Source: Dehalococcoidia bacterium (lineage in GTDB: Bacteria > Chloroflexota > Dehalococcoidia > Lucifugimonadales > UBA3495). Taken from it: a stretch of DNA of 64,000 nt. Below, piece by piece: positions 1 through 64,000 of the stretch. Numbering within the stretch: the first letter of the stretch is position 1; each line of letters starts with the position of its first letter. The DNA lies in assembly GCA_965204865.1 (NCBI GenBank), contig OZ242027.1, forward strand, positions 3,011,986 through 3,075,985. The letters run 5' to 3'. The translations under genes and the position numbers were made by a program. The notes beneath the pieces were generated by a model that had not been told where the DNA came from, did no database searches, and was given only the letters and a program-made list of their open reading frames with translations.

Positions 1-1
1 C

Positions 2-790
2 GAGTACCGCGACGACGACCACGACGACACCGAAAAGACCTTCCTGGGCCACACCGGCAACTTCAACGGCGAGGACATCGTTCGCATCATCAGCGAGCAT
101 CCCGCCTGCGCCGGTTTTATCGCCCGCCACCTCTACAACTTCTTCGTGGCCGACGAAGCGCAGGTCCCCGCCTGGTCGGTGACCCCTCCCAACGACCCGG
201 AGGCCGTCGAGGCCATCGCCAACGCCCTGCGCGAAAACGACTACGACATGAAGGCTGCCCTGCGGCTCATCTTCAACTCCGACTTCTTCAAGAACGCCCG
301 CTTCGCCCGCCTCAAGAACCCCACCGAGGTCGTGGTCGGCACGCTGCGCATGGTGGGCGGCGCCGAGTTCCCGGCCCCCGGCATTGGCGACCTGTCCCGC
401 CAGCCCAGCTACATGGGCCAGGACCTGCTCAACCCGCCCAGCGTGGAAGGCTGGCACACCGGCGCCGAGTGGATTAACAGCGGCTCCCTGATGCGCCGCG
501 TCAACTTCACCGCCGACCTGGTGGGCGACGTTTCCCGCCCCGGCATCCGCTACATGGTTGACCGCCTCCAGGCCCAGGGCGTCCGCACCGCCGCCGAAGC
601 CGTGGACGGCTGCCTCGACCTGATGGGCCCGCTGGAAGTCACCAGCGAGAGCCGCGACGAGCTCATCGGCTTCGTCGGTGAGGGCGGCGAGTTCGCTTGG
701 GGCGCCGAGGGCGAAGTGGCCGATTCCACCCGCCGCGTCTCGGAGCTTTTGCAGCTCATCGTCTCCCTGCGTGAGTACCAGTACGCCTAA
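2..790 (+). CDS. DUF1800 domain-containing protein (5' end outside window)
   Basis: Frame 2 is open from the window edge (EYRDDDHDDTEKTFLGHTGNFNGEDIVRIISEHPACAGFIARHLYNFF...) into ORF 146..790. The sequence pattern and the DUF1501 gene directly downstream match the conserved DUF1800-DUF1501 pair. Confidence 0.75.
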   Translation, partial: EYRDDDHDDTEKTFLGHTGNFNGEDIVRIISEHPACAGFIARHLYNFFVADEAQVPAWSVTPPNDPEAVEAIANALRENDYDMKAALRLIFNSDFFKNARFARLKNPTEVVVGTLRMVGGAEFPAPGIGDLSRQPSYMGQDLLNPPSVEGWHTGAEWINSGSLMRRVNFTADLVGDVSRPGIRYMVDRLQAQGVRTAAEAVDGCLDLMGPLEVTSESRDELIGFVGEGGEFAWGAEGEVADSTRRVSELLQLIVSLREYQYA

Positions 791-906
791 CCGAGTTGGA
801 ATGCACGGGCGCGGGATCAGGATCCCGCGCCTGCCTGAACCGGTCAAGCAATCAAGAAGTCGCCCCGCCATTAGTACAAGAGACGGCGGCAGGAGGAAAT
901 ACAAGA

Positions 907-2034
907 ATGACCAGCACCAAGAAAGACCCGGTCCTGGTAGTGTTCCAGCTCACCGGGGGCAACGACTACCTGAACACCGTCATCCCATACAGCAACCCGC
1001 TGTACCGGGACAACCGCCCCGCCGTGGGCATCGCCGAAGAGCGCGTCATCCAGATTGACGACAAGATTGGCTTCCACCCGGAGATGGCCCCGCTGAAGCA
1101 CGTCTACGACCGCGGCGACATGGCCATCGTCCACGGCATCGGCTATGCCAACTCCCCCCGCTCCCACTTCCGCTCCATGGACATCTGGCACACCTGCGAG
1201 CCGGACAAGCTGGGAACCGAGGGCTGGCTGGGCCGCGCCACCCGCGACATAGACCCCAACAAGGAAAACGTCCTGACCACCGTCAGCTTCGGCCCCTCCC
1301 TGTTCCGCGCCCTGGCCCTGCCCGGCGTGCCGGTGGCGGTCGTTGACGACCTGGACAACTACGGCCTGCTGCCCAACATCGCCGGCGAGCAGCGCAACAA
1401 GGTCCTTGACCGCTTCGCCCGGATGTACTCCCCGGCCATCGGCTCCGGCGCAGTCATGGACTACATGGGCCAGACCGGTCTCGACACCCTCGAGGGCGCC
1501 GACATCCTGAAGGAAGCCCCCAGAATTTACTCCTCCGATGTCGAGTACCCGGACACGCCCATCGCCAAGAAGCTGAAGGGCATCGCCCAGGTGCACATGG
1601 CCGATTTCGGCACCCGCGTCTTCTACGTTGACCACGGCAGCTTCGACAGCCACTCCAACCAGACCGGTATGCACGACAAGCTGTGGTTCGACGTTTCCCA
1701 CGCTCTCGACGCCTTCCTGGACGACCTGAAGGAGCACAACGTCGACGACAACGTCGTGGTGCTGATGTTCACCGAGTTCGGCCGCCGCACCCACGACAAC
1801 GGCTCCGGCACCGACCACGGCGCCGGCGGCGCAGCCTTCATGTTCGGCTCCGGCGTCAAGGGCGGCCAGTACAGCGAAATGCCCTCCATGGAAGAGAAGG
1901 ACTTGGAGCAGGGCGACGTCGTCCCCAACTACGACTACCGCGGCCTGTACACCACCGTCCTCGAAGACTGGATGGGCCTGGACGCCAAGCCCCTGGTGGG
2001 CGGAACCTACGAAAAGCTGCCCATCCTGGCCTAA
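907..2034 (+). CDS. DUF1501 domain-containing protein (sulfatase-like fold)
   Basis: ATG at 907 is preceded by GGAGGA. VVFQLTGGNDYLNTVIPY near the N-terminus and TEFGRR...GTDHG near the C-terminus are typical of DUF1501. Confidence 0.85.
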   Translation: MTSTKKDPVLVVFQLTGGNDYLNTVIPYSNPLYRDNRPAVGIAEERVIQIDDKIGFHPEMAPLKHVYDRGDMAIVHGIGYANSPRSHFRSMDIWHTCEPDKLGTEGWLGRATRDIDPNKENVLTTVSFGPSLFRALALPGVPVAVVDDLDNYGLLPNIAGEQRNKVLDRFARMYSPAIGSGAVMDYMGQTGLDTLEGADILKEAPRIYSSDVEYPDTPIAKKLKGIAQVHMADFGTRVFYVDHGSFDSHSNQTGMHDKLWFDVSHALDAFLDDLKEHNVDDNVVVLMFTEFGRRTHDNGSGTDHGAGGAAFMFGSGVKGGQYSEMPSMEEKDLEQGDVVPNYDYRGLYTTVLEDWMGLDAKPLVGGTYEKLPILA

Positions 2035-2129
2035 GCGCGCCAATCTTTCGGCAGAATCCAAGTGTAGGGGCGGGTTTTGATACCCGCCCTTACGCCACAC
2101 GCTTCTACCCGTACAAGGGAGGATAATCA

Positions 2130-3194
2130 ATGCTAACGGAAACAGTGGCCGGCCGCACCTTCGATTACAGCCATAACGTGGGCCGCGGCGCGCAGACCGG
2201 CATGGGCTTCAACACCCCGGTGGCCCTGACCATCGGCCCCGACGGAGTGGTCTACGTCGCCAACCGCGGCAGCGAGTCCATCAGCAACGTGGGTTGGAAC
2301 CGCACCGGCGTTGGACAGCGCATCTCCAGGGTCACCCTCGGCGGCACCTGGGGCGAGGAAGAGTACCTGGGCGAGTTCAGCCGCTACGGCAACAACGACG
2401 GGCAGGTAATCTGGCCCGCCGGCATTGTTGCCGACAAGGACGGCAACCTCTATGTTGCCGACGAATGGCTCAACCGCATCTCGGTCTTCGACGCCGACGG
2501 CAACTACCAGCGCCACTTCTCCACCGTACCGGCCGACGACGCCGGGGAGAACGGAAGCTGCGGAATCGCCATCTCCACCGACGGTACTCTGTTCGTAACC
2601 GACGGGCGCAGCCATCAGGTCCGCAAGTTCACCACCGGCGGCGCATTCATCGGTTCCTTCGGCAGCAAGGGCTCCGGCGAGGGCGAGTTCGACTCCCCTT
2701 GGGGAATCACCATAGACAACAATGGCTATGTCTACGTGGCCGACTCCGGCAACCACCGGGTGCAGAAGCTGACCCAGGACGGGCAGTTCGTAGCCCAGTT
2801 CGGTCGCCCCGGCACCAAGCGCGGCGAAATCAACTACCCCTCCGACGTCGCTGTTGACCCCGAGGGCGATGTCTACGTCTGCGACTGGAGCGACAACCGC
2901 TGGGGCAAGGGTAGAGTCCACATCTTCGACGCCGACGGCAAGTTCCTGACCAGCCTGGTCGGCGACGCCCAGCAGCTCTCCGCCTGGGCGCAGATGACGG
3001 TGGACGCCAACGCCGACTACGCCAAGCGCCGCCGCGAGGTGCGCACTACCGAGCCGGAATGGACCTTCGCCCAGCCCACAGCCATCGAATACGACACCGA
3101 GAACAACAGGCTGATAGTGGTGGACACCCAGCGCAGCCGAATCCAGATCTACAACAAGCTCAGCCGCTACCTCATCCCTCAGCTCAACCTCTGA
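2130..3194 (+). CDS. NHL repeat-containing beta-propeller protein
   Basis: Repeated G-x-G-x-F-x-x-P-x-G-[IV]-x-[VI]-D-x-x-G-x-[VL]-Y-V-[AC]-D units (for example GEGEFDSPWGITIDNNGYVYVADSGNHRVQKL). RBS GGGAGG lies upstream. Confidence 0.8.
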   Translation: MLTETVAGRTFDYSHNVGRGAQTGMGFNTPVALTIGPDGVVYVANRGSESISNVGWNRTGVGQRISRVTLGGTWGEEEYLGEFSRYGNNDGQVIWPAGIVADKDGNLYVADEWLNRISVFDADGNYQRHFSTVPADDAGENGSCGIAISTDGTLFVTDGRSHQVRKFTTGGAFIGSFGSKGSGEGEFDSPWGITIDNNGYVYVADSGNHRVQKLTQDGQFVAQFGRPGTKRGEINYPSDVAVDPEGDVYVCDWSDNRWGKGRVHIFDADGKFLTSLVGDAQQLSAWAQMTVDANADYAKRRREVRTTEPEWTFAQPTAIEYDTENNRLIVVDTQRSRIQIYNKLSRYLIPQLNL

Positions 3195-3287
3195 TCCCTT
3201 CCCTGCGAAAGCGCAGAAAAGCGAAAGTCCGCCGGGTTAGCTGCTAGGCCGCCCGGCGGACTCTTGCGTTAATTCCATCCAGCCCTT

Positions 3288-3680
3288 TCACAGGAATCGA
3301 CGGGGCAGCGGGCTGATATGCTCTTCCAGCCAAGGTAGGAGATTGACGAACCGCACGGTTCCCTCATCAAAGAGTTGCATAAAGAACTCGTAAGCCGCGA
3401 AGTCATCACAGTCAATGAAGAATCCGTTCAGGTTCAGAAATATCTCCGTTGCTGCAGTCGCGGTACGCTTGTTGCCGTCTACGAAGGGATGATTGTTGCA
3501 CAGACTCTCCATCAATGCTGCGGCTTCGGCTGCCAAGCTGTCATAGTATCCCATCCTGGGACGCGCAACAGCCGACGCCAACGCGCCCTCGTCCCGTACC
3601 CCAAAGGCGCCGCCAAACTCTCTAACCAGTTCGTCGTGGATGTGAATAACTTGTCCGATGGTGAGAAATTGACGTGTCAT
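3288..3680 (-). CDS. doc: type II toxin Doc (Fic/death-on-curing family)
   Basis: Doc-type Fic motif HPFVDGNKRTA. 130 aa. Lower GC than flanks. ATGA overlap with the upstream small gene. Confidence 0.85.
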   Translation of the reverse strand: MTRQFLTIGQVIHIHDELVREFGGAFGVRDEGALASAVARPRMGYYDSLAAEAAALMESLCNNHPFVDGNKRTATAATEIFLNLNGFFIDCDDFAAYEFFMQLFDEGTVRFVNLLPWLEEHISPLPRRFL

Positions 3681-3907
3681 TGCGCAAGCAACTCATACAG
3701 GCGCCGATGGCGTTCGATACTGGCCCTGAGATGCGCGGCTACTTCAGGCCTCACTCCTTCGGATTGGTGGAGCCTGATGTAGACGAGTACGGCATCCTCA
3801 AGCACCGCCTGGAGGTCTCGCCCGTCATCGTTGGCGATTTGGCGCAGGCAGGTCAGCAGCGCGGCGTCAGCCTGGATGGTAACCTCTTCCCGATTCACTG
3901 TTGCCAT
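3677..3907 (-). CDS. putative antitoxin partner of Doc
   Basis: 76-aa ORF overlaps the doc start by 4 nt (ATGA). Position and size fit an antitoxin. The fold is not recognisable by eye. Confidence 0.6.
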   Translation of the reverse strand: MATVNREEVTIQADAALLTCLRQIANDDGRDLQAVLEDAVLVYIRLHQSEGVRPEVAAHLRASIERHRRLYELLAQ

Positions 3908-3973
3908 TTCCCACCTCCATATAGCATCATCGTATCACATTGTCCTAGACCAACTTCAAGCGGGTAACAGCTT

Positions 3974-4297
3974 ATGGACCCAGACCGCGAGCAACACTTC
4001 CTTCGCATGGCGGCAGAGCAGCCCGACGTCCTCTGCGCCGACGCGCCGGACGAGATCCTCGAAGCCTGCGCCGTCGAGGTGGAGCCGACGGACTTCCTCG
4101 AACAGTATTTCGCCGCCGGGCATTCGGCCTGGCTGGCTCACAAGCATGGGCGGCGCATCAACAAGCCGCAAATCCTCGTTGACCAGGCCATCCTCGTACT
4201 CTACCGCCGCGCCTGCCTGCTCAACACCGCCCGTCTCATGGGACAGACCAGCGAATACGCCAACCAGCCCTTTTTCTCCGACGAAGAACTATATTAG
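3974..4297 (+). CDS. hypothetical protein
   Basis: 107-aa ORF with strong G/C third-position bias like neighbouring genes. No recognisable motif. Confidence 0.4.
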   Translation: MDPDREQHFLRMAAEQPDVLCADAPDEILEACAVEVEPTDFLEQYFAAGHSAWLAHKHGRRINKPQILVDQAILVLYRRACLLNTARLMGQTSEYANQPFFSDEELY

Positions 4298-4418
4298 CGG
4301 GCGGGTGGCCAGTCCCCTCTCCCTCCGGGAGAGGGTTAGGGTGAGGGCGTATCATCGAACCGCTCTGCGCCCACATCCCCTTCGTAGTACAATCATCGCA
4401 ATCCAAGTCCCTGGAGGA

Positions 4419-6077
4419 ATGATGCAGGGAAAGACTGCCATCGCCAACATTCTCAAGCAGGAAGGCGTGGAACTGGCCTTCTGCTTCCCCAACAACACGC
4501 TGATTGACGCCATTGCCGCCGCCGGCATCCGCCCGGTCATCGCCCGCATGGAGCGCGGCGCGGTCAACATGGCCGACGCATACAGCCGCATCAACAACGG
4601 CCACAAGACCGGCGTCTGCATCGTGCAGGCTGGCCCCGGCATCGAAAACGCCTTCCCTGGCGTGGCCCAGGCATACGCCGACAGCGTGCCCATCCTGATG
4701 CTCCCGGGACACGAAGGCTCCAGCCGTACCACCATGACCTCCGACTTCTCCGCCACTCGCAACTACGGCGGCGTAACCAAGTGGGCCGGAATGATTAACT
4801 CCCCGGAGCGGGTGCCGCAGATGCTGCGCCGCGCCTTCACCCAGCTCCGCGCCGGCCCTTCCGGTCCGGTAGTGCTGGAAACCCCCACGGACGTGATGAA
4901 CGGCGAGATTGACGAGTCCGACTTCTTCTACACCCCCATCACCAAGCGCCGCACCGCCGCCGACCCGGTGGACGCCGCGAGAGTGGCCCGCCGCCTGATG
5001 GACGCCGCCCGCCCGGTAATCTACGCCGGACAGGGCGTGCTTTACGCCGAGGCCACTCCGGAGCTGGTGGAGCTGTCGGAACTGCTCAACGCCCCGGTAA
5101 TGACCACCACCCTAGGCAAGAGCGGCTTCCCGGAGAACCACCCCCTGTCCCTGGGCACCGGCGGCAACACCGGCACCCGCGCCGTCGGCGAGTTCCTTCG
5201 CAAGTCCGACCTGGTATTCGGCATCGGCACCAGCTTCAACAAGACCCTGGCATCGGCCCCGGTGCCAGTGGGCAAGGCGATCATTCAGTCCACGGTGGAC
5301 GACCGCGACCTGAACGGGGAATACGGCCTCGAAGATATGCTCCTCGGCGACGCCAAGCTGGTGCTGCAACAGCTTATTGACGAGGTCAAGAACGCCCTCG
5401 GCGACAACGGACGGCGTCCTTCGACAGGCTCAGGACAATCGGAGACCGCCGCCGAAATAGCGTCCATCAAGCAGGAGTGGCTGGCCGAGTGGATGCCGCG
5501 CCTCACCTCCAACGACATTCCCATCAGCCCCTACCGCGTAGTCTGGGAACTGAACAACGGGCTGGACAAGGCCAACAGCATAGTCACCCACGACTCCGGC
5601 AACCCCCGCGACCAGATAGTGCCCTTCTACGAAGCCACCACGCCCCGCGGCTATATCGGCTGGGGCAACTCGACCCAGTTGGGCGCGGGCCTCGGCTACG
5701 CCATGGGCGCAAAGCTCGCCGCCCCGGAAAAGACCGTGGTCAACCTGATGGGCGACACCGCCGTAGGAATGTGCGGCACCGACTTCGAGACCGCCAGCCG
5801 CAACAAGATAGGCACCATCACGGTCATCATCAACAACGGCGCAATGGGCGGCTACGAAAAGAACATCCCCATCGCCGTCGAAAAATACGGCTCCAAGTTC
5901 CTCACCGGCGACTACACCAAGATGGCCGACAGCCTCGGCTGCCACGCCGAGACCATCACCCAGCCCGCCGACATCGCCCCGGCCCTCGCCCGCGCCCAAG
6001 ACATCGCCGCAGGCGGCCAGCCGGTGGTGCTGGAAATCATCACGCGGGAAGAGCCAGTGTTCTCGCGGTATTATTAG
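4419..6077 (+). CDS. thiamine pyrophosphate-binding enzyme (acetolactate synthase-like family)
   Basis: The long ORF 3831..6077 is trimmed to MMQGKTAIANILKQEGVELAFCFP, a typical TPP N-domain start. A GDTAVGM...NNG TPP-binding motif is present. The true start could be 4419 or 4422. Confidence 0.85.
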   Translation: MMQGKTAIANILKQEGVELAFCFPNNTLIDAIAAAGIRPVIARMERGAVNMADAYSRINNGHKTGVCIVQAGPGIENAFPGVAQAYADSVPILMLPGHEGSSRTTMTSDFSATRNYGGVTKWAGMINSPERVPQMLRRAFTQLRAGPSGPVVLETPTDVMNGEIDESDFFYTPITKRRTAADPVDAARVARRLMDAARPVIYAGQGVLYAEATPELVELSELLNAPVMTTTLGKSGFPENHPLSLGTGGNTGTRAVGEFLRKSDLVFGIGTSFNKTLASAPVPVGKAIIQSTVDDRDLNGEYGLEDMLLGDAKLVLQQLIDEVKNALGDNGRRPSTGSGQSETAAEIASIKQEWLAEWMPRLTSNDIPISPYRVVWELNNGLDKANSIVTHDSGNPRDQIVPFYEATTPRGYIGWGNSTQLGAGLGYAMGAKLAAPEKTVVNLMGDTAVGMCGTDFETASRNKIGTITVIINNGAMGGYEKNIPIAVEKYGSKFLTGDYTKMADSLGCHAETITQPADIAPALARAQDIAAGGQPVVLEIITREEPVFSRYY

Positions 6078-6100
6078 GTCATTCCTTCTTGGAGAATGGC

Positions 6101-6832
6101 ATGGATGATTATGTCATCAGCAACTCCGGGGTTAAGGTGTGGAAAACCCCGGAGTCCCATCCATTGCTAAGACAAACCGACACAACTCATCCGGCGTTCA
6201 AGGACAAACTCGCTGAAATTTATTCAAGGGGGCGAGTGAAGGGGCTTCCAAGAATTTGCAGCGTGAATTCCGAGGATGCGAGAACTTGGCACTATTTCAG
6301 CCCACTATTCTCTGATAACCGGAGAAAAGAGCTGGAATTAACATCTTTGTTGCGTCAAGCATTCCCTGAAACTCTGACAGCCAAAGTGCTAGAAACTGTC
6401 CTGTGCGCCGGGTTTGAGTTTTGGCAAAAGATTAACCCACCACCCAGCCGCCTAATAAAGGAAGGCCCATCTGAGCCAGACCTGCTGATAACCTTGGGGC
6501 AACACGCTATCGCACTTGTTGAAGCGAAATATCTTTCCAACGTCAGTGAGAAAACCACCTACGATAAAACACGAGATCAAGTAATTCGACTACTTGACGT
6601 TGGTTCCTGGTACGCAAAACAAGGCGGATATGATTCCAGCTACGTCATCGTGCTGCAATACGGTGACGCCCAAACCAATGCTGAAGAAATCGTCAGCCGC
6701 TATGCTGGGAAACCGGAGGCTATTCAGCGAGCCTTGCCCTACCGAACTGATTTGACAGAAGCAGACTATCAGCGATTGTCCCGCTCAGTGGCCTTTGTGC
6801 GCTGGTCCAATCCGCTGGATGAAGAACAATGA
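6101..6832 (+). CDS. hypothetical protein with PD-(D/E)xK nuclease-like motif
   Basis: ATG 6101 lies 6 nt after GGAG. The motif is EPDLLITLGQHAIALVEAKYLS (D...E-x-K), preceded by SEDARTWHYF. Clearly lower GC than flanks. Confidence 0.55.
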   Translation: MDDYVISNSGVKVWKTPESHPLLRQTDTTHPAFKDKLAEIYSRGRVKGLPRICSVNSEDARTWHYFSPLFSDNRRKELELTSLLRQAFPETLTAKVLETVLCAGFEFWQKINPPPSRLIKEGPSEPDLLITLGQHAIALVEAKYLSNVSEKTTYDKTRDQVIRLLDVGSWYAKQGGYDSSYVIVLQYGDAQTNAEEIVSRYAGKPEAIQRALPYRTDLTEADYQRLSRSVAFVRWSNPLDEEQ

Positions 6833-7578
6833 CCCGCACCGTAACCGACCCCGCCTCCGCCAACCGGGGCAGCCGCCGATGGCTGCAAGTCCTGGTCAAC
6901 TGCCGCCCCGGGCTGCTGGACGACGCGATTTGCCAGCGGCTGCCAGAGGCGCCCGGCGATATTGACTGGCGCTCGCCGGTGGCCGCCGACCACTATGCAG
7001 AGTACCGGGATCAGTCCTTCCTCGACCGGCTGGCCGGGTCGCCTTACTACCGTCCCCTGTCACAGGCGCAGCATGACCTGTCCGACTTCTGGCCCCGGTT
7101 CGGCCCGCAATGGGACGGCCTTGCCGTTACCGACAGGGGGCAGATTATCCTCGTCGAGGCGAAAGCCCACATCCCTGAGATGGTCACCGCTCCGGGGCAG
7201 GCGCGGGGAGAGACGGCGCGGCAGCGGATTCAGGACAGCCTGCAAACAGTCAAGTCCTTTGTAGAATCCAAGTCACCCGCCGACTGGTCGGCCAGCTTTT
7301 ACCAGTACGCCAACCGCCTGGCCCATCTGTACTGGCTGCGGGAGCTTAACGGCCACGACGCCTATCTGGTCAACCTGTTCTTTCTCAACGACTCCGAAAT
7401 GAACGGCCCCAAGTCCGTTGAAGAATGGCAGGCCGCCATCCGGTTGCAGGAAACGTTTATGGGAGTGCGCCAAGCCGCGCAGACCGGCTACGCGCTGCAC
7501 CCCTGGGTTGGAGCCTACGTCCTAGACGTGTTCATTGACACCAATGACATACCCGTCCGTTATCCGCCGCCAATTTAG
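6829..7578 (+). CDS. hypothetical protein with PD-(D/E)xK nuclease-like motif
   Basis: ATGA overlap with the upstream gene. The motif is GPQWDGLAVTDRGQIILVEAKAHIPE (D...E-x-K). Confidence 0.55.
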   Translation: MTRTVTDPASANRGSRRWLQVLVNCRPGLLDDAICQRLPEAPGDIDWRSPVAADHYAEYRDQSFLDRLAGSPYYRPLSQAQHDLSDFWPRFGPQWDGLAVTDRGQIILVEAKAHIPEMVTAPGQARGETARQRIQDSLQTVKSFVESKSPADWSASFYQYANRLAHLYWLRELNGHDAYLVNLFFLNDSEMNGPKSVEEWQAAIRLQETFMGVRQAAQTGYALHPWVGAYVLDVFIDTNDIPVRYPPPI

Positions 7579-7598
7579 CCCGCAAAGGAGCTGCCGCC

Positions 7599-8792
7599 AT
7601 GCCAGAGAAGTTCAGCTACGATGGACTGTTCGCCGCCGGAGTGCCCGAAGTAGTGCCCGGCAAGACCCGCCACGCCAGGTACGACTTCGCCGTCGCCTAC
7701 CCTAACCCCGACACCCTGCCGCTGGACGGGCTGGCCGACGCGGTTCGCAGCGTGCTGTCGCGGGAGGGCCGCGACCTAGCCTACTACACTGACCCCGGCG
7801 GATACCTGCCCCTCCGGCAACTGGTGGCGGAGCGCCTGCGCGCCAGCCGCAACATGACCGTAGACCCCGAGGGCCTGGTTCTGACCGGCGGCTCCGGCGA
7901 GGCCATTTCCATGGTCATCCAGGCCCTCACCGACCCCGGCGACACGGTGTTGACCGAGGAGTTCCTGTACCTCGGCACCCTGCGCTCCCTGCGCCGCTAC
8001 AAGGCCAACGTGGTGGGCGTCAAGTGCGACGATGACGGCATCATCCCCGAAGACCTGGACGCCACCATCCAGCGGCTCAAGGGCGAGGGCCGCAAGGTCA
8101 AGTACCTCTACACCATCCCCACCTTCCAGAACCCCCTGGGCTGGACCATGACATTGGAGCGCCGCAAGAAGGTGCTGGAAGTCACCCGCCAGCACGGCGT
8201 CCCGGTGTTCGAGGACGACTGCTACATTGACCTGCGCTTCGAGGGCGAGGACGTCGCTTCCTTCCACTCGCTGGACGACACCGGGCAGGTGATTTACGTC
8301 GGCTCCTTCTCCAAGACCATCGCTCCGGGGATGCGCATGGGCTACCTGGTGGCCCCGCCCGAGGTCATCAGCCGCGCCTGGGCCTTCAAGATGGGCGGCG
8401 CCGTCAACCACTTCGCCGCCCTCACCATCGCCGAGTACATGAACCACGGCGACCTGGAAGGCCACGTGCGCGAGCAGAACGAAACGCTGCGGGCCAAGCG
8501 CGACGCCATGCTGGCCTCGCTGGGCGAAAACTTCGGCGACGCCGCCGCCTGGACCAAGCCCGAGGGCGGCCTCTACGTCTGGCTGACCCTGCCCCAAGGC
8601 GCAGACCTGGAAGCCATCCAAGAGCAGGCGTTCCAGGAAGGCGTCGGCTACTACTCCGGTGTGCCGTTCTCGCCCGAGGGCCGCGGACACAACTCCGCCC
8701 GCCTCTGTTTCGGCTACCCCACGCCGGAGGAAAACTATGAGGGCGTCGCCGAGCTGGCCCGCATCCTGGAACGCCACGGGGTCATGGGCTAG
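7599..8792 (+). CDS. PLP-dependent aminotransferase (class I/II fold)
   Basis: SFSKTIAPGMRMGYLVAP PLP-lysine region. 397 aa. Confidence 0.85.
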   Translation: MPEKFSYDGLFAAGVPEVVPGKTRHARYDFAVAYPNPDTLPLDGLADAVRSVLSREGRDLAYYTDPGGYLPLRQLVAERLRASRNMTVDPEGLVLTGGSGEAISMVIQALTDPGDTVLTEEFLYLGTLRSLRRYKANVVGVKCDDDGIIPEDLDATIQRLKGEGRKVKYLYTIPTFQNPLGWTMTLERRKKVLEVTRQHGVPVFEDDCYIDLRFEGEDVASFHSLDDTGQVIYVGSFSKTIAPGMRMGYLVAPPEVISRAWAFKMGGAVNHFAALTIAEYMNHGDLEGHVREQNETLRAKRDAMLASLGENFGDAAAWTKPEGGLYVWLTLPQGADLEAIQEQAFQEGVGYYSGVPFSPEGRGHNSARLCFGYPTPEENYEGVAELARILERHGVMG

Positions 8793-8798
8793 GGTGGC

Positions 8799-9260
8799 CT
8801 AACCCCGAGGCATCAACTCGATTCCCAGCCCGTTGGGGTCCCTCAAGTAGAGGGAATGGCCCACTTCCTGGTACTTGACCCGGTTGGCATCCAGCCGGGT
8901 CTTCACTTTCTCGAAACTGTCGCGAGGGATGGGCATGGCGATGTGCATCACGTTGCCCACTCCCTCGGGCGCGCGGCGTTGCAGCCGGGGAACGTCGGGG
9001 AAGTCGAAAAACGCCAGGGTCATGCCGTTGCCGATGGCCACGTTCATGTGGGTCGACTCGGCCACGTCCCGGTTGGGCGTCACCCGCGTCACCGGCATTC
9101 CCATCACCTCGCTGTAGAAGCGGGCGGTCTGCTCCAGGTCCTTGGCGAAGACCGCAATGTGGTCGACTCCGCCGGTGGGGGCATCGGCGGCGCCCTCGGC
9201 GGGAATCATCGCCTGCAGCCTTTCGCGCTTGGCCTCGATGTCTTGGGCAGATGCAGTCAT
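8799..9260 (-). CDS. VOC family protein (glyoxalase/dioxygenase fold)
   Basis: GVDHIAVFAKDLEQTARFYSEVMGMPV is a typical VOC N-terminus. Start chosen at ATG 9260 (GGAGGA 4 nt upstream). An alternative ATG at 9272 overlaps the upstream stop (TGATG). Confidence 0.75.
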   Translation of the reverse strand: MTASAQDIEAKRERLQAMIPAEGAADAPTGGVDHIAVFAKDLEQTARFYSEVMGMPVTRVTPNRDVAESTHMNVAIGNGMTLAFFDFPDVPRLQRRAPEGVGNVMHIAMPIPRDSFEKVKTRLDANRVKYQEVGHSLYLRDPNGLGIELMPRG

Positions 9261-9271
9261 GGCGTCCTCCA

Positions 9272-9805
9272 TCAATCAGCGGGTTCGGACGGGTTCTCCA
9301 GGTCCAACATCGCCAGCAATCGCCCGTACCCGATGAACATTCCGGTAATCATCCCCAGCTCGAAAATCTCGGGATCGGTGAACTCCCGCCGCAGTTCCGC
9401 GAAGAACTCGTCGTCCACGTTCTGGTGATCGACGGACATACGCTCGGCGAAGCGGACGGCCAGCTTCTCCCTGTAGGGCAAATCGGTGTCCTCGAAGTGT
9501 ACGAGTGACGCCACCATTTCCTCGGTCATTCCCTGCTGCACCGCCGGCACAGCGCGACCCAGCTTTCAAGTGGCGCACTCGTTCAGCTCGGCAATCTTCA
9601 GCCGCACCAACTCCTTCAGCCGCGCGTCCAGCAGACCCTCCAGCTTCAGCGGCCCATAGAAGGCCCAGAACGCCTCATAGGCATCCGGCAGGTTGCCCGC
9701 CGCCTGGAATATCCGCGGGTTCAGCTTGTGCTCGGCTGCCGCCTTGGCGATTTTCTGCATTCCGGGCGTTAGCTGCTCGGTTGGCACCAGCTTAATCCGG
9801 GCCAT
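9272..9805 (-). CDS. carboxymuconolactone decarboxylase/AhpD-like protein, candidate selenoprotein (in-frame TGA at 9566..9568)
   Basis: ORFs 9566..9835 and 9272..9550 share one frame and are separated only by a TGA. The junction reads IAELNECAT-[TGA]-KLGRAVPAV, which is the family N-x-C-x-x-C motif with TGA on the second Cys. A hairpin follows about 20 nt downstream. Start ATG 9805 follows AAGGGG. Confidence 0.7.
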
Positions 9806-9822
9806 CTTTTTCCCCTTTTTAA

Positions 9823-9889
9823 CCACAGAGAGCACAGAGGACTCAGAGAGAATTTAAACAATACTCTGTGTTCTCCGTGCTCTCCGTGG
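9823..9889 (-). repeat. 27-28 nt inverted repeat built from CACAGAGNN 9-mers (intercistronic hairpin)
   Basis: CCACAGAGAGCACAGAGGACTCAGAGAG / ACTCTGTGTTCTCCGTGCTCTCCGTGG around a 12-nt loop. Two positions are G-U wobbles only in the minus-sense RNA. Confidence 0.7.
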
Positions 9890-9899
9890 TGAATTAACC

Positions 9900-11324
9900 C
9901 TACACTACCGGGCGGTCGGCCACCGCCGGGTCCACCTTGCGGCGCTGGAACCTCCCATCGCCGAGGGTGCCGTGGAAATTGCCGTCCTCCACAACCACCT
10001 TGCCCCGCAGGATGGTCATTACCGGCCAGCCCTCGACCTCGGTGCCTTCCCAGATGCTGTAGTCGGAGATGTGGAAGTCGTCCATGGTCAGCGTCTTCTT
10101 GATGCCGGGGTCTATCACGCAGATGTCGGCGTCACTGCCCGGGGCCAGCACGCCCTTCTGGGGCCACAGGCCCATAATCCTGGCGGCGTTGGCCGAGGTT
10201 ACGTCCACAAACCGTTGCAGGGTCATTCCCTGTTTCGACACGCCTTCGCTGTACGTAATGCCCATGCGAGCTTCGGCGCCGTTGTGGCCGCCGGTAGTAT
10301 CGGAGATGGTTCTGCCGGAAATTTTCGTCTCCCACGACGTGCAGTATTCGTCGGTCGCCATGGTCTGTAGGCCGCCGTTTATGATGCCGTCCCATAGCAT
10401 CTTCCGGTCGTCTTCCGACTTCAACGAGGGATAGGTATGGTACTTCATACCGTTCTCTTCCTTGTAGTTCTCTTCGTTGAAGCAGCAGTAGTTGTGCAGC
10501 GTCTCGCCGTAAATCGGGCGGCCATTGCGGCGGGCCTCCATGATGTTTCGAACGCCCTGCTGGGCGCTGACATGAACGAAGTAGATCGGAGAGCCGGTCC
10601 ACTCGGCCACCCGCAGCGTCCGCGTGAACGAGACATCCTCCGACTCCGCGCTGTGCACCTCCGACATATTGAACCACTCGGTGCGCTCTTCCCGCGTGAG
10701 CTTCTGATACATGTGCTGCACCATGTCGTCGTCCTCGGCGTGGACCAGCAGCATGGCGCTCAAGCGTTGAATCTCAGTCATCAGGTCGTGAAGATGGCCG
10801 GTGCCCACCATGCGGGGTTCGCCAGCGGTGGTGGGAGGGCGGATGTTGGTGGTGAATATCTTGACGCTGGCGAAGCCGTCCTCCACGAACTCGTGCAGGG
10901 AACCCAGGATGTTCTCGGGAATCTGCCCCAGCATCATCAGGTGGTGGGCGTAGTCGGAGTAAGAGTTCCCCTGCCATACCGCCGTGCGCTCTGCGATGGC
11001 CTGGGGAATGTCAATTCCAGGGTATTGGATGGCGAAGTCCATCAGGGTCGTAGTGCCGCCGAAGAGCGCGGCCCGGCTCACCTCCGGCGGGGGAGCGGTG
11101 GTAAGATTTCCGTGCCCCATGATGGGCGCGGAAATATGGGCATGGGGTTCGATGCCCCCTGGCACGACCACCTTGCCCGAAGCGTCAATAATCCGCCCCG
11201 CTTCGTCCCCCAGCGCCCCGGCCGCAGCCACCGCCACGATTCGTTCGCCCTGCACCGCCACATCCCAATCCCCTACCCCCATGGGGGTAACGACCTGCCC
11301 GCCGCGGATAATCAAGTCCAGCAT
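9900..11324 (-). CDS. dihydropyrimidinase/D-hydantoinase-type cyclic amidohydrolase
   Basis: N-terminal DLIIRGGQVV...GGIEPHAHI metal-binding HxH motif. 474 aa. Confidence 0.85.
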   Translation of the reverse strand: MLDLIIRGGQVVTPMGVGDWDVAVQGERIVAVAAAGALGDEAGRIIDASGKVVVPGGIEPHAHISAPIMGHGNLTTAPPPEVSRAALFGGTTTLMDFAIQYPGIDIPQAIAERTAVWQGNSYSDYAHHLMMLGQIPENILGSLHEFVEDGFASVKIFTTNIRPPTTAGEPRMVGTGHLHDLMTEIQRLSAMLLVHAEDDDMVQHMYQKLTREERTEWFNMSEVHSAESEDVSFTRTLRVAEWTGSPIYFVHVSAQQGVRNIMEARRNGRPIYGETLHNYCCFNEENYKEENGMKYHTYPSLKSEDDRKMLWDGIINGGLQTMATDEYCTSWETKISGRTISDTTGGHNGAEARMGITYSEGVSKQGMTLQRFVDVTSANAARIMGLWPQKGVLAPGSDADICVIDPGIKKTLTMDDFHISDYSIWEGTEVEGWPVMTILRGKVVVEDGNFHGTLGDGRFQRRKVDPAVADRPVV

Positions 11325-11444
11325 AAGAAAGCCCCCTGTCTCAGTTTTGGCTCAACCGCCGCTGATTTATGCGGCAGTTTAGCACACGACTGAGACCAGA
11401 GGGCTAGGCCACCCGATGCAAAGGCCCCAATAGGACCAGTGATG

Positions 11445-12851
11445 CTAATCCCCAGCCGCCGGCTGCGTCCTAGTGCCTTCCGTCTGTGCGGGTCGGGTTG
11501 CCTCCGCGGGCTGCGTCTGCGCCTCCGGCGGCAGTTCCTCCTCCCAGTCCGGCAGTTGGTGGTGGCGAGTGTTGGGCAGCGCGACGATGGACAGCACTCC
11601 AACCAGGCTCAGCACCAGCGACAGGCCCATAGTCGCGTCGAAGTTGCCGGTCCAGTCGCGGAGCCAGCCGCCGATCAGCGACCCCGCGGCCATGCCCACG
11701 CCCGCGCCCATCATCTGCCAGCCGTAGGTAGTGCCTATGGGCGCGCTGCCATAATACTGCCGGTTGATGATGGGGAAGGCGCTCATCTCGCCGCCGAACC
11801 CGATGCCGAACAGCACCGAGAACAGGTAGAAGTGCCAGGCGTCTGTGGAGAAGAACAGCAGCACGATGGGCAGGGTTTGCAGCGAGAAGCAGACGGCCAT
11901 CACACCCTTGCTGCCCACCCGGTCGGCCATAACCGGCACGGCGAACCGTGTCACCGTGCTGGTCACCGACAGGGTGACGAAGGCCCCCGCCGCCAGCCCC
12001 GGCGACACGCCCTCGGCCTCTGCGATGGCCACCAGGTAGACCAGCACGATGGCGTGTCCGGCGCAGCCCCAGAAGTGGATGCCGATGAGGTTCCAGAAGG
12101 CCAGGGTGCGCTGGGCCTGCTTGAAGAAGACCCGGGTGCGCAGCTTGGCTATCTCGCCCACCTGCATCTTGCGGACGGGCTCGTTTTCCGAAGCCCCCAG
12201 GGGACGCATACCAATCTGCGCCGGTTCGTCGTAGAAGAGCCGCACCAGCGCCAGGATCGCCACCCCGCCGATGATGCCGGGAACCCAGAAGGCAGCCCGC
12301 AGCCCCGGCAACCCGCCGCCGAACAGCGCGATGATCAGCAGCATTATCGGCACCGCCACCAGCGGGCCGACTCCCTGCGCCGACTGCAACAGGCCCATGC
12401 CGGTTCCCAGGTGCCGCTTGAACCACATGGTGACCGACGCCGTAAGAGGCACCTGGAAGATGCCCATGGAAGCGCTGAGGATGATCCCGAAGAAGAGATA
12501 GAACTGCCACAGATTGGTCATGAAGCCGGTCAGCACCATCCCGGCGATGAACAGGAAGGCGCCTATGGTCATGGTCACGCGGGCCCCGTAGCGGTCGCCC
12601 AGCCACCCGGCCGACGGCCCCAGCATTCCCGACACCACCCATTGCAGCGCAAACCCGAACCCCACCGCGCCATAGCTCCACCCGAAGGACTCCACCAACC
12701 GGGGAATCAGGATGCTGGACGACGAGCGGAAGGAGGAACTGAACAGCCGCATCACCGCCGCCACTCCCACGATTACCCAAGCATAATGCACCGGCCGCCC
12801 GGCGATAATCAGGTTGCTGAGGCGAAAGGAATACCGGGGAGCAGTTTCCAT
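11445..12851 (-). CDS. MFS transporter
   Basis: About 12 hydrophobic segments and the GWLGDRYGAR MFS loop 2-3 motif. The opposite-strand ORF 11439..12935 is a shadow. Confidence 0.85.
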   Translation of the reverse strand: METAPRYSFRLSNLIIAGRPVHYAWVIVGVAAVMRLFSSSFRSSSSILIPRLVESFGWSYGAVGFGFALQWVVSGMLGPSAGWLGDRYGARVTMTIGAFLFIAGMVLTGFMTNLWQFYLFFGIILSASMGIFQVPLTASVTMWFKRHLGTGMGLLQSAQGVGPLVAVPIMLLIIALFGGGLPGLRAAFWVPGIIGGVAILALVRLFYDEPAQIGMRPLGASENEPVRKMQVGEIAKLRTRVFFKQAQRTLAFWNLIGIHFWGCAGHAIVLVYLVAIAEAEGVSPGLAAGAFVTLSVTSTVTRFAVPVMADRVGSKGVMAVCFSLQTLPIVLLFFSTDAWHFYLFSVLFGIGFGGEMSAFPIINRQYYGSAPIGTTYGWQMMGAGVGMAAGSLIGGWLRDWTGNFDATMGLSLVLSLVGVLSIVALPNTRHHQLPDWEEELPPEAQTQPAEATRPAQTEGTRTQPAAGD

Positions 12852-13086
12852 ACGGTAAAGCCTTTATTCCCTATCCCCTCTCCCTCGAGGGGGAGGGTTA
12901 GAGCCTGCCCCTGCGAAGGCAGGGAGTGGGGATGAACGCAAAAGGGCATTATAGCCTAAACTCCCATTTTGCTATCAGCCTTGCAAGATTCTGCGCCAGC
13001 AAACCGGGGCTGACAACCCTCGGCGCTTTATCCTGGATTGGCCGCTCAGGGCCAACGCATTCTAATTGAAACCAGCATTGCGCCCT

Positions 13087-13143
13087 CCCGTCATTCCCGC
13101 GAAGCCTGCCCCCGCGGAGGCGGGGGGCGGGAATCCAAACCCC
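13087..13143. repeat. REP-like hairpin (variant A, reverse orientation, with nested insert)
   Basis: CCGTCATTCCCGCGAAG-[CCTGCCCCCGCGGAGGCGGGG]-GGCGGGAATCCAAACCCCC. The same nested form occurs at 54605..54662. Confidence 0.8.
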
Positions 13144-13417
13144 CGTGTTGCCCCGCGCCTGGCATTCCAGGAAGAGCCATCAACCTCCCCAGCCTTCTCT
13201 CACCTCTTTTCTCAATTGATGACCATTGCCCCTTGCGCAGTCCGGTGACGCCTCTCTAGCCTTATTTGCGTGAGAACCACAATACCCGCCGGAATGGAGC
13301 CTTCCTTTGACCCTCCGAAATACCCGACAAACCCCCCCGATTCACCAGGGGATACGGTTGCAAAGCCATGTCCATCCCCTTCATTCCCCCGCTGATGCCC
13401 AACCCGTCCAAAGCTGC

Positions 13418-13447
13418 AATGACCGAAAATGACTGGAAATGACCGGA
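13418..13447 (+). repeat. three tandem 10-bp units AATGACYGRA upstream of the 120-aa gene
   Basis: AATGACCGAA AATGACTGGA AATGACCGGA. A homologous triplet lies at 41142..41171 on the minus strand. Confidence 0.7.
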
Positions 13448-13490
13448 AAGTAAAAATTTCAACCCCAAGAACATCAGAGGAGGAATAAAG

Positions 13491-13853
13491 ATGTACTCCA
13501 TCAGCTACCTCCGGCGCCAGGTCGACGCCCTCCAGCGCAAACTCAAACCCGTCCTCGCCATCCTCAAACTCCGCAACCTCGCCATGCAATTCTGCGACGA
13601 GTTCGACGAAGCCGTCCTCAGCGAAAACCCCCGCCAGCGCGACCTCACCGGCATCTGCATGATGTTCCCGCCCCGGGTGGGACAGGCCGGCTTCCGCCTG
13701 GACAAAGGCCAAGAGCTGGTGCGCTACTTCCTGGGCTGCATCCAGAACAGGACCGGCCCCGAACCCCGCGAGGTCGTGTTCACCCTCATCCCCTGGGCCA
13801 GGAAAGGCCCCCTCCTCCGCGCCGACCTCTGGGAGCGCCCCAACGCCGCCTGA
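13491..13853 (+). CDS. hypothetical 120-aa protein (paralog copy 1)
   Basis: RBS GAGGAGG. About 96% nucleotide identity by eye to 40223..40585 (minus strand). No recognisable domain. Confidence 0.6.
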   Translation: MYSISYLRRQVDALQRKLKPVLAILKLRNLAMQFCDEFDEAVLSENPRQRDLTGICMMFPPRVGQAGFRLDKGQELVRYFLGCIQNRTGPEPREVVFTLIPWARKGPLLRADLWERPNAA

Positions 13854-13938
13854 CCGCCGCGATTGACAGTCGCCCCGCCCCAACTCTAAAATCGCCTCCA
13901 ACTGGACTAGTAAATTGCCAGCCCGAAGGAGGCCCAAA

Positions 13939-15126
13939 ATGCCCAGCTACCCGAAGGTAATCTACAAAGAAGAGGGTATGCGCGAGGGGATGCAAATCGA
14001 GGACGCCAACATCTCCGTTGACGACAAGATAGAGCTCCTCGACCAGCTTTCCGACACCGGCCTGAAGAACATCGTAGTCGGGTCTTTCGTCAGCCCCAAG
14101 TGGACCCCCCAGATGGAGCGCATAGACGAAATTCTCACCCGCTTCACCCCCAAGCCCGGCGTCACCTATACCGCCCTGGCCCTGAACTCCCGTGGCGTCG
14201 AGCGCGCCCGGCAGTACTCGCCGCCCCTGACCATCGAGCGCGACCCCTACCCCCGGCTCAGTTGCCACATGTGCGACGTCTTCACCCGCCGCAACACCAA
14301 CCGCTCCCAGATGCAGGAAATGGAAACCTGGCCGCAGAGAGTAGCCCAGGCCCAGGAACTCAACGTCAAGGAGGCCGGCATCGGCTGCAACGCCAGTTGG
14401 GGCTCCAACTTCCTCGGCGAGTTCCCGGTGGACAGCCTGATGACCCTGCTGGAGAAGGAACACGCCATGTGGGACGAGGTGGGCATCAACGTCCGCAGCG
14501 TCTCCATGGGCGACCCCATGAGCCACTGCACCCCGGCCAAGGTCGAGGAGAGCCTCTACCGGGTCAAGGAGCGCTGGCCCGACATTGACCACTTCCGCCT
14601 GCACCTGCACAACGGGCGCAACATGGCCATCGCCTCCGCCTACGCCGCCATGCGCACCCTCGGCCCCGACGACACCCTGGAGCTTGACGGCACCATCGGC
14701 GGCTTCGGCGGCTGCCCCTACTGCGGCAACGGGCGCGCCACCGGCATGGCCCCCACCGAAGACCTGCTCCACATGATGGAGGACATGGGCATCGAGACCG
14801 GCGTAGACATAGACAAGCTCATAGACTCCGTCTGGACCGCCGAGCGCATCATCGGCCGCGAGCTTTACGGCCACGTCTCCAAGGCCGGCCCCCGGCCCAA
14901 GACCGTGGACCAGCTCTACGACATGAACGCTCCCTTCATCGAGACCCTGGAAGAGGCCAGGCACTTCAAGAAGGGCCCCGAAGTCTACGAGGGCGGCATC
15001 TACCCCTACCGCGAGCCTATCACCAGCCCCTACCGCGAGCGCGTGGAAGCGGGCCTCCCGGCCTTCGACTCCGCCGAGGGCGACTTCCCTTGGAAGCAGG
15101 ACTGGTTCCCCTCCAAAGACGAGTAA
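13939..15126 (+). CDS. hydroxymethylglutaryl-CoA lyase-like (pyruvate carboxyltransferase/DRE-TIM) protein
   Basis: Trimmed to MPSYPKVIYKEEGMREGMQIED after GGAGG. Contains VGSFVSPKWTPQM and HLHNGRNMA motifs. Confidence 0.8.
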   Translation: MPSYPKVIYKEEGMREGMQIEDANISVDDKIELLDQLSDTGLKNIVVGSFVSPKWTPQMERIDEILTRFTPKPGVTYTALALNSRGVERARQYSPPLTIERDPYPRLSCHMCDVFTRRNTNRSQMQEMETWPQRVAQAQELNVKEAGIGCNASWGSNFLGEFPVDSLMTLLEKEHAMWDEVGINVRSVSMGDPMSHCTPAKVEESLYRVKERWPDIDHFRLHLHNGRNMAIASAYAAMRTLGPDDTLELDGTIGGFGGCPYCGNGRATGMAPTEDLLHMMEDMGIETGVDIDKLIDSVWTAERIIGRELYGHVSKAGPRPKTVDQLYDMNAPFIETLEEARHFKKGPEVYEGGIYPYREPITSPYRERVEAGLPAFDSAEGDFPWKQDWFPSKDE

Positions 15127-15249
15127 TTTCAGAGGAGCCTTCGGAGAATACGGCAACGCCGCCCGCGCCTGGACGGGCGGCGTTGCGTGTCGTCTATACC
15201 GGAGTACAATAGACCCATTGCTGAAACCTGAGACTGAGGAACCAAGGGG

Positions 15250-15891
15250 ATGTACAGCATTTACTACAATCGCACCACCCCCTTTCTCGCTTTCTTGGAA
15301 GGCATGGTGCGCGTCTTCGACTGGGGCACCCTTCTGGAGATTAGGAAGAGATGGCGCAAGGGTCAGTCGGAACCCGAATCAGATTCCCCGCAAGATAAGG
15401 AATGGAGCAACCGAATCGTTGACTGGTACATCCGCGACGCCATAGCCGCTTTTGAGAGAGCGGAATCTGTCAGGCTGGCCGAAGACCCGATGTTGTACCG
15501 CCGTTCCTTTGCCGTCGCCGATGTTCTTCTAGGCCCGCTGTCCACGCAGGAAGTCATTCTGCGGTACGAGGAAATGGTCGCGGGCGCCTGCGACAGGATT
15601 ATGAGCAGGGCCTCCGATAGGCTCGACCACGACGGCAAAGTCGAGCTTGAGTTGTTGAAGCAACGGGCCAGGCAGGGCTATTGGGGCATGGCTGTCGGGT
15701 TTATCTTGTCGCTGCTGCTGGCCGCCAGCGCCATGTACCTGCTTTTTTCCGGCAATGACTCGGCCGGATTCTCCATTGTTGGAGTCAATATAGCGATAGC
15801 GGTGTCCGTTTCGGTATACATCTCCAAGGCACAGGTGCGAAGGAAGTTGTACACCCGGGATTTCTTCTTGAGGAAGAGGCGCAAACTCTAA
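15250..15891 (+). CDS. DUF2335-like membrane protein
   Basis: Lower-GC gene. The soluble N-half is followed by two C-terminal TM helices after LLKQRARQGYWGMAVGFILSLLL, resembling DUF2335 architecture. Confidence 0.45.
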   Translation: MYSIYYNRTTPFLAFLEGMVRVFDWGTLLEIRKRWRKGQSEPESDSPQDKEWSNRIVDWYIRDAIAAFERAESVRLAEDPMLYRRSFAVADVLLGPLSTQEVILRYEEMVAGACDRIMSRASDRLDHDGKVELELLKQRARQGYWGMAVGFILSLLLAASAMYLLFSGNDSAGFSIVGVNIAIAVSVSVYISKAQVRRKLYTRDFFLRKRRKL

Positions 15892-15917
15892 CCGAACCGC
15901 GAAAATACAGGAGGCCA

Positions 15918-16496
15918 ATGATGACCTCGGCTAATCCCGTTGACCCCAACAGCATCCGGCTCACCGGCGAAAACTCCTTCATCCGTTTGGTGGAGGACGG
16001 AGAACAGACCACCCGCACCAGCCATTGGCGCGTCCTGTACTCACCCGGTGGCGCAGGACACGTGCTGTTCATCAAGAGCGACCTGGTGGATGGAGTCCGC
16101 ATCTATGCCGACAACATCGCCCTAGCCCGCTGGCTGCAAGAAGAAATCGAGAGTCTCCTGTTCCCGGAGTTCGCCGACCAGTCCATACAGGTCATTGACG
16201 CCGAGTTCAGCAGGAAGGGCGACACCTATACCTTCTGGACGGAGACCATCGAGACCGACGACGACCAGATTACCCTGACCTGGCACGACTTCCTGGAACC
16301 GTTCATGCTCACCGTCCCAGCCGGCAGCGCCCCGGGCCGTCCCCACGGCGTATACAGTTGCTTCATCCCGTCCCGCTCCGGCCGGGTAACCATCAACGGC
16401 GACGACGCCGACGGCCAAGTCGCCCTCGAAATGCGCGGCGAAAAGCAGAGCAGCACCGCCTGCCTGGCCTGGTCCGAGACCTGGGTGCGCCCGTAA
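15918..16496 (+). CDS. hypothetical protein
   Basis: 192-aa ORF with coding-like codon bias. No recognisable motif. Confidence 0.5.
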   Translation: MMTSANPVDPNSIRLTGENSFIRLVEDGEQTTRTSHWRVLYSPGGAGHVLFIKSDLVDGVRIYADNIALARWLQEEIESLLFPEFADQSIQVIDAEFSRKGDTYTFWTETIETDDDQITLTWHDFLEPFMLTVPAGSAPGRPHGVYSCFIPSRSGRVTINGDDADGQVALEMRGEKQSSTACLAWSETWVRP

Positions 16497-16626
16497 GGTG
16501 GCTGCGGGTAAACTCAGGCACACCGAAAAGGAATGGCGAAATTATGGATGCCCCGACGATAGCCGCCCTTACCTTGGTGGCGGGTGCTTGGCTTGGCGCC
16601 CAATCTTTTCAGGAGAATGGGACCGC

Positions 16627-17304
16627 CTAGTCCATCACCCCCAATACCACCGTGGCTGCTCCGTGGAGGCCGCCATGATGTTCCGGTTCTTCGTGGGAAT
16701 GAAGGCGGTCTTGGTGGTGGCTGTGCCCTTCCTGCTCCTCGGGGTGTGGCATATCCTCTGCGTGAGCGCCAATCTCTCGCACAACCTCCGCCCGCTCTAT
16801 CCTCAGACTAGGGAGTTCGGCGGCTACCTCATCCGGGGTGGTCAGTGACTCCAGGTCTTCGCGGCTCCACCCGGCGGGGGGCGACGACTGGTCATGGCTT
16901 ACGAAGAGGAGTCTGCCGCCCGGAGCCAGGGCTTCGACAGCGGCGGAGAGCATCTGCGCCCGTTGCTCAGGCCAGAGCTGTATGTAGAAAGAAGTAATCA
17001 GATCATAGGGACCATTTGGCCGGTACACAGTTACGTCTGAGACTGTGAACTCCACCTCAACCCGATGGTCAGCGGCCCGCAGCTTCGCTTTCTCAATGGC
17101 AACGGCAGAGAAGTCAACTGTAGTCACCTGCCAACCACGCTCAGCCAACCATACGGCGTTTCCGCCCGATCCGCACCCCAGCTCGAGGGCGCGTCCCGGC
17201 TTCAACTCCCTAGTGTGTTCTTCCAGCAGCGTGTCATGGTCGGCGAAAGTATGCTCCATGGTGGCCCAGACGTCGTCCCAGAATTCTACGGTATCCGTCC
17301 TCAT
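16627..17304 (-). CDS. class I SAM-dependent methyltransferase with His-rich C-terminal tail
   Basis: Trimmed to MRTDTVEFWDD after AGGAGAAGG. SAM motif I is ALELGCGSGGNAVWLA. The tail is HAEDMPHPEEQEGHSHHQDRLHSHEEPEHHGGLHG. Confidence 0.8.
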   Translation of the reverse strand: MRTDTVEFWDDVWATMEHTFADHDTLLEEHTRELKPGRALELGCGSGGNAVWLAERGWQVTTVDFSAVAIEKAKLRAADHRVEVEFTVSDVTVYRPNGPYDLITSFYIQLWPEQRAQMLSAAVEALAPGGRLLFVSHDQSSPPAGWSREDLESLTTPDEVAAELPSLRIERAEVVREIGAHAEDMPHPEEQEGHSHHQDRLHSHEEPEHHGGLHGAATVVLGVMD

Positions 17305-17368
17305 TGACCTTCTCCTGAACGGCGGCGATTCAGTGACGACCGTAAAACCCTGGCCAGTGGTTGATGAG

Positions 17369-18538
17369 CTACCACCCCGGCGCGCCCGGCGGCAGGCCCA
17401 GCGCAACCCGCCCGCCCTGCTCGAAGTTGGCGGGCAGTCCCGCGGCGTGCATCATCGCTGCGTTGACGTCGCGGAAGTAGCGTTCCAGCAGATTGCCGCG
17501 GCGGACTGCATTGGTGCCGGAGGCATGGTAAAGCATATCTATGGCCCTGGCTGCCTCGTGGACGCCGTGAGTGGTGGCAAGCCTGCTTTGCAGTATCTCG
17601 CTCGTAAGGTCCGCCTTGCCCGATTGCGCCGCGTTCCACAACTCGCCCGCCGCGTCCAGCACGTAGACCCTGGCACCACTGATGATGCCCTCGGCCCGGC
17701 CTACCGCCAGTTGTACCGGCCCCCGATCGCGGAGCAGCGCCGGGTTCATCGTGGTAGCCTTTGCCCCGGCCAGCTCCAGGAAGGCATCCATAGCACCCCG
17801 GGCCATCCCCAGGGCGTTGGCCGCCAAGAGCGTAAAGGCGGTGGCCAGAGCAGCGCGGGCGTTGAACAGCGGGGCGGCGTTCATGGACTCCGACGCCAGC
17901 GCGAAGGTGCGTTCCGCCGGAACGAACAGGCCGGTCACTGAAACGTCGTTGCTGCCAGTGCCGCGCAGCCCGATGACCGACCAGTTGTCGTGGATGGTGG
18001 CCGCCCCGGCCGGGAGCGACATCATCCGCAGTTCGGGCAGGCCGTCGCTGTTGTAACGCGGCCCGTTCTCGTCGGTCACCACGCAGTTGAAGAACAGCCA
18101 GTTGGCGTGCAGGCACCCGCTGGCGAAGTCCCAGCGGCCATTGATTTCATAACCGCCATCGGATATTCGGGCCGTTCCCTCCGGTCGGAAGGAACCCGCT
18201 CCCCGGAGCGAGGGAGGACTTCCGACTATTTTCTGGGCTGTCGCGGCGTCCATCCAGCCCATGTACAAGGAGATGGAGCCAGCGATTAGGCAGCACCAAC
18301 CCACCGAGCCGTCGGCGATGGACAGTTGCTCCACGGCCCGGAAGGCGGTCAGCGGGTCGGTTTCCGGGCCGCCCAAGGACTTTGGCGTATACATATGGAA
18401 CAGCCCGGCCCGGTCCATCTGTTCGATGATGTCCGGGGGCAGCCGCCGGGATTCCTCGATTTCATCCCGCGCCGCAACTATTTGTGGCCGCAGCGCCTTT
18501 GCTGCGGCCACCATGTCCTGTTTGGATGCGGTCGTCAT
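17369..18538 (-). CDS. acyl-CoA dehydrogenase family protein
   Basis: 389 aa with typical ACAD N/middle/C-domain spacing and a C-terminal RYFRD motif. Confidence 0.8.
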   Translation of the reverse strand: MTTASKQDMVAAAKALRPQIVAARDEIEESRRLPPDIIEQMDRAGLFHMYTPKSLGGPETDPLTAFRAVEQLSIADGSVGWCCLIAGSISLYMGWMDAATAQKIVGSPPSLRGAGSFRPEGTARISDGGYEINGRWDFASGCLHANWLFFNCVVTDENGPRYNSDGLPELRMMSLPAGAATIHDNWSVIGLRGTGSNDVSVTGLFVPAERTFALASESMNAAPLFNARAALATAFTLLAANALGMARGAMDAFLELAGAKATTMNPALLRDRGPVQLAVGRAEGIISGARVYVLDAAGELWNAAQSGKADLTSEILQSRLATTHGVHEAARAIDMLYHASGTNAVRRGNLLERYFRDVNAAMMHAAGLPANFEQGGRVALGLPPGAPGW

Positions 18539-18592
18539 TTGTACGCCCTCACCCTGACCCTCTCCCAGAGGGAGAGGGGATTTCTTAATGGA

Positions 18593-19576
18593 CTAGACGG
18601 AGGTGCAGGCAATGGCCTTGACGTTGGCGGCCATCCCCGGAAGGTCGTGGCCCTGCCAGGTGGCCCCGCCGTCGTGGGTGCCGAACACCTGCCCCTTGCG
18701 GGTGCAGAAGTAGACCGTCTGCGGGTCGCGCTCGTTGACCGCGATACCGAAGGTGGTGCTGGCTGGCTCCACGCCCTGGTCGAACCGGCTCCAGGTCTCG
18801 CCGGCGTCGGTGGAGCGCAGCACGCCGCCCTCCTCGCTGCCGAAGTTCAGGCCCACGCAGGCGTAGAGGGTGCTGGGGTCGTTGGGCGCGACCTCAACGC
18901 CGCGGGAGTAGCGGATGTTGGAGAAGTTCTCGAACTGGAGGTCGTCCCAGCTCTGCCCCCGGTCGCGGGTGCGCCAGACGCCGGTGCGGTTGGAGATGAA
19001 CACCTGCTCGCTGGCTCCCACGGTGACGCCGTGCAGGTCCATCAGGTCAACGTCGCCGTCGAAGACGCTGTTGACGATGGTCCAGGTCTTGCCGCCATCG
19101 GAGCTGTGGGCGGCTCCGCCCACTTCTAGTGCCGCGTACATCTGGTTGGTGTCGCTGCTCTCGATGCCGATGCCCAGGATGCGCGTAGCGAAGGCCATCT
19201 GCACGGCGTCGGGGTTGGCGACGGTGGACACGTACTCCCACTTCTCGCCGCTGTCGGTGCTCTTGAAGATCTCGGCGCCCTCGGTGCCGGCGAACATGAT
19301 GTTGGGGTCATGAGGATGGAACTTGATGGACCAGACGATGCGGCCCTCGGTCATGTTCATGCGCTCAAAGCTGTCACCGCCATCCTTGGAGCGGTAGATG
19401 CCGCGCTGGGTGCCCACGAAGATGGTCTGTGAGTCGTTGGGATGCACCACAATCTCGCGCACCTGCGGGGAGGGCGGCATACCCTTGGCCAGCTTTTCCC
19501 ATCGGGTATCGTTGGCTTCCTTGCGGTACAGCCCGTCGGCCTCGGCGCCGACGTAAATCAAAGTCCTGCCTGCCAT
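18593..19576 (-). CDS. BNR/Asp-box repeat beta-propeller protein
   Basis: Six S/T-x-D-x-G-x-[ST]-[WF] Asp-boxes (SKDGGDSF, STDSGEKW, SSDGGKTW, TRDRGQSW, STDAGETW, THDGGATW). Start at MAGRTL after GGAGGAG. Confidence 0.8.
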   Translation of the reverse strand: MAGRTLIYVGAEADGLYRKEANDTRWEKLAKGMPPSPQVREIVVHPNDSQTIFVGTQRGIYRSKDGGDSFERMNMTEGRIVWSIKFHPHDPNIMFAGTEGAEIFKSTDSGEKWEYVSTVANPDAVQMAFATRILGIGIESSDTNQMYAALEVGGAAHSSDGGKTWTIVNSVFDGDVDLMDLHGVTVGASEQVFISNRTGVWRTRDRGQSWDDLQFENFSNIRYSRGVEVAPNDPSTLYACVGLNFGSEEGGVLRSTDAGETWSRFDQGVEPASTTFGIAVNERDPQTVYFCTRKGQVFGTHDGGATWQGHDLPGMAANVKAIACTSV

Positions 19577-19749
19577 AACGCTCTCCTCCATACCTGTCAT
19601 TCTGTCTGGTTATGTCCCAATTTCAGCAGACACGCCTGTTATTGTCAATTCCAGGCTGACTTACGCAACAAACTCATGCTCCCTCTCCCTCAAGGAAGAG
19701 GGTTAGGCTGAGGGTGAAATCGTTCAGAACAACGGCCCTTGACGAAGTT

Positions 19750-20436
19750 TCACCCCTCCCGCGCCAGCGTCAGCGCGTGAACCCTGACCGCTCCGGCGGC
19801 TTTCAGAGCCGTCGCGCACTCCGACAACGTGCTGCCGGTGGTCGCCACGTCGTCAATCAGCAGCGCGGTCAAGCCAGTAGCGTCGGCCCGGCACTCGAAG
19901 TCGTTGGCCACGTTCTCGCGCCGCTCCTGCTGTGATTGCGTTTCCACCTGTGGACGGGGATTCCTGACGCGGATGAGCAGGTCTTCCCGCACCGGCAGGT
20001 TCAAGCGCTTGCCAATCTCGCGGGCGAGCAGCGCCGACTGGTTGTAGCCCCGGCTGCGCAGGCGTCGTGGGTGGAGCGGCGCGGGAACCAGCACGTCCGC
20101 AGGTGCTGGGTTGCGCCCCAGATATTCCGCCATCAAGCCGGCCAGCGGCCCGGCCGCCGCTCGCTCGCCCTTGTACTTCAGCCGGTGTGTCGCATCCCGC
20201 ACCGGCCCATCGAAGAGGAAGGGCGAGCGCAACCAGTCGAAGCCCCGCGGGGACTGGCTGCACCAGTGGCAGAGGCCGCCGACGCCAGGGGCGGCACAGA
20301 CACGGCAGTAGGGCTGAGTCAGCTTGTCCAGCCCGTCAACGCACCTGGCGCAGACGACGCCGCCCTCACGCCCGCAGCCGGCGCAGTGGATGGGGAACAC
20401 GAGGTCAAGGGCAGAACAGACGAGCTTGGACAGCAA
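19750..20436 (-). CDS. ComF family phosphoribosyltransferase-domain protein
   Basis: N-terminal double CxxC zinc finger (HCAGCG...CARC...CRVC) and a C-terminal LLIDDVATTGST PRTase motif. TTG start. Confidence 0.8.
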   Translation of the reverse strand: MLSKLVCSALDLVFPIHCAGCGREGGVVCARCVDGLDKLTQPYCRVCAAPGVGGLCHWCSQSPRGFDWLRSPFLFDGPVRDATHRLKYKGERAAAGPLAGLMAEYLGRNPAPADVLVPAPLHPRRLRSRGYNQSALLAREIGKRLNLPVREDLLIRVRNPRPQVETQSQQERRENVANDFECRADATGLTALLIDDVATTGSTLSECATALKAAGAVRVHALTLAREG

Positions 20437-20477
20437 GGTGGTTACGCCCTCACCCCTTCGACAGGCTCAGGACAGGC

Positions 20478-20990
20478 CTAACCTTCCCCCGGAAGGAGAG
20501 AGAATTTGGCTTGCCAGCGGGCCAGAATCTCGGTGTCGCGGCTGAAGGCCAGTTCCGGCGGCGCGTCGGGCGGGAAGAACGCAGCTTCCAGGGCCTCCGG
20601 CCCCGGGGCCAGCTCACCCCCAGTCTCTCGAGCAGTGAAGGCGGCTACGATAACTGGGTCGCCGGGGAGGGAGAACAGCCCGAGCAAGCCTTCTACCGTC
20701 ACTTCCAGGCCAGTTTCCTCCCAAGCCTCACGGGCTGCTGCCGACTCCACCACCTCACCCCGGTCTACGAACCCGCCCGGCAGGCTCCAGAGACCATAGC
20801 CCGAATCGGTGCCGCGCCGGATCATCAGCACCTTGCCGTCGCGCTCCACAACACAGACAGCCGCAACCTTCGGGTCGTAGAACACAACTCGCCCGCACTT
20901 TGGGCAGACGGGCCGCTCCACGCCGAAGACCTTCCGCCGCTCCAACGGTGTGGCGCAGGATGAACAGTATTTGTCGGGTGACGTAGTCAA
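20478..20990 (-). CDS. NUDIX hydrolase with N-terminal zinc ribbon
   Basis: Nudix box GGFVDRGEVVESAAAREAWEETGL. CSSC...CPKC ribbon. The start is placed at TTG 20990 (AAGGA upstream) because the longer ORF reads through a repeat element. Confidence 0.7.
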   Translation of the reverse strand: MTTSPDKYCSSCATPLERRKVFGVERPVCPKCGRVVFYDPKVAAVCVVERDGKVLMIRRGTDSGYGLWSLPGGFVDRGEVVESAAAREAWEETGLEVTVEGLLGLFSLPGDPVIVAAFTARETGGELAPGPEALEAAFFPPDAPPELAFSRDTEILARWQAKFSLLPGEG

Positions 20991-21119
20991 TCTTTTCCTT
21001 GGCCTTTCATCCTCACCCCAACCCTCTCCCTTGAAGGAGAGGGGGTTTTCCCTTAGGGCCGTAGCTATAATGATGTTTGCTATGTCTGACTTCGAGAAAT
21101 CCGCCGCCGCGAGCCGGAT

Positions 21120-21701
21120 ATGAAGCTGCCCAGCTGGCTGGGGCACCCTTACACCCACGCAGCGGCGCTGCTGTTGTCGCTGCTGGCGGCGGTGGCGGTC
21201 GTCGCGTTCATGGTAGGCACGCTGGAGTATACCAAGATGCGGGGACGACTGCTGCTAAGCGCCCTGCTGATGGCAGGCTACTTCCTGACCACTTTGATAG
21301 CCACCGGGGCGCCGAAAGACGGGGCGATGCGCTGGCTCTTTGCCGCAATCTTCGGCTGGGCAACTTTGGCCCTGCTTCTCTTGTTGTTTGGTCTGTGGGC
21401 GACTCCCGACTCCAACGAGTTCTGGAAGTCTGCCGCCGGGATTACTTTCGTGGCGTTTGGGATGTCCTTTGCTGGGCTGGCGCTCGGCCTCGGTTCGGGC
21501 ATAAGGTCGGCCAGAATTCTGGCATGGCTTTCCGCAATCCTAGCGGCACTGATGACTGTGATGACCGTGCTGGGGATTGCGTTTGAAATCGGGGCCACGC
21601 CCTACTGGTGGGGCTTCGTGCTGCCGGTAATGTGTTGGTTGGGCGCAAGCGTCGCGCTCATGGCCTTGCGATTCTGGCGGAGGCGAAATGCCGACGGGTA
21701 A
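21120..21701 (+). CDS. hypothetical integral membrane protein
   Basis: 193 aa with about 6 hydrophobic helices. Confidence 0.55.
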   Translation: MKLPSWLGHPYTHAAALLLSLLAAVAVVAFMVGTLEYTKMRGRLLLSALLMAGYFLTTLIATGAPKDGAMRWLFAAIFGWATLALLLLLFGLWATPDSNEFWKSAAGITFVAFGMSFAGLALGLGSGIRSARILAWLSAILAALMTVMTVLGIAFEIGATPYWWGFVLPVMCWLGASVALMALRFWRRRNADG

Positions 21702-21707
21702 CTCGCC

Positions 21708-22640
21708 CTATCCCGACGCCAGCAGCGCGTCCACCGCCGCCCGCGTCGGCATCGAGTCCTGCGCCCCAGTGGTGGTTACCGCCAACGCTCCGGCGGCACA
21801 GGCGACGCGCACCGCGTCGGACATAAGCATCCCCTCGGCCAGGCAGACGGCCAGCGTGCCATTGAAGGCGTCCCCGGCGGCCACCGTGTCCACTGCACGA
21901 ACGGAGAAGGCAGGTTGAAACCCCGATGCTTCCGCCGACACGTAGAAGGCTCCCTGAGCTCCCAGCTTGACCACGGCGGCCTCGGCCCCACGGGATATTA
22001 TGGCCTCCGCCGCCCTGGCTGCCGTATCCTGGTTGTTGACTGGGAAGCCCACTATGGCTTCGGCCTCAGTCTCGTTTGGGGTAACGATGTTGCAATAGTG
22101 CAGCAGGGCAGGCGGCATGGCGCGAACGGGGCCTGGGTCCAGGATAACCGTCTTGCCTGTGCCCCGCGCCTCCCGCGCTGCGGACAGTGATACTTCCATA
22201 GGAACTTCAAGTTGCAGCATCAACGTGTGTGCGCCCAGCAGGGCTGCGGCCACGGCACTGGCCTGCTCTGCTCCGCAGGTGGAGTTTGCGCCCAACACCT
22301 GGATGATGCGGTTCTGGCCGGTACGGTCTATGCAGATGGAGGCTATGCCCGACGATTCCCCCGGCGTAACAGACACCCAGGACACGTCGATTCCCTCGGA
22401 GCGCAGACCGTCCACCAGTTGCGGGCCGAAGATGTCGTCGCCGACGCGGCCCACCATCGCCGTCCGTGCCCCCATCCTAGCCACCGCGACGGCCTGGTTG
22501 GCCCCCTTGCCGCCGGCGTAGGTGAGGAACCGGTCGCCAGCGATAGTTTCTCCGGTTCCGGGGAACCGGTCAGAGTAAGTCACCAAGTCCATGTTGATGC
22601 CGCCCAGCACCACCACCCCCGGCGCTCTGCCCAAGCTCAT
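21708..22640 (-). CDS. rbsK: ribokinase (PfkB family)
   Basis: GGKGANQAVAVARMG and DTVAAGDAFNGTLA PfkB signatures. 310 aa. Confidence 0.85.
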   Translation of the reverse strand: MSLGRAPGVVVLGGINMDLVTYSDRFPGTGETIAGDRFLTYAGGKGANQAVAVARMGARTAMVGRVGDDIFGPQLVDGLRSEGIDVSWVSVTPGESSGIASICIDRTGQNRIIQVLGANSTCGAEQASAVAAALLGAHTLMLQLEVPMEVSLSAAREARGTGKTVILDPGPVRAMPPALLHYCNIVTPNETEAEAIVGFPVNNQDTAARAAEAIISRGAEAAVVKLGAQGAFYVSAEASGFQPAFSVRAVDTVAAGDAFNGTLAVCLAEGMLMSDAVRVACAAGALAVTTTGAQDSMPTRAAVDALLASG

Positions 22641-22714
22641 AATCCCCTCCCCTCACAGTCCATCCCAATATACGGTGAATGGACTTTCAGCCAACCCTAG
22701 CACCCTCCGCAATT

Positions 22715-22754
22715 GCCGGTCAATCACTGTGACCGGCTATCTCCGTGCTATAAT
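22715..22754 (+). promoter_or_regulatory. putative operator (8-bp perfect inverted repeat) plus extended -10 box upstream of the CoA-transferase gene
   Basis: GCCGGTCA-N7-TGACCGGC at 22715..22737, then TGCTATAAT at 22746..22754, about 50 nt before ATG 22805. Confidence 0.35.
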
Positions 22755-22804
22755 CGGCGAGTTGTGAAAAGATTTACAATTACAGTTTACCGGAGAACAT
22801 AGAC

Positions 22805-23998
22805 ATGGCCGCTGCGTTGGACGACATCAAGGTTGTGGACTTGACCCGCACTCTGGCCGGCCCTTTCTGCACCATGCTGCTGGGCGACATGGGGGCCGAC
22901 GTGGTGAAGATTGAGGAGCCCTCGCTAGGAGACGAAATACGCCACTGGACCCCCTTCTGGAACGGCGAAAGCACCCAGTTCGTAACCTTCAATCGCAACA
23001 AGCGCAGCATCACCGTCAACCTCAAAGAGCCGGAGGGCGTGGAGTTGGTGCGCCAGATGGCCGCCGACGCCGACGTGATGATTGAGAGCTTCCGGGCCGG
23101 AACTCTCGAGCGCATGGGCTTGGGATACGACGACATCAGCACGGCGAACCCCGGCATCGTTTACTGCTCCATCTCCGGCTACGGACGCACCGGCCCCATG
23201 GCCGATATGCCGGGCTACGACCTGATAATCCAGGCATACAGCGGCCTGATGCACCTTACCGGCGAACCCGACGGGCTGCCGCAGCGGGTGGGATTCTCGC
23301 TGGTGGACCTCTTCACCGGGATGATGGCTTACGGGACGATATTGACGGCCCTGCGCCAGCGAGACCGCACCGGCAAGGGCCAGTGGGTTGAGGCCGCGCT
23401 CCTGGACGGGCAGGTGGCTGCCCTCAGCTATCACGCCACCCGCTACCTCGGCACTGGAGAAGACCCGGAGCGGATGGGGTCCGGACACCCCAGCCTGGTG
23501 CCGTATCAGAGCTTCGCCTCATCCGACGGCTACTTCATCGTCGGCTGCGCCAACCAGGGGCTGTGGGAAAGGATGTGCCGGGGCATCAGGCGGGATGACC
23601 TGCTGGAGGACCCCCGCTTCGTCACCAACACCGACCGGGTGGCTCACCGGGAAGAGTGCGTCGGAATCCTGATGCAAGAGTTCAAGCACAAGTCCACGGA
23701 GCATTGGGTGAAGGTCATCAATGGGGCGGGAGTGCCGTGCGGGCCGATCAACAAGGTGTCGGAGGTAGTTACCAACCCGCAGGTGCTGGCCAGGAACATG
23801 ATTGCCGAGATGGAGCACCCCAACGTCCCCAAGCTGAAGACCCCCGGCTCGCCGCTGAAGCTCACCGACTCGCCGGCCTTCATCCGCCGGCCGCCGCCCC
23901 TGCTGGGCCAACACAACGACGAAGTATTGAAGGAGCAGGGCTTCACCGCAGAACAGATTGCCGACCTGCGAGAGCGGGGGGTTATTGGCAACAACTAG
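22805..23998 (+). CDS. CaiB/BaiF family (class III) CoA-transferase
   Basis: LDDIKVVDLTRTLAGPFCTMLLGDMGADVVKIE is the family N-terminus. 397 aa. Confidence 0.85.
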   Translation: MAAALDDIKVVDLTRTLAGPFCTMLLGDMGADVVKIEEPSLGDEIRHWTPFWNGESTQFVTFNRNKRSITVNLKEPEGVELVRQMAADADVMIESFRAGTLERMGLGYDDISTANPGIVYCSISGYGRTGPMADMPGYDLIIQAYSGLMHLTGEPDGLPQRVGFSLVDLFTGMMAYGTILTALRQRDRTGKGQWVEAALLDGQVAALSYHATRYLGTGEDPERMGSGHPSLVPYQSFASSDGYFIVGCANQGLWERMCRGIRRDDLLEDPRFVTNTDRVAHREECVGILMQEFKHKSTEHWVKVINGAGVPCGPINKVSEVVTNPQVLARNMIAEMEHPNVPKLKTPGSPLKLTDSPAFIRRPPPLLGQHNDEVLKEQGFTAEQIADLRERGVIGNN

Positions 23999-24050
23999 GC
24001 AAGCCAGTCCGGATAAAGGTATATCGGAAGCATTAGGAGCAGCCCTACCT

Positions 24051-24767
24051 ATGAAGAAACTCCGCCTCATCCACACGTCCGACACCCACCTAGGCGACCC
24101 TGCCGGACACCCCCGGGCCGAGGAGGTGCTGGCGTCGGTAGTGGACGTGGTGGATCGCCTGAACGCCGACGCACTGCTGCTGGCTGGCGATGTGTTCGAC
24201 AACGAGCGAGTTACCGACGATGTGGTGGAGCAGTTCGTGGCACAGATAACGCGGCTGGACGCGCCAGCCATCGTGCTGCCCGGCAACCACGACCTGGCCC
24301 ACAAGACCTCGGTGTACCGCCGCCCGCCCTTCGATGAGGCTCCGTCCAACCTGCGCGTAATTCACAACCCGGAAGGCGAAACCTTGGCCTTCCCTGACCT
24401 GAGACTGGAGCTTTGGGGCCGCGCCATGCTGTCGCACACGCCGGACTTCCGCCCGCTGGCCGGGATGCCGAAGCCGACGGAAGGGCACTGGCTGGTGGCA
24501 CTGGCCCACGGGCATTTCCACTTCGAGAACGACCGGGACCAACGCTCGTCGCCCATCTATCCCGACGACGTCGCCGCATCCAACTGCCACTACCTCGCCC
24601 TGGGTCACTGGGACCGCCATGCCGACGTATCCCGCGCCGACACCACCGCCGTATACTCCGGCTGTCCCTACGGCCCTATCGGCGCGCCGGAGCAGGGCGC
24701 GGTCTGCGTGGTGGAGCTGGACCCGGAGGAGGGGGTGAGCTACCGTCTGGAGCTGCTGGCGGGGTAG
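24051..24767 (+). CDS. metallophosphoesterase (SbcD/Mre11-like calcineurin fold)
   Basis: Trimmed to MKKLRLIHTSDTHLG. Contains GDVFD and LPGNHD motifs. Confidence 0.75.
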   Translation: MKKLRLIHTSDTHLGDPAGHPRAEEVLASVVDVVDRLNADALLLAGDVFDNERVTDDVVEQFVAQITRLDAPAIVLPGNHDLAHKTSVYRRPPFDEAPSNLRVIHNPEGETLAFPDLRLELWGRAMLSHTPDFRPLAGMPKPTEGHWLVALAHGHFHFENDRDQRSSPIYPDDVAASNCHYLALGHWDRHADVSRADTTAVYSGCPYGPIGAPEQGAVCVVELDPEEGVSYRLELLAG

Positions 24768-26246
24768 CTAACGGCCTCCGCCGTTGGGCAGTATGCCTCG
24801 AATTCGCAACTGTGTAATCAAGTGCTCTTGAGTTCGGTCCCCTTTGACCGAGTTGCAGGCTTGGCAAAGCAGTTGCAGGTTGCTGTCAATGTTCTGCCCG
24901 CCGCGTGCTGTGGGGATGATGTGATCGATGGTCATGTTGCGGAAGGGAAATAGAGTCTGGCATCCGTTGCAGATTCCTTCTTGCCTGCCGTATAGGACGT
25001 GTTTTATGTCACGGGAGCGTACTGCCTCGCCGCTGTCCGTTCTCACTGGCACGTCGGTGCGATGGGTGACATTGGCCAGCATACTGGGGCGGTCACCGTT
25101 ACCAACGTGAACCTCGCGTTCCAGCCGATCTCTGACCAGCCGGAAGGCCATCTCGCTGATGTCTATCCCAATCCACTGCCGCCCCAGCTTTTCCGCTGCT
25201 ACGCAGGCCGTGGCACACCCGCAGAACGGGTCGAAAACCACATCGCCCTCAATGGATGATGCGCCAACGATACGCTCCAATAGGCGCAGCGGCTTTTGAG
25301 TGGGATAGCCCGTGCGCTCTCTGGAACGGGCTGATATGGGCCTGATGTCATCCCACAGGTTGGTAGGCACCTGTCCAGGATTGGCAGCCAAGTAGCGCTT
25401 GATTCGAGGCATCCCGTCTGATTCGGAGTACTGGATCATGTTGGCGGCGTCTAAAGCATCCAGCCTGGCGTGTACACCGGTTATTTCCGTATATCCGGGA
25501 ATCACCTGATTGCTAATCCACTCCGCGTATCTTCCTGTACGGGGCACTGCCCAATGGCGATTATTGGAGTTCGGGTCATAAGTGCGCCAAGGAAGTCCTG
25601 TTTCCCCCTGCCTAGGACCAGCCCCGGTTAAATCACCAACCTGATACTGTCCCCTTGCGTCCGAGTGCCGGTAGAAAGACTCAACGTACTCGCGGTCTAA
25701 TGGAACTCGAATTGAATCTGCGTTTATATCGCCGGTACCGTAAACGATGATGCGGTCGCATACATTACCGAAGCGCCGTGAGTCATTGTGGGCCGAGGTG
25801 CGCCGCCAAGTTATCTCAGTTTGGAACAGTGCAGCACCAAACACCGCGTCCAGTAACATTTTCAGGTAGTGGCTGGCCGTCTGATCGCAATGCAGATACA
25901 GGGTGCCGCCAGGTTTGAGTATCCGTTGCATTTCCAGCAGGCGGATAGCCATATAGGTGAGGTATGCCTTGGTGCTTCTGCTTGCGACGGTTCCAGTGGC
26001 GTTGAGCATCTCGTGGACGCCTGGATGCTCGTCCGCGATTTGGCCGATCCACGCCTCATCTAAGTCGCTCAGCGTCCAAGTATCCTTGAACGCCGCGCCC
26101 GCCGCCTCACTGCCAATGGGGGCAGCGTAGTTGGTGTTGGAATTAAAAGGCGGATCAAGATAAATGAGGTCAATGGACTCACTGTCCATTCCCCGCATAA
26201 CTTCCAGATTGTCGCGGGTGAATATGGTGCGGTTGGCGATTTGCAT
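24768..26246 (-). CDS. DNA N4/N6-methyltransferase fused to a C-terminal HNH endonuclease domain
   Basis: Motif IV LIYLDPPFNS precedes motif I VVFDPFCGCATA (beta-class order). The C-terminus CNGC...HIIPTARGGQNIDSNLQLLCQACNSVKGDR is an HNH domain. Visibly lower GC than neighbours. Confidence 0.85.
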   Translation of the reverse strand: MQIANRTIFTRDNLEVMRGMDSESIDLIYLDPPFNSNTNYAAPIGSEAAGAAFKDTWTLSDLDEAWIGQIADEHPGVHEMLNATGTVASRSTKAYLTYMAIRLLEMQRILKPGGTLYLHCDQTASHYLKMLLDAVFGAALFQTEITWRRTSAHNDSRRFGNVCDRIIVYGTGDINADSIRVPLDREYVESFYRHSDARGQYQVGDLTGAGPRQGETGLPWRTYDPNSNNRHWAVPRTGRYAEWISNQVIPGYTEITGVHARLDALDAANMIQYSESDGMPRIKRYLAANPGQVPTNLWDDIRPISARSRERTGYPTQKPLRLLERIVGASSIEGDVVFDPFCGCATACVAAEKLGRQWIGIDISEMAFRLVRDRLEREVHVGNGDRPSMLANVTHRTDVPVRTDSGEAVRSRDIKHVLYGRQEGICNGCQTLFPFRNMTIDHIIPTARGGQNIDSNLQLLCQACNSVKGDRTQEHLITQLRIRGILPNGGGR

Positions 26247-26366
26247 GGGAGTTCCATCCGGGTCGAGTTGGCTATCGGCGTCCCCACCAGCGCATTATAC
26301 TTGGGTCATAAGAAGTCGTCTTTGCCTTGCTGTCAGTCACTATCACTGTTTTTGGAGGAGACTACT

Positions 26367-27248
26367 ATGAAACGGCTCACCCGCGACCACAAGATATATG
26401 TCCTCGACCCGGCCAATCCGCCGGCCATCACTATTGATTCCGGCGAGGAGCTGACTATCGAGACGTGGGATGCCTTTGAGGGCATCCGCGATCCGCAGGC
26501 GCTGGACGAGAAGCAGCTCAAGGGCCCGGCCATTGGGCCTATCTATGTGAACGGCGCGGAGCCGGGGGATGCCCTGCGCGTGGACTTCATCAGCGTCACG
26601 CCCCGGGCCGACGAGGGAGCGGCGCACATGGTGTCGCCGGGGCGCGGGTTCCTAGAGCAGGAGTTCGACCGGGCCTATCCCACGGTGATGACCATTGCGG
26701 ACGGCCATGTGGTGCTGCCCAGCGGTATCAAATTGCCGCTGAACCCGTCCATGGGCCTGGTTGCCACCACGCCCACCTATCCGCAGCAGACGGCCAGCGA
26801 CAGCGGGCCATACGGCGGCGACATTGACATCAAGGAGCTGGTGGAGGGCAGCACGCTGTGGCTGCCGGTGTTCGTGGAGGGCGGTCTGTTGGCCATGGGC
26901 GACTGCCACGCCGTGGTGGGCGACGGCGCGGTGGGCGGCACCGGCGCCGAGTGCGCCGCTGACAGCCACATCCGCGTCACCGTCGAGAAGGGCATGGGCA
27001 TCGAATGCCCCCAAGCCATGACGCCCGACTACTTCGTGGTGCTGTACTACGGCGAAGAGCTGGGTCCGGCCATGAAGGGCGCCGTCCGCGCGATAGTTGA
27101 CTTCCTGGTGCGCGAGAAGGGCATGGAACCCTACGACGCCTACACCCTCCTGAGCCTGGCTGGCGACGTGCGGATGTCCCGCACCTTCCGCCCCATCAGC
27201 CCGGTGAAGATGATGCTGGCCCGCCAGGCGCTGGAGCAGTTGGGGTAG
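26367..27248 (+). CDS. acetamidase/formamidase family protein
   Basis: Trimmed to MKRLTRDHKIY after GGAGGAG. Contains GPIYVNGAEPGD and MGDCHAVVGDGA family motifs. Confidence 0.8.
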   Translation: MKRLTRDHKIYVLDPANPPAITIDSGEELTIETWDAFEGIRDPQALDEKQLKGPAIGPIYVNGAEPGDALRVDFISVTPRADEGAAHMVSPGRGFLEQEFDRAYPTVMTIADGHVVLPSGIKLPLNPSMGLVATTPTYPQQTASDSGPYGGDIDIKELVEGSTLWLPVFVEGGLLAMGDCHAVVGDGAVGGTGAECAADSHIRVTVEKGMGIECPQAMTPDYFVVLYYGEELGPAMKGAVRAIVDFLVREKGMEPYDAYTLLSLAGDVRMSRTFRPISPVKMMLARQALEQLG

Positions 27249-27341
27249 GAGTTGCACAAGACGAAGCGAAACCCGTCTGTCCTTCGACAAGCTCAGGATG
27301 AACGAATTTCTCTGTGTCCAGCACGTGTGAAATTCCTTTTT

Positions 27342-28799
27342 CTACCGTCGCAGCGCCGCCCGCAGCGAGTACGACTGCGGCGAAATCGCCAGCCCGAACA
27401 CCTCGTCCTCCGGCAGCGGGTTGCCGTCCGGCCTCTCGAAGCGCAGCTTGTGCAGCATCCGGGTGATGTGCAGCCAGACCGTGGTTTCGGCGAAGCGGCG
27501 GCCGGGGCAGCGGCGGTGGCCGGTGCCGAAGGGGATGTAGGCCGGGCTGGTCAGCACGGGCGACATCGAGCCGTCAGGTTGGGGCAGGAATCGCTCCGGG
27601 ATGAACTCGTCGGGCGCGTCCCAGTAACGCGGGTTGTGGTGGATGGAGTAGATGTTGCCCAGGACCTGGGTTCTCGCCGGTATCCGGTAGCCGCCGATTT
27701 CCGTGTCCTCTGAGGCCATGTGCGGCAGGCCCAACGGGCCGATGGTGCGGTAGCGCATGGACTCGGCCAGGCAGGCGAAGGTGTAAGGCAAGCGCGTCCG
27801 GTCGTCCACTGTGGGCAGGGCGTCGTGGCCGATGACGCTATCCAGTTCCTCGTGGACTCTGGCCTGAATCTCCGGGCGGTTGGCCAGCAGCAACAGGAAC
27901 CAGTTGACCGTCTGCGCCGAAGTGTCGGTGCCGGCGATGAGCAAGTCCATGCATAGGTCGCAGGTCATGTCGTTGGTGATTTCGCCTGATTCCTCTCTGG
28001 ACAGCATCACCTCCACCAGGCAGGTGGGCGCCGAAAGGTCGAGACCGGGGCGGTTGCGGGCGGCTTCCACCAGGTCGCGGATGAGGGCTCCGCCGATTTC
28101 CGCCTGCCGAACGGCTTCCTTCAAGGCATTGCTGGGCAGGAGACGCAGCCAGGGGATGTAGTCAGCCAGGTTGGTGGCGGTGGCGCTGGCGAAAATGAAG
28201 TTGATATAGTCCAGCAGCGTATCCCGTTGTTGCAGGAACTCCGCGGTGTCGTCATCTTCCCGCCCGAAGACGGAGCGGAACATCAGCAGGGAGTTGCTGC
28301 GGGCCGTCATCACCATGGGCAGAACCGGCTCGCCGGCGTCGCCGTGCCGGGCCATTTGCTCCACTAGGCTGTTCACCACCCGCTCGATGTGCTGCTCGCG
28401 GACGTTATCAATGTTGCGGGCGCTCAACAGTTCCCGGTTGGCGAAGCGCTGCATCTGCCGCCAGTGGTCGCCGTAAGGGGCCATCACCAGGTCTTTCTGC
28501 CCGCTGAGGGCGTTCATAATTTCGCTGACCCAGCGATCGGCCAGTTCGGTCTTGCCGAAGGCGTCCTGCAACATTTCCGCGTTGCTGATTATCACTGTCG
28601 GCACGCTGCCGAAGCGCATCAGGCAGATGTCGCCGTAGCGCCGGGCCAGCCGGTCGATGGCGAGGTGAGTGTCGTGGCGTATCTCCAGCAGTGAGCCGAA
28701 CACAGGCATGCCGCGCGGACCCGGAGGCAGATTTTTGGGTAGAGTGGTAGTTACGGCGCTCATCTGTGCCACCTCTTCACGAAACACGGGGTGATTCAA
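27342..28799 (-). CDS. cytochrome P450
   Basis: Heme loop FGTGHRRCPGRRFAE and ExxR (ESMRYR). TTG start at 28799, or ATG at 28763. Confidence 0.85.
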   Translation of the reverse strand: MNHPVFREEVAQMSAVTTTLPKNLPPGPRGMPVFGSLLEIRHDTHLAIDRLARRYGDICLMRFGSVPTVIISNAEMLQDAFGKTELADRWVSEIMNALSGQKDLVMAPYGDHWRQMQRFANRELLSARNIDNVREQHIERVVNSLVEQMARHGDAGEPVLPMVMTARSNSLLMFRSVFGREDDDTAEFLQQRDTLLDYINFIFASATATNLADYIPWLRLLPSNALKEAVRQAEIGGALIRDLVEAARNRPGLDLSAPTCLVEVMLSREESGEITNDMTCDLCMDLLIAGTDTSAQTVNWFLLLLANRPEIQARVHEELDSVIGHDALPTVDDRTRLPYTFACLAESMRYRTIGPLGLPHMASEDTEIGGYRIPARTQVLGNIYSIHHNPRYWDAPDEFIPERFLPQPDGSMSPVLTSPAYIPFGTGHRRCPGRRFAETTVWLHITRMLHKLRFERPDGNPLPEDEVFGLAISPQSYSLRAALRR

Positions 28800-28803
28800 T
28801 AGG

Positions 28804-28839
28804 AAAACCCCCTCCTCTCCACTTTAACAAAGGAGGGGG
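28804..28839 (-). terminator. putative intrinsic terminator downstream of the GMC oxidoreductase gene
   Basis: Minus-sense CCCCCTCCT-N14-AGGAGGGGG followed by TTTT. Confidence 0.45.
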
Positions 28840-28918
28840 CCATGCAACAGGGGCAATTTCGTAATGCGGCCACCGTCGCACCATAATCCGGCGCAATAGT
28901 GAGCGAGAACTGCGACTT

Positions 28919-30463
28919 CTACCCGCCCTTGATGATGTCCGACATCCGCTCGGCAATCATTATGGTGGTGCAGTTGGTGTTGGCGCGGATGCAGTCGGGC
29001 ATTACCGAGGCGTCAATGACACGCAGGTTTTCCAAGCCCTTGACCCGGCACTGTTGGTCAACGACGGCCATGGGGTCGCTGTCCGGCCCCATCTTGCAGG
29101 TGCCGGAGATGTGCTGCGAAGTGGTGACGTTGCGCATCAGCCAGTTGTCCAGCGCCTCGTCCGACTCCAGGTCGGAAGGCAGTGGCTCGAGCAGCCCCTT
29201 CACGATGTCGGCGTAGTCGGGGTGGTCGAGGAAGCCCACGCAGAGCCGCACGGCCTCGCGCATCCGGGCTAGGTCGCGGGGGTCGTCGGCGAAGTAGTTG
29301 TAGTTCAGCTCCGGCTGCACGTTGGGATCAGTAGACGTGATGGTCAGGTGGCCCTTGCCGTAGGCCAGCTCCAGGATGCAGGTGAAGCGGATGCCCTCGG
29401 CCTCCAGCGGGTCGCCGGAGATGGGCGACGAGAAGGACGACGCCATAATCTGGATGTCGTTGCGCAACTCGGAGCCAGTGGCGGTGTAGCGCAGCGCCAC
29501 CTGGGTGCGCGGGTCCTGCGGGTTCAGAGGGAAGTCCTCCTTAACCTCGATGGGCACGCGGATGTTGGGATGGTCGCGCAGGTTCTGGCCGATGCCGGGG
29601 GTGTCCTGCACCACCGGGATGCCGAACTTTTCCAGCGTGGCCGCCGGGCCGACCCCGGACAGCATCAGTATTTGCGGCGAGGCGATGGCCCCGGAGCAGA
29701 GGATGATTTCCTCGCCCTCGACGGTGAACCGCTCGCCGCCGCTCTCCACCTCGGCCCCAATGGCCTTTTTGCCGTCGAACAGCACGCGGTGAACGGTGAC
29801 GTTGGCCTTGACCGTCAGGTTCAGGCGGTGGCGGGCGGCGCCAAGGAAGGTCAGGGAGGTGCTCATCCGCACGCCGTTGGGGTTGTTCATCGGGATGGGG
29901 CCGACTCCGCCCGATTCAGGGTGATTCATGTCCGGGTCATCGGGGAATCCTGCGGTGCGGGCGGCGTTGTAGAACGCCTGCTGCGCCGGCAGCCAAGTCT
30001 CCCGCGCGAAGCGGCGCACCGGGATGAAGCCGTCGGAGTTATGAAAGTCGTCGGCCCCGAAGTCCATGTCGCTTTCCAGCTTGCGCAGGTAGGGCAGGAC
30101 GCTGGTGAAGCCCCACTGGTCGTTGCCCAGGGCGGCCCAGGCGTCGTAATCCTCGGGCACGCCGCGCAACAGCACCTGGCCGTTGATGGCGCTGGAGCCA
30201 CCCACCACCCGGCCCCGCGGCACCGGCATCGGCTCGGTCTGCAACGGCGTGGTGTTGCCCTGGAAGGACCAGTTGTGTGGCGCGTCAATGGCCGATGCGG
30301 TCTGGTCATAGCCAAACTTCAGGTCGTCGGGGTAGGTCTCGAAGTCCGGGTAGTCCGGCCCGGCCTCCAGCAGCAGGACGGACTTGGAGGGATCTTCCGA
30401 CAACCGGCTGGCCATAGTGCAGCCGGCGGAGCCTGCGCCGAGGATGATGTAGTCGTATTTCAT
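28919..30463 (-). CDS. GMC family oxidoreductase (choline dehydrogenase-like)
   Basis: MKYDYIILGAGSAGC FAD motif and GGSSAINGQV. 514 aa. Confidence 0.85.
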   Translation of the reverse strand: MKYDYIILGAGSAGCTMASRLSEDPSKSVLLLEAGPDYPDFETYPDDLKFGYDQTASAIDAPHNWSFQGNTTPLQTEPMPVPRGRVVGGSSAINGQVLLRGVPEDYDAWAALGNDQWGFTSVLPYLRKLESDMDFGADDFHNSDGFIPVRRFARETWLPAQQAFYNAARTAGFPDDPDMNHPESGGVGPIPMNNPNGVRMSTSLTFLGAARHRLNLTVKANVTVHRVLFDGKKAIGAEVESGGERFTVEGEEIILCSGAIASPQILMLSGVGPAATLEKFGIPVVQDTPGIGQNLRDHPNIRVPIEVKEDFPLNPQDPRTQVALRYTATGSELRNDIQIMASSFSSPISGDPLEAEGIRFTCILELAYGKGHLTITSTDPNVQPELNYNYFADDPRDLARMREAVRLCVGFLDHPDYADIVKGLLEPLPSDLESDEALDNWLMRNVTTSQHISGTCKMGPDSDPMAVVDQQCRVKGLENLRVIDASVMPDCIRANTNCTTIMIAERMSDIIKGG

Positions 30464-30525
30464 GCTTGTCTCCTTTTGTTAATGCTCCCTCTCCCTTTGG
30501 GAGAGGGTTGGGGTGAGGGCGTCCC

Positions 30526-31236
30526 CTAACCCTTCAGGTGAGCGTTGAAGAACTCTATCGTCCGGGGCCAGGACGCTTCCGACGCTTCCTGCTGGTGGCG
30601 CAGCCCGGTGTAGTCCATGAAGGCGTGATCGGCCCCCGGATAGGTGTGGAATTCATGCGCCACACCCAATCGGCCTAGCTCGGCGTCCAGCTTGTCCCGG
30701 TCCTCGAGGGACGGGTTCTCGTCTATTTCGCCAAAGTGGAACAGCACCGGGCACTGGATGCCGGAGGCCAGCTCGAAGGGCGTCTGCTCCCCGGCGCCCC
30801 AGGTGACGAAGATGTTGCCACCGTAGTAGGGGGCGCAGGCGCGGATGTGGCGGTTGGTGGCCGCGCCCAGCCAGGCGACCCGCCCGCCCATGCAGAAGCC
30901 AGTGATGCCGATGCGCTCGCCCTGAATGGCCGGATGGGCCCGCAGCCAGTCCACCGTGGCCCCGATGTCCGCCACTATATCCGGGTCGCTCATGTGCTGG
31001 ATGCGGCCGGTGCGATTGTCCAGTTGCTCCTCGGTGAAACGGTGGAACAGGTTGGGCGCGACGGCGGCAAACCCGGCCTCGGCCAGCTTGTCGGCCATGT
31101 CGCGGATGAACTGGTCCACGCCGCCGCCGTGCTGGCTGACGATGACCGCCGGGAACGGGCCGCCCCCGCTGGGCACGCTGGCGTAGACGTGCATATCGAG
31201 TCCGCCCACGGGTATTGTTTCCCAGAATGAAGCCAT
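30526..31236 (-). CDS. dienelactone hydrolase family protein
   Basis: Nucleophile elbow GITGFCMGG and the C-terminal YPGADHAF motif. Confidence 0.8.
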   Translation of the reverse strand: MASFWETIPVGGLDMHVYASVPSGGGPFPAVIVSQHGGGVDQFIRDMADKLAEAGFAAVAPNLFHRFTEEQLDNRTGRIQHMSDPDIVADIGATVDWLRAHPAIQGERIGITGFCMGGRVAWLGAATNRHIRACAPYYGGNIFVTWGAGEQTPFELASGIQCPVLFHFGEIDENPSLEDRDKLDAELGRLGVAHEFHTYPGADHAFMDYTGLRHQQEASEASWPRTIEFFNAHLKG

Positions 31237-31435
31237 CTCTTCCCTCCGTCAGATGGTATAGCTAATCTGGCGCATTATCTCCCAGCTACGAGATTACGCT
31301 GTCTGTGATGATGTGCTATCCGCGCATTTGCGACAGATTATAGCCCAGCAGAGCGTTGTCAACAAAACGCAGCATCTGCCGTTTCACGCTCTCACGTGGT
31401 AGGATACCGCCAACACTCGAATGGAGGTAAGCGGT

Positions 31436-32203
31436 ATGGCCATGGACGTTCAGGTCTATACCCAGCCTGGTTGATTCAGTTGCCGGACTCTGGAAGAGTT
31501 CCTAAAGTCCAACGGCGTTCCTTACGAACATCACGACCTGCTCAGCGAACCCGCCGCGGTGGAGCATCTGCGCAGCCGGGGCATCAAGTCGCTGCCAGTC
31601 ACCATCATTGATGACACCGAGATCATCATCGGCTATTACCCCAAGAAGCTGATACCGGCTCTGAAGCTGGACGTGTCCGTTGACCTGTCGGGCAAGACCG
31701 CGTGGCTGGCCGAGAAGTACGACGCCATAATGAGCGCGGCGGTACGGGCCAACAACCAGTTCAGCCAGGAACAACTCGACGCCATCGTGCCGTGGCGGCC
31801 TTGGAGTCTGCGTGACACGGTGGTTCACATCCTGGCCTTCCCGGAGATCGCCTACCTGTCCCACGAGGTGGGCAGCATGAGCTGGGACGATATGCAAGCC
31901 CAGGACAAGCGGCTGGAGGGCGTCACCACCGCGCCGCAGATTGCCGAGTACGGCCTACAGGTTCGGGACGACATCATCGCCTTCCTGGACAGCGGCAACA
32001 CCGAGGGCTTCGAGCGCGTGGTGCCGGCCCACTACGGCGGCGAGGTCACGGTGCTAGAACTGCTCAACATCGTGCTGAGCCACAGCACCCACCACCTCAA
32101 GCAGGTCTACCACTACATGACCACTGACCTGGGCATGACCCCGGACAACCCGGCCACCGACGCCGACCTGGAAGGCATCCAGACGCCGGACGCGCTGATT
32201 TAG
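31436..32203 (+). CDS. glutaredoxin-like / DinB-like fusion protein, candidate selenoprotein (in-frame TGA at 31472..31474)
   Basis: The frame of ORF 31559..32203 is open back to ATG 31436 (GGAGGT 7 nt upstream) except for one TGA. The N-terminus MAMDVQVYTQPG-[TGA]-FSCRTLEEFLKSNGVPYEHHDL matches the NrdH/Grx CxxC region. The C-terminal HSTHHLKQV is DinB-like. A hairpin lies 17 nt after the TGA. Confidence 0.7.
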
Positions 32204-32254
32204 GCTTAACCGCAGAGAACGCAGAGGGCAAGGAGCATTTGGGGAGGTAAAGCG

Positions 32255-32452
32255 ATGGCAAAAGTCGGCAAGGAGGTTCTGGTAGCGGTTCAGGACGCTT
32301 TGGAACAGTACGAGCAAGAGGTTCAAGATGCCGAGGAATCCGGCTTTTTAACGGAGCAGACCAAGAAAACTTACCTGCTCCACGCCAAGCACTTCGTCCG
32401 CTGGCTCGACGACGACTTCGAACCCGGCGGACGGGGAAAAAACAACAGATAA
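32255..32452 (+). CDS. small hypothetical protein
   Basis: 65-aa lower-GC ORF bracketed by inverted CRCAGAG-type repeats. RBS GGGGAGG lies upstream. Confidence 0.35.
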   Translation: MAKVGKEVLVAVQDALEQYEQEVQDAEESGFLTEQTKKTYLLHAKHFVRWLDDDFEPGGRGKNNR

Positions 32453-32510
32453 TAATCTCCGTGTTCTCTGTGCGCTCTGTGTTGAATCCGTCTCCTGTAA
32501 GGAGGGAAAT

Positions 32511-34058
32511 ATGAAGTATGACTACATCGTGATTGGCGCCGGTTCCGCCGGCTCAATCATCGCCACGCGGCTGACCGAGGACCCCAATGTCTCGGTGCTG
32601 CTGCTGGAGGCTGGGCCGGACTACCCCGACTTCGAGCGGCTGCCCGAAGAGGTCAAGTTCGGCTACTCCACCGAAATAGACATCATGGTCAGCGACCATA
32701 ACTGGCAGTTCATCGGCAAGGCGACGGAGAGCGCCCCGCCGATGATGGTGCCGCGCGGCAAGGTCACCGGCGGCTCCAGCGCCATCAACGGCCAAGTGTT
32801 CCTGCGCGGCGTGCCCGAGGACTACGATTCCTGGGCGGAGATGGGCAACGACGAGTGGAAGTACACCGACTGCCTGCCCTACTTCCGTAAGCTGGAGACC
32901 GACAGCGACTTCTCCGACGACTTCCACGGCACCGACGGCCCCATCGTGTGCCACCGATTCAAGCCGGAGACTTGGCACCCGGCGCAGACGGCCTTCTACC
33001 AAGCCTGCCGCGAGGCCGGGTTCCCGGACAGCCCAGACCACAACAACCCGGAATCTACCGGCGTCGGCCCCACGCCCTTCAACAACCCCGGCGGCGTACG
33101 CATGAGCACCGCCCTGGGCTATCTGGATCAGACGCGCCATCGTCTCAACCTAACCATCCGAGCCAATTGCCACGTGCAGAAGATTCTGTTCGAGGGCAAC
33201 CGGGCCGTCGGCGCGTGGGTAGAGAGCGGGGGCGAGGTCTTTACCGTCGAGGGCAACGAGATAATCCTCAGCTCCGGCGCCATCGGCTCGCCGCATATCC
33301 TCCTGCTGTCGGGCGTCGGCCCGGCGGCGCACCTGCAAGAGCATGGCATCCCGGTGGTGGCCGACCTGCCCGGCGTGGGCCAGAATATGCGCGATCATCC
33401 CTTGGTCTGGGTGACCTGGCGCACCAGGCCGGAGGTGCCGCTGGACGGCCTGGCTCCCCGGATGCAGGTGACGCTGCGCTACACCGCCGACGGCTCGCCC
33501 CTGCGCAACGACATGAAGATGTCCATGCAGTCCTTCGCCACCGAGCGCATCAATCGGGGCGGCGACCGGATGGAGCCGGTGGGCATCCGCCTGACCAGCG
33601 GCATCCAGCTCGCGGCGGGCGCGGGCGAACTGCGGCTCAACTCTGCCGACCCTTCGCAGCAGCCATTCCTCGACTACCGCTACTTGGAAGACCCCTTCGA
33701 CCTGGAGCGGCTGCGGGAGACGGTGCGCCTCTGCGTCAAGCTGGGCGAGAGCGACGCCTTCAAGGACATCATCCAGGAGCGCATCGAACCCACCGACGAC
33801 GAACTGGCGACGGACGAGGCCTTGGACGAGTACCTGTTCCGCGAGGTGACCACCTCGCAGCACATATCCTGCACCGCCAAGATGGGATCGGCCGACGACC
33901 CCATGGCCGTGGTCAGCCAGTACGGCAAGGTGCACGGGCTGGAGGGCCTGCGGGTGGCCGACGCCTCCATAATGCCCGACTGCATCCGCGCCAACACCAA
34001 CGTGACCACGATGATGATCGGCGAGCGGGTGGCGGAGTTCATCAAGGCGGGGAAGTAG
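32511..34058 (+). CDS. GMC family oxidoreductase (paralog of 28919..30463)
   Basis: MKYDYIVIGAGSAGS FAD motif. Aligns along its full length with the other GMC gene. Confidence 0.85.
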   Translation: MKYDYIVIGAGSAGSIIATRLTEDPNVSVLLLEAGPDYPDFERLPEEVKFGYSTEIDIMVSDHNWQFIGKATESAPPMMVPRGKVTGGSSAINGQVFLRGVPEDYDSWAEMGNDEWKYTDCLPYFRKLETDSDFSDDFHGTDGPIVCHRFKPETWHPAQTAFYQACREAGFPDSPDHNNPESTGVGPTPFNNPGGVRMSTALGYLDQTRHRLNLTIRANCHVQKILFEGNRAVGAWVESGGEVFTVEGNEIILSSGAIGSPHILLLSGVGPAAHLQEHGIPVVADLPGVGQNMRDHPLVWVTWRTRPEVPLDGLAPRMQVTLRYTADGSPLRNDMKMSMQSFATERINRGGDRMEPVGIRLTSGIQLAAGAGELRLNSADPSQQPFLDYRYLEDPFDLERLRETVRLCVKLGESDAFKDIIQERIEPTDDELATDEALDEYLFREVTTSQHISCTAKMGSADDPMAVVSQYGKVHGLEGLRVADASIMPDCIRANTNVTTMMIGERVAEFIKAGK

Positions 34059-34327
34059 GGGGAGGGCTATTGTCTCCCCCATTTTCATAGGTAAACACAC
34101 CGGAAAGGGAGTCGGCAATGTCTCTATTTCTGATTTCGGCTATGGGGTTTCTGTATCACAGGCTGTTGAGGAGGCGTACTTCCCCTCCGCCTTCGTACTG
34201 CCGCCACTACCTGACCCATCAGCCGGTAAAGATGGTGGACTAACAGGTTTCCCAAGAGGCACTGCCAAGCACACTAAGGCCGCGGACCTTTCGCCCCGTG
34301 GCCTTACGTTTTCTGCCTGATCCGCTG

Positions 34328-34879
34328 TCAGGTTCGTGGCGTCATCAGCCAGTCCTGGCTCTTGGCATCCTCGCTCATCCACTGGGAGTAGGATTCCTGG
34401 CGGCCCGCAGGCGGCTCCACGCCGAGGCTGTCGGCGAGGCGGGTCATGAAGTTGAAGTTGCAGGTTATCAGTACGGTGGACAGTATCTGCTCATCGCTGA
34501 GTCCGTGGTTTCGCAGCCGCTGCACGTCGGACTGGGTCATGGCGGCGGGCGTGCGCGTCAGCTTGGCGGCGAAGTCCAACATCGCGCGGGTCTGAGGGTC
34601 GAGTTCGGCTTGGGTGTAGTCGTGCATCATATGGCTGGCCAGTTCCGGGTTGTCCGAATGGTCACGGAGGAACCCCCCGTGAGCCATGGTTCAATAGCGG
34701 CAGTGGTTGGTGGCCGAAACCACAGTGGCAATGGCTTCCTCCTGCACCCTGGTCAGGGCGGATGCGCCGAAGGTGACCGCCATGTTCAGCCGCTGCACAG
34801 CCTCCATCGCCTGGGGCTGAATCGACATTATCTTGATGACTTCCGGCAGATTGACTTCTTCTTCACGAATCCAGGCCAT
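34328..34879 (-). CDS. AhpD-family peroxidase-related protein, candidate selenoprotein (in-frame TGA at 34691..34693)
   Basis: ORFs 34691..34879 and 34328..34687 share one frame. The junction is VSATNHCRY-[TGA]-TMAHGGFL, which is the N-x-C-x-Y-C-x-x-x-H motif with TGA on the second Cys. A hairpin begins 5 nt after the TGA. AGGAG lies 7 nt before ATG 34879. Confidence 0.7.
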
Positions 34880-34954
34880 TGAATTACTCCTGAATTAGAC
34901 CGCGCCATTCCAATTACGCGGCTATACTTCTTCACTACTCCGCCAGACGAAGGT

Positions 34955-35830
34955 CTACGCCCGCCCGAACCAGTCGGGGTGCACCGCCTGCAACCCCAGT
35001 TGCGGCCACGCTGCCGGGGCGCTGCACTTCTCCAGCCGTTCATCGAGGGGCAGCGAGTCGTCCCAGTAGTAAGCGATGATGCGGCGGCCGTTCCAGTGGC
35101 TGGCGTCGTCTGAGGCTATCCAGACCGCCGGCGACTGCATCGCCTCGGGCTGGATTAGCGCATCAGTGGACGCGCCTTCGGGCGGTATCACCATGTTGGT
35201 GGCGGTGGCCCCGCCGGGGGTAAGCACGTTGGCGGTGACGCCGGTGCCTTCAAGGTCCTGGGCCATGATGGCCACCAGCGCTTCGTGCCCCGCCTTGGAC
35301 GGGCCGTAGGGCGCGCCGCCCTTGCGCCACATGGTGTCCATGCTGGTGGTCACGCCGATGATGCGCCCGAATCCCTGCTCGATCATGTGAGGCGCGACGG
35401 CGTGGGACATCAGGAACGGGCCGCTGAGGTTGACGCTGATAACTCGCAGCCAGGCATCGGCGGGCAAGGTCCAGAAGTCGTTCTGGCTTCCGGCGGCCCG
35501 CGCTCCGAACCCTCCGGTGCGGGCGTTAATGCCGGCGTTGTTGACCAGTATATGCAGCCCGCCCATTTCGTTGATGGTGCGCTGCACTGCGCTCTCCACC
35601 GACTCCGGGTCGGTGACGTCGGCTACAATGGGCAGTACTGCGTCATCGCCGCCTATCTCGCGCATATCGTTGGCGGACTGGTCCAGCCAGTCCTCATTGA
35701 CGTCCAGCATCGCCACTCTTGCCCCGGCACGCACCAGACCGGTAGTGATGGAGCGGCCCATGCCGATGGGGCTGGCTGCCCCGGTGACGATGGCGATTCT
35801 GCCTTCCAGCGTGTTGGATTGGGTGGTCAT
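34955..35830 (-). CDS. SDR family oxidoreductase
   Basis: IAIVTGAASPIGMG Rossmann motif, NNAG, and catalytic YxxxK (YGPSK). Confidence 0.85.
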   Translation of the reverse strand: MTTQSNTLEGRIAIVTGAASPIGMGRSITTGLVRAGARVAMLDVNEDWLDQSANDMREIGGDDAVLPIVADVTDPESVESAVQRTINEMGGLHILVNNAGINARTGGFGARAAGSQNDFWTLPADAWLRVISVNLSGPFLMSHAVAPHMIEQGFGRIIGVTTSMDTMWRKGGAPYGPSKAGHEALVAIMAQDLEGTGVTANVLTPGGATATNMVIPPEGASTDALIQPEAMQSPAVWIASDDASHWNGRRIIAYYWDDSLPLDERLEKCSAPAAWPQLGLQAVHPDWFGRA

Positions 35831-35867
35831 TTCATTCCTCGACTAGAAAATGGTCACGGGGCCTCGA

Positions 35868-42896: not shown

Positions 42897-44990
42897 ATGG
42901 AATCAATTATTGTTGCACTGGCCGCAGGTGTTGTCGCCCTTGTTTTTGCCGGAATTACCGCCATGCGGGTGCTTAGCGCCGAGCCCGGGAACGCGCTGAT
43001 GCAGAGCATCGGCGACGCCATCCGCACCGGGGCGGGGGCGTTTTTGCGCCGCGAGTATATGTCGCTGCTGCCGTTTGTCGTGGTCGTTACCGTGGTGCTG
43101 GGCGTGCTGGACTACACCATTTTCAAGCATGAGATGGCGGTGCCGGCTACGGCCATTTCGTACCTGGTGGGGACCATCTGCTCCGGCACCGCCGGGTTCA
43201 TCGGGATGAACGTGGCGGTTAGGGCCAATGTGCGGACGGCCGCCGCCGGAATGCGGGGGCTGAACCCGGCACTGCGGGTGGCCTTCTCCAGCGGCACGGT
43301 TATGGGCATTTCGGTGGTGGGCATCGGACTGCTGGGCGTCACCATCCTGTACCTGATATTCCAGAACATCAGCGTGGTGGCCGGGTTTGGGTTCGGGGCC
43401 AGCTCCATCGCGCTGTTCGCCCGCGTGGGCGGGGGCATCTTCACCAAGGCCGCCGATGTCGGTTCGGACCTGGTGGGCAAGGTGGAGGCGGGCATACCGG
43501 AGGACGACCCGCGAAACCCCGGCGTCATCGCCGACAACGTGGGCGACAACGTGGGCGACGTGGCGGGGATGGGCGCGGACCTGTTCGAGTCATACGTCAG
43601 TTCCATCATCTCGACGGTGGCGCTGTCGGCTGCGGCGGTGGTGTTCGCCACCGGCGCTGCCAACGAGTTCGACTATACCAGTTCGCAGGCGGTGTTCCCG
43701 ATGCTGCTGGCGGGTTCGGGCATCGTGGCCGCCATCCTCGGCACCTTCCTGGTGCGAAGCGGCGAGCAGGCCGACTTCGACAAGCTGCTGTGGTCACTGC
43801 GGTACGGCATCTTTGCGGCGGGCGGGCTGCTGATTATCTTCGCGGCGATACTGACAATTACGCTGACTAGCAACTGGTGGTGGTTCGGCTGCGTGGTGGC
43901 CGGGCTGGTGGCTGGCACGATTATCGGCTTGGCTACCGAGTATTTCACTTCATACAGCTACAAACCCACCCAAAGGGTTTCGGCCGCATCTGAAACCGGC
44001 GCGGCAACGGTAATCATCCAGGGCATTGCCAGCGGAATGTTGAGCACGCTGATTCCCGTAATCTGCGTGTCCATCGCCATCCTGCTGGCGTACTGGTTCG
44101 CCGGGTTCTACGGGGTGGCGCTGGCGGGCGTGGGGCTGCTTTCGACGCTGGGCATCACGCTGGCTACCGACGCCTACGGGCCAGTGGCGGACAACGCCGG
44201 CGGCATCGCCGAGCAGGCGAACCTGGACCCGGAGGTGCGGGAGCGCACCGACGCGCTGGACGCGCTGGGGAACACCACCGCCGCTACGGGCAAGGGCTTC
44301 GCCATCGGGTCGGCGGCGCTTACGGCTCTCGCGCTACTGGCGGCGTACTCGGTAAGCGCGGGGCTGATAACCATCGGGGAGGACGGCAAGCTGGTGTCGG
44401 GCAGCCTGGGCATCAACCTGTTGCAGCCGGAGATACTGGTAGGGCTGGTCATCGGGGCGATGCTGCCCTTCATCTTCTCGGCGCTGACGATGCAGGCCGT
44501 GGGCCGGGCGGCCCAGGGCATCGTGGACGAAGTGCGGCGGCAGTTCCGGGAGATTCCAGGGTTGATGGAAGGCACGGGTACGCCGGACTCGGCGCGGTGC
44601 GTGGACATCAGCACGCGCGGGGCGCTGCGGGAGATGATCGTGCCCGGCTTGATGGCAGTGATTGCGCCCATTGCTACGGGGTTCATCCTGGGCGAGGCGG
44701 CGCTGGGCGGGCTGCTCATCGGCTCGGTGGCGTCGGGGTTCATGCTGGCCATCATGATGGCCTCGGCGGGCGGCACCTGGGACAATGCCAAGAAGTACGT
44801 GGAGCTGGGGAATTACGGCGGCAAGGGTTCGGAGGCGCACAAGGCGGCAGTCGAGGGCGACGTGGTGGGCGACCCGTTCAAGGATACGTCGGGGCCGTCG
44901 CTGAACATCCTGCTGAAGCTGATGGCCGTGGTGTCGCTGGTGTTCGCGCCGGTGTTCCTGGAAGTTTCGCCGCTGATTAACCTGGCGTAG
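42897..44990 (+). CDS. hppA: membrane-bound proton/sodium-translocating pyrophosphatase
   Basis: GDNVGDNVGDVAGMGADLFESY and DNAKKYVE signatures. 697 aa polytopic protein. Confidence 0.9.
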   Translation: MESIIVALAAGVVALVFAGITAMRVLSAEPGNALMQSIGDAIRTGAGAFLRREYMSLLPFVVVVTVVLGVLDYTIFKHEMAVPATAISYLVGTICSGTAGFIGMNVAVRANVRTAAAGMRGLNPALRVAFSSGTVMGISVVGIGLLGVTILYLIFQNISVVAGFGFGASSIALFARVGGGIFTKAADVGSDLVGKVEAGIPEDDPRNPGVIADNVGDNVGDVAGMGADLFESYVSSIISTVALSAAAVVFATGAANEFDYTSSQAVFPMLLAGSGIVAAILGTFLVRSGEQADFDKLLWSLRYGIFAAGGLLIIFAAILTITLTSNWWWFGCVVAGLVAGTIIGLATEYFTSYSYKPTQRVSAASETGAATVIIQGIASGMLSTLIPVICVSIAILLAYWFAGFYGVALAGVGLLSTLGITLATDAYGPVADNAGGIAEQANLDPEVRERTDALDALGNTTAATGKGFAIGSAALTALALLAAYSVSAGLITIGEDGKLVSGSLGINLLQPEILVGLVIGAMLPFIFSALTMQAVGRAAQGIVDEVRRQFREIPGLMEGTGTPDSARCVDISTRGALREMIVPGLMAVIAPIATGFILGEAALGGLLIGSVASGFMLAIMMASAGGTWDNAKKYVELGNYGGKGSEAHKAAVEGDVVGDPFKDTSGPSLNILLKLMAVVSLVFAPVFLEVSPLINLA

Positions 44991-45026
44991 GGAGACGAGT
45001 TCAACGCCGAGGGCGCAGAGGGAGAT

Positions 45027-45098
45027 GGGGGTTTGGATTCCCGCCTTCGCGGGAATGACGGGGGCAGCGGGAATGACGGGAGGCAGCGGGAATGACGG
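45027..45098. repeat. REP-like hairpin (variant A) with three tandem GCGGGAATGACGG tails
   Basis: The hairpin core is followed by tail units at a 17-nt period. Confidence 0.85.
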
Positions 45099-45207
45099 CT
45101 GTGAATTAGACGCCTAGAACGACAGGGGTGTTCGGTAGAGTTGATTCTTCAGCGATGGTCTTCCAACCAGGGGCCGTCGCTGAATGATTTTTCTGGAGGG
45201 AGCCGGG

Positions 45208-45654
45208 ATGGCTGCTGAGGGCGTTACTCTGAGGGGGATACTGGAGGAGTGCCGGGACGGCCGGGATGGCGGCGCCTTCAATGAGGTGGTGGTGATGCTG
45301 GAAAGCACCGCCGCCTCTGCGGAAGTGTGGATGGACTTCGACGATTTGCGGTTCACGCCGGACGGTCGGGTGGTTACGCTGATGATGCCGGACGGGACGC
45401 ATATGCACCTGGACATGTCGAAAATCCGGGAGGCGGAGTTCATCCACACGACCAACGACCGGGGGCTGCCTTCGTACCAGCTCTGGATGCGGGACGGCGA
45501 GGGGAATCCGGCAATGCGGATTTACCTGCGGAAGTCGGAGGACGACGCTACTAACCCGCCGCGGCATGAGTTCTTTATGGCCCTGCTGGAGAAGTACCCC
45601 GGGCCGATTGCGCTGCCGGAGGAGGGGTTCGGGCAGGCGGAGGGGCACCCCTAG
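45208..45654 (+). CDS. hypothetical protein
   Basis: ATG 45208 follows GGAGGGAG. 148 aa. No motif I can name with confidence. Confidence 0.5.
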   Translation: MAAEGVTLRGILEECRDGRDGGAFNEVVVMLESTAASAEVWMDFDDLRFTPDGRVVTLMMPDGTHMHLDMSKIREAEFIHTTNDRGLPSYQLWMRDGEGNPAMRIYLRKSEDDATNPPRHEFFMALLEKYPGPIALPEEGFGQAEGHP

Positions 45655-45788
45655 CGGGCTGAGGGAGTCCTCGGGGGCCGGGCAACAGCACGCCATTCAC
45701 CTTGCTGTGCGCCGTATTCCGCAGGCGAAGCCTTCCGGCCTGCCGGAGGCCCGCGAAGACTATCCTTACAAAGCCGGTTATAACGAGA

Positions 45789-47414
45789 ATGAATTGGTTT
45801 CTTGCGGCCGTTTTCTTGTCCTTGGCCGCGATGGGCTTTGTTGCCTGCGGCGACCCTGAACCCACTGCCACCCCCACCCCCACGTTGCCTCCGACGTCCA
45901 CGCCGGTGCCGACGCCAACAGCCACTGTTGCCCCGTCGCCGGTTCCGTCGCCCGTAGCCACGGCCGCTCCGACGGTCACGACAACGCCCACAGCTACGGC
46001 GGAGCCGGAGGTTCCCTGGGCGGCCGAGCGGATAGAGTGGAGCGAGTGCGGCCTTGGGGCGGAGTGCGGATTCGTGGAGGCGCCTGCGGACTACCGCAAT
46101 CCCGAGGCCGGCAGCATCAAGATAGCGGTCAACGTGCGCCGGGCCGCTTCCCTGGACGAGCGGATAGGCTACCTGTTCGTGAACCCCGGTGGGCCGGGCG
46201 AGAGCGGGGTGGATGTCGTCAGAGACTTTTATTACGAGATTTTCGCCGGTGAAGTCAGGAGACGTTTCGACATTGTGGGGTTCGACCCTCGCGGGGTCGG
46301 GGCGTCGGAGCCTGAGTTTGCCTGCGGCGCTCCGGGCGAGCGGTTGGAACTGCTTGCCGGTATCGAACTGCCCGTGGATACCCCGGAGGAGATAGCGGCC
46401 GGGGAAGCGGCGGCCAACCTGTGCATCCAGTCTATGGGGGCGGTGGGTGGGTTGCTGCACAGCGAGTATGTCGCCAGGGACATGGATGAAATACGCAAGG
46501 CCCTGGGCGTTGATGAAATTTCTTACATGGGATTCTCCTATGGCTCGGTGCTGGGGGTATGGTACGCCACGCTCTTTCCCCAGTCGGTCAGGGCGATGGT
46601 TGTTGACGGCGCTGACAATCCGGTGGACCCGGTTGACACCCGGCAGGAACGCATAGACGAGAGTATCGAGGAGGTCGGGCCCTTCGCCGTTCTGCTGGAA
46701 GAGGCGCTGGAAGCCTGCGCCGACCCGCAATGCCCGATATACAACGACGGGGACCCGGTGGGCTACTATATGCAGGCCGCAGAGAAACTGGACCTGGTCA
46801 ACCGGGCGGCAGCCAACCATCCTCTTGCCGGCCTGTTTGGAGTAATCACGGCCCTGTACAGCGAAGAGTTCTGGCCCTATCTGTGGCTGGGCTTGTATTT
46901 GTTACAGGAGCAGGACGACCCTTCCCTTCTGCTTGATCTCGCCTCGATCCAGCTTGGCGAAGACCCCAGCGTCCCTAGATTAACGGGACACGTCAATTGC
47001 CTGGACGGCTGGGTCATATACCCGGAGTTGGACCGTCAGACCAGGCTGGAGGACTCCGAAATCATTGATGCGGTCATCGAGGAGAGGTTCCCCTTATTGG
47101 CGGTGATGGACTTCTCGGCTCCCTCCGCCTGCCCCTTCTACGACCAGTTCGCACCCAACCCTCTGGATGTCGCTCTTGATGGCGGCGATGTGCCGATACT
47201 GGTAATCGGCAACCACTCCGACCCGGCTACTTCCTTCGGAGAGTCTGAAGAGCTGGTCACCGAGACGCTGAGCAACGGCTACCTGGTGGAAGTCTCCCAT
47301 CCCACGCATACCGTCTACCCCAACAATGCGTGCGTCAACAGCCATGTTCACAAGGCGCTGGTTGACGGGGAGTACCCCGGCGAGCGGCGGGTTTTCTGCG
47401 AGCGGGAGGGCTGA
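45789..47414 (+). CDS. secreted alpha/beta hydrolase lipoprotein (tripeptidyl-aminopeptidase-like)
   Basis: Trimmed to MNWFLAAVFLSLAAMGFVAC (lipobox), followed by a Thr/Pro-rich linker. Nucleophile elbow GFSYGS. Confidence 0.75.
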   Translation: MNWFLAAVFLSLAAMGFVACGDPEPTATPTPTLPPTSTPVPTPTATVAPSPVPSPVATAAPTVTTTPTATAEPEVPWAAERIEWSECGLGAECGFVEAPADYRNPEAGSIKIAVNVRRAASLDERIGYLFVNPGGPGESGVDVVRDFYYEIFAGEVRRRFDIVGFDPRGVGASEPEFACGAPGERLELLAGIELPVDTPEEIAAGEAAANLCIQSMGAVGGLLHSEYVARDMDEIRKALGVDEISYMGFSYGSVLGVWYATLFPQSVRAMVVDGADNPVDPVDTRQERIDESIEEVGPFAVLLEEALEACADPQCPIYNDGDPVGYYMQAAEKLDLVNRAAANHPLAGLFGVITALYSEEFWPYLWLGLYLLQEQDDPSLLLDLASIQLGEDPSVPRLTGHVNCLDGWVIYPELDRQTRLEDSEIIDAVIEERFPLLAVMDFSAPSACPFYDQFAPNPLDVALDGGDVPILVIGNHSDPATSFGESEELVTETLSNGYLVEVSHPTHTVYPNNACVNSHVHKALVDGEYPGERRVFCEREG

Positions 47415-47464
47415 CGGGGCAGGACAATGGCAAGGTGTTTTCTTGCTGCCCGGGCTGTGGCTCT

Positions 47465-48046
47465 CTACGCCGTGCGGTCCATGCTCTCGCCGGTTTCGAG
47501 GCTGATGATGCGGGCGTTGGTTTCTTCGCCGTTGATTTCGAGGAGGCCGATGGTGCCGAGGCTGCCGCGGGGGTGGCGGCTGCCGGGGTAGGTGGGGCTG
47601 CCGGAGTTGACCATCAGGACGCCGTCCCAGCGGCAGATTAGTTCCTCGTGGGTGTCGCCGAAGAGGACTACGTCTACGGGTTGGCCGAATTTCCTGCGCA
47701 GGGTTTCCTCGGCTTTTCCTTTGGGCAGGACCAAGCCGGTGCCGTCGCCGGTGGTGGCTATCTTGGGCCCGGGCCACTGGATGTCGTGGGTCATGCCGAT
47801 GGCGAGGGCCCCGGCTTGGACTACGCGAGTGGCGTAGGCGAGGCGGTCGCCCTTTTCAACCGGGTCTTCGTAGCCGCGGACGGCGAGTACGGGAGCGACG
47901 GTTTCGAGGTAGTCGAGGACGCCGAGGCATTCGAGGTCGCCGCAGTGGAGGATGAGGTCAACGCCGCGTAGGGCCTGCAAGACCTTGTGGGGGAGGTCGC
48001 GGCCGCTGCCGGCGGAGTGGGTGTCGGAGATGAGGCCGATTTTCAT
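47465..48046 (-). CDS. metallophosphoesterase family protein (YfcE/MJ0936-like)
   Basis: MKIGLISDTH, CGDLE and GDTHE motifs. 193 aa. Confidence 0.8.
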   Translation of the reverse strand: MKIGLISDTHSAGSGRDLPHKVLQALRGVDLILHCGDLECLGVLDYLETVAPVLAVRGYEDPVEKGDRLAYATRVVQAGALAIGMTHDIQWPGPKIATTGDGTGLVLPKGKAEETLRRKFGQPVDVVLFGDTHEELICRWDGVLMVNSGSPTYPGSRHPRGSLGTIGLLEINGEETNARIISLETGESMDRTA

Positions 48047-48145
48047 AGGTGATTTATCATGGAGGCGAGGTTTCGGAATCCGCTTCGTTCTTCCAGGGGT
48101 ATCCGAGCTTGTTGAAGAGTTAAGGTCACCGGAAGGTAGGCAAAC

Positions 48146-48219
48146 GGGGGTTTGGATTCCCGCCTTCGCGGGAATGACGGGTGGGTGCGGGAATGACGGG
48201 CGGGGTGCGGGAATGACGG
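48146..48219. repeat. REP-like hairpin (variant A) with three tail units
   Basis: GGGGGTTTGGATTCCCGCCTTCGCGGGAATGACGG plus two further GCGGGAATGACGG units. Confidence 0.85.
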
Positions 48220-48271
48220 AGGTCCGGCCCGTGATCCAGGGTGTGCTCCGGCGGTAGATGAACGCTCATGA

Positions 48272-48874
48272 TCAGTTCAGGTTGTCCCAGAGGGCGAAGT
48301 AGTCGGGGGACTCGCCCCGGACGGCCTGGGTGAGCTCCTGGCGGTTGAGCCGCTGCATTATTTCCGATTCCTGGGCGGCCAGGTCGGTGAATCTGCGTTC
48401 CCAATCGGGCAGGGACTCGTTGCCGCCGGGTCTTTGCAGCAGATCACGGAGGGCGGCCAGCACCGCGTCGGAGTGGACCGAGACCGCGCCGCCGGTGACG
48501 ACGTAGACGACCACGGTGGGCAGGTCGGCGGCGTTGATTTCAGAGCCTAGAATATCGTGGTCGTTGAGATGCACGCCCAGCCGGTCGAGGATGAACATCA
48601 TCGCCACCTCGCGGATGGCTTCCTCGAAGTGCATGGTCAGGTTCATCAGGTGGGCGAAGGGGTAGTCTCCCATCTCGCGCAGGGCGTGGGAGAACTCGTG
48701 CTCGACGGCGCGGAAGAAATCGTCGCCGAAGACATCGTCGACGTTCAGCGACCGTACCGGCGGCTGCCCGGCGCGGGAGTCGAACACGAGGAACTCGCGC
48801 AGGTGCGGGAAGATGCAGAGCTGGAGGTCGGGAAATCCGGCCTCGGGATGGGCGGGGTTGAAGAACTGTTCCAT
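48272..48874 (-). CDS. hypothetical protein
   Basis: ORF 48272..48919 is trimmed to MEQFFNPAH. No recognisable motif. Confidence 0.45.
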   Translation of the reverse strand: MEQFFNPAHPEAGFPDLQLCIFPHLREFLVFDSRAGQPPVRSLNVDDVFGDDFFRAVEHEFSHALREMGDYPFAHLMNLTMHFEEAIREVAMMFILDRLGVHLNDHDILGSEINAADLPTVVVYVVTGGAVSVHSDAVLAALRDLLQRPGGNESLPDWERRFTDLAAQESEIMQRLNRQELTQAVRGESPDYFALWDNLN

Positions 48875-48922
48875 GACAGTCACTTTACGCCTATGTGGGG
48901 GAATAATCCAGCGGTTCATTAA

Positions 48923-49001
48923 TTGACATGGATGGACAGGATATACAGGATGATTTGATGGATGTTGCCAAAATCCTGTGCATCCTGTCCATCCATGTCA
49001 A
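48923..49001. repeat. 29-bp inverted repeat (CATGGATGGACAGGAT-type arms)
   Basis: TTGACATGGATGGACAGGATATACAGGAT ... ATCCTGTGCATCCTGTCCATCCATGTCAA, 27/29 complementary with a 21-nt spacer. Single arms occur at 40090..40125 and 51588..51616. Confidence 0.8.
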
Positions 49002-49006
49002 TAATC

Positions 49007-50539
49007 CTAGAGCAGGGCGGCGATGTCCTGGAACTGGCGGGATAGCCAGTCGTCGTTGTCGTGGCGGCAGACGGCGTTGTAGAGGAGGGCGGCGCGGCGC
49101 CGGCGTTCCTCCGGGGGCATGGTGATGGCCCGGTAGAGGGTTTGGGCCGTGCCTTCGACGTCGGCGGGGGCTAGGGTCAGGGCGCCCTCGGCCAGTTGGC
49201 GGTAGGCCCCGCTGCTCTGAGAGAGGGCCAGCACGCCGTTGCGCCGGTTGACCACCGGCCCTTCCTGAGCCACCGGGTTTGTGCCTTCCACCAACGTGTT
49301 GACCAGCAGCGCGTCGTATAGCTTCATTCCGGCGACGGCCTGGGCGTAGTTGTTTTCGATGAAGGGAGTAATGGGCTGCCAGCCATTGAAGGCGTGGGTG
49401 TTGTTGACCTGCTCGATGGTCTGTTTCACTTCGTCGAGGTAGCGCTGGTACTGGCGGATGTGAGTGCGGGATGGCACGAGGAAGGCCAGGAACTTGACGC
49501 GCCCCTTCAATTCCGGGCGCTGGGAGAGCATTTGCCCGTAGGCGCGGAAGCCGCGGATGATGTTCTTGTTGGGTTCGGCCCGGTCTATGCGGACGATGGT
49601 GAACTCGCCGGCTTCGGCCTGCAAGCGGGCTTCGTATTCGAGGGTGCGGGGCGCGTCGGCGATGCGCTGCACTTCCTCGACGTTGATGGAGGCGGGGTAG
49701 ACCTTCACGTTGCAGAGATGGCCGGCCAGCTCCACCACTTCGGCTATCCGGCCAACCTGGGCCTGGGGCACGAACTCCTCCACCGTGTCGAAGAAGCTGC
49801 GGCGGTCCTGGGGCGTCTGGAAGCCCACGATGTCGGCCAGGCACAGGGACTCGCAGATGCGGCGGACGATGTAGCGGGGAATCATGCTCCAGTACAGGGG
49901 CGTAGGCCAGGGGACGTGAACGTAGTGCTGGATTACCGCCTCCGGCAGCTCGTGGCGCACCAGCTCGGGCAGCAGGTATAGGTGGTAGTCGTGGCCCATT
50001 ATCACCGGCGGCTTTCTGCTGGTCCTGGCTTCGTCAATCACCGTCTTGGCGAAGGCTTCGTTGACCGGAACGTAGCCGGTTTCCCAAGCGTCGTGGATGC
50101 CGGCGTCCACGGTGGGATTGTAGGGCGGATTCCACAGGTAGTGTTGCAGGAACCACAACAGCGGGTTGCAGATTACGTTGTAATACTTGTGGTAGGCGCG
50201 GCGGGGCGTGACCACGTAACGCAGGCTTATCCGGTGGTCGGGCATCTGGGACTTGACGCTCATGCCGACGCCGCTGGCGGACACCTGACGGTCGCCCTCG
50301 CCCATGGCGTGGGATACCCAGGTGAAGGGGAAGTCCTGGGCCAGGGAACCGTAGGCGGTGGCGACGCTGCCGCTGCCCCGGCGCGGCTGGGGTTTCCCGT
50401 CCGTTGCCTGATGCTCGACCGGGCCGCGGTTGCTGACCAGTATCAGGGAACGCCGCGAGAGAACAGCGGCGCACAGTTCGTTCAAGTCTGCCGCGCCGTC
50501 TTCGAGGACTTCGCCGAAATTGTGGCTATCTATCGCCAT
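49007..50539 (-). CDS. otsA: trehalose-6-phosphate synthase-like glycosyltransferase (GT20)
   Basis: LILVSNRGP, HDYHL and VRIDRAEPNKNI blocks are collinear with OtsA. 510 aa. Confidence 0.75.
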   Translation of the reverse strand: MAIDSHNFGEVLEDGAADLNELCAAVLSRRSLILVSNRGPVEHQATDGKPQPRRGSGSVATAYGSLAQDFPFTWVSHAMGEGDRQVSASGVGMSVKSQMPDHRISLRYVVTPRRAYHKYYNVICNPLLWFLQHYLWNPPYNPTVDAGIHDAWETGYVPVNEAFAKTVIDEARTSRKPPVIMGHDYHLYLLPELVRHELPEAVIQHYVHVPWPTPLYWSMIPRYIVRRICESLCLADIVGFQTPQDRRSFFDTVEEFVPQAQVGRIAEVVELAGHLCNVKVYPASINVEEVQRIADAPRTLEYEARLQAEAGEFTIVRIDRAEPNKNIIRGFRAYGQMLSQRPELKGRVKFLAFLVPSRTHIRQYQRYLDEVKQTIEQVNNTHAFNGWQPITPFIENNYAQAVAGMKLYDALLVNTLVEGTNPVAQEGPVVNRRNGVLALSQSSGAYRQLAEGALTLAPADVEGTAQTLYRAITMPPEERRRRAALLYNAVCRHDNDDWLSRQFQDIAALL

Positions 50540-50584
50540 GGATGTGGTTTCCGCCGTGACGAATTAGGGCGTGTTGACATTTCA

Positions 50585-50682
50585 CCGTCATTCCGGCGAA
50601 AGCCGGAATCCAGGGGGTTCCGTGGGCAAACCATTCTACGGCATAGTGCGATTCTGGATTCCGGCTTTCGCCGGAATGACGG
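50585..50682. repeat. inverted pair of variant-B REP hairpins
   Basis: CCGTCATTCCGGCGAAAGCCGGAATCCAGG ... CTGGATTCCGGCTTTCGCCGGAATGACGG. Confidence 0.85.
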
Positions 50683-50795
50683 AATTAAAAGTGGGCGCGT
50701 TGTTTGATGCTGGGAATTCACCCTCATCCCCTGCTTTCGCAGGGGCAGGCTCTAACCCTCCCCCTCAAACGGAGAGGGGATTTGGCACACACCTC

Positions 50796-51563
50796 TTAGG
50801 AGGCGCGCCGGTAGAGACGCTCAATGGCCGGGACGACCGCACCCAGCCCGTCCACGGTTTCGTCCGGCTCGGTGGCCGGGTCGGAGGGGTCTTCGCGCTC
50901 GCTGAAGCCGGTAATCCAGACGGTCTTGAGGCCGCACTTCCTGGCACCGGCCACATCGTTGCGGATGCTGTCGCCGACGTGGACCGTCCGGTTTGGGGCG
51001 GCGTCCAGGGAGCGCAGGGTCATCAGGAATATCTCTTCCGCCGGTTTGGACAGCTTCACTTCGTCGGAGAAGGTCAGCGTGTCGAAGTAGTCCAGCATTC
51101 CGGTGTTGGCCAGGTAGGTGCGAAAGGTGGTTCCCGGCGTCATTCCGGTGTTGGAAATCAGTCCGATGCGAAGGCCCATGTCGCGGACGCTCTGGAGCAC
51201 GTCTACCGCGTCGGCGTGGGCCGGGGGAGCGTAGTCCAAGAAGGAATCGGCGTAGACACGGGTGATTTCGGCCAACGTATCGGCGCTCAGCCGGTCTCCC
51301 AGGCCGGGGCTGATGTTCTCGACGAATATGCCAATCTGCTCATCGAAACTTACGTCCAGCAGCCCCTCGCGGATTGCCACGCACTGGCGGTAGCAGTCCC
51401 AATAGGCTTCGCTGATGCGCTGGGCGTCGAATACCTCGCCGCAGTCGGCCAGGACGCGCCGCACACCTTTAAGCCGGGCCTCGGAACGTGTAAGTCCCAG
51501 TTCCCGGTTGTCAATCAGCAGCGTTTGCCACAGGTCGAAGGTGACGGCGGTGAGTTCAGGCAA
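50796..51563 (-). CDS. HAD family hydrolase (subfamily IA-like)
   Basis: Only the 3' third of ORF 50796..52676 is coding-like. FDLWQTLL is motif I, with ISNTG and GDSIRNDV following. TTG start at 51563 follows GAGGA. Confidence 0.65.
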   Translation of the reverse strand: MPELTAVTFDLWQTLLIDNRELGLTRSEARLKGVRRVLADCGEVFDAQRISEAYWDCYRQCVAIREGLLDVSFDEQIGIFVENISPGLGDRLSADTLAEITRVYADSFLDYAPPAHADAVDVLQSVRDMGLRIGLISNTGMTPGTTFRTYLANTGMLDYFDTLTFSDEVKLSKPAEEIFLMTLRSLDAAPNRTVHVGDSIRNDVAGARKCGLKTVWITGFSEREDPSDPATEPDETVDGLGAVVPAIERLYRRAS

Positions 51564-51618
51564 GGCGGTATCCTCATACGGGATTTTAACATGGATGGAC
51601 AGGATGGACAGGATATGG

Positions 51619-51770
51619 GATAGCGTTCCGTTTTCAGGTGGTCCGATTGAATGACGACGGGGGTTTGGATTCCCGCCTGCGCGGGATGACGGGGAGGGCT
51701 GGGAATGACGGCGTGGGTGCGGGAATGGCGGGTTGTCGGCGGTAATGCCACCTAATTTGGAAAGCTGCCC
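51619..51770. mobile_element. MITE-like element (TIRs flanking a variant-A REP hairpin)
   Basis: Left TIR GATAGCGTTCCGTTTTCAGGTGG, right TIR CCACCTAATTTGGAAAGCTGCCC. It abuts the amidase stop codon. Confidence 0.6.
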
Positions 51771-53182
51771 TACAGGGGCGGTCTTCGGGTGTGCCAGTCG
51801 GTGGACTGCTCGTAGGCGTGGGCGGCGCGGAGGACGGTTTCTTCGTCGAAGGGGCGGCCGGCGAGTTGGAGGCCGATGGGGAGGCCGTCTGCGGAGAAGC
51901 CGCAAGGTACGGAGATGGCCGGGAAGCCGGTGATGTTGTAGGGGCGGGTGTACTGGGTGAGGGCGGGTACGGTGCCGATTTCCTGCTCGCCGGCGAGGAC
52001 CTGCTGCTGCAACAGGGGCGGCGCGGTGACCGGCTCGGTGGGGCCGGCGAGGAGGTCGACGTCGTCGAGGAGGCGGCGGGCGGCGCGGTCGAAGGCGGCG
52101 CGGGCCTGCTGGGCGCGGAGGTAGTCGGCGGCAGAGATGAAGAGGCCGGCTTCGAGGCGCAGGCGGACGGGTTCGTAGAGCTTGTCGCCGTCGTTGGTCA
52201 GCACGTCGCGCAGGGCGGCGGAGGCCTCGGCCATCAGCATGGTGGTGGAGATGGGAGCGGCGTCGTTGAACTCGGGGAAGTCTACCTCGACCAGCTCTGC
52301 GCCCAGGGCTTCGAGCTGCGACAGGGCCGCGTTGACGCTGCCGCGCACTTCGGGGTCGAGGGGGGCCTCGAAGTGCTGGCGAGGGACGCCGATGCGGAGG
52401 CCGCGTATATCGCCGGTGAGGGCGGCGGCGTAGTCGGGGACGGGCAGGGTGGACGATGCGACGTCGCGGGGGTCGTGTCCGGCGATGACATTCATGGTGA
52501 TGGCGGCGTCCTCGACGGTGCGCGTCATGGGGCCGGGGTGGTCCATGGACCAAGCGAGAGGGGTCAGGCCATGGCGGCTGACGCGCCCGTAGGTGGGCTT
52601 GAGGCCGACGATGCCGCAGAGGGCGGCGGGGATGCGGATGGAGCCGCCGGTGTCGCTGCCGGTGGTGATGGCACACTGGCCCGCCGCCGTCGCGGAGCCG
52701 GAGCCGCCGCTGGAACCGCCGCTGACACGCTCCGGGTTCCAGGGGTTGTGCATATGGCCGTAGTCAGGGTTCTCGCCGGTGGGCCCGTAGGCAAACTGGT
52801 GCATATTCAGCTTGCCAATGAGGATGGCGCCGGCCTCGCGGAAGCGGGCGGCGACGGTGCAGTCCTCGGCAGGGACGAAGGTGTCGAAGATACGGGAGCC
52901 GGAGGTGGTGCGGACGCCGCCGGTGTTGAACAGGTCTTTGAGGCCCACGGGGATGCCGTGGAGGGGGCCACGGTAGCGCCCGGCGCGGATGTCGCGCTCG
53001 GCCTGCCGGGCCGACGCCAGAGCCTCGTCGGGCAGGAGGGTGATGAAGGAGTTGAGCACCGGCTCGGTGGCGCGGATGCGGGAGAGATGGGCCTCGATGA
53101 CTTCGACGGGCGAGATTTCGCCGTCGCGGATGAGGCGACCGAGGTCACCGGCGTTCATGTAGCAGATTTCGAGTTCGTCCAC
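51770..53182 (-). CDS. amidase (amidase-signature family, GatA/AtzE-like)
   Basis: GGSSGGSGSATAAGQCAITTGSDTGGSIRIPA signature. 470 aa. Confidence 0.85.
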   Translation of the reverse strand: MDELEICYMNAGDLGRLIRDGEISPVEVIEAHLSRIRATEPVLNSFITLLPDEALASARQAERDIRAGRYRGPLHGIPVGLKDLFNTGGVRTTSGSRIFDTFVPAEDCTVAARFREAGAILIGKLNMHQFAYGPTGENPDYGHMHNPWNPERVSGGSSGGSGSATAAGQCAITTGSDTGGSIRIPAALCGIVGLKPTYGRVSRHGLTPLAWSMDHPGPMTRTVEDAAITMNVIAGHDPRDVASSTLPVPDYAAALTGDIRGLRIGVPRQHFEAPLDPEVRGSVNAALSQLEALGAELVEVDFPEFNDAAPISTTMLMAEASAALRDVLTNDGDKLYEPVRLRLEAGLFISAADYLRAQQARAAFDRAARRLLDDVDLLAGPTEPVTAPPLLQQQVLAGEQEIGTVPALTQYTRPYNITGFPAISVPCGFSADGLPIGLQLAGRPFDEETVLRAAHAYEQSTDWHTRRPPL

Positions 53183-53234
53183 GGCCTACCCCCGGAAGTT
53201 TGGAATGTTGATTCCCGGGCTGCCGGGAATGAAG

Positions 53235-53444
53235 TTATGAGGCTCCGGAGCCCGGGCCACGCGGAATGAAGGCCATGTCCGGCTCGGTATCGCTCACGTC
53301 GATGTTGCGCAGCGATGCCGTGCCCGCTAGGACGCCGCGCAGTTGGCTGTACAGCTCGTCCATGTGGGCGTCGGTGCCGGTGATGCCCAAGCGGGCCGCC
53401 GCTTCGTCGAAGGCCTGGCGGGATATGGGCGCATCGTCGGGCAT
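53235..53444 (-). CDS. small AtzG/GatC-like amidase partner protein
   Basis: ORF trimmed to MPDDAPISRQAF (AGGAGG 9 nt upstream). 69 aa ending ...DVSDTEPDMAFIP. Lies directly upstream of the amidase gene. Confidence 0.5.
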   Translation of the reverse strand: MPDDAPISRQAFDEAAARLGITGTDAHMDELYSQLRGVLAGTASLRNIDVSDTEPDMAFIPRGPGSGAS

Positions 53445-53607
53445 ATTGTGCAGCCTCCTGAGAATCCCTCTTGCCTGCGGCAGAAGGTCAAAGTATGGGC
53501 CAGCCTGTGGGCCATTATGTCCCACCGCCCCTGCCCTTGCAAACTGCCCGTCTGCGTCCGCTTGCGCCGCCGCCGGATTGCCCGTATGTTGTTACCCGCT
53601 GACTGCG

Positions 53608-54423
53608 ATGAATATGACGAATCCCGACCTGCATTGCGCTAACTGCGGACTACTGTCAGCTCCCGGCGGCCGTTACTGCACTGGCTGTGGGGCATCTTTG
53701 CCCCTAGCGTCGGCGCCGGTTCCGGCACCCGGAGAAGACAGCGAGGTTCCGTGGACTCCGGTGCATGTCACGGTTGGCCTCTTCCTGTTCTTGGGGCTGC
53801 TGATTGCCGCCGCCTTTGTCGCCAGGGGAGTTGGGCCGCTGTATCCGGCGCATGAGCAGGCGTTGCAGACCTGGGTTGGAGTCCACCTGCTGGCCTTGTG
53901 CGCTGGCGCTGTGGTGTGGTTCATGGGCGCGCGTAGGGCGGTTTCTCCGGCGCGGGCGCTGGGGCTGGTCATGCCACGCACGTCGCTGGGGATGTCTGCG
54001 ACGCTGGCACTGGCGGCGCTGGCGGCCAGCATACTGGCGACCTTTGTTTACGGCCTGGCCGTGGACAGCCTGGGGCTGGAGTCGCTGCGCCCGCCGGAGA
54101 TAGAGGACGGGACCATCTTTCCGGGTATTGGGATTCTGCTTACTCTCCAGGCCCTCGCTGTTGTTACACCCCTCAGCGAGGAGGTGCTGTTTCGGGGGTT
54201 CGTGCTGCGGGGGCTGCTTCCCAGCATAGGCGCCGGGCCTGCCGTGGTTGCCACGGCGCTGCTGTTCAGCGTCCTGCACCTGGAGCCGCAAGTGATGATT
54301 CCCATATTCATCACCGGGCTGGCCTTGGGGTTGTTGTATGTCAGGACCGGGTCGGTGTGGCCCTGTATCGCGGCCCACGCCGGGCAGAACGCCCTGGCGC
54401 TGCTGGCGGTGAGGTTCCTGTAA
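53608..54423 (+). CDS. CPBP family intramembrane glutamic endopeptidase with N-terminal zinc ribbon
   Basis: Trimmed to MNMTNPDLHCANCG...CTGCG. CPBP motifs are SEEVLFRG, FSVLH and AHAGQN. Confidence 0.75.
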   Translation: MNMTNPDLHCANCGLLSAPGGRYCTGCGASLPLASAPVPAPGEDSEVPWTPVHVTVGLFLFLGLLIAAAFVARGVGPLYPAHEQALQTWVGVHLLALCAGAVVWFMGARRAVSPARALGLVMPRTSLGMSATLALAALAASILATFVYGLAVDSLGLESLRPPEIEDGTIFPGIGILLTLQALAVVTPLSEEVLFRGFVLRGLLPSIGAGPAVVATALLFSVLHLEPQVMIPIFITGLALGLLYVRTGSVWPCIAAHAGQNALALLAVRFL

Positions 54424-54453
54424 ACGTTTTTGCAGATTGCAGAAGACTAGGTT

Positions 54454-54674
54454 GTGTTGACATTTGCGATACAGCCGTCCGCAATCCCAAACCGTCATTC
54501 CCGGCAGCCGCGGGAATCCAAACCCCCGTTACCCCACAGTCCCCTGCGTCCCGCGTCTCCCCGCACAGGCAGGTGTGTTAATGACCGTCGAGACCTGGGG
54601 CGCCGGGGTTTGGATTCCCGCCCCCCGCCTTCGCGGGGGCAGGCTTAGCGGGAATGACGGGTAAATGTCAACAA
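54454..54674. mobile_element. MITE-like element with GTGTTGACATTT-type termini enclosing two opposed REP hairpins
   Basis: GTGTTGACATTT (54454..54465) and AAATGTCAACAA (54663..54674) flank REP copies at 54492..54527 (reverse) and 54605..54662 (forward, nested insert). Confidence 0.5.
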
Positions 54675-54760
54675 ACCCTAGACACCGCTATTGCTGTGGG
54701 TTACATTTGGCGTATTCGGTAATCATATCTACGGAATCTGGGCAGGGCATTTTCCGGGTA

Positions 54761-55591
54761 ATGGGCAAAGAGCGTATCGAGCGGATGTTTGCCAGCGTCC
54801 GGGAGCGGGAGCGTCCCGGACTTATCGTATTTCTGACCGCCGGGGTTCCCGACATGGAGGCCACGCTGGAACTGGTTCCGGCGCTGGTGGCAGCCGGTGC
54901 CGACGCCGTGGAGCTGGGAGTGCCTTTCAGCGATCCGCTGGCCGAGGGGCCGGTCATCCAGCAGTCGAGCTTTCTGGCGTTGCAGAAGGGCGTGAGCACC
55001 GCCGATTGCCTGCGGGCCACCGAGACGCTGCGCCACCGGATTCCCGACGCGCCGCTGATACTGATGGGCTACTACAACCCGGTGCTTTCCTATGGCATCT
55101 CGCCCTTTGCCGCCGAGTGCCAGCGCGTGGGGGTGGACGGTCTCATCACCGTGGACTTGCCCGGAACGGAGTCGGGGCCGCTGGCCGCCGAGTGCGACAG
55201 CCGCGACATTTCGCTTATTCCCCTGCTGGCGCCTACCAGCACCGAGGAAAGTATTGCCGAGTCCTGCCGCAACGCCAGCGGGTTCGTGTACTGCGTCAGC
55301 GTTACCGGCGTTACCGGAGCGCGAATGGAGGTCTCCGGACGGGGGCTGGAACTGCTTGAGCGGGTTCGCGCTCATACCGGCCTGCCGCTGGCCCTCGGGT
55401 TCGGAATTTCAGCGCCGGAGCACGTGGTCGAGGTCGGCAGGACAGCCGACGCCGCCGTGGTGGGCAGCGCGCTGGTGCGGATTACGCTGGAATCGCCCCG
55501 GGACGAAGTGGTGGAACGAGCGAGCGCCTTCGTGGCGTCGCTGGCCGGGCGGACTCCCGCCGCGCAGTCCGCAGACGGAGGACGCCGATGA
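54761..55591 (+). CDS. trpA: tryptophan synthase alpha chain
   Basis: GADAVELGVPFSDPLAEGPVIQ and YCVSVTGVTG motifs. Trimmed to MGKERIERMF. Confidence 0.9.
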   Translation: MGKERIERMFASVRERERPGLIVFLTAGVPDMEATLELVPALVAAGADAVELGVPFSDPLAEGPVIQQSSFLALQKGVSTADCLRATETLRHRIPDAPLILMGYYNPVLSYGISPFAAECQRVGVDGLITVDLPGTESGPLAAECDSRDISLIPLLAPTSTEESIAESCRNASGFVYCVSVTGVTGARMEVSGRGLELLERVRAHTGLPLALGFGISAPEHVVEVGRTADAAVVGSALVRITLESPRDEVVERASAFVASLAGRTPAAQSADGGRR

Positions 55592-55941
55592 CCGTCTGCC
55601 GGGGGATACGGGGGGCCACGACCGCCGAGGCCAACACCGGCGAGGCCATCCATGGCGCGACCACCGAATTGCTGGAGGCGCTTATCGAGGCCAACGGGCT
55701 GGAGGAGAAGGATTTGGCGTCGGTGATTTTCACGATGACGCCGGACCTGAACGCGGTGTTTCCCGCCGCCGCCGCCCGCCGGTTGGGGTGGAACAGCACG
55801 GCCCTGCTGGGCGCGGTGGAAGTGGATGTGCCGGGCAGCTTGAACCGCTGCATCAGGATACTTATACTGGTGAACACCGATAAACAACCCGGGGAGCTGG
55901 TAAACGTTTATTTGCGAGGAACCGAGACTCTCAGATCCTGA
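55588..55941 (+). CDS. aroH: chorismate mutase, AroH class
   Basis: VCRGIRGATT start and IRILILVNTD. 117 aa. ATGA overlap with trpA. Confidence 0.85.
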   Translation: MTVCRGIRGATTAEANTGEAIHGATTELLEALIEANGLEEKDLASVIFTMTPDLNAVFPAAAARRLGWNSTALLGAVEVDVPGSLNRCIRILILVNTDKQPGELVNVYLRGTETLRS

Positions 55942-55964
55942 TGCGGGTCTCGAATTACTGACTC

Positions 55965-56119
55965 GTGAATGAATTGGTAAACAATACCGTCATTCCGGCT
56001 TTCGCCGGAATCCAGGGATGTTGTCCTCCAGCTACGTTCTTTGTGCCTGGCGTTTTCTGGATTCCGGCTTTCGCCGGAATGACGGGTAACTGGCCCGAAA
56101 TATTTACCAATCAATTCAC
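55965..56119. mobile_element. MITE-like element with 19-bp TIRs enclosing an inverted pair of variant-B REP hairpins
   Basis: GTGAATGAATTGGTAAACA ... TATTTACCAATCAATTCAC (16/19 complementary). REP-B copies at 55987..56017 and 56057..56086. Confidence 0.6.
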
Positions 56120-56191
56120 CCATCAGTAAGTCGCAGGCCCTTCGAGGAGAGGAGCCGGGTGCGATTGCGCTGAAACCGCTATCAAAACTTG

Positions 56192-56220
56192 TTGACTTCA
56201 ACCCGGAGGGCGAGTAGTAT
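56192..56220 (+). promoter_or_regulatory. sigma70-like promoter
   Basis: TTGACT-N17-TAGTAT. Confidence 0.4.
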
Positions 56221-56230
56221 CTATTACATA

Positions 56231-56314
56231 ATGAGAATTACCTGGGACGCTTGCGGTTATCGCTGCTATTTCTTTACCGGTTGCCAGCCAGCCGGCGAAG
56301 GATTGGTGTGCTAG
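56231..56314 (+). promoter_or_regulatory. candidate leader peptide ORF (27 codons, aromatic-rich)
   Basis: MRITWDACGYRCYFFTGCQPAGEGLVC, with W5, Y10 and a consecutive Y13-F14-F15. It lies between the promoter and an intrinsic terminator upstream of aroG. Confidence 0.3.
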
Positions 56315-56340
56315 CCAAAGGCAGCCAGGAGGACACCAAA

Positions 56341-56369
56341 CCCCAGCCGGCATAGGTTGGGGGTTTTTT
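56341..56369 (+). terminator. intrinsic terminator/attenuator in the aroG leader
   Basis: CCCCAGCC-GGCATA-GGTTGGGG stem (8 bp including one G-U) followed by G and six T. Confidence 0.6.
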
Positions 56370-56467
56370 GTAGTTGTGCCGGAGGCCGGGCCTGGATTGG
56401 CTGATCGGGCGTGGGGGTGGATGTAAGACCGTTACCTGAGTCACTATATTTGTTTGGAAGGAACACC

Positions 56468-57538
56468 ATGCAACCGTCGGCAACCAGAGATGTACACATC
56501 GAGTCCATGCAGCCCCTCACCACGCCGCGAAATCTCGTCAATTCCCTCCCCATCACTCCTTTCGTGGAAAGGACTGTCTTAGAGGGTCGGGAACAGGTGC
56601 GAAAGGTTCTCAATGGCGAGGATCTCAGGCTACTCCTTGTCGTCGGTCCCTGCTCCATCCACAGCAAGGAATCCGCCCTGGAGTACGCGGGCCGCCTCAA
56701 GGAACTGTCCGAAAAACTCAGCGACCGCCTTCTCATAGTGATGCGGGTCTACTTCGAAAAGCCCCGCACCACCGTTGGCTGGAAGGGCCTTATCTATGAC
56801 CCCCACCTCAATGACACCTTCGACATCGAGGCCGGACTGCGCACCGCCCGCTCTCTCCTTCTCGAGATTGGTGAGATGGGGATGTACGCGGGCACCGAGT
56901 TCCTGGACCCGGTTGTCCCTCAATATCTGGCTGGCCTGATAACCTGGGGCACCATCGGGGCCCGCACCACCGAAAGCCAGATCCACCGGCAGATGGCCAG
57001 CGGCCTGAGTATGCCGGTCGGATTCAAGAACGGCACCGACGGTAATGCCCAGGTCGCGGTGGACGCCATGCTGTCGGCCCGCAGCCCGCATGGTTTTCTG
57101 GGCATGGACGGCGATGGGCAGACCGCCCTGATTCGCACCACCGGCAACCCCGACGGGCACCTTGTGCTCCGAGGCGGCAATGCGGGCCCCAATTTTGGCG
57201 CGGAAGCTATCGCTGAGGCCAAGGAGCGCCTGGGGAAGGCCGGCGTCCGCTCCCAGCTCATGGTTGACTGTAGCCACGGCAACTCCAACAAAGACTACAG
57301 GCAGCAAGCCCGCGCTTTCAAGGATGTAGTTTCCCAGAGGACCAGCGGGGGGAGTGACATCATTGGCGCGATGCTGGAGAGCAACCTCAACGAGGGCAAC
57401 CAGCGCCTCTGCGAAGACCTTTCCCAGTTGCAGTACGGCGTCTCCATCACCGACGCCTGTATCGGCTGGGGGGAGACCGAGGAGCTGCTCCATTGGGCCT
57501 ACGAAGCCATGGGCGCCCTCGCCGCCGCTCCGGTCTAG
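56468..57538 (+). CDS. aroG: 3-deoxy-7-phosphoheptulonate (DAHP) synthase, class I
   Basis: LLLVVGPCSIHS, KPRTTVGWKG and GARTTESQIHR motifs. Which isoenzyme this is cannot be determined. Confidence 0.9.
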   Translation: MQPSATRDVHIESMQPLTTPRNLVNSLPITPFVERTVLEGREQVRKVLNGEDLRLLLVVGPCSIHSKESALEYAGRLKELSEKLSDRLLIVMRVYFEKPRTTVGWKGLIYDPHLNDTFDIEAGLRTARSLLLEIGEMGMYAGTEFLDPVVPQYLAGLITWGTIGARTTESQIHRQMASGLSMPVGFKNGTDGNAQVAVDAMLSARSPHGFLGMDGDGQTALIRTTGNPDGHLVLRGGNAGPNFGAEAIAEAKERLGKAGVRSQLMVDCSHGNSNKDYRQQARAFKDVVSQRTSGGSDIIGAMLESNLNEGNQRLCEDLSQLQYGVSITDACIGWGETEELLHWAYEAMGALAAAPV

Positions 57539-57804
57539 CCACATTTCCGCACTCAGACTACAGAAACCGCCGGGGTTGCCCAATCCCCCGGCGGTTTGTC
57601 TTCCCCCAGCCCTCCCATCATTCCCGCGCCCTGGTTCGGCAACCGTAGTGGAGAAATTTAAAGCGGTGGCGGATTTGCCCGCCACCGTTTTCCTGCGCTT
57701 CATTGGAGTAGAGGCGAAGGTGAAACCCGTTCATCCTTCGACAGGCTCAGGACGAACAAGCGGGGTGAGCGTTCCGATATAGGTCGTCCATTAAGATGAC
57801 GACC

Positions 57805-57839
57805 GGTGTTTGGATTCCCGCTTTCGCGGGAATGACGGG
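57805..57839. repeat. REP-like hairpin (variant A)
   Basis: GGTGTTTGGATTCCCGCTTTCGCGGGAATGACGGG. Confidence 0.8.
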
Positions 57840-57937
57840 TGGGCGCTCGGCAATTGTTGCACACCCTCCTGCACAAGTGGGGAACGCCCTCACTCTGGCC
57901 CTTTCCCAGGAGGAGAGGGGATTTGTCTTGCACCATC

Positions 57938-58732
57938 TCACAAGCCGGCCTTGACTGCCGACTCCCGCATACTCTCCAGGTAGGCAAGGCTGGAGGTCTG
58001 GAGTAGGCTGTTGACGTTGCCGTGGAAGTACTGGACGCCGAGGTCTAGGAACTTGGGCACCAGGTTGTCGGGGCAGCTTACGCCAGCCACCTTGCCGGCC
58101 TTTACTATGACGTCCACGCCGCGCTCCATCTGCGCCTGGACTTCAGGGTGGGTCTGCTGACCGGGGACGCCCATGGACTGGGACAGGTCTCCGGAGCCGA
58201 TGAAGAAGACGTCCACGCCGTCCACCTGGACCATGGACTCCAGGTTTTCGATGGCCTCGACTTCCTCCAGCATGAGGCAGACCAGGGTGTTGCGGTTGGC
58301 CTCGGCCACGTAGTCGCCGGTGGAGCCGCTGAAGCCGTAGCCCGCCGGGCGGCTGCGGCTGAAGATGCCGCGGTGTCCCTCGGGGTAGTACTTGACCGCG
58401 TCCACCGTCGCTCTTGCCTCGTCCGCGGTGTTGACGTGGGGAACCTGTACGCCCCATGCGCCCCGGTCAAGGAAGGGGGCGATGATTTCCGGCTTGTTGG
58501 CTACGGGGCGGACGATGGGCGCGATGCCGGAAAGCTCGGAGGCTCGCACCAGGTCCTCGGAGTTATCCACGGTTATGGAGCCGTGTTCGTTGTCCAGCAG
58601 CACCCAGTCGAAACCGAGGCAGCCCAGCATTTCCACCACCGGGGCCGAAGGGAAGGTAATCATCACCCCGAAGACTGCTTTTCCCTGTTGCAGGGTTTCT
58701 TTCAGCGTGTTCTCGCGCATACGTCCTCTCAT
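57938..58732 (-). CDS. HpcH/HpaI aldolase family protein
   Basis: FDWVLLDNEHG and the C-terminal IGSGDLS motif. The start could be 58732 or 58720. Confidence 0.8.
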   Translation of the reverse strand: MRGRMRENTLKETLQQGKAVFGVMITFPSAPVVEMLGCLGFDWVLLDNEHGSITVDNSEDLVRASELSGIAPIVRPVANKPEIIAPFLDRGAWGVQVPHVNTADEARATVDAVKYYPEGHRGIFSRSRPAGYGFSGSTGDYVAEANRNTLVCLMLEEVEAIENLESMVQVDGVDVFFIGSGDLSQSMGVPGQQTHPEVQAQMERGVDVIVKAGKVAGVSCPDNLVPKFLDLGVQYFHGNVNSLLQTSSLAYLESMRESAVKAGL

Positions 58733-58760
58733 CCTGTTGTCGAATGGGTTGCGAAGTGTG

Positions 58761-58916
58761 GCGGGGTTCCGCTTTAGGTGGTCTAATCAGTTGCCCCCCG
58801 TCTTCACGGGGGCAGGCTCCATCTGGGGTTTGGATTCCCGCTTTCGCGGGAATGACGGTGGGGTGCGGGAATGACGGACCGGAAACTGCAAAACCACCTA
58901 AATTGGAACGCTATCG
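58761..58916. mobile_element. MITE-like element (TIRs flanking a small hairpin and a variant-A REP hairpin)
   Basis: Left TIR GCGGGGTTCCGCTTTAGGTGG, right TIR CCACCTAAATTGGAACGCTATCG. Confidence 0.65.
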
Positions 58917-59102
58917 CGAAGTGTCTAGCCGTTGACACTACACGGGAGTATACTACTCGCCACTTTTCCGGGTTACATAACCCGGCAGTGAACCGTTGAA
59001 GCCATATTGATATAATGGAAAGTATCATGGAGACACGGGCGGCCGGGATTCTTGGATCCCGCCCTTCGACAGGCTCAGGGTGATGTAAGCAGGGGGTACG
59101 AT

Positions 59103-59681
59103 ATGTTTCCGCAGGTTTCTCTGACGGCGCCTACCCGCAGCGACGTGGAACGGCTGATGGGTTGGCTCGAGGATGATGAGGTTAACACGTCCTGGTACGG
59201 CCTGGGGGACGACGGGCAACCACTTCACGCCGGTTATGTGCCGTCGCACGTCCTGGAAGGCGACGACAATGACTGGGACCGGGTGTTCAACGACGACAAT
59301 CGCAAGGTCTTTGCGGTCTACTCCAGCGAGGGCGAGCATATCGGAGAGGCGCAACTGGTCATCGAATGGCCTCTGCTGGAGGCCCAGGCCTTCATCCTGG
59401 TGGGGCGCAAAGACCTGTGGCACCACCACTATGGCACCATTTCGCTGGTCAGCTTGCTGGACCACGCCTTCAACGATCTGGGTCTGCATCGCATCTGGGT
59501 CGATGTGCCGGAGTACAACAGGCCGGCGCTGGATATGGTTGAGCATATAGGATTCGTGGTGGAAGGCCATTTCCGCAAGGCACACCGCCGGGGAGACCAG
59601 TGGTTCGATTCCTATGCCCTGGGCCTGCTGGCCGAGGAGTATCCCCGACGCCGCGCCCGCCTGATGGAGACCAATGCTTAA
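59103..59681 (+). CDS. GNAT family N-acetyltransferase
   Basis: Trimmed to MFPQVSL. HRIWVDVPEYNRPALDMVEHIGFVVEG is a typical RimJ/RimL-like core. Confidence 0.8.
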   Translation: MFPQVSLTAPTRSDVERLMGWLEDDEVNTSWYGLGDDGQPLHAGYVPSHVLEGDDNDWDRVFNDDNRKVFAVYSSEGEHIGEAQLVIEWPLLEAQAFILVGRKDLWHHHYGTISLVSLLDHAFNDLGLHRIWVDVPEYNRPALDMVEHIGFVVEGHFRKAHRRGDQWFDSYALGLLAEEYPRRRARLMETNA

Positions 59682-59741
59682 CCTTCGAGCGGTTTGAGCC
59701 TCAATGAAAAGCCCTCTCACTCTACACAGGAGGAAGGAGCG

Positions 59742-60455
59742 ATGCCAGTAATAACAATCAACGGCCCCTTGGGGGCAGGCGCGGTTTCCATCGGCCAGAT
59801 GGTGGCCCGGGAATTGGAGTTGAACTTCTACGACCGGCTGATTTTCACGCAGGCAGCGCGGCTTATCGGCACTCCGGTCGGCGCGGTAATCGCCAAGGAG
59901 CAGCGCGTTGACCGCTTTCGCGACCGGCTGGGCCGGTTCCTGCAAACCATGCTGGAACGGTCGGCGATGTCCGGCGTCAGCGGCGAGCCCTACTTCGGCC
60001 GGGGCATTGAAAACCTGCCGCCAGAGACTTTCATGGAGATGATGGGCGAGGGCAGTACAAACCGGCAGGTCAGCGACAAGGAGTTTATCGAGGCCACCGA
60101 GAAGGTGGTGAAGGACATCTACGAGGAAGGCAATGCGGTAATCATCGGCCGGGGGGCCAACGCCATCTTGGAGAGTATGCCCGGCACCTTCCACGTGGGC
60201 CTGCTGGCGCCGCTGGAAGTGCGCGTACAGACCCTGATGCAGCGCGAGAACTACACCCGCGAAGAGGCCGAGAACTACGGGGCGGAGCTGGAGCAGGCGC
60301 ACGAGAATTTCTTCCGGCGTTTTTTCAACTACAACTTCTATGATCCGACCCACTACCACATGATGCTGAACATGGGGCGGATGAGCCCCGAGGCGGCCGC
60401 CGGAATCATCGTTCACGCCACCAGCGACACCTTTGCCGCACCTGCCACCGCGTGA
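59742..60455 (+). CDS. cytidylate kinase-like family protein
   Basis: MPVITINGPLGAGAVSIGQMVAREL follows AGGAGGAAGGAG. The size and N-terminus fit the family. Confidence 0.6.
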   Translation: MPVITINGPLGAGAVSIGQMVARELELNFYDRLIFTQAARLIGTPVGAVIAKEQRVDRFRDRLGRFLQTMLERSAMSGVSGEPYFGRGIENLPPETFMEMMGEGSTNRQVSDKEFIEATEKVVKDIYEEGNAVIIGRGANAILESMPGTFHVGLLAPLEVRVQTLMQRENYTREEAENYGAELEQAHENFFRRFFNYNFYDPTHYHMMLNMGRMSPEAAAGIIVHATSDTFAAPATA

Positions 60456-60554
60456 CCCTGGCGGCATCCGCCAGGCAAAGGCGGCGGGCATCCTTCGACA
60501 AGCTCAGGATGTTCGACAAGCTCAGGATGACGGCAGTCGCCGGGGGACTGAGAA

Positions 60555-61343
60555 GTGTTTCCCTTCGCTGACGCAGGGGCCCGCCGCACCGGTCTTCCCC
60601 CGGTCACCGTGGGGCTGATCGGCCTCAACTGCCTGGTATTCCTTTACGAACTGCAAACGGGCGGTCTGGGAGTTCTAGCCGGCGGCGGCAGCTTCCACAT
60701 CGACGTCTTCTTTTTCAAGTGGGGCTTCATTCCCTCCGAACTAGCCGAGGGCAGGGACTACCAGCGGCTTTTGGGCGGAATTGACATCGCCTCTCCCATT
60801 CCCACTTGGGCCACAATACTGTCCTCAATGTTCATCCATGGCGGGTTCCTGCATCTTGCCAGCAATATGCTGTTCCTCTGGGTGTTCGGGAGCAGCATGG
60901 AGCAATCGCTGGGGCCGGGCCGGTTCGTGCTGCTCTACTTCGCTACCGGGGTCGCGGCGGCGCTAAGCCACCTGGCCATTGAGCCGCAGTCGCAGGCGCC
61001 GCTCATCGGGGCCAGCGGCGCTGTTTCCGGCGTGCTGGGGGCCTACCTGCTGACCTTTCCCTTCAACCGTATACGGGCGCTCATCCTGATGATTCTCATC
61101 ACCGTAATCGAGCTGCCCGCGATATGGTTGCTGGGAGGGTGGTTCGTCTGGCAGTTAATCCAGGGGCTAACGTCGCTGGGGCTGTCCAACGCGGTAAACG
61201 TGGCGTTCTTTGCCCACGTGGGCGGGTTCGTGGCCGGGGTGGCGCTGATTGCCGCCGCCCGCGCGCTCACCGGCAGGCCGGTGCTGCCCCGTCGCCCGCA
61301 GCCTTGGGGCTACTGGCGGGATGAGGACGATTCGTATGGTTAG
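60555..61343 (+). CDS. rhomboid family intramembrane serine protease
   Basis: HGGFLHLASNMLFLWVFG and GASGAVSG catalytic motifs. GTG start. Confidence 0.85.
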   Translation: MFPFADAGARRTGLPPVTVGLIGLNCLVFLYELQTGGLGVLAGGGSFHIDVFFFKWGFIPSELAEGRDYQRLLGGIDIASPIPTWATILSSMFIHGGFLHLASNMLFLWVFGSSMEQSLGPGRFVLLYFATGVAAALSHLAIEPQSQAPLIGASGAVSGVLGAYLLTFPFNRIRALILMILITVIELPAIWLLGGWFVWQLIQGLTSLGLSNAVNVAFFAHVGGFVAGVALIAAARALTGRPVLPRRPQPWGYWRDEDDSYG

Positions 61344-61394
61344 GCAACGCCCGGCGGATTCAGCGCATTCCCACCGTGGACGCGGAGCATTACC

Positions 61395-61817
61395 TTGAAG
61401 CAGGAACCAGAAAGCGACCAGCGCGTAACCATCTGGAGCGTGCCAGAGGACTGGCAGAGGTGGTATCTTGCGCTGTTCAACATCCAGATATTATGCTTGC
61501 TGGGACTGGTATGCTGGCATGAGGTGGCTACGGCTCCCGACGGCGGAGTGGCGATTGATGTGTTGATCGCCGTCGGATCGAGCATGGCGGGGCTGATCAT
61601 TCTCGTGGCGGCGGAAAGCATTTTCCTGACGGATGTGACCAAGATGCTGTTTACGATGATTTCAGACAGATATCTGAGGCGCGAGCGCGCTAAGGGACGA
61701 GCCGAAGAACGTCAGAAATGGGAGGAATGGAACGAGCGACGCTTGGCGGCGGAGGCTGCTGGTGAGGGCTTTACCGAGCCACCTCCGTCTTCCACTAACT
61801 CTAACGGTAGCGGGTAG
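61395..61817 (+). CDS. hypothetical membrane protein
   Basis: Two hydrophobic helices, then a charged tail RQKWEEWNERRLAAEAAGEGFTEPPP. TTG start. Confidence 0.4.
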   Translation: MKQEPESDQRVTIWSVPEDWQRWYLALFNIQILCLLGLVCWHEVATAPDGGVAIDVLIAVGSSMAGLIILVAAESIFLTDVTKMLFTMISDRYLRRERAKGRAEERQKWEEWNERRLAAEAAGEGFTEPPPSSTNSNGSG

Positions 61818-61866
61818 GTGCAATTCTATAGGCGATCTCACTGTATGAACCAGGTGAGGTAGAGAT

Positions 61867-62193
61867 ATGTTCAGTTGGCTTGCTGACAAGTTGTTCAGGG
61901 GACGAAGGGAAAGCGCGGACGCTCATACGCAACGGGTCTGGGCGGAGTGGGATACTCGGCGGATGGCTGCGGAAGAGACAGGAGAAGCGTTTGCGGAGCC
62001 TGAGCCGGAACAGCCCAAGTCCGGCAGGAGGCGATGGCGGCGGGGGCGTCCGTCGGCCCTGGATGCGGGGGCGGCTGGCGCTACGGGCGCTTTCCTGGTG
62101 GGGCCGCACATTGACCACGGGCATGGCCATGGCCACGGTGGATTCGACGGCGGCTTTCACGGCGGTGGCGGCGATGCGGGGGGCGGGTTTTAA
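61867..62193 (+). CDS. hypothetical protein with Gly/His-rich tail
   Basis: Shares the W-x-EW-x-x-RR-x-AAE-x-GE-x-F-x-EP motif with the preceding gene. The tail is HIDHGHGHGHGGFDGGFHGGGG. Confidence 0.35.
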   Translation: MFSWLADKLFRGRRESADAHTQRVWAEWDTRRMAAEETGEAFAEPEPEQPKSGRRRWRRGRPSALDAGAAGATGAFLVGPHIDHGHGHGHGGFDGGFHGGGGDAGGGF

Positions 62194-62258
62194 CGACTAT
62201 ATGAAAGGGGCGTCCCACTAGGGGACGCCCCGATGCCTTTCGCCTATCTGTACAGACC

Positions 62259-64000
62259 TTACTGGGTGATGAGGTTGCGGTAGGGTCGCGTCGCCAGGTT
62301 CCAGCTATCGGCGTTGCGGTCGTAGCGGGAGTTGACGAAGACGCGCCAGTTGACGTCGTCCAGGTCCGGGAAGTCGGAGCGGTAGTAGTAGCCAGGCCAG
62401 CGGGTCTCCTCGCGGTAGAGCAGGTGGCGCAGGTGGGCCTCTCCGACCCAGGCGCGATGCACCACCTCCCAGCAGCGCATTAACTCATGGGGTGAACGGG
62501 CCGCCAGGTGTGTCAGGTCCTCGCGCAGCATCTCGATCAGGGCGATGCCGCGCTCCAGGGTCGGGCGGTTGGTGGTGTACCAGGCGGATGCGCCGGCGCC
62601 GTACTCGTCCATGATTTTTTGCAACCGGACCAAGCCCTGCTTCGGGGTCAGGTAGTTGGGATTGATTTCCTCGGCGGTGGTTGCTCCCTTGTGCCGGTCA
62701 TAGGTGGTCAGCGGGGCAAGTATCCTGGCCTGCATCCCCTGCACCTGGTCGCCGGACACCGTGGGGCGGCCGGGGTTGTCGGTCAGGTAGTTGACGGCGG
62801 CCTTGGCGGCGATGCGGCCCTCGGTGAAGGAGCCGGAGGAGAACTTGTGGGGGGCGGCGCCCACGCCGTCGCCGGCGGCGAACAGGCCGCGGATGGTGGT
62901 CATGCGGTTGTAGCCCCAGAAGTAGTCGTCGGAGGCGATGTCCTCCGGGCCGCTGACCCATGCGCCGGCCTCGCCGGAGTGGGAACCCATGATGTAGGGT
63001 TCGGCCAGCACTACCTCGGATGGCGTTTCCTCGGGCGCGATGTTCTGGGCGGCCCAGGTGAGGGCCTGGGAGATGGTCATGTCGAGGAAGTCTTCCCAGG
63101 CCTCGTTGCGGACCTGCTCCATCTTGTCGGGGTCAATGGTGCCGTCTGGACCGGCGGAGAGGGCCTGCATGGCCTGGTCGGTGCGCATATACATCGGGCC
63201 GTAGCCGTCGCGGACGTCGAGGAACATCTGGTGGTTGCGGAGCGGCGTTGGCGTGGGGATGGCCGAGCCGTAGGGCTCGTACTTGTCCAGCTCGGCGGCG
63301 CGGGTGACGGTGTAGTCGTCGCCCAGCGCGTTGAGCACCTTGGCGTGGAAGTACTGGAACCACATTCCCACCGGGCCGTAGCCGTCCTTGAAGCGGGTGG
63401 GGACGAAGCGGTGCTCCATCTGGGTCATCTCGACCCCGGCGGGAATCATCAGGCCATAGGCCGAGCCGGTGGCGAAGACGGAGTACCAGGTGCGGCCCAG
63501 GCCCTCGCTGACGGAGCGGGGGCGGAAGACGTTGGACGCGCCGCCAGTGGTGATGATTACCACCGGCGAGCGGAAGACGTAGAACTTGTTGTCGCGCACC
63601 GAGAATCCTGCGGCGCCGGCAATCTTGCCGGGGTCTTCGTCGTCGGTGAGCAGGTGGGTGATGGCGATGCGCTCGTAGATGTTCTCATCGCCGAGGGCGG
63701 TGCGGGCAGGCTCGGCGGCGATGGGCTTGATGGACTCGCCGTGAATGGGAATCTGCCAGCGGCCGATGCGCTCGTACTGGCCGTTTTCCTGCTTCCAGAT
63801 GGGCAGGCCCCATTCTTCCAGCAGGTGGACGGAGTTGTCCACGTGGCGGCCCACGTCGTATACGAGGTCTTCGCGGGCCAGGCCCATCATGTCGTTGACG
63901 ACGTAGTTGACGAAGTCCTCGGGGGTGTTCCAGCCGTAACGCTGGCCCATGTAGCAGTTGATGGCCGAGAGGCCCTCGCCGGTGGCGCCGCTGCGCTCGA
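62259..64000 (-). CDS. aprA: adenylylsulfate reductase alpha subunit-like flavoprotein (N-terminus outside window)
   Basis: RFVPTRFKDGYGPVGMWF and the C-terminal WPGYYYRSDFPDLDD are AprA-like. The frame stays open to the window edge (ERSGATGEGLSAINCY). Confidence 0.7.
   Translation of the reverse strand, partial: ERSGATGEGLSAINCYMGQRYGWNTPEDFVNYVVNDMMGLAREDLVYDVGRHVDNSVHLLEEWGLPIWKQENGQYERIGRWQIPIHGESIKPIAAEPARTALGDENIYERIAITHLLTDDEDPGKIAGAAGFSVRDNKFYVFRSPVVIITTGGASNVFRPRSVSEGLGRTWYSVFATGSAYGLMIPAGVEMTQMEHRFVPTRFKDGYGPVGMWFQYFHAKVLNALGDDYTVTRAAELDKYEPYGSAIPTPTPLRNHQMFLDVRDGYGPMYMRTDQAMQALSAGPDGTIDPDKMEQVRNEAWEDFLDMTISQALTWAAQNIAPEETPSEVVLAEPYIMGSHSGEAGAWVSGPEDIASDDYFWGYNRMTTIRGLFAAGDGVGAAPHKFSSGSFTEGRIAAKAAVNYLTDNPGRPTVSGDQVQGMQARILAPLTTYDRHKGATTAEEINPNYLTPKQGLVRLQKIMDEYGAGASAWYTTNRPTLERGIALIEMLREDLTHLAARSPHELMRCWEVVHRAWVGEAHLRHLLYREETRWPGYYYRSDFPDLDDVNWRVFVNSRYDRNADSWNLATRPYRNLITQ

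What the first reader, a model, noticed from the sequence alone, without database searches (positions are those of the whole stretch)
9272..9805. Candidate C-x-x-U selenoprotein of the carboxymuconolactone decarboxylase/AhpD-like family
ORFs 9566..9835 and 9272..9550 (minus strand) are one reading frame broken only by TGA at 9566..9568. The junction reads LKIAELNECAT-[TGA]-KLGRAVPAVQQGMTEEM. CMD/AhpD-like proteins carry N-x-C-x-x-C at exactly this point, so the TGA replaces the second redox Cys. About 20 nt downstream the sense RNA folds as GCUGUGCC-GGC-GGUGCAGC (9553..9535). This is 8 bp including U-G and G-U wobbles. On the antisense strand those two positions become C-A and A-C mismatches, which argues for selection on the mRNA structure. 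The joined protein is 177 aa, the normal size for the family. AhpD-like selenoproteins have been reported from marine metagenomes, so the class is known. This locus would still be mis-annotated as two fragments.
Basis: partly seen in the sequence, partly recalled or inferred. Interest (0 to 1): 0.7.

Follow-up and report, generated by a model that had tools for sequence, protein, structure and literature searches.

The report
Selenocysteine AhpD-like redox protein gene
The two "fragment" ORFs are one 177-residue AhpD/CMD-family redox protein whose internal TGA is almost certainly read as selenocysteine with the help of a conserved RNA hairpin; this class has been known from marine metagenomes since 2005, so it is a well-supported but ordinary example that databases still split in two.

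Summary
One reading frame runs on the minus strand from ATG 9805 to the stop at 9272, and only TGA 9568..9566 (codon 80) interrupts it. All 50 intact or nearly intact orthologous loci from different Dehalococcoidia/SAR202 species keep TGA at that codon, while their true stop codons vary. Two further clades from other metagenomes keep it too. The four codons between the TGA and the next possible start are conserved as amino acids but vary freely at synonymous sites, so they are translated. A hairpin (window 9553..9535; 8 bp, loop GGC, 20 nt between UGA and loop, -10.2 kcal/mol) meets all four published criteria for a bacterial SECIS (selenocysteine insertion sequence). It is the stretch of the gene with the least synonymous variation. 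Across three clades, 6 of its 8 base pairs change on both sides while still pairing, and the loop never changes. The joined protein passes the Pfam CMD threshold and aligns along its whole length with solved AhpD-like structures. The TGA aligns with the second Cys of CxxC in 117 of 132 distant homologs. This subfamily carries Arg where classical AhpD carries His. Neither the window nor the fetched loci contain selenocysteine machinery, so that point rests on the literature. Verdict: a real CxxU selenoprotein, a new member of a known kind, and split into fragments in GenBank.

The parts
9272..9805 (-). Complete coding sequence of the selenoprotein: 177 aa including U80, with stop TGA at 9274..9272. 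It belongs to the AhpD-like/CMD family.
   Evidence: Searches show the frame. One search gives Pfam CMD at 30.5 bits, above the 23-bit cutoff, only when the halves are joined. One search shows PDB AhpD-like proteins aligning to residues 9-167. One search shows colinear orthologs in 50 loci.
9566..9568 (-). In-frame TGA, codon 80, predicted to encode selenocysteine. It is the second position of the C77-A-T-U80 redox motif.
   Evidence: TGA is present at this codon in 50 of 50 orthologs, whose terminal stops vary between TAG, TAA and TGA. It is also TGA in 11 loci of two further clades. It aligns with Cys in 117 of 132 homologs.
9535..9553 (-). Bacterial SECIS hairpin inside the coding sequence (codons 85-91): stem GCUGUGCC/GGUGCAGC and apical loop GGC (9545..9543).
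   Evidence: It has 8 bp, a 3-nt loop starting with GG, 20 nt between UGA and loop, and an energy of -10.2 kcal/mol. These meet the criteria in PMC13188914. In 49 distinct sequences, 99.5% of pair cells form standard pairs. Across three clades, 6 of 8 pairs change on both sides, a result reached by 0 of 500 shuffles. Synonymous codon entropy is 0.21 bits here against a gene mean of 1.12.
9554..9565 (-). Codons 81-84 (K-L-G-R), which lie between the TGA and the first possible downstream start (GTG, V86, at 9550..9548). R84 occupies the position of the AhpD histidine.
   Evidence: The amino acids are conserved while synonymous codons vary freely. L82 uses 5 codons, G83 uses 4, and R84 uses CGC, CGT, CGG, AGA and AGG. 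These codons are therefore translated, which requires reading through the TGA.
9575..9577 (-). Cys77 codon, the first residue of the CxxU motif.
   Evidence: Cys77 is invariant in the orthologs and is Cys in 122 of 132 homologs.
9611..9613 (-). Glu65 codon, 11 residues before Cys77. It corresponds to the conserved Glu of the AhpD motif E-x11-C-x-x-C.
   Evidence: Glu is present at this position in 123 of 132 homologs and aligns with the Glu of 2oyo and 2prr.
9811..9816 (-). Purine-rich AGGGGA, a probable ribosome-binding site 5 nt upstream of the ATG.
   Evidence: Read directly from the sequence. The N-terminus MARIKLVP is conserved in orthologs while the upstream DNA diverges.
9900..11324 (-). 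Upstream neighbour on the same strand: a dihydropyrimidinase/hydantoinase-like amidohydrolase.
   Evidence: It matches Pfam Amidohydro_1. It scores 353 bits against TIGR02033, below the 393 cutoff. It is syntenic in all 48 loci with any neighbour match and lies directly upstream of the selenoprotein gene in all but two of them (L017, L024).
11445..12851 (-). MFS transporter, the next gene upstream on the same strand.
   Evidence: It matches Pfam MFS_1 and is syntenic in nearly all loci.
8799..9260 (-). Downstream neighbour: a glyoxalase/VOC-family protein. GGAGGA lies upstream of its ATG (9260), just after the selenoprotein stop (9274..9272). An alternative ATG at 9272 overlaps that stop. The two genes probably share a transcript.
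   Evidence: It matches Pfam Glyoxalase. The sequence was read. It is present directly downstream in about 20 of the orthologous loci.

Best explanation
This is one gene for a 177-residue AhpD-like/CMD-family redox protein with selenocysteine at position 80 (motif C77-A-T-U80).

Proposed mechanism of recoding: during translation, an 8-bp hairpin with a GGC loop starts 12 nt after the UGA. It acts as a bacterial SECIS by binding SelB-GTP-Sec-tRNA(Sec), so the UGA is decoded as Sec rather than as a stop.

Proposed chemistry: the protein adopts the all-helical AhpD fold. The selenolate of U80 is the nucleophile, in the position of the second Cys of CxxC. After it reacts with an oxidised substrate or partner, it forms a selenenylsulfide with C77, which a cellular thiol reductant then reduces. 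Glu65 of the AhpD proton-relay motif is kept. The His is replaced by Arg84, as it is in most Cys-containing relatives of this subfamily.

In the SAR202/Dehalococcoidia clade the gene sits in a conserved cassette: MFS transporter, hydantoinase-like amidohydrolase, selenoprotein, and often a VOC protein. The substrate is unknown.

Shown here: a single conserved frame, a conserved TGA, translation of the codons immediately after it, a conserved and covarying hairpin, family membership, and the Cys/Sec alignment. Inferred: SelB-dependent Sec insertion, the selenenylsulfide chemistry, and any physiological role.
For: - **Conserved TGA.** TGA is kept at codon 80 in 50 of 50 orthologs at 54-95% amino-acid identity, while their real stops vary. 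It is also kept in 11 more loci from two further clades.
- **Translation past the TGA.** Codons 81-84 are conserved as amino acids with free synonymous variation, and they lie upstream of any possible restart codon.
- **Selection on the RNA.** The hairpin codons 85-91 have the lowest synonymous entropy in the gene, 0.21 against a mean of 1.12 bits.
- **Pairing within the SAR202 clade.** 99.5% of pair cells are paired. Every change at the two wobble pairs but one (a U-U mismatch in L047) turns them into Watson-Crick pairs: U-G to C-G 7 times, U-G to U-A once, and G-U to A-U 6 times.
- **Covariation across three clades.** 6 of 8 pairs change on both sides. The covariation score is 0.376 against 0.181 for shuffles, reached by 0 of 500 shuffles, and the slid controls score 0.074 or less. 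The GGC loop is invariant.
- **SECIS criteria.** All four criteria quoted in PMC13188914 are met. Sense energy is -10.2 and antisense -4.5 kcal/mol.
- **Family.** Pfam CMD is passed only by the joined protein. PDB AhpD-like proteins align along the full length, with U opposite the second Cys. Of 132 homologs, 117 have Cys at the U position, 123 have Glu65 and 90 have Arg84.
- **Literature.** CxxU AhpD-like and CMD selenoproteins are established marine families (PMC1088965, PMC2398784). Dehalococcoidia MAGs (metagenome-assembled genomes) are listed with 46-49 selenoprotein genes (PMC13326102).
Against: - No selA, selB, selD or tRNA-Sec was found in the 64-kb window, and no tRNA-Sec in the first 51 fetched loci, where sel genes were not searched. 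The rest of the genome could not be reached, so the machinery is not shown for this organism.
- No Rfam family matches the hairpin.
- The single-sequence fold is not better than shuffles.
- No second selenoprotein gene turned up in about 1 Mb of related loci.
- There is no protein-level evidence. Selenium incorporation was not and cannot be tested here.
- The protein scores below the cutoffs of the curated NCBIfam (seleno)protein models, so its exact subfamily and substrate are undefined.
Confidence: 0.9

Rival explanations
1. The TGA is read through, but not as selenocysteine. A near-cognate tRNA could insert Trp or Cys, or the stop could be leaky and stimulated by the hairpin, giving an ordinary residue at position 80.
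For: Selenocysteine machinery was not found in the sequence available. A few distant homologs have Trp (TGG) at this position, for example P0037 with NACRYW and 2 of 132.
Against: The hairpin matches the specific bacterial SECIS pattern: G in the first two loop positions and correct spacing. Its loop is invariant across three clades. The site is the catalytic second Cys of CxxC, where Sec is the known replacement in this family (PMC1088965, PMC2398784). TGA also serves as a true terminator of the same gene in several orthologs. Dehalococcoidia MAGs are reported to be rich in selenoproteins (PMC13326102).
Confidence: 0.05
2. The gene is split. The two ORFs are made as separate polypeptides of 79 and 92 aa, which may assemble into an AhpD-like fold.
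For: Gene callers and GenBank annotate the halves separately. A GTG (V86) could in principle restart translation.
Against: Codons 81-85, which lie upstream of that GTG, are under amino-acid-level purifying selection with free synonymous change. There is no ribosome-binding site before the GTG; that stretch is the conserved hairpin. The break falls exactly on the active-site residue, so a split would remove the second redox residue. The stop is TGA in every one of about 60 sequences and never TAA or TAG.
Confidence: 0.03
3. The TGA is a nonsense mutation in a pseudogene, or an assembly or sequencing error.
For: None beyond the presence of a stop codon. One ortholog (L049) does look disrupted further downstream.
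Against: Independent assemblies from about 60 species or samples carry the identical TGA and an intact, conserved downstream frame.
Confidence: 0.01

Closest known systems
AhpD-like and CMD-domain selenoproteins (CxxU) from the Sargasso Sea and GOS metagenomes (Zhang, Gladyshev and co-workers, 2005 and 2008; PMC1088965, PMC2398784)
   Same: It has the same superfamily fold, the same CxxU motif with Sec replacing the second Cys, a SECIS hairpin with a G-containing apical loop just downstream of the UGA, a marine bacterial origin, and abundant Cys homologs.
   Different: I could not obtain the published sequences, so I cannot say whether this ortholog group is among them. This group has Arg rather than His four residues after Sec. 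It scores below the cutoff of TIGR01926, the model the 2026 review uses for 'AhpD-like protein' (45.6 against 81.8 bits).
NCBIfam NF053654 'YciW-related (seleno)protein' (GroundWater_YciW)
   Same: It is the best NCBIfam match (65 bits over residues 1-153). That family also mixes Sec and Cys forms of a YciW/AhpD-like protein.
   Different: The score is far below the 310-bit cutoff. The relationship is distant, so this protein is not a member.
Mycobacterium tuberculosis AhpD and solved AhpD-like proteins (PDB 2oyo, 2prr, 2ijc, 6k40)
   Same: The alignment covers the full length, and the motif E-x11-C-x-x-[C/U] is kept. From my own knowledge of AhpD (Glu118, Cys130, Cys133, His137), the second Cys is the reactive nucleophile. 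That is the position Sec occupies here.
   Different: Sec replaces Cys and Arg84 replaces the catalytic His. There is no AhpC partner gene nearby. The neighbours are an amidohydrolase, an MFS transporter and a VOC protein.
Escherichia coli fdhF-type bacterial SECIS and the bSECISearch consensus model
   Same: The hairpin lies inside the coding sequence immediately 3' of the UGA. It has a small apical loop with GG in the first positions, 20 nt between UGA and loop, and an 8-bp stem.
   Different: The loop is very short (3 nt, or CGGCG if the closing pair is counted). There is no evidence of a bulged U, and no Rfam model matches.
Bmp8 tetrabromopyrrole debrominase (PDB 6ohi), a CMD-family thiol-dependent dehalogenase
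   Same: There is weak sequence similarity over residues 33-168 (E = 0.016). It belongs to the same superfamily and comes from marine bacteria.
   Different: The similarity is marginal and the function was not tested. No paper on Bmp8 was available in the library, so this is only a lead recalled from memory.

Membership tests
Pfam CMD (PF02627), AhpD-like superfamily | The whole-protein score reaches the gathering threshold of 23 bits. | tested here: met
   The joined protein with U read as C scores 30.5 bits, E = 3.7e-7. The N-terminal half alone scores 21.3, below the cutoff, and the C-terminal half has no hit.
AhpD catalytic motif E-x11-C-x-x-C-x3-H | A conserved Glu lies 12 residues before the first Cys. 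| tested here: met
   Glu65 and Cys77 are present. Glu occupies this column in 123 of 132 homologs.
AhpD catalytic motif E-x11-C-x-x-C-x3-H | Two redox residues are spaced C-x-x-C. | tested here: met
   The motif is C77-A-T-U80. The TGA aligns with the second Cys in PDB homologs and in 117 of 132 homologs.
AhpD catalytic motif E-x11-C-x-x-C-x3-H | A His lies four residues after the second Cys. | tested here: not met
   Position 84 is Arg in the window, in all orthologs, and in 90 of 132 homologs. His occurs in only 5.
NCBIfam TIGR01926 'peroxidase-related enzyme' (used for 'AhpD-like protein' selenoproteins in PMC13188914) | The score reaches the curated cutoff of 81.8 bits. | tested here: not met
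   The score is 45.6 bits.
NCBIfam NF053654 YciW-related (seleno)protein | The score reaches the curated cutoff of 310 bits. | tested here: not met
   The score is 65.1 bits.
Bacterial selenoprotein gene | An in-frame UGA is conserved among orthologs, with a conserved coding frame on both sides. | tested here: met
   50 of 50 orthologous loci plus 11 loci of other clades carry it. A coding signature is present on both sides. Codons 81-84 are under amino-acid-level selection.
Bacterial selenoprotein gene | A bacterial SECIS is present: 3-9 nt apical loop, 4-16 bp stem, G in the first two loop positions, 16-37 nt from UGA to loop, and MFE of -7.5 kcal/mol or lower. | tested here: met
   The loop is GGC, the stem has 8 bp, the spacing is 20 nt, and the energy is -10.2 kcal/mol. 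All 51 sequences reach -9.0 or lower. The criteria are taken from PMC13188914. Covariation is shown.
Bacterial selenoprotein gene | Homologs exist with Cys in place of Sec. | tested here: met
   117 of 132 full-length homologs have Cys there. Examples include P0040 (CALC) and L063-L069 (CGYC).
Bacterial selenoprotein gene | The same genome carries the selenocysteine machinery (selA, selB, selC/tRNA-Sec, selD). | not testable with these tools
   None was found in the window, and no tRNA-Sec in the first 51 fetched loci; sel genes there were not searched. The only support is indirect: Dehalococcoidia MAGs are listed with 46-49 selenoprotein genes in BSepDB (PMC13326102).
Bacterial selenoprotein gene | Selenium is incorporated into the full-length protein. 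| not testable with these tools
   This needs 75Se labelling or mass spectrometry.

The most novel reading that the evidence does not exclude
In SAR202/Dehalococcoidia the selenoprotein may not be a peroxide-defence protein. It may instead be a catalytic component of the conserved cassette formed by the MFS transporter, the hydantoinase-like amidohydrolase, the Sec-CMD protein and the VOC protein. In that reading its selenol would perform a reductive step on a heterocyclic marine substrate, for example dehalogenation of the kind done by Bmp8 or the deiodinases, or cleavage of a C-S bond. The C-x-x-[C/U]-x3-R proteins would then form a mechanistically distinct branch of the CMD superfamily that works without the AhpD histidine.
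Probability: 0.1. Interest if true: 0.55.

Novelty: new member of a known kind. Interest (0 to 1): 0.25.

Why it matters
The practical consequence concerns annotation. This gene and its roughly 60 relatives are recorded in public databases as two short 'hypothetical protein' or 'alkylhydroperoxidase family' fragments. The redox active site is therefore lost from every catalogue built on those gene calls.

On the biology side, it adds a well-supported CxxU selenoprotein with a clearly covarying SECIS to the abundant marine SAR202/Dehalococcoidia lineage. It also links that protein to a conserved transporter-amidohydrolase gene cluster whose substrate is unknown. It does not change what is understood about selenoproteins, because CxxU AhpD-like proteins have been among the commonest marine selenoprotein families since 2005-2008.

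Tried and rejected
- **Rfam.** There were no hits at gathering thresholds on the whole window. At E up to 10 on 9200..9900, only chance matches to microRNA and lncRNA families appeared, and no SECIS family.
- **Single-sequence folding.** The 71 nt after the TGA fold no better than shuffles (z = +0.32). Energy alone is therefore not evidence.
- **Lower-stem extension.** The extension seen in the single-sequence MFE (GGUC with GACC) is not conserved. Codon 83 varies between GGT, GGC, GGA and GGG with no compensating change. I dropped it.
- **Machinery in the available sequence.** ARAGORN found no tRNA-Sec in the window or in 51 loci. Pfam annotation of about 40 window genes found no selA, selB or selD.
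- **Other selenoprotein genes.** A scan for other in-frame TGA candidates found none in the window. In about 1 Mb of loci it found only one unrelated and unexplained candidate.
- **Exhaustive representative search.** I worked around this with a balanced alignment of the window halves plus Cys homologs.
- **Exact-sequence look-ups.** The window's own proteins are not in the collections, so the source record and the rest of the genome could not be reached.
- **BSepDB supplements.** None are held as text.
- **Bmp8.** No paper was available.

Full report
**1. The observation.**
On the minus strand, one reading frame runs from ATG 9805..9803 to stop TGA 9274..9272. The ATG is preceded by AGGGGA at 9816..9811. 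The frame has 178 codons, and only TGA 9568..9566 (codon 80) interrupts it. The junction reads ...LKIAELNECAT-TGA-KLGRAVPAVQQGMTEEM. A six-frame scan for TGA codons flanked on both sides by a coding-type GC pattern (high GC3, low GC2) returned this site alone in the 64-kb window.

**2. It is one gene, and it is conserved.**
In a search of 5.8 billion proteins, almost every close hit was a fragment of about 100 aa. Each covered either the N-terminal half, ending ...N[ED]CAT, or the C-terminal half, starting [MV]PAVQQGM. Gene callers therefore split the gene in the same place everywhere.

A scan of one genome per GTDB species returned 51 loci, almost all from Dehalococcoidia, SAR202 or Chloroflexota MAGs. 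One locus is cut by a contig end. All 50 others have TGA at the same codon and a colinear downstream frame, at 54-95% amino-acid identity. Their true terminators vary between TAG, TAA and TGA. A metagenome scan seeded with the most divergent member found two further clades that also carry TGA. One has ELN[AE]CRT-TGA-QRSRTAQAVQ, the other RLNDCAT-TGA-LSARF. The same scan found Cys-containing relatives with HQCGYCSTVRS.

Codons 81-84 (K/R-L-G-R) lie between the TGA and the first possible restart codon, GTG at V86. They are conserved as amino acids but vary freely at synonymous sites. Arg84, for example, uses CGC, CGT, CGG, AGA and AGG. That is the signature of translated sequence. It excludes a pseudogene, a sequencing error, and a two-polypeptide arrangement.

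**3. The hairpin.**
Counting the T of TGA as nucleotide 1, nucleotides 16-34 (window 9553..9535) form GCUGUGCC-GGC-GGUGCAGC. This is 8 bp, including one U-G and one G-U wobble, at -10.2 kcal/mol. The antisense strand reaches only -4.5. The fold of this single sequence is no better than shuffles in the GC-rich context, so the case rests on comparison between species.

- Among 48 colinear orthologs, codons 85-91 have a mean synonymous codon entropy of 0.21 bits against a gene mean of 1.12. This is the minimum for the gene. GCT, CCG, GCG and the first CAG (codon 90) are invariant, although Ala and Pro each have four codons.
- In 49 distinct sequences, 99.5% of pair cells are paired. Every substitution at the two wobble pairs but one (a U-U mismatch in L047) creates a Watson-Crick pair: U-G to C-G 7 times, U-G to U-A once, and G-U to A-U 6 times. 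RNAalifold recovers the same helix.
- The hairpin sits at the identical position in the other two clades with different sequence. The SAR202 clade has CUGUGCC-GGC-GGUGCAG. Clade B has CUGCAC[GA]-GGC-[CU]GUGCAG. L061 has UUCCAUC-GGC-GAUGGAA.
- On a 17-sequence alignment, 6 of 8 pairs change on both sides. The covariation score is 0.376 against 0.181 for shuffles, reached by 0 of 500 shuffles. Versions with the 3' partner slid by 1-3 columns score 0.074 or less. The loop GGC is invariant.

The published bacterial SECIS model requires a 3-9 nt loop, a 4-16 bp stem, a G in the first two loop positions, 16-37 nt between UGA and loop, and an MFE of -7.5 kcal/mol or lower (PMC13188914). Here the loop is GGC, the stem has 8 bp, the spacing is 20 nt, and the energy is -10.2. 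All 51 sequences in the first set reach -9.0 or lower. No Rfam family matches.

**4. The protein.**
With U read as C, the joined protein passes Pfam CMD (30.5 bits, cutoff 23). The N-terminal half alone is below the cutoff and the C-terminal half matches nothing. Solved AhpD-like proteins (2oyo, 2prr, 2ijc/2o4d, 6k40) align over residues 9-167, with NECATU opposite N[RQG]C[LA]YC.

An exhaustive profile search of 1.84 billion representatives gave 7,658 relatives. Of the 132 best that span the site, at 22-45% identity:

| Position | Residue | Count out of 132 |
|---|---|---|
| U80 | Cys | 117 |
| 77 and 80 together | Cys and Cys | 115 |
| 65 | Glu | 123 |
| 84 | Arg | 90 |
| 84 | His | 5 |

The protein therefore belongs to an E-x11-C-x-x-[C/U]-x3-R branch of the AhpD/CMD superfamily. 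It lacks the classical AhpD histidine. It scores below the cutoffs of TIGR01926 (45.6 against 81.8 bits) and of NF053654 'YciW-related (seleno)protein' (65 against 310 bits). No Cys-containing relative exceeds about 45% identity, so the Sec forms make up their own ortholog groups.

**5. Context.**
Upstream on the same strand lie an MFS transporter (11445..12851) and a dihydropyrimidinase/hydantoinase-like amidohydrolase (9900..11324). The amidohydrolase scores 353 bits against TIGR02033, below the 393 cutoff. Downstream lies a glyoxalase/VOC protein (8799..9260), with GGAGGA just upstream of its ATG, directly after the selenoprotein stop codon. A PLP aminotransferase (7599..8792) converges on the cluster from the other strand.

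The order MFS, amidohydrolase, selenoprotein is kept in nearly all SAR202/Dehalococcoidia loci, and about 20 of them also have the VOC gene directly downstream. The soil-type clade has different neighbours. In L014 (OZ242013.1) the flanking aminotransferase and amidohydrolase are 98-99% identical to the window's (the MFS transporter and the 6829..7578 ORF 93-94%), so the window comes from that species or a very close relative.

**6. What is missing.**
No tRNA was found in the window or in the first 51 fetched loci. About 40 window genes were annotated and none is a sel gene. No second selenoprotein gene appeared in about 1 Mb of related loci. The rest of the genome could not be reached. Sec-decoding capacity is therefore inferred from two things: the SECIS-type hairpin, and the literature. 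BSepDB lists Dehalococcoidia MAGs, including one from the same UUID-named series as the loci here, with 46-49 selenoprotein genes (PMC13326102).

**7. Comparison with what is known.**
CxxU 'AhpD-like' (COG2128) and 'CMD domain' (PF02627) selenoproteins were described from the Sargasso Sea in 2005, with 27 and 4 sequences respectively. In GOS, AhpD-like 1 had 299 sequences and AhpD-like 2 had 70, which places them among the most abundant marine selenoprotein families. The 2026 review lists both. The present gene behaves like these families in every respect tested.

It differs from the curated models by the Arg-for-His change and by sub-threshold scores. I could not determine whether this exact ortholog group is already in those catalogues. 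GenBank entries for orthologs are 94-aa 'hypothetical protein' fragments, for example MQF88496.1 and MAF38617.1.

**8. Verdict.**
My confidence that this is a genuine Sec-containing AhpD-like/CMD protein is about 0.9. I rate the novelty as a new member of a known kind and the interest as low to moderate. The value lies in correcting the annotation, in a clear example of a covarying bacterial SECIS, and in the unexplained link to a conserved transporter-amidohydrolase cassette.

Noticed in passing
window 9820..9892 (minus-strand RNA), between the amidohydrolase stop and the selenoprotein start: A long imperfect hairpin folds at -41.7 kcal/mol, z = -7.3 against shuffles. Several of its pairs are G-U, so it pairs well only on the sense transcript. 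One arm has a third, looser copy at 32463..32482. Orthologous loci have a strong hairpin in the same intergenic gap. In L018, L026, L032 and L033 it is of the same sequence type; in many others it is unrelated, for example GTAGGGGCGGG...CCCGCCCCTAC. It may be a terminator, an mRNA stabiliser, or a REP-like element. Its function is unknown.
   Followed up: partly
window 50585..50682 and 55987..56085: Two intergenic palindromes share nearly the same 29-nt arms (CCGTCATTCCGGC..GCCGGAATCCAG / CTGGATTCCGGC..GCCGGAATGACGG). They look like copies of a repeated palindromic element. A separate 30-nt inverted repeat lies at 48922..49002.
   Followed up: no
L049 (CBDCUJ010000020.1), locus 10001..10330 and downstream: This ortholog keeps the Sec TGA but stops at a TAG at codon 110. 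The VOC gene lies about 1.7 kb further away than usual. The gene looks disrupted by an insertion.
   Followed up: no
L012 near 15459 (-) and L049 near 17101 (-): Another in-frame TGA has a coding-type composition on both sides (...D[KQ]PFFSDE[DG]LY-TGA-F...). It is present in two related genomes. It could be a second recoding site, a frameshift, or a pseudogene.
   Followed up: no
Homologs P0037, P0081 and P0050 (protein database): A few full-length relatives have Trp at the Sec/Cys position (NACRYW, ECSYW, CEYW). TGG is one base from TGA, so these may be Sec-to-Trp replacements.
   Followed up: no
window 6829..7578 (+), 15250..15891 (+), 15918..16496 (+), 62259..63950 (-): These ORFs have a coding-type composition but no Pfam or NCBIfam match. 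The ORF at 6829..7578 is syntenic and 68-93% identical in most related genomes.
   Followed up: no
window 24768..26246 (-); 27342..28799 (-); 28919..30463 (-) and 32511..34058 (+); 36859..38628 (-): The window also holds a DNA methylase fused to an HNH nuclease, a cytochrome P450, two paralogous GMC oxidoreductases, and a tryptophan-halogenase-like flavoprotein. This is consistent with the oxidative catabolic repertoire of SAR202-type Chloroflexota.
   Followed up: no

What the first reader, a model, noticed from the sequence alone, without database searches (positions are those of the whole stretch)
9272..34879. Three Sec-recoding candidates within 25 kb, none with sel genes nearby
All three split genes share the same logic. 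The TGA lies on a redox Cys of a thioredoxin-fold or AhpD-fold protein. A hairpin apex lies 15-21 nt downstream with G-rich loops (GGC, UGGAA, GGGGUUCCU). Each reading frame is restored to normal family length. Three independent coincidences of this kind are unlikely. The organism therefore probably maintains a redox selenoproteome that standard ORF callers (and the supplied track) fragment. No selA/selB/selD/tRNA-Sec is visible in this window.
Basis: inference. Interest (0 to 1): 0.65.

Follow-up and report, generated by a model that had tools for sequence, protein, structure and literature searches.

The report
Three selenocysteine genes in a Dehalococcoidia genome
Three redox-enzyme genes in this window are each interrupted by a TGA that is almost certainly read as selenocysteine, which is real but expected for this group of marine and sponge-associated Chloroflexi, already catalogued as selenoprotein-rich.

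Summary
The three genes are:
- a CMD/AhpD-fold gene (9805->9272, minus strand; TGA 9566-9568; motif C-A-T-U);
- a glutaredoxin-DinB fusion (31436-32203, plus strand; TGA 31472-31474; motif U-F-S-C);
- a TIGR01926 AhpD-like gene (34879->34328, minus strand; TGA 34691-34693; motif C-R-Y-U).

In each gene the TGA aligns with a redox Cys of solved or Cys-type homologs.

The TGA is kept in every related sequence fetched: 80/80, 47/47 and 20/20 loci, down to 33-60 % protein identity. For genes 1 and 3, dN/dS is about 0.05-0.15 on both sides of the codon.

Each TGA is followed by a conserved hairpin with a small G-first loop starting 21-24 nt from the U. The hairpin of gene 3 shows a GC/AU/CG compensatory pair.

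The window has no sel genes and no tRNA. A complete SelB gene lies on the same contigs as TGA-bearing orthologs of gene 3 in three related Dehalococcoidia genomes. A 2026 database lists two genomes that carry this ortholog among the ten largest bacterial selenoproteomes.

AhpD-like, CMD and Grx selenoproteins have been known since 2005. Only the Grx-DinB fusion looks undescribed as a selenoprotein. Sec machinery in this genome itself could not be checked.

The parts
9272..9805 (-). Gene 1: CMD/AhpD-fold selenoprotein, 177 aa, motif N-E-C-A-T-U. Its stop TGA (9272-9274) overlaps the ATG of the downstream glyoxalase/VOC gene (TGATG).
9566..9568 (-). In-frame TGA of gene 1 (Sec codon), aligned to the second Cys of CxxC
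   Evidence: TGA in 47/47 related loci; Cys in P0280 and in PDB homologs
9535..9553 (-). SECIS-like hairpin of gene 1: 8-bp stem GCUGUGCC/GGUGCAGC, loop GGC at nt 24-26 from the U
   Evidence: 98.8 % of cells paired in 32 distinct sequences; only wobble-to-Watson-Crick changes
31436..32203 (+). Gene 2: glutaredoxin-like domain (U13-F-S-C16, cis-Pro54) fused to a DinB_2 domain (His131/His216/His220), 255 aa
31472..31474 (+). In-frame TGA of gene 2 (Sec codon), aligned to the first Cys of CxxC
   Evidence: TGA in 13 close loci and 7 distant loci; PGCSSC in Cys-type homologs
31482..31516 (+). SECIS-like hairpin region of gene 2. Two registers are possible: nt 14-20/24-30 with a GGA loop, or nt 14-18/35-39 plus 21-24/28-31 with a GAG loop.
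34328..34879 (-). Gene 3: AhpD-like (TIGR01926 peroxidase-related) selenoprotein, 183 aa, motif N-H-C-R-Y-U-T-M-A-H
34691..34693 (-). In-frame TGA of gene 3 (Sec codon), aligned to the second Cys of CxxC
   Evidence: TGA in 80/80 related loci where the motif was found; Cys in 2pfx and 3c1l
34659..34686 (-). SECIS-like hairpin of gene 3: conserved 7-bp core (nt 14-20 with 24-30) and a GUU triloop; in this clade it is extended by a lower stem
   Evidence: 98.5 % paired in 78 sequences; pair 20-24 is GC 43 / AU 25 / CG 6

Best explanation
The three TGAs are selenocysteine codons.

Mechanism (inferred): while the ribosome translates each mRNA, a hairpin starting about 10-15 nt after the UGA binds the Sec-specific elongation factor SelB, carrying GTP and Sec-tRNA(Sec). 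SelB delivers Sec to the UGA in competition with release factor 2.

Products:
- two AhpD/CMD-fold thiol-selenol oxidoreductases with a C-x-x-U centre (genes 1 and 3);
- a glutaredoxin-like U-x-x-C domain fused to a DinB/YfiT-type four-helix, His-triad domain (gene 2). This is most likely a thiol-transferase-type enzyme with its own selenol redox arm.

Shown here: the in-frame TGA at the redox Cys position, its strict conservation, coding constraint on both sides (genes 1 and 3), conserved hairpins, and SelB in related genomes.

Inferred: actual Sec insertion, the presence of selA/selB/selC/selD in this genome, and the enzymatic roles.
For: Conservation of the TGA:
- Gene 3: TGA in all 80 related loci where the motif was located. 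These are GTDB species representatives plus two ENA contigs, all Dehalococcoidia / SAR202 / Chloroflexota, 59-96 % identical.
- Gene 1: TGA in 47/47 loci.
- Gene 2: TGA in 13 close loci and 7 distant loci at 33-64 % identity.

Coding constraint on both sides:
- Gene 3 versus L003: upstream dN 0.00, dS 0.64; downstream dN 0.013, dS 0.41. Values are similar throughout.
- Gene 1: dN/dS about 0.06-0.15 in both halves.

Fragmented gene calls: public gene calls break at exactly this codon. There are more than 100 clusters of 119-aa fragments for gene 3. For gene 1, N-terminal fragments end at NECAT.

Cys at the same position:
- in solved structures;
- in distant family members.

Hairpins:
- Gene 3: 98.5 % of cells paired; pair 20-24 switches GC/AU/CG; 0/500 shuffles reach the observed score.
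- Gene 1: 98.8 % paired; fourfold-degenerate sites inside the stem are invariant.
- Gene 2: 83-88 % paired, with 4-5 pairs changed on both sides.
- Chance control: 8.7 % per TGA.

TGA still works as a stop: it ends about 17 % of ORFs, including genes 1 and 3 themselves.

SelB in relatives: a full SelB (620 aa, Pfam GTP_EFTU + Beta-barrel_SelB + WHD_2nd/3rd_SelB) lies about 8 kb from the gene 3 ortholog in L044 and L049/L085. In L071/L142 it lies on the same 2.47-Mb contig.

Literature:
- AhpD-like, CMD and Grx are established CxxU/UxxC selenoprotein families (PMC1088965, PMC2398784, PMC13188914).
- Dehalococcoidia UBA1141 (= L023) has 49 selenoprotein genes and isolate 10f4566d (= L025/L029) has 46 (PMC13326102).
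Against: - No selA, selB, selD or tRNA-Sec lies in the 64-kb window. The window's genome is not in the look-up collections.
- SelB was not recovered for the closest clade (L003-L015). None of the 120 listed SelB clusters matches those contig lengths.
- Hairpin folding energies are not significant individually.
- Gene 1's hairpin shows no two-sided compensatory change.
- The register of gene 2's hairpin is unresolved.
- No Rfam SECIS model matches.
- Gene 1 has Arg where AhpD-type proteins have the His after CxxC, so its chemistry may differ.
Confidence: 0.93

Rival explanations
1. The UGA is recoded but not to Sec. It could be read as Cys by a tRNA-Sec-like tRNA(Cys) using the same hairpin and a SelB-type factor, or as Trp/Cys by near-cognate read-through.
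For: Sequence alone cannot tell which residue is inserted. No selA/selD was seen in any locus fetched, only SelB. Cys-inserting tRNA-Sec look-alikes have been reported in some bacteria (from memory, not checked here).
Against: - The families are classical Sec/Cys pairs.
- Strict maintenance of TGA rather than TGC/TGT in 147 related loci is hard to explain if Cys were the product.
- Related genomes are listed in a database restricted to species with the Sec pathway.
Confidence: 0.04
2. The TGAs are true stops, and each locus makes two separate polypeptides or only the downstream one. This is how automatic gene callers annotate them.
For: Gene callers produce 62+119 aa and 79+98-134 aa pairs. 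A Met or Val start lies shortly after the TGA in genes 1 and 3.
Against: - The split falls inside the CxxC active-site motif of a single compact domain.
- Gene 2 would lose its first beta strand and its nucleophile.
- Both halves of genes 1 and 3 evolve under equal constraint in one frame.
- No ribosome-binding site is needed to explain the downstream part.
- The hairpin is conserved beyond what the protein sequence requires.
Confidence: 0.02
3. The genes are pseudogenes, or the TGAs are sequencing or assembly errors.
For: A few database homologs show R, W, L or G at the position. Two metagenome copies of gene 1 carry a later frame disruption (L132, L133).
Against: - The same TGA is seen in 147 independent loci from many assemblies and sequencing technologies.
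- dN/dS is far below 1.
- The W-type database entries checked are in fact TGA translated with another code (L136, L141).
Confidence: 0.01

Closest known systems
AhpD-like selenoprotein (TIGR01926 / COG2128, CxxU), first described from the Sargasso Sea and GOS metagenomes
   Same: Gene 3 passes the TIGR01926 cut-off (127.9 vs 81.8 bits). It has N-x-C-x-Y-U-x-x-x-H with Sec on the second Cys, a SECIS-type hairpin and a G-first small loop. The family is listed as CxxU in PMC2398784, PMC1088965 and PMC13188914.
   Different: Nothing essential. Among sequences above 50 % identity no genuine Cys form was seen, so this subfamily looks Sec-only. It is not a member of the related NCBIfam model NF041238 (65.5 vs 175 bits).
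CMD domain-containing selenoprotein (PF02627, CxxU)
   Same: Gene 1 passes the Pfam CMD cut-off and has C-x-x-U at the AhpD-type motif. The family is listed in PMC1088965 and PMC13188914.
   Different: Arg replaces the His that follows CxxC in AhpD-type enzymes. It is far below the cut-offs of the curated selenoprotein models NF053654 (65 vs 310 bits) and NF041047. It sits in an apparent operon with an amidohydrolase and a glyoxalase-fold protein.
Selenoprotein glutaredoxin / Grx-like (PF00462, UxxC)
   Same: The N-terminal domain of gene 2 has the thioredoxin-fold order (beta1, then U-x-x-C at the start of helix 1, then cis-Pro) with Sec on the nucleophilic first Cys.
   Different: It is fused to a DinB_2 domain. 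No curated NCBIfam model covers it; the best is TIGR02196 at 54.5 vs 88.55 bits, and the UXX-star models are all below cut-off. 'DinB' does not occur in the two 2026 surveys of bacterial selenoproteins.
DinB/YfiT family (for example B. subtilis YfiT 1rxq, D. radiodurans DR0053 6iz2)
   Same: The C-terminal domain matches Pfam DinB_2. The model of a Cys-type family member superposes on 6iz2 (TM 0.85) and 2p1a. Three His are conserved.
   Different: Known DinB/YfiT structures are single-domain. No solved structure matched both domains together; only GSTs gave loose two-domain matches, with rmsd above 12 Å.
E. coli fdhF SECIS / SelB mechanism
   Same: A hairpin lies directly 3' of the UGA inside the coding sequence, with a small apical loop starting with G at a fixed distance. 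From textbook knowledge, G23/U24 of fdhF; here the loop G is at nt 21-24. SelB with its C-terminal winged-helix domains is present in the lineage.
   Different: The loops are triloops (GUU, GGC, GGA/GAG) and the stems are short. No bulged U was identified. SelB stands alone, not next to selA, in the relatives seen.

Membership tests
Bacterial selenoprotein gene (Sec-UGA + SECIS) | In-frame UGA aligned with Cys (or Sec) in homologs | tested here: met
Bacterial selenoprotein gene (Sec-UGA + SECIS) | UGA conserved in orthologs, with coding constraint both upstream and downstream | tested here: met
   80/80, 47/47 and 20/20 related loci keep TGA. dN/dS is about 0.05-0.15 on both sides for genes 1 and 3. 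Gene 2 has only 12 upstream codons, but its ATG and GGAGG are conserved.
Bacterial selenoprotein gene (Sec-UGA + SECIS) | Stem-loop just downstream of the UGA with a small apical loop containing G | tested here: met
   Covariation is clear for gene 3, one-sided only for gene 1, and the register is ambiguous for gene 2.
Bacterial selenoprotein gene (Sec-UGA + SECIS) | selA, selB, selC (tRNA-Sec) and selD in the same genome | not testable with these tools
   None lies in the window. The genome is not on record. SelB was found in three related genomes on the same contigs as gene 3 orthologs.
Bacterial selenoprotein gene (Sec-UGA + SECIS) | Selenium physically present in the protein | not testable with these tools
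   Needs 75Se labelling or mass spectrometry
AhpD-like, TIGR01926 peroxidase-related enzyme (gene 3) | Score above the curated cut-off, and the C-x-x-C-x-x-x-H motif | tested here: met
   127.9 bits vs 81.8. C-R-Y-U-T-M-A-H aligned to CFYCLVAH of 2pfx.
CMD, PF02627 (gene 1) | Score above the Pfam gathering cut-off | tested here: met
   30.5 vs 23 bits
AhpD catalytic motif (gene 1) | His four residues after the second Cys of CxxC | tested here: not met
   Arg aligns with that His (C-A-T-U-K-L-G-R vs C-L-Y-C-A-V-S-H)
NF053654 YciW-related (seleno)protein / NF041047 GSU3128 family (gene 1) | Score above the NCBIfam cut-off | tested here: not met
   65.1 vs 310 bits and 16.7 vs 110 bits
Glutaredoxin PF00462 (gene 2, N-terminal domain) | Pfam cut-off, CxxC at the start of helix 1, cis-Pro | tested here: met
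   40 vs 22.9 bits. U13-F-S-C16 aligned to CPHC. Pro54 is invariant in 37 family members.
DinB_2 PF12867 (gene 2, C-terminal domain) | Pfam cut-off, four-helix bundle, conserved His triad | tested here: met
   40.9 vs 24.8 bits. His131, His216 and His220 are invariant or nearly so. The fold of a Cys-type homolog matches 6iz2 and 1rxq; the window protein itself was not modelled.
UXX-star glutaredoxin-like selenoproteins (NF041212, NF041211, NF041114, NF047338) | Score above the NCBIfam cut-off | tested here: not met
   35.5 vs 66, 27.1 vs 100, 16.3 vs 72 and 17.8 vs 97 bits

The most novel reading that the evidence does not exclude
The glutaredoxin-DinB fusion with U-x-x-C may be an undescribed selenoprotein family. 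It would be a DinB/YfiT-type thiol transferase carrying its own selenol redox domain, with Sec forms spread across at least 33-96 % identity and a separate Cys clade.

A second unexcluded reading concerns stop codons. This clade's strong preference for TAG over TGA stops (about 60 % vs 11-17 % at 62 % GC) could be a genome-wide adaptation to heavy UGA recoding.
Probability: 0.3. Interest if true: 0.45.

Novelty: new member of a known kind. Interest (0 to 1): 0.3.

Why it matters
The practical point is annotation. Standard gene callers cut all three genes in two. Public protein databases hold hundreds of such fragments: more than 100 clusters for gene 3 alone, plus entries with W, G or R at the Sec position; of these, only two W-type entries (from the Grx-DinB family, gene 2) were checked and proved to be TGA.

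The biological point is modest. It adds one more Dehalococcoidia/SAR202-type genome to a lineage already known to be selenoprotein-rich. It places Sec enzymes next to oxidative catabolic genes (P450, two GMC oxidoreductases, dienelactone hydrolase, amidohydrolase), which suggests a role in handling peroxides or reactive intermediates of that metabolism.

The Grx-DinB fusion would be a small addition to the list of selenoprotein families.

Tried and rejected
- Exact look-ups of two window proteins found nothing, so the source genome is not in the collection.
- Single-sequence folding energies gave no significant z-scores, so I did not rely on them.
- Rfam gave no hit at gathering thresholds, and nothing useful at E <= 10 around genes 2 and 3.
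- tblastn with E. coli SelA, SelB and SelD against the window and 82 related loci found only SelB, in L044 and L049. ARAGORN found no tRNA-Sec among 28 tRNAs in those loci or near SelB.
- I tried to locate SelB of the closest clade by matching the 'longest contig' column to known contig lengths. It worked for L049 and L071 (860491 and 2472542 bp) but not for L003-L015.
A Cys-type family member was modelled instead, so the domain contact around Sec13 was not examined.
- A search for a fourth selenoprotein gene found none. It covered composition on both sides of every TGA, redox motifs next to TGA, genes preceded or followed by TGA, and gaps in the gene map.
- I considered TGA reassignment (code 4 or 25) and rejected it. 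TGA ends about 17 % of ORFs, and in-frame TGAs occur only at the three redox sites.
Full report
**What is there**

The window is 63 % GC. A scan for in-frame TGAs whose flanks both look like coding sequence picked out two sites, 9566-9568 and 34691-34693, both on the minus strand. Extending genes upstream through a preceding TGA gave the third, 31472-31474 on the plus strand.

- Gene 1 runs from ATG 9805 to the stop at 9272-9274 and encodes 177 residues. It matches Pfam CMD.
- Gene 2 runs from ATG 31436 (preceded by GGAGG) to 32203 and encodes 255 residues. It has a glutaredoxin domain followed by a DinB_2 domain.
- Gene 3 runs from ATG 34879 to 34328 and encodes 183 residues. It passes the curated cut-off of TIGR01926, 'peroxidase-related enzyme' of the AhpD family.

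The start and end coordinates of the finding are the ends of genes 1 and 3.

**The TGA falls on the redox cysteine**

Aligned to solved structures:
- Gene 3 reads N-H-C-R-Y-U-T-M-A-H against N-K-C-F-Y-C-L-V-A-H of 2pfx.
- Gene 1 reads N-E-C-A-T-U against N-R-C-L-Y-C of 2oyo.
- Gene 2 reads Y-T-Q-P-G-U-F-S-C against Y-T-S-N-T-C-P-H-C of glutaredoxin 7c10 and Y-T-Q-P-D-C-P-P-C of 3zij.

Fourteen full-length members of the Grx-DinB family, 24-28 % identical, carry P-G-C-S/T-S-C at the same place. A distant homolog of gene 1 has C-A-L-C (P0280).

**Conservation of the TGA**

A protein search with gene 3 returned more than a hundred clusters of 119-residue proteins. They start at the Met two codons after the TGA and are 64-95 % identical. 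This is the signature of a gene that callers cut at the same point everywhere.

A scan of one genome per bacterial species then gave 80 loci, all from Dehalococcoidia, SAR202 or unclassified Chloroflexota assemblies. In 78 of them, and in two ENA contigs, the motif was located, and the codon is TGA in every case.

For gene 1, one ENA contig and 46 marine metagenome contigs all have TGA. Database fragments end at N-E-C-A-T or begin just after it.

For gene 2, 13 close relatives keep the TGA, the ATG and the ribosome-binding site. Seven more distant loci, 33-64 % identical and including a low-GC organism, also have TGA before F-S/T-C.

Database entries from the Grx-DinB family (gene 2) that show W at the position turned out to be TGA translated with another code where I checked them (L136 and L141 do not translate to the stored protein under table 11).

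**Both halves are one coding frame**

Between the window and L003, the 48 codons before the TGA of gene 3 have dN 0.00 and dS 0.64. The 100 codons after it have dN 0.013 and dS 0.41. The pattern holds out to 60 % identity. Gene 1 gives dN/dS of roughly 0.06-0.15 in both halves.

This excludes pseudogenes. It also makes two independent polypeptides very unlikely, since the break lies inside the active-site motif of a single domain.

**Hairpins**

Each TGA is followed by a hairpin. The folding energies alone are unremarkable (z between -0.3 and -1.3). By a simple rule set, 8.7 % of all TGA triplets in the window have a comparable hairpin.

The comparative data are stronger:
- Gene 3: a 7-bp stem (nt 14-20 with 24-30, counting the U of UGA as 1) closed by a GUU triloop is paired in 98.5 % of cells across 78 distinct sequences. 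Pair 20-24 is G-C in 43, A-U in 25 and C-G in 6. These changes go with the amino-acid changes Gly/Glu/Ala and the codon changes TTC/TTT/TTG. No shuffle of 500 reaches the observed score.
- Gene 1: an 8-bp stem with a GGC loop at nt 24-26 is paired in 98.8 % of cells. The only changes turn U·G or G·U into Watson-Crick pairs. Fourfold-degenerate sites inside the stem are invariant while those just outside vary freely.
- Gene 2: the hairpin region is invariant in the close clade while neighbouring codons change synonymously. I cannot choose between them.

The loops begin 21-24 nt from the U. This is the same range as the G23/U24 of E. coli fdhF (textbook knowledge).

**Sec machinery**

The window holds no tRNA, no Rfam family and no homolog of E. 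coli SelA, SelB or SelD.

The same tblastn run found a full-length SelB in L044 and the start of one in L049, about 8 kb from their TGA-bearing copies of gene 3. The protein has the Pfam architecture GTP_EFTU, Beta-barrel_SelB, WHD_2nd_SelB and WHD_3rd_SelB. A further SelB lies on the same 2.47-Mb contig as the gene 3 ortholog of L071.

SelB of the closest clade (L003-L015) was not recovered. It was presumably too divergent to appear among the 120 clusters listed. No SelA, SelD or tRNA-Sec was seen in any locus.

**Known or new**

AhpD-like (CxxU), CMD-domain (CxxU) and glutaredoxin (UxxC) selenoproteins were described from the Sargasso Sea in 2005. They were counted in hundreds in the GOS data, where AhpD-like 1 was the fourth most abundant family. 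All three are listed in a 2026 review.

A 2026 database paper ranks Dehalococcoidia bacterium UBA1141 (49 genes) and isolate 10f4566d-ab44-49ae-b774-fc9f760c6436 (46 genes) among the ten largest bacterial selenoproteomes. Both carry the gene 3 ortholog in my set (L023; L025 and L029).

The one part I could not find described is the fusion of the Sec-glutaredoxin domain to DinB:
- No NCBIfam model reaches its cut-off.
- 'DinB' is absent from both 2026 surveys.
- A literature search gave nothing relevant.

The family is small: 178 representatives at E <= 0.001 in 1.8 billion proteins. A high-confidence model of a Cys-type member (pLDDT 95.5) shows a thioredoxin fold joined to a DinB/YfiT four-helix bundle, with no two-domain counterpart in the PDB.

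**Context**

Gene 1 lies between an amidohydrolase and a glyoxalase-fold gene, whose ATG overlaps its stop (TGATG), downstream of an MFS transporter. Gene 2 is followed on the same strand by a GMC oxidoreductase. Gene 3 converges on that pair. Nearby are a dienelactone hydrolase, a second GMC oxidoreductase, a P450 and a short-chain dehydrogenase. The arrangement of genes 2 and 3 is shared by the 13 closest species.

**Verdict**

It is a new member of known kinds, of low to moderate interest. Two small open leads remain: the Grx-DinB selenoprotein and the unusual stop-codon usage.

Noticed in passing
whole window; loci L003-L082: TAG is by far the commonest stop codon. In the window it is 66 % of 41 long coding-like ORFs, with TGA at 17 %. 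In the closest clade TAG is 59 % and TGA 11 %. In other Dehalococcoidia loci TAG is 43 % and TGA 30 %. This is unusual at about 62 % GC, where TGA normally dominates. A possible link to heavy UGA recoding was not tested (a literature search found nothing).
   Followed up: partly
window 9270-9275 (minus strand): The stop of gene 1 overlaps the start of the glyoxalase/VOC gene (8799-9272) as TGATG. This suggests translational coupling in an amidohydrolase / CMD-selenoprotein / VOC operon. In relative L088 the downstream neighbour is different: a DUF5615/DUF433 pair.
   Followed up: partly
window 9542-9544 (codon after K-L-G in gene 1): Gene 1 and all its orthologs have Arg where AhpD-type proteins have the His of C-x-x-C-x-x-x-H. 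There is also a weak match (E 0.016) to the CMD-family debrominase Bmp8, PDB 6ohi.
   Followed up: no
window 13443-13853 (+) and 40223-40618 (-): Two paralogous genes of about 131-136 aa share almost the same C-terminus (PWARKGPLLR[A/P]DLWERP[N/A]AA). Both end in TGA. The copy tested has no Pfam match.
   Followed up: no
P0001, P0002, P0014, P0033-P0044 (homologs of gene 3); P0305, P0384, P0392 (gene 2): 'Full-length' database proteins carry R, W, L, G or T at the Sec position. The W cases checked are TGA read with another genetic code. The 50-55 % identical group with G (C-R-Y-G-A-M-T-H-G-G) was not checked at the DNA level and may be a real Gly subfamily.
   Followed up: partly
L085 11920-12420, L086 11920-12420, L142 11891-12394: A conserved ORF of 166-167 aa without any Pfam match follows selB directly, on the same strand, in three Dehalococcoidia contigs. 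selB is not next to selA in any of them.
   Followed up: no
L132 and L133 (metagenome copies of gene 1): These two copies keep the Sec TGA but lose the frame about 48 codons later. They are either truncated variants or assembly errors.
   Followed up: no
L142 6592-7326 (minus strand): Two adjacent same-strand ORFs (94 and 140 aa) without Pfam hits lie near selB. They could be another gene split by a Sec codon.
   Followed up: no
window 27342-39968: This stretch is a dense cluster of oxidative enzymes: P450, two GMC oxidoreductases, dienelactone hydrolase and a short-chain dehydrogenase. By synteny with L001 it also includes a cyclase, an FAD monooxygenase and a luciferase-like monooxygenase. 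The closest genome record is a Chloroflexi MAG named SB0662_bin_29.
   Followed up: partly

What the first reader, a model, noticed from the sequence alone, without database searches (positions are those of the whole stretch)
31436..32203. Candidate selenocysteine (U-x-x-C) glutaredoxin-like domain fused to a DinB-like domain
The ORF track reports only 31559..32203. The same frame is open back to ATG 31436 (GGAGGT 7 nt upstream) apart from a single TGA at 31472..31474. Read through, the N-terminus is MAMDVQVYTQPG-[TGA]-FSCRTLEEFLKSNGVPYEHHDLLSEPAAVEHLRSRGIKSLPVTIIDDTEIIIGYYPKKL. This is collinear with NrdH/glutaredoxin folds (I-x-I-Y-T-x-x-x-C-x-x-C ... G-x-x-[FY]-E ... LPVV). The TGA falls on the first Cys of the CxxC redox motif. 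Seventeen nt after the TGA the mRNA can fold as GGACUC-UGGAA-GAGU(U)CC (31485..31502), with GG in the apical loop. That is the geometry expected of a bacterial SECIS. The C-terminal half (HSTHHLKQV, histidine triad spacing) is DinB-like, a superfamily that includes thiol S-transferases. A Sec-glutaredoxin module fused to it is functionally coherent, and I do not recognise it as a described selenoprotein architecture. TGA is an ordinary stop elsewhere in the window (for example 3192..3194), so this is site-specific recoding rather than an alternative genetic code.
Basis: partly seen in the sequence, partly recalled or inferred. Interest (0 to 1): 0.85.

Follow-up and report, generated by a model that had tools for sequence, protein, structure and literature searches.

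The report
Selenocysteine glutaredoxin–DinB fusion enzyme gene
This is a real gene in which a "stop" codon almost certainly encodes the rare amino acid selenocysteine, at the active site of a small redox domain fused to a metal-binding DinB domain; databases record it only as a truncated DinB protein, and this domain combination is absent from the selenoprotein catalogues I could read.

Summary
ATG 31436 to TAG 32203 is one 255-codon frame broken only by TGA 31472-31474.

- **Domains:** with U read as C, Pfam finds Glutaredoxin (residues 5-61) and DinB_2 (residues 108-224).
- **TGA conservation:** the codon is invariant in 81/81 orthologous loci from 80 Dehalococcoidia/SAR202-type species (63-96% protein identity). 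It is also present in three remote homologs (27-41%).
- **Coding on both sides:** conservation is codon-periodic on both sides of the TGA and stops at the start Met.
- **Cys homologs:** distant full-length Grx-DinB fusions carry PG-C-SSC at this column.
- **Sec use in this genome:** the window holds two more CxxU AhpD/CMD-like selenoprotein genes with canonical SECIS hairpins. TGA also ends ordinary genes here.
- **SECIS:** A longer stem-loop (31482-31516, G-first triloop 21 nt after UGA) is, with thin covariation support.
- **Gene partner:** the gene is paired with a downstream GMC oxidoreductase in at least 55/80 loci.

Verdict: a genuine selenoprotein, a new domain-fusion variant of Sec-glutaredoxins. 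Biochemical function is inferred only, and the Sec machinery genes were not seen in the window. Interest is moderate.

The parts
31423..31428 (+). Shine-Dalgarno-like GGAGGT, 7 nt before the start codon
   Evidence: Read directly from the sequence.
31436..32203 (+). Complete selenoprotein ORF: 255 codons, Sec at codon 13, stop TAG 32201-32203.
   Evidence: tblastn matches to residues 1-255 in 80 loci. Codon-periodic conservation starts at the Met. ATG 31442 (Met3) is an alternative start that aligns with the Met of distant orthologs.
31472..31474 (+). In-frame UGA read as selenocysteine (U13). It is the first position of the U-F-S-C redox motif.
   Evidence: TGA in 81/81 orthologous loci and in remote homologs L083-L085. 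Cys occupies this column in distant Grx-DinB fusions.
31481..31483 (+). TGC encoding Cys16, the resolving Cys of the UxxC motif
   Evidence: FSC is conserved in all 81 loci. It aligns with the second Cys of CSSC in the Cys forms.
31482..31516 (+). Candidate bacterial SECIS stem-loop. Lower helix 31482-84/31514-16. Middle helix 31485-89/31506-10. Upper helix 31492-95/31499-502. Apical triloop GAG at 31496-98, 21 nt after the UGA.
   Evidence: It is the MFE fold of the window sequence at -12.7 kcal/mol. 94.5% of cells are paired across 68 distinct sequences, and pair 18:35 switches between U-A and G-C. It meets the published bSECIS constraints (PMC13188914). Remote homologs L084 and L085 have a 7-bp stem with a GUU triloop at the homologous codons. 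Caveats: the z-score against shuffles is only -1.1, and the compensatory pair amounts to about one double event.
31448..31618 (+). Glutaredoxin-like (NrdH/YruB-type) thioredoxin-fold domain, residues 5-61 by Pfam. The fold extends to about residue 77.
   Evidence: PF00462 E 4.5e-10. PDB profile hits: 7c10 cGrx1 at 9.5e-22, plus NrdH entries. Foldseek TMt 0.89-0.94 to 7c10, 7c12 and 3zit. AF2 strands and helices as expected for the fold.
31754..32143 (+). DinB/YfiT-type four-helix-bundle domain, residues about 107-236. Putative metal-binding His triad: H131 (31826-28), H216 (32081-83), H220 (32093-95).
   Evidence: PF12867 E 3.4e-10 and PF05163 E 5.5e-7. H131, H216 and H220 are nearly invariant across Sec and Cys forms. 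Foldseek hits to 2p1a, 6iz2, 1rxq (YfiT) and 8f5v (mycothiol S-transferase), TMt 0.64-0.81.
32511..34058 (+). Downstream GMC-family FAD oxidoreductase, the conserved gene partner
   Evidence: PF00732 and PF05199. An ortholog (74-96% identity) lies 34-350 nt downstream on the same strand in at least 55 of 80 loci.
34328..34879 (-). Neighbouring AhpD-like selenoprotein gene (NHC-RY-U-TMAH; TGA at 34693-34691). It is independent evidence that this genome decodes UGA as Sec.
   Evidence: The CMD domain spans the TGA. TIGR01926 scores 127.9 bits against a cutoff of 81.8. The TGA is conserved in 12 loci. It has a canonical SECIS: 9-bp stem, GUU triloop, 17 nt after the UGA.

Best explanation
Window 31436-32203 (+) is one gene for a 255-residue selenoprotein.

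**Decoding (inferred).** UGA 31472-74 is decoded as selenocysteine by SelB and tRNA-Sec. A stem-loop that starts 8 nt after the UGA (31482-31516) directs this; its G-first apical triloop lies 21 nt downstream of the codon.

**Protein (shown by profile and model).** Sec13 and Cys16 form a U-F-S-C redox centre at the start of helix 1 of an N-terminal NrdH/YruB-type glutaredoxin fold. This domain is fused to a C-terminal DinB/YfiT four-helix bundle that keeps the metal-binding His triad (H131, H216, H220).

**Chemistry (inferred).** The DinB domain would act like its characterised relatives, the bacillithiol and mycothiol S-transferases, as a metal-dependent thiol-chemistry site. The tethered selenol/thiol pair would supply or recycle the nucleophile through a selenenylsulfide. 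The enzyme would then reduce or conjugate an electrophilic or oxidised product linked to the co-transcribed GMC flavoprotein oxidoreductase.

**Shown:** the conserved UGA, coding selection on both sides of it, Cys homologs at the same column, the two domains, the conserved stem-loop potential, other Sec genes in the same window, and the GMC gene pairing.

**Inferred:** actual Sec insertion, SelB binding, metal binding, substrate and chemistry.
For: - **TGA conservation:** TGA is present in 81/81 loci from 80 species at 63-96% protein identity. The peptide M-x-V-[QH]-V-Y-T-x-P-G-U-F-S-C-R-T is conserved, and conservation ends at the Met.
- **Coding on both sides:** codon-position entropies are [0.24, 0.09, 1.03] before the TGA and [0.45, 0.32, 1.03] after it. 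The upstream non-coding stretch gives about 1.7 at all three positions.
- **Remote homologs:** homologs at 27-41% identity also have TGA at this column.
- **Cys homologs:** Cys-type full-length fusions read PG-C-SSC. BLASTP E is 4e-23 over residues 5-252.
- **Domains:** Pfam finds Grx plus DinB_2. The AF2 model of homolog P0102 (64% identical) has pLDDT 94.3 and pTM 0.88. Structural neighbours are found for each domain separately.
- **SECIS:** 94.5% of cells are paired, and pair 18:35 is GC in 38, UA in 27 and UG in 2 sequences. Energies are B -12.7 against A -5.3 kcal/mol in the window, and means of -9.0 against -1.0 across relatives. The structure fits the bSECIS model. Similar G-first triloop hairpins occur in two other window selenoprotein genes and in remote homologs.
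- **Sec use in this genome:** the window holds two CxxU AhpD/CMD-like genes whose domains span a TGA.
- **Sec use in the lineage:** BSepDB ranks the genomes behind L065 (UBA1141) and L069 among the ten bacteria with the most selenoprotein genes.
- **TGA as a stop:** TGA ends ordinary ORFs in the window.
- **Gene pair:** the GMC partner is conserved.
Against: - No selA, selB, selD or tRNA-Sec was found in the window or in the 1.6 Mb of related loci. None would be expected in so small a sample.
- The stem-loop is modest. Its upper stem is 4 bp, and the GAG loop lacks the commonest G[G/U] pattern.
- Its fold energy is not significantly better than shuffled sequence (z = -1.1).
- No Rfam hit was found.
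- The one compensatory pair reflects roughly a single double substitution on the tree. It involves an amino-acid-changing position.
- Alternative registers exist for the upper helix.
- One homolog has CGA (Arg) at the column. It sits on a 2x-coverage contig with fragmented genes.
- No protein-level or selenium-labelling data exist.
- The catalytic role is extrapolated from distant DinB relatives at 13-19% identity.
- I could not measure the distance between Sec13 and the His triad, because model coordinates are not exposed.
Confidence: 0.88

Rival explanations
1. The TGA is a true stop. The functional product is the DinB-only protein annotated in public databases, starting at GTG 31559 or another downstream codon. 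The 12 upstream codons would be a leader peptide or non-coding.
For: All public gene calls but a few give 214-237-aa DinB proteins. The mechanical ORF list shows only 31559-32203. The stem-loop is not statistically exceptional.
Against: - The downstream 'starts' differ between orthologs (MEEFL, MKSNG, MPYQ, MLSEP, VEHLR), so they are artefacts of the gene callers.
- The stretch between the TGA and 31559 is under codon-periodic protein selection.
- That stretch encodes most of a glutaredoxin fold. The fold would lack strand beta-1 and its active-site residue if translation started after the TGA.
- A terminating stop would drift among TAA, TAG and TGA. Here it is TGA 84 times out of 84 in a lineage that prefers TAG.
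- Cys homologs are full length.
Confidence: 0.03
2. The UGA is read through, but not as selenocysteine. It could be read by near-cognate suppression (Trp, Cys or Arg) or by a reassigned genetic code (code 4 or 25).
For: Some database entries show W at the column (P0102, P0136, P0172) and one shows R (P0090). The Sec machinery was not seen in the window.
Against: - The W entries have TGA in their DNA, so they are code-4 mistranslations.
- TGA ends ordinary high-GC3 genes in this 63% GC window.
- The column is the catalytic first Cys of a CxxC motif, where Sec/Cys exchange is the classic selenoprotein signature (PMC13188914).
- Two other genes in the window have TGA at the CxxU position of AhpD-like families, which are known selenoproteins, with canonical SECIS hairpins.
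- Related genomes are catalogued as Sec-rich.
Confidence: 0.04
3. The gene is a pseudogene, or the TGA is a sequencing or assembly error in an ordinary Cys-glutaredoxin-DinB gene.
For: A TGC/TGT to TGA change is a single substitution. One relative shows a different codon (CGA) on a low-coverage contig.
Against: The same TGA is found in 80 independently assembled species genomes and several metagenome contigs. The rest of the ORF is intact and under purifying selection.
Confidence: 0.01

Closest known systems
Sec-containing glutaredoxin (Grx, PF00462, UxxC), e.g. Clostridium oremlandii Grx1 (Kim et al. 2011, cited in PMC13188914). Its Cys paralog cGrx1 is PDB 7c10.
   Same: - Small dithiol-type Grx fold with Sec as the first residue of the U-x-x-C motif at the start of helix 1.
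- Recoding signal immediately downstream of the UGA.
- The Foldseek alignment of the P0102 model to 7c10 shows 41% identity and TMt 0.9 for the N-terminal domain.
   Different: - Here the Grx module is the N-terminal domain of a 255-residue two-domain protein with a DinB bundle.
- The motif is U-F-S-C, not the C-P-H-C type.
- It scores below the NCBIfam cutoffs for YruB, NrdH and all Uxx-star families.
- It is found in aerobic marine and sponge-associated Dehalococcoidia and is paired with a GMC oxidoreductase.
DinB/YfiT-family thiol S-transferases: B. subtilis YfiT/BstA (1rxq) and M. tuberculosis mycothiol S-transferase (8f5v). Reviewed in PMC4360819.
   Same: Four-helix-bundle fold, with a conserved His plus H-x-x-x-H triad at equivalent positions. 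Pfam DinB_2 and DinB score above threshold.
   Different: - Only 13-19% identity.
- The MST equivalog model scores 18.8 against a cutoff of 170.
- The known enzymes are single-domain and use a diffusible low-molecular-weight thiol. This protein has a covalently fused Sec/Cys redox domain.
- No activity is known for it.
Cys-type glutaredoxin-DinB fusion proteins, annotated 'glutaredoxin' in IMG (e.g. P0199, P0181, P0244)
   Same: Same two-domain architecture end to end. They have CSSC where this protein has UFSC, and the same His triad.
   Different: - 22-28% identity.
- Cys instead of Sec.
- Different, proteobacterial-type gene neighbourhoods without the GMC partner.
- Uncharacterised.
AhpD-like and CMD-like CxxU selenoproteins (TIGR01926, PF02627), known marine selenoprotein families
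   Same: They are encoded in the same window. They use the same recoding with G-first triloop SECIS hairpins 17-21 nt after the UGA.
   Different: Unrelated fold. The Sec is the second residue of the CxxU motif.

Membership tests
Bacterial selenoprotein gene (Sec-UGA recoding) | In-frame UGA conserved among orthologs, with protein-coding conservation on both sides | tested here: met
   TGA in 81/81 loci plus 3 remote homologs. Codon-periodic entropy on both sides of the TGA.
Bacterial selenoprotein gene (Sec-UGA recoding) | Cys-containing homologs with Cys aligned to the UGA column | tested here: met
   PG-C-SSC in at least 20 distant full-length fusions. BLASTP E 4e-23.
Bacterial selenoprotein gene (Sec-UGA recoding) | bSECIS stem-loop as defined in PMC13188914 Fig. 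2: 3-9 nt loop, upper stem of at least 4 bp, G in the first two loop positions, 16-37 nt from the UGA, MFE of -7.5 kcal/mol or lower | tested here: met
   GAG triloop, 4-bp upper stem plus 5-bp middle helix, 21-nt spacing, -12.7 kcal/mol (core -9.2). It is only a minimal fit, and it was not run through bSECISearch itself. Covariation support is thin.
Bacterial selenoprotein gene (Sec-UGA recoding) | selA, selB, selC (tRNA-Sec) and selD present in the same genome | not testable with these tools
   None were found in the 64-kb window or in the loci, and the whole genome is not available. Indirect support: two other selenoprotein genes in the window, and relatives L065 and L069 are listed as Sec-rich.
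Bacterial selenoprotein gene (Sec-UGA recoding) | Selenium actually incorporated at the UGA position | not testable with these tools
   Needs 75Se labelling or mass spectrometry.
Glutaredoxin (Pfam PF00462) | Profile match above the gathering score, with a C/UxxC motif after beta-1 and a conserved cis-Pro (LPV) | tested here: met
   40.0 bits against 22.9. U13-x-x-C16. P54 is invariant in alignment A2. Fold match to 7c10 and 3zit with TMt about 0.9.
NrdH (TIGR02194), YruB (TIGR02196) and Uxx-star (NF041212, NF041114, NF041211) glutaredoxin-like subfamilies | Score above the curated NCBIfam cutoff. For Uxx-star, also a Sec three residues before the C-terminus. | tested here: not met
   54.5 against 88.55, 47.9 against 85.75 and 35.5 against 66. 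The Sec is in the N-terminal CxxC position, and the domain is followed by 180 more residues.
DinB superfamily (Pfam DinB_2 PF12867, DinB PF05163) | Profile match above the gathering score, four-helix bundle, and a His triad (one His plus HxxxH) | tested here: met
   40.9 against 24.8 and 30.1 against 23. H131, H216 and H220 are nearly invariant. Foldseek hits to 2p1a, 6iz2 and 1rxq with TMt 0.7-0.8.
Mycothiol/bacillithiol S-transferase (MST NF047843; YfiT/BstA) | Equivalog-level sequence match, and thiol S-transferase activity with a low-molecular-weight thiol | tested here: not met
   NF047843 scores 18.8 against a cutoff of 170. Activity cannot be tested here. The protein may work like these enzymes, but it is not a member.

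The most novel reading that the evidence does not exclude
The fused Sec-glutaredoxin domain would replace the diffusible low-molecular-weight thiol (glutathione, mycothiol or bacillithiol) that all characterised DinB-fold transferases and isomerases need. The protein would then be a self-contained enzyme with a tethered selenolate. Its metal site would activate Sec13 to attack an electrophilic product of the co-transcribed GMC flavoprotein oxidoreductase, and Cys16 would resolve the adduct. This would be a lineage-wide, obligately selenium-dependent step in SAR202/Dehalococcoidia oxidative catabolism of recalcitrant organic matter.
Probability: 0.15. Interest if true: 0.75.

Novelty: new variant of a known kind. 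Interest (0 to 1): 0.5.

Why it matters
- **Annotation:** hundreds of database entries for this family are truncated 'DinB family proteins' that lack the catalytic residue and strand beta-1 of the Grx domain. A few carry W at the Sec position because the gene caller used genetic code 4. Correct models are needed for SAR202/Dehalococcoidia genomes.
- **A new architecture:** this adds a DinB-containing protein to the selenoproteome. DinB is not mentioned in the 2026 inventory of 119 selenoprotein families or in the other catalogues I could read.
- **Always Sec:** the close family is exclusively Sec. No Cys ortholog appears among 80 species, which points to a real catalytic need for selenium.
- **A testable link:** the conserved pairing with a GMC oxidoreductase offers an experimental handle connecting selenium, thiol chemistry and the oxidative metabolism for which SAR202 is known.
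- **Limits:** UxxC Sec-glutaredoxin-like proteins are an established kind, and large pipelines may already count this gene under 'Grx'. The advance is therefore incremental rather than conceptual.

Tried and rejected
Pair 18:26 is broken in 38/68 sequences, there is no covariation, and the mean energy is -1.0 kcal/mol. Rejected as the conserved element.
- **A continuous 11-bp hairpin (positions 14-24 with 29-39).** It is the MFE fold in some distant sequences, but pair 23:30 is broken in 49/68. I kept only the shared 14-18/35-39 helix.
- **Rfam.** No hit at gathering thresholds on the whole window, and none at E up to 10 on 31380-31620.
- **tRNA-Sec.** ARAGORN found none in the window or the loci.
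- **SelD.** This is uninformative for a 64-kb sample.
- **Structure prediction of my U-to-C edited sequence.** I used P0102 instead, which has a true TGA in its DNA rendered as W.
- **Model coordinates.** They are not exposed, so I could not measure the Sec-to-His-triad distance.
- **A third read-through candidate at 24349-22925 (-).** The translation is low-complexity and not protein-like. I dropped it without a family search.
- **Literature.** Searches combining DinB with selenoprotein or selenocysteine found no relevant paper. The BSepDB supplement is not held, so I could not see how that database files this gene.
Full report
**1. Observation**

- GGAGGT lies at 31423-31428 and the ATG at 31436.
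- A single in-frame TGA lies at 31472-31474. The frame then runs open to the stop at 32201-32203, which is TAG, not TAA.
- The mechanical ORF list holds only the 214-aa GTG ORF 31559-32203.
- The read-through product is MAMDVQVYTQPG-U-FSCRTLEEFLKSNGV... With U replaced by C, it matches Pfam Glutaredoxin (residues 5-61, 40.0 bits, cutoff 22.9) and DinB_2 (residues 108-224, 40.9 bits, cutoff 24.8).
- No NCBIfam model reaches its cutoff. The best are YruB, NrdH and Uxx-star glutaredoxin-like models, all well below threshold.

**2. Is the TGA a conserved coding position?**

A search of 5.8 billion proteins gave 997 relatives.
- Nearly all are 214-237 aa and begin at different points just downstream of the TGA column: MEEFL..., MKSNG..., MPYQ..., MLSEP..., VEHLR.... 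This is the signature of gene callers stopping at an in-frame TGA.
- Only two calls were full length. One has W at the column, but its DNA reads TGA, so it is a code-4 mistranslation.
- The other has R from a real CGA. It sits on a 2x-coverage long-read contig with visibly fragmented genes.

I then fetched the DNA of 80 orthologous loci, one per GTDB species. They are Dehalococcoidia, SAR202 or 'Chloroflexi' MAGs, plus one 'Ca. Entotheonella' record, at 63-96% protein identity.
- The codon at this column is TGA in 81 of 81 sequences, counting the window.
- The upstream peptide M-x-V-[QH]-V-Y-T-[QNH]-P-G is conserved, and conservation ends exactly at the Met.
- Per-codon-position entropies are [0.24, 0.09, 1.03] bits for the ten codons before the TGA.
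- They are [0.45, 0.32, 1.03] between the TGA and GTG 31559, and [1.6, 1.8, 1.8] upstream of the Met. Both sides of the TGA are therefore under protein-level selection in this frame.
- Three much more remote homologs (41, 29 and 27% identity) also have TGA at the same column: YYRPG-U-FSC, FYRVG-U-FTC and TTCA-U-FHS.

**3. Cys homologs**

An exhaustive HMMER scan of 1.84 billion representatives found distant full-length proteins of 245-276 aa at 22-28% identity.
- They match from residue about 3 to about 250.
- In the alignment they carry Y-W-Q-P-G-C-S-S-C, so Cys sits exactly at the U column and the second Cys is conserved.
- A pairwise BLASTP gives E = 4e-23 over residues 5-252, with QPGCFSC aligned to QPGCTSC.
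- IMG names these proteins 'glutaredoxin'.
- This is the Sec/Cys pair criterion used to define selenoprotein families (PMC13188914).

**4. Does this organism use Sec, and is TGA otherwise a stop?**

I scanned the window for TGAs with coding potential on both sides. Besides this gene, two candidates stood out.
- Candidate one is (-) 34879-34328, with NHC-RY-U-TMAH. Candidate two is (-) 9805-9272, with NEC-AT-U.
- Both are CMD/AhpD-family proteins whose domain spans the TGA, and both carry the classical CxxU motif.
- The first passes the TIGR01926 cutoff (127.9 against 81.8 bits). Its TGA is conserved in 12 related loci.
- AhpD-like and CMD-like CxxU proteins are listed selenoprotein families.
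- Both have textbook bSECIS hairpins. One is a 9-bp stem with a GUU triloop 17 nt after the UGA. The other is a 14-bp stem with a GGC triloop 20 nt after it.

TGA also terminates high-GC3 ORFs in the window, for example 2130-3194. The recoding is therefore site-specific.

The Sec machinery itself is not in the window or in the 1.6 Mb of related loci. The literature offers indirect support:
- BSepDB ranks Dehalococcoidia bacterium UBA1141 (my L065) and isolate 10f4566d-... (my L069) among the ten bacteria with the most selenoprotein genes, 49 and 46 (PMC13326102).
- SelA and SelB were reported enriched in sponge-symbiont bins (PMC5649159).
- The window is about 88% identical at nucleotide level to L001 and L002. 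It is therefore a congener, not one of those genomes.

**5. SECIS**

Across 68 distinct orthologous sequences its pair 18:26 is broken in 38, and nothing covaries. Its mean energy is -1.0 kcal/mol.

The minimum-energy fold of the window sequence is a longer stem-loop at -12.7 kcal/mol.
- Its parts are a lower helix 31482-84/31514-16, a middle helix 31485-89/31506-10, an upper helix 31492-95/31499-502, and a GAG triloop at 31496-98.
- It is kept in 94.5% of cells.
- Pair 18:35 switches between U-A (27), G-C (38) and U-G (2). Position 18 is a synonymous third position. Position 35 is a second codon position (K against S/T/A).
- It meets the published bSECIS constraints: 3-9 nt loop, upper stem of at least 4 bp, G in the first two loop positions, 16-37 nt spacing, and MFE of -7.5 kcal/mol or lower (PMC13188914).
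- Remote homologs L084 and L085 have a 7-bp stem with a GUU triloop at the homologous K-E-F-L codons.

Caveats on the SECIS:
- The fold is not significantly more stable than shuffled sequence (z = -1.1).
- The upper helix can slip register in some clades.
- On an NJ tree, the compensatory change amounts to about one double event.
- Rfam has no match.

I regard the SECIS as plausible and correctly placed, but not proven.

**6. The protein**

An AlphaFold2 model of the homolog P0102 (64% identical to the window protein) is confident, with pLDDT 94.3 and pTM 0.88. It was built on a 60-sequence family alignment.
- It shows a beta-alpha-beta-alpha-beta-beta-alpha thioredoxin-fold domain followed by a helical bundle.
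- Foldseek and HMMER against the PDB find matches for each domain separately, and no solved protein contains both.
- The N-domain matches small dithiol glutaredoxins: C. oremlandii cGrx1 7c10 (41% identity, TMt about 0.9), BC3987 and NrdH.
- The C-domain matches DinB/YfiT proteins: 2p1a, YizA 2qe9, DR0053 6iz2, YfiT 1rxq, and mycothiol S-transferase 8f5v with mycothiol and Zn2+.
- H131, H216 and H220 (HxxxH) are nearly invariant across Sec and Cys forms. This is the DinB metal triad.
- Characterised DinB-family enzymes are thiol S-transferases that use bacillithiol, mycothiol or glutathione (PMC4360819).

**7. Context**

The neighbours were identified by Pfam:

| Coordinates | Strand | Gene |
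|---|---|---|
| 28919-30463 | - | GMC oxidoreductase |
| 30526-31236 | - | Dienelactone hydrolase |
| 31436-32203 | + | This gene |
| 32255-32452 | + | 65-aa ORF with no family |
| 32511-34058 | + | Second GMC oxidoreductase |
| 34328-34879 | - | AhpD-like selenoprotein |
| 34955-35830 | - | Short-chain dehydrogenase (SDR) |

- An ortholog of the downstream GMC enzyme follows the Sec-Grx-DinB gene on the same strand, 34-350 nt away, in at least 55 of 80 loci. These include the most divergent loci.
- In four loci, a GMC gene lies immediately upstream instead.
- The Cys-type fusions sit in unrelated neighbourhoods without a GMC gene. Those neighbourhoods hold TctC, LysR and Omp85/TamB genes, suggesting proteobacterial hosts.

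**8. Mechanism**

Shown: a conserved UGA at the first position of a UxxC centre, a suitably placed stem-loop, Sec usage in the same genome, two intact domains with catalytic residues, and a conserved GMC partner.

Inferred:
- SelB and tRNA-Sec insert Sec13.
- Sec13 and Cys16 cycle through a selenenylsulfide.
- The DinB metal site performs thiol or selenol chemistry on an electrophilic or oxidised compound linked to the GMC flavoenzyme.

A bolder reading is that the tethered selenolate replaces the diffusible thiol cofactor that other DinB enzymes need. I give this about 15%.

**9. Novelty**

- UxxC Sec-glutaredoxins and 'Grx-like' marine selenoproteins are known (PMC2398784; PMC13188914).
- None of the catalogues I could read mentions a DinB domain. 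These are the 2008 GOS study, the 2022 and 2026 reviews (the latter covering 119 families), deep-Sep and BSepDB.
- No paper in the library links DinB with selenoproteins.
- No NCBIfam model covers this family.
- Large pipelines may already count this gene as 'Grx', and I could not check that.

I class it as a new variant, a domain fusion, of a known kind. It is of moderate interest. Its main practical consequence is that a whole family is annotated in truncated form.

Noticed in passing
window 34328-34879 (-), TGA at 34693-34691: AhpD-like selenoprotein gene (NHC-RY-U-TMAH) missed by plain ORF calling. The CMD domain spans the TGA and TIGR01926 scores above its cutoff. The TGA is conserved in 12 related loci. 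It has a canonical SECIS: 9-bp stem, GUU triloop, 17 nt after the UGA.
   Followed up: yes
window 9272-9805 (-), TGA at 9568-9566: Second CMD/YciW-related candidate selenoprotein (NEC-AT-U). It has a 14-bp stem with a GGC triloop 20 nt after the UGA. It scores only below cutoff against NCBIfam NF053654, 'YciW-related (seleno)protein'. No orthologs lie within the fetched loci, so conservation of the TGA was not checked.
   Followed up: partly
whole window; loci L001-L080: Stop-codon usage is skewed to TAG. The window has 25 TAG, 9 TGA and 6 TAA among ORFs of at least 200 aa. The related loci have 300 TAG, 169 TAA and 136 TGA. This is unusual for a 63% GC genome, where TGA normally dominates. 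It may be related to heavy Sec-UGA use.
   Followed up: partly
window 28919-30463 (-) and 32511-34058 (+): Two paralogous GMC-family FAD oxidoreductases (about 60% identical) flank the locus. The downstream one is a conserved same-strand partner of the Sec-Grx-DinB gene in at least 55/80 species.
   Followed up: partly
window 32204-32510 (ORF 32255-32452): The spacer between the Sec-Grx-DinB gene and the GMC gene is 311 nt here, against 34-130 nt in most relatives. It holds a 65-aa ORF with no family hit. Weak relatives of that ORF appear only in L005 and L037.
   Followed up: no
L053 (CAZZSM010000001.1, 'Candidatus Entotheonella sp. DD2'), 10001-10762: A 66%-identical, TGA-containing copy of the gene sits in a record labelled as a Tectomicrobia sponge symbiont. 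This suggests either horizontal transfer among sponge symbionts or a binning or labelling problem.
   Followed up: no
L085, about 340-390 (upstream of gene 387-1121): A remote homolog has the motif T-T-C-A-U-F-H-S. The Sec is kept, the +3 resolving Cys is replaced by Ser, and a Cys lies two residues before the Sec (CxU). This may be a different redox-centre geometry within the family.
   Followed up: no
P0102/L082 723-1484; P0136; P0172; P0090/L081 3001-3762: Public protein collections contain 'full-length' versions with W at the Sec position. For P0102, the DNA reads TGA (code-4 mistranslation by the gene caller). P0136 and P0172 show the same W but their DNA was not read. There is also one CGA (Arg) variant, on a 2x-coverage contig with fragmented neighbouring genes.
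   Followed up: partly
JADFPM01 MAG: L042 and L054: The same MAG (Chloroflexota B73T1L10) carries two TGA-containing paralogs of the gene on different contigs.
   Followed up: no

What the first reader, a model, noticed from the sequence alone, without database searches (positions are those of the whole stretch)
34328..34879. Second AhpD-family (peroxidase-related) gene with TGA at the second Cys of N-x-C-x-Y-C
ORFs 34691..34879 and 34328..34687 (minus strand) are in one frame. The junction is ATVVSATNHCRY-[TGA]-TMAHGGFLRDH. The peroxidase-related AhpD core motif is N-x-C-x-Y-C-x-x-x-H, so the TGA (34691..34693) again occupies the resolving or attacking Cys position, giving C-R-Y-U. Five nt after the TGA the mRNA forms GG(C)UCACGG / CCGUGACC (34685..34660). 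Its 9-nt loop GGGGUUCCU can extend to leave a G-U-U apex about 18-20 nt from the UGA. The joined length is 183 aa, typical for the family. The gene is last in a co-directional cluster: LLM monooxygenase, halogenase-like, cyclase, SDR.
Basis: partly seen in the sequence, partly recalled or inferred. Interest (0 to 1): 0.7.

Follow-up and report, generated by a model that had tools for sequence, protein, structure and literature searches.

The report
Unannotated AhpD-like selenoprotein gene in SAR202
The in-frame TGA is real and almost certainly encodes selenocysteine at the second (Cys133-equivalent) position of the C-x-x-C motif of an AhpD-like redox protein in a SAR202/Dehalococcoidia bacterium; this selenoprotein family has been known since 2005, but public gene calls split this gene in two.

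Summary
The minus-strand ORF 34879..34328 has one in-frame TGA, at 34693..34691 (NHCRY-TGA-TMAHGG). The joined 183-aa protein passes NCBIfam TIGR01926, "peroxidase-related enzyme" (127.9 bits, cutoff 81.8). The TGA aligns with the second Cys of N-x-C-x-Y-C-x3-H in solved homologs 2pfx, 3c1l and 2prr.

- **Conservation:** 80 of 80 orthologs from different SAR202/Dehalococcoidia species (62-96% identity) keep the TGA.
- **Selection:** purifying selection is equally strong on both sides (dN/dS 0.01-0.36).
- **No restart:** 32 of 80 orthologs have no start codon within 10 codons after the TGA.
- **Hairpin:** a stem with a GUU triloop (ACGGRGG-GUU-CCUCCGU) puts its loop G 18 nt from the UGA. It occurs in every ortholog and shows compensatory changes. 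It is absent from six Gly-codon homologs that encode the same or a nearly identical (HGGFLR-type) peptide. It is far more stable than synonymous recodings (P about 2e-4).
- **Reassignment excluded:** the gene itself ends in TGA.

AhpD-like CxxU selenoproteins have been listed since 2005. Two genomes that carry orthologs are in a published top-10 list of selenoprotein-rich bacteria. No Sec machinery lies in the window. This is a correct but ordinary find.

The parts
34328..34879 (-). Complete AhpD-like (TIGR01926) selenoprotein gene: 183 codons plus stop. It starts at ATG 34879..34877, and its own stop codon is TGA at 34330..34328.
   Evidence: Pfam CMD E = 3.8e-12, and TIGR01926 127.9 bits against a cutoff of 81.8. 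PDB 2pfx E = 2.6e-26.
34887..34891 (-). Shine-Dalgarno-like AGGAG, 7 nt upstream of the ATG.
   Evidence: Read directly from the sequence. The N-terminus MAWIREE / MSWIEE is conserved in full-length homologs.
34691..34693 (-). In-frame TGA, codon 63: predicted selenocysteine, the second position of C-R-Y-U.
   Evidence: TGA in 80 of 80 orthologs. It aligns with the second Cys of CxYC in 2pfx, 3c1l and 2prr and with CxxC in distant full-length homologs.
34658..34687 (-). bSECIS-like hairpin as it folds in this window: 13 pairs with bulged C34683, starting 3 nt after the UGA (first paired base is nt 7, counting the U of UGA as nt 1).
   Evidence: MFE -22.4 kcal/mol for the 54-nt stretch. The 30-nt core gives -14.4 kcal/mol, z = -2.9.
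34664..34680 (-). Family-wide conserved core of the hairpin, ACGGRGG-GUU-CCUCCGU. The apical loop GUU lies at 34673..34671, with its G 18 nt from the A of the UGA.
   Evidence: the stem is kept in all 75 distinct sequences, and the closing pair is GC in 60, AU in 10 and CG in 4, with 1 break; 4-fold sites in the stem are almost invariant; the hairpin is absent from 6 Gly-codon homologs, and the synonymous-recoding null gives P about 2e-4.
34679..34738 (-). Active-site helix-turn-helix with the AhpD proton-relay residues: Glu48 (34738..34736), Cys60 (34702..34700), Tyr62 (34696..34694), Sec63 and His67 (34681..34679).
   Evidence: The spacing E-x11-C-x-Y-U-x3-H equals Glu36/Cys48/Tyr50/Cys51/His55 of PA0269 and Glu118/Cys130/His132/Cys133/His137 of M. 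tuberculosis AhpD (PMC3141380). Glu, Cys and His are invariant in 80 of 80 orthologs.
34955..39956 (-). Upstream co-directional genes: SDR 34955-35830, putative cyclase 35868-36797, FAD-dependent halogenase/monooxygenase-like 36859-38628, and luciferase-like monooxygenase 38658-39956.
   Evidence: This synteny is kept only in the close clade L001-L003 and L007-L019.

Best explanation
This is one gene for a 183-residue AhpD-like (TIGR01926 / COG2128 'peroxidase-related') selenoprotein of a SAR202-type Dehalococcoidia bacterium.

**Decoding.** UGA codon 63 is read as selenocysteine, not as stop. A short hairpin follows it, with a 7-13 bp stem and a GUU apical loop whose G lies 18 nt from the UGA. 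By analogy with bacterial SECIS elements, this hairpin would recruit SelB-GTP-Sec-tRNA(Sec) to the ribosome. The same mRNA ends at an ordinary UGA at codon 184, which has no such hairpin.

**Chemistry.** Sec63 occupies the place of the second cysteine of the C-x-x-C motif (Cys133 of M. tuberculosis AhpD, Cys51 of PA0269). It sits in an intact Glu48...Cys60-x-Tyr62-Sec63...His67 proton relay. The protein therefore most likely works as a selenol/thiol oxidoreductase that cycles through a Cys60-Sec63 selenenylsulfide, either reducing a peroxiredoxin-type partner or a small oxidised substrate, or acting as a weak hydroperoxidase.

**Shown here:** gene unity, TGA conservation, the Cys/Sec column, the conserved hairpin under RNA-level selection, and family membership.

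**Inferred:** actual Se incorporation, the SelB interaction, and the enzyme's substrate and partner.
For: - **Frame and family:** (TIGR01926 127.9 bits against a cutoff of 81.8).
- **Cys at the homologous position:** solved homologs 2pfx, 3c1l and 2prr have NxCxYC...AHG. Distant full-length representatives have CxxC: P0174, P0194, P0195, P0216, P0222, P0230, P0240, P0243.
- **Conservation:** TGA in 80 of 80 species-level genomes at 62-96% identity. More than 100 database clusters are 119-aa 'MAHGGF...' fragments, that is, the same split call.
- **Both halves translated:** dN/dS is 0.01-0.36 on each side.
- **No restart:** 32 of 80 orthologs have no start codon within 10 codons after the TGA; in 36 the next residue is Ala and in 32 the one after is Val, typically read GCC GTC GCC.
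- **Hairpin:** it is present in all orthologs. The closing pair shows three pair types (GC 60, AU 10, CG 4, 1 break), and 14 cells have a change on both sides against 1.8 +/- 1.1 in shuffles.
- **Synonymous sites:** stem sites are nearly fixed, GGG 80/80, CTC 76/80 and CGT 73/80. Four-fold sites elsewhere vary freely.
- **Controls:** six homologs with a real Gly codon and the same or a nearly identical HGGFLR-type peptide do not form this hairpin. The observed -14.4 kcal/mol compares with -6.9 +/- 1.8 for synonymous recodings, P about 2e-4.
- **No reassignment:** the gene ends in TGA, and other genes in the window also end in TGA.
- **Second case in the same genome:** a second CMD-family gene in the window (TGA 9566..9568, NECAT-U-KLG) shows the same pattern of fragmentary homologs and has a CALC homolog.
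- **Literature:** 'AhpD-like protein, TIGR01926/COG2128, CxxU' is a listed prokaryotic selenoprotein family (PMC1088965, PMC2398784, PMC13188914). Dehalococcoidia bacterium UBA1141 (49 selenoprotein genes) and isolate 10f4566d-... (46) are in the BSepDB top-10 list (PMC13326102). Both carry orthologs with the TGA (L027, L029, L037).
Against: - No selA, selB, selD or tRNA-Sec was found in the 64-kb window or in the 90 related loci held. The Sec machinery of this particular genome is therefore not demonstrated.
- No Rfam family matches the hairpin.
- The stem overlaps the strongly conserved peptide H-G-G-F-L-R, so part of its nucleotide conservation is protein-driven and only one pair shows double-sided covariation.
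- The nearest full-length relatives (47-55% identity) carry Gly, not Cys, at this position. That is atypical for a Sec/Cys family.
- There is no experimental evidence of Se incorporation.
Confidence: 0.9

Rival explanations
1. Split gene or two-subunit protein: the TGA is a true stop. A 62-aa N-terminal peptide and a separately initiated 119-aa protein (ATG at 34687) are made, as the public gene calls imply.
For: Gene callers produce exactly these two ORFs. More than 100 clusters of 119-aa proteins exist. In the window an ATG lies two codons after the TGA.
Against: There is no Shine-Dalgarno sequence before that ATG. In L003/L017 that codon is TTG, in L019 CTG, and in 32 orthologs (mostly the U-A-V-A-H type) GTC or GTG. 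In all, 32 of 80 orthologs have no start codon within 10 codons. The break falls inside the C-x-x-C helix of a fold that is a single chain in five crystal structures. This model gives no reason for a conserved hairpin with fixed synonymous sites.
Confidence: 0.04
2. SECIS-independent stop-codon read-through, or a lineage-wide reassignment of UGA (to Trp or Gly): a standard amino acid, not Sec, is inserted at codon 63.
For: Single short metagenome contigs carry TGG, and proteins with R or L at this site were also found (P0002/L006, P0001, P0014). The sister clade has Gly (GGG). The Sec machinery was not seen in the window.
Against: This gene and many others in the window terminate at TGA. Only two coding-frame TGAs exist in 64 kb, and both sit at the second Cys of a CMD/AhpD C-x-x-C motif. 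The position is catalytic in this fold and is Cys in homologs. Sister genomes are catalogued Sec users.
Confidence: 0.04
3. Pseudogene or sequencing/assembly error: the TGA is a recent nonsense mutation or a base-call error in a Cys (TGC/TGT) codon.
For: A single-base change from TGC or TGT would give TGA. MAG assemblies contain errors.
Against: The TGA is found in 80 of 80 independent assemblies, including long-read complete chromosomes, across 62-96% protein identity. Purifying selection acts downstream of the TGA.
Confidence: 0.01

Closest known systems
AhpD-like selenoprotein family (COG2128 / TIGR01926, CxxU). First described from the Sargasso Sea metagenome (PMC1088965). It was the fourth most abundant selenoprotein family in GOS, as 'AhpD-like 1' with 299 genes (PMC2398784), and it is listed in the 2026 review PMC13188914.
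   Same: The domain family is the same: TIGR01926 is passed. The Sec position is the same, the second residue of C-x-x-U. The habitat is marine. A small G-containing apical loop lies downstream of the UGA, and Cys homologs are widespread.
   Different: No different architecture or motif was found. This is a lineage-specific (SAR202/Dehalococcoidia) clade, C-R-[YF]-U-[TA]-x-A-H-G. Its nearest TGA-free relatives carry Gly rather than Cys. I could not retrieve the published example (MCB9421940.1) to measure identity.
NCBIfam NF041238 'AhpD_rel_CFYUT' alkylhydroperoxidase-related (seleno)protein (Sargasso Sea 'hypothetical protein 1').
   Same: It has a C-x-Y-U-T motif (CFYUT against CRYUT here) and a CMD/AhpD-type domain.
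   Different: That model is 357 positions long. The window protein matches only its C-terminal half, at 65.5 bits against a cutoff of 175, so it is not a member.
Mycobacterium tuberculosis AhpD and P. aeruginosa PA0269 (Cys-containing AhpD enzymes).
   Same: The proton relay E-x11-C-x-[HY]-C-x3-H is fully retained, as E48/C60/Y62/U63/H67. The fold is all-helical, shown by sequence matches to PDB 2pfx, 3c1l, 2prr, 6k40 and 2oyo.
   Different: Sec replaces the second Cys. No ahpC or peroxiredoxin gene lies next to it in the window. The partner and substrate are unknown.
E. coli fdhF-type bacterial SECIS.
   Same: [quoted passage not shown]
   Different: The stem is much shorter and perfect, with a 3-nt (or 5-nt) loop. 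No conserved bulged U was identified. No Rfam SECIS model matches.

Membership tests
TIGR01926 peroxidase-related enzyme (AhpD-like, COG2128) | The whole-protein HMM score is above the curated cutoff. | tested here: met
   127.9 bits against a cutoff of 81.8, covering residues 6-156 of the joined protein. Pfam CMD gives 46.5 bits against 23.
TIGR01926 peroxidase-related enzyme (AhpD-like, COG2128) | AhpD core motif and proton relay, E-x11-C-x-x-C-x3-H. | tested here: met
   E48, C60, Y62, U63 (in place of Cys) and H67 are present. E, C and H are invariant in 80 of 80 orthologs. The alignment to 2pfx, 3c1l and 2prr puts U on the second Cys. The motif definition comes from PMC3141380.
Bacterial selenoprotein | An in-frame UGA conserved among orthologs, with a coding sequence under selection on both sides. 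| tested here: met
   80 of 80 orthologs have TGA. dN/dS is 0.01-0.36 on both sides.
Bacterial selenoprotein | Cys-containing homologs aligned at the UGA position. | tested here: met
   Caveat: the nearest TGA-free clade has Gly.
Bacterial selenoprotein | A SECIS-like stem-loop immediately downstream of the UGA, with a G in a small apical loop. | tested here: met
   The loop is GUU, 18 nt from the UGA. There is one covarying pair, the synonymous sites are fixed, and Gly-codon controls lack the hairpin. Binding to SelB was not tested.
Bacterial selenoprotein | The genome encodes SelA, SelB, SelD and tRNA-Sec. | not testable with these tools
   None was found in the 64-kb window or in the held loci, and whole genomes could not be queried. 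Indirect support: two ortholog-bearing genomes (UBA1141 and isolate 10f4566d-...) are listed among Sec-pathway species with 49 and 46 selenoprotein genes (PMC13326102).
Bacterial selenoprotein | Selenium is physically incorporated at the UGA position. | not testable with these tools
   This needs 75Se labelling or mass spectrometry.
NF041238 AhpD_rel_CFYUT (seleno)protein | The score is above the curated cutoff, over the 357-position two-part architecture. | tested here: not met
   65.5 bits against a cutoff of 175. Only model positions 177-344 are matched.
Rfam SECIS families | A covariance-model match. | tested here: not met
   There was no hit at gathering thresholds in the window and none up to E = 10 in 34300-34900. 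Rfam's bacterial SECIS models are lineage-specific (my own knowledge), so this does not argue against the function.

The most novel reading that the evidence does not exclude
In SAR202 this AhpD-like clade may perform a selenium-specific chemistry that cysteine cannot replace. All 80 species keep Sec. No Cys form was found above about 47% identity. The only TGA-free close relatives have Gly at the site and are often fused to a Pox_D5-like C-terminal domain, which suggests loss of the redox function rather than a Sec-to-Cys swap. In the window's clade the enzyme may be a dedicated redox partner of the adjacent LLM monooxygenase, FAD halogenase-like, cyclase and SDR genes that degrade recalcitrant, possibly halogenated, organic matter.
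Probability: 0.12. Interest if true: 0.55.

Novelty: new member of a known kind. Interest (0 to 1): 0.3.

Why it matters
**Annotation.** Public gene calls split this gene into a 62-aa and a 119-aa 'hypothetical protein' in more than 100 protein clusters and in every SAR202 genome examined. A conserved redox enzyme of an abundant marine and sponge-associated lineage is therefore missing from functional inventories. Recognising it, and its sibling at 9566, adds to the evidence that SAR202/Dehalococcoidia have large selenoproteomes.

**A search pattern.** It also supplies a compact, well-conserved SECIS variant: a 7-bp stem with a GUU triloop, embedded in the H-G-G-F-L-R codons. This could serve as a search pattern for this lineage.

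**Limits.** It does not change what is known about selenoproteins. The family, the motif and the mechanism were all described previously.

Tried and rejected
- **Rfam:** searches at gathering thresholds and at E up to 10 on the locus gave no SECIS or other relevant family.
- **tRNA-Sec:** the ARAGORN scan of the window and of 86 related loci found none.
- **Sec machinery in the window:** the Pfam survey of about 55 window ORFs found no SelA, SelB or SelD.
- **Plasmid megablast of the locus:** no match.
- **Third locus:** an HMM built from this clade did not detect other AhpD-like genes in the window because they are too divergent.
- **Genome-wide UGA reassignment:** rejected, because the gene ends in TGA and in-frame TGAs are otherwise absent from coding frames.
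- **Code-25 or code-4 translations:** I considered that the Gly and Trp 'homologs' were artefacts of such translations of TGA. This is rejected for Gly, where the codons are real GGG or GGT. The single TGG contig (L006) keeps the hairpin, so it is probably a recent mutation or a read error.
- **Cluster linkage:** the operon link to the halogenase cluster is only weakly supported, because the synteny is restricted to the close clade and 1.4-kb insertions separate the SDR gene from this gene in several relatives.

Full report
**1. The observation**

On the minus strand, an ATG at 34879 is preceded by AGGAG 7 nt upstream. It opens a frame that runs to TGA at 34330..34328 and is interrupted only by TGA at 34693..34691. 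The junction reads ATVVSATNHCRY-TGA-TMAHGGFLRDH, and the joined product is 183 residues.

Across the whole 64-kb window I looked for in-frame TGAs flanked on both sides by at least 40 codons with the genome's coding signature (GC3 about 0.8-0.9, GC2 about 0.45). Only two exist: this one and 9566..9568.

**2. What the protein is**

With Cys substituted for the TGA, the protein matches:
- Pfam CMD (PF02627, E = 3.8e-12);
- NCBIfam TIGR01926 'peroxidase-related enzyme', at 127.9 bits against a curated cutoff of 81.8;
- the crystal structures 2pfx, 3c1l, 2prr, 6k40 and 2oyo, at E = 1e-21 to 3e-26.

In the three alignments printed (2pfx, 3c1l, 2prr), the TGA column is the second Cys of N-x-C-x-Y-C-x-x-A-H-G. 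The five residues of the AhpD proton relay are Glu-x11-Cys-x-His/Tyr-Cys-x3-His, that is Glu36/Cys48/Tyr50/Cys51/His55 in PA0269 and Glu118/Cys130/His132/Cys133/His137 in M. tuberculosis AhpD (PMC3141380). All five are present with identical spacing, as Glu48, Cys60, Tyr62, codon 63 and His67. Glu, Cys and His are invariant in 80 orthologs.

The protein scores well below the cutoff of NF041238, 'AhpD_rel_CFYUT (seleno)protein' (65.5 against 175), so it is not that family.

**3. Is the TGA real and conserved?**

A protein search returned more than 100 clusters of 119-residue proteins beginning MAHGGF... at 64-95% identity. This is the same downstream fragment, called separately by gene finders.

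Three long ENA contigs (3.1-5.2 Mb) show the same pair of 62-aa and 119-aa ORFs in the same neighbourhood. A scan of one genome per GTDB species returned 80 loci. All are SAR202, Dehalococcoidia or Chloroflexota MAGs, many of them long-read complete chromosomes, at 62-96% identity over residues 1-183. The codon is TGA in 80 of 80.

Nei-Gojobori estimates between the window and 14 orthologs give dN/dS of 0.01-0.36 for the 62 codons before the TGA. The 100 codons after it give 0.03-0.29. Both parts are therefore translated in this frame.

In 32 of 80 orthologs no ATG, GTG or TTG occurs within ten codons after the TGA; a large U-A-V-A-H-type clade typically reads TGA GCC GTC GCC. In L003/L017 the 'start' is TTG and in L019 it is CTG. 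Independent initiation of the downstream part is therefore not a conserved feature.

**4. The hairpin**

In the window, the 54 nt from the UGA fold with nt 7-20 pairing to nt 24-36, one bulged C, and a G21-U22-U23 triloop. The energy is -22.4 kcal/mol (z = -2.5). The 30-nt core gives -14.4 kcal/mol (z = -2.9).

Across the family the conserved part is ACGGRGG-GUU-CCUCCGU, nt 14-30 after the U of UGA. It forms in every ortholog, at -7.3 to -15.6 kcal/mol with a mean of -11.9.

On the 81-sequence alignment A2, pair counts show:
- five of the seven core pairs always form a standard pair, the outermost A-U pair (columns 20-36) is broken in 7 of 75 distinct sequences, and an eighth outer pair forms only in the closest clade;
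- two pairs toggle between A-U or G-C and G-U;
- the loop-closing pair occurs as G-C (60), A-U (10) and C-G (4), with a single break.

That makes 14 cells with a change on both sides, against 1.8 +/- 1.1 in shuffles.

The A-U variant couples a non-synonymous change (Gly to Glu, GGG to GAG) to a synonymous one (TTC to TTT). The C-G variant couples Gly to Ala (GGG to GCG) with Phe to Leu (TTC to TTG).

The stem encodes the conserved peptide H-G-G-F-L-R, so I ran two controls.
- **(a) Synonymous sites.** Four-fold degenerate sites inside the stem are nearly fixed (GGG 80/80, CTC 76/80, CGT 73/80). Four-fold sites outside it vary freely, for example CGN 30/28/14/8 and CCN 27/27/24/2.
- **(b) Homologs without the TGA.** Six homologs have a genuine Gly codon at the site and the same or a nearly identical HGGFLR-type peptide. 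They use other codons (GGC GGC TTC TTG CGT and others) and do not form this hairpin. Re-encoding the window's peptide 5000 times with the window's own codon usage gives -6.9 +/- 1.8 kcal/mol against the observed -14.4, a fraction of 0.0002.

The hairpin is thus selected at the RNA level, and only where a TGA precedes it. Its position in the coding region just 3' of the UGA matches published descriptions of bacterial SECIS elements, and its small G-containing apical loop matches the Sargasso Sea description (PMC1088965). No Rfam model matches.

**5. Not a reassigned codon**

The gene's own terminator is TGA. Other confident genes in the window also end in TGA, for example trpA at 55591, which overlaps the start of the next gene. 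In-frame TGAs are otherwise absent from coding frames.

**6. Sec trait of the organism**

The window holds no tRNA. No SelA, SelB or SelD domain appears among about 55 ORFs. None of the 90 related loci holds a tRNA-Sec. I could not query whole genomes, so the machinery is undemonstrated for this genome.

There are two pieces of indirect evidence.
- A second CMD-family gene in the same window (about 9805..9272, minus strand) has TGA at the second Cys position (NECAT-TGA-KLG). Its own downstream hairpin has a G-rich triloop. Its database homologs are mostly C-terminal fragments of about 98-101 aa, and one full-length homolog has C-A-L-C.
[quoted passage not shown] Its top ten bacteria by selenoprotein count include Dehalococcoidia bacterium UBA1141 (49 genes) and isolate 10f4566d-ab44-49ae-b774-fc9f760c6436 (46 genes) (PMC13326102). 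These are the sources of my loci L027 and L029/L037, which carry orthologs with the TGA and the hairpin.

**7. Mechanism proposed**

- **Shown:** this is one gene. The UGA is at the second (Cys133-equivalent) position of the C-x-x-C motif and is followed by a selected hairpin.
- **Inferred from the established bacterial Sec pathway:** SelB-GTP-Sec-tRNA(Sec) binds the hairpin's apical part and delivers Sec to the UGA.
- **Inferred from AhpD enzymology (PMC3141380):** Sec63 is activated by the Glu48/His67/water relay. It attacks an oxidised partner or a peroxide, and Cys60 resolves the adduct into a selenenylsulfide. That the second Cys is the attacking nucleophile in M. tuberculosis AhpD is my own recollection of the mutagenesis literature and was not checked here.
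- **Unknown:** the partner. No peroxiredoxin gene is nearby.

**8. Genomic context**

The co-directional LLM monooxygenase, FAD halogenase-like, cyclase and SDR genes upstream are conserved only in the close clade, L001-L003 and L007-L019. The same holds for the convergent GMC oxidoreductase and DinB genes downstream. In several of these relatives about 1.4 kb of extra ORFs separates the SDR gene from this gene.

A second large clade instead has an unrelated SDR gene (about 30% identity) directly downstream. A third clade has tRNA-Gly(CCC) next to the gene. A dedicated functional link to the halogenase-like cluster is therefore weakly supported.

**9. Comparison with what is known, and novelty**

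'AhpD-like protein' selenoproteins with C-x-x-U (COG2128/TIGR01926) were reported from the Sargasso Sea in 2005, with 27 sequences (PMC1088965). They rank fourth among selenoprotein families in GOS, with 299 genes against 902 Cys homologs (PMC2398784). Current reviews list them (PMC9312934, PMC13188914). The window's gene meets the family's defining features, so it is a new, unannotated member of a known kind. The SAR202 orthologs may already be catalogued in BSepDB; I could not check this.

One mildly unusual point concerns the nearest relatives without the TGA, at 47-55% identity. They carry Gly (GGG or GGT) and occasionally Asn or Ala, not Cys. Many of them have a long C-terminal extension that ends in a Pox_D5-like domain.

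**10. Verdict**

The finding is a solid but ordinary selenoprotein gene, useful mainly for correcting annotation. Interest 0.3.

Noticed in passing
window 9272..9805 (minus strand), TGA at 9566..9568: A second CMD/AhpD-family gene (Pfam CMD, E = 3.7e-7) has an in-frame TGA at the second Cys position (LNECAT-TGA-KLGRAV). A downstream hairpin (GCUGUGCC-GGC-GGUGCAGC) follows it.
   Followed up: partly
proteins P0033-P0062 and P0125-P0139; loci L004, L005, L087-L090: The closest TGA-free relatives of the selenoprotein (47-55% identity) have a genuine Gly codon (GGG or GGT), sometimes Asn or Ala, where Sec or Cys is expected (C-R-Y-G-A-L-T-H). Many carry 100-300 extra C-terminal residues that end in a Pox_D5-like domain (PF03288, E = 4e-6 in P0134). 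This looks like a redox-dead, fused offshoot of an AhpD-like clade.
   Followed up: partly
whole window (rough gene calls): Stop-codon usage is dominated by TAG (32 TAG, 18 TGA, 8 TAA among 58 coding-like ORFs), and some of the TGA-ending calls are selenoprotein fragments. TAG as the commonest stop is unusual for a 63% G+C genome. It might relate to heavy use of UGA for Sec. This was not tested.
   Followed up: no
window 13491..13853 (+) and 40223..40585 (-): Two 120-aa ORFs on opposite strands contain the same peptide stretch (an identical 25-residue out-of-frame translation at 13660 and 40414). This suggests a duplicated small gene or mobile element. Neither has a Pfam hit.
   Followed up: no
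window 24768..26246 (-): This ORF fuses a DNA methylase (N6_N4_Mtase) with a C-terminal HNH endonuclease domain. Its GC3 is noticeably lower (0.63) than that of neighbouring genes (0.8-0.9), which suggests a horizontally acquired restriction-modification-type gene.
   Followed up: no
window 41724..42382 (+): A Phd/YefM antitoxin and PIN-domain toxin pair with a 4-nt overlap.
   Followed up: no
loci L020-L024, L029, L038, L040, L044, L047, L050, L083: In one clade of orthologs a tRNA-Gly(CCC) gene lies 0.1-3 kb downstream of the selenoprotein gene. In L071 and L077 tRNA-Ser genes lie there instead. The gene therefore often sits next to tRNA genes rather than in a fixed operon.
   Followed up: no
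window 27342..34058: The region next to the selenoprotein gene is dense in oxidative catabolic genes: cytochrome P450, two GMC oxidoreductases (28919-30463 and 32511-34058), a dienelactone hydrolase and a DinB-family protein. The same set is syntenic in L001-L003. This fits the oxidative degradation lifestyle described for SAR202.
   Followed up: partly
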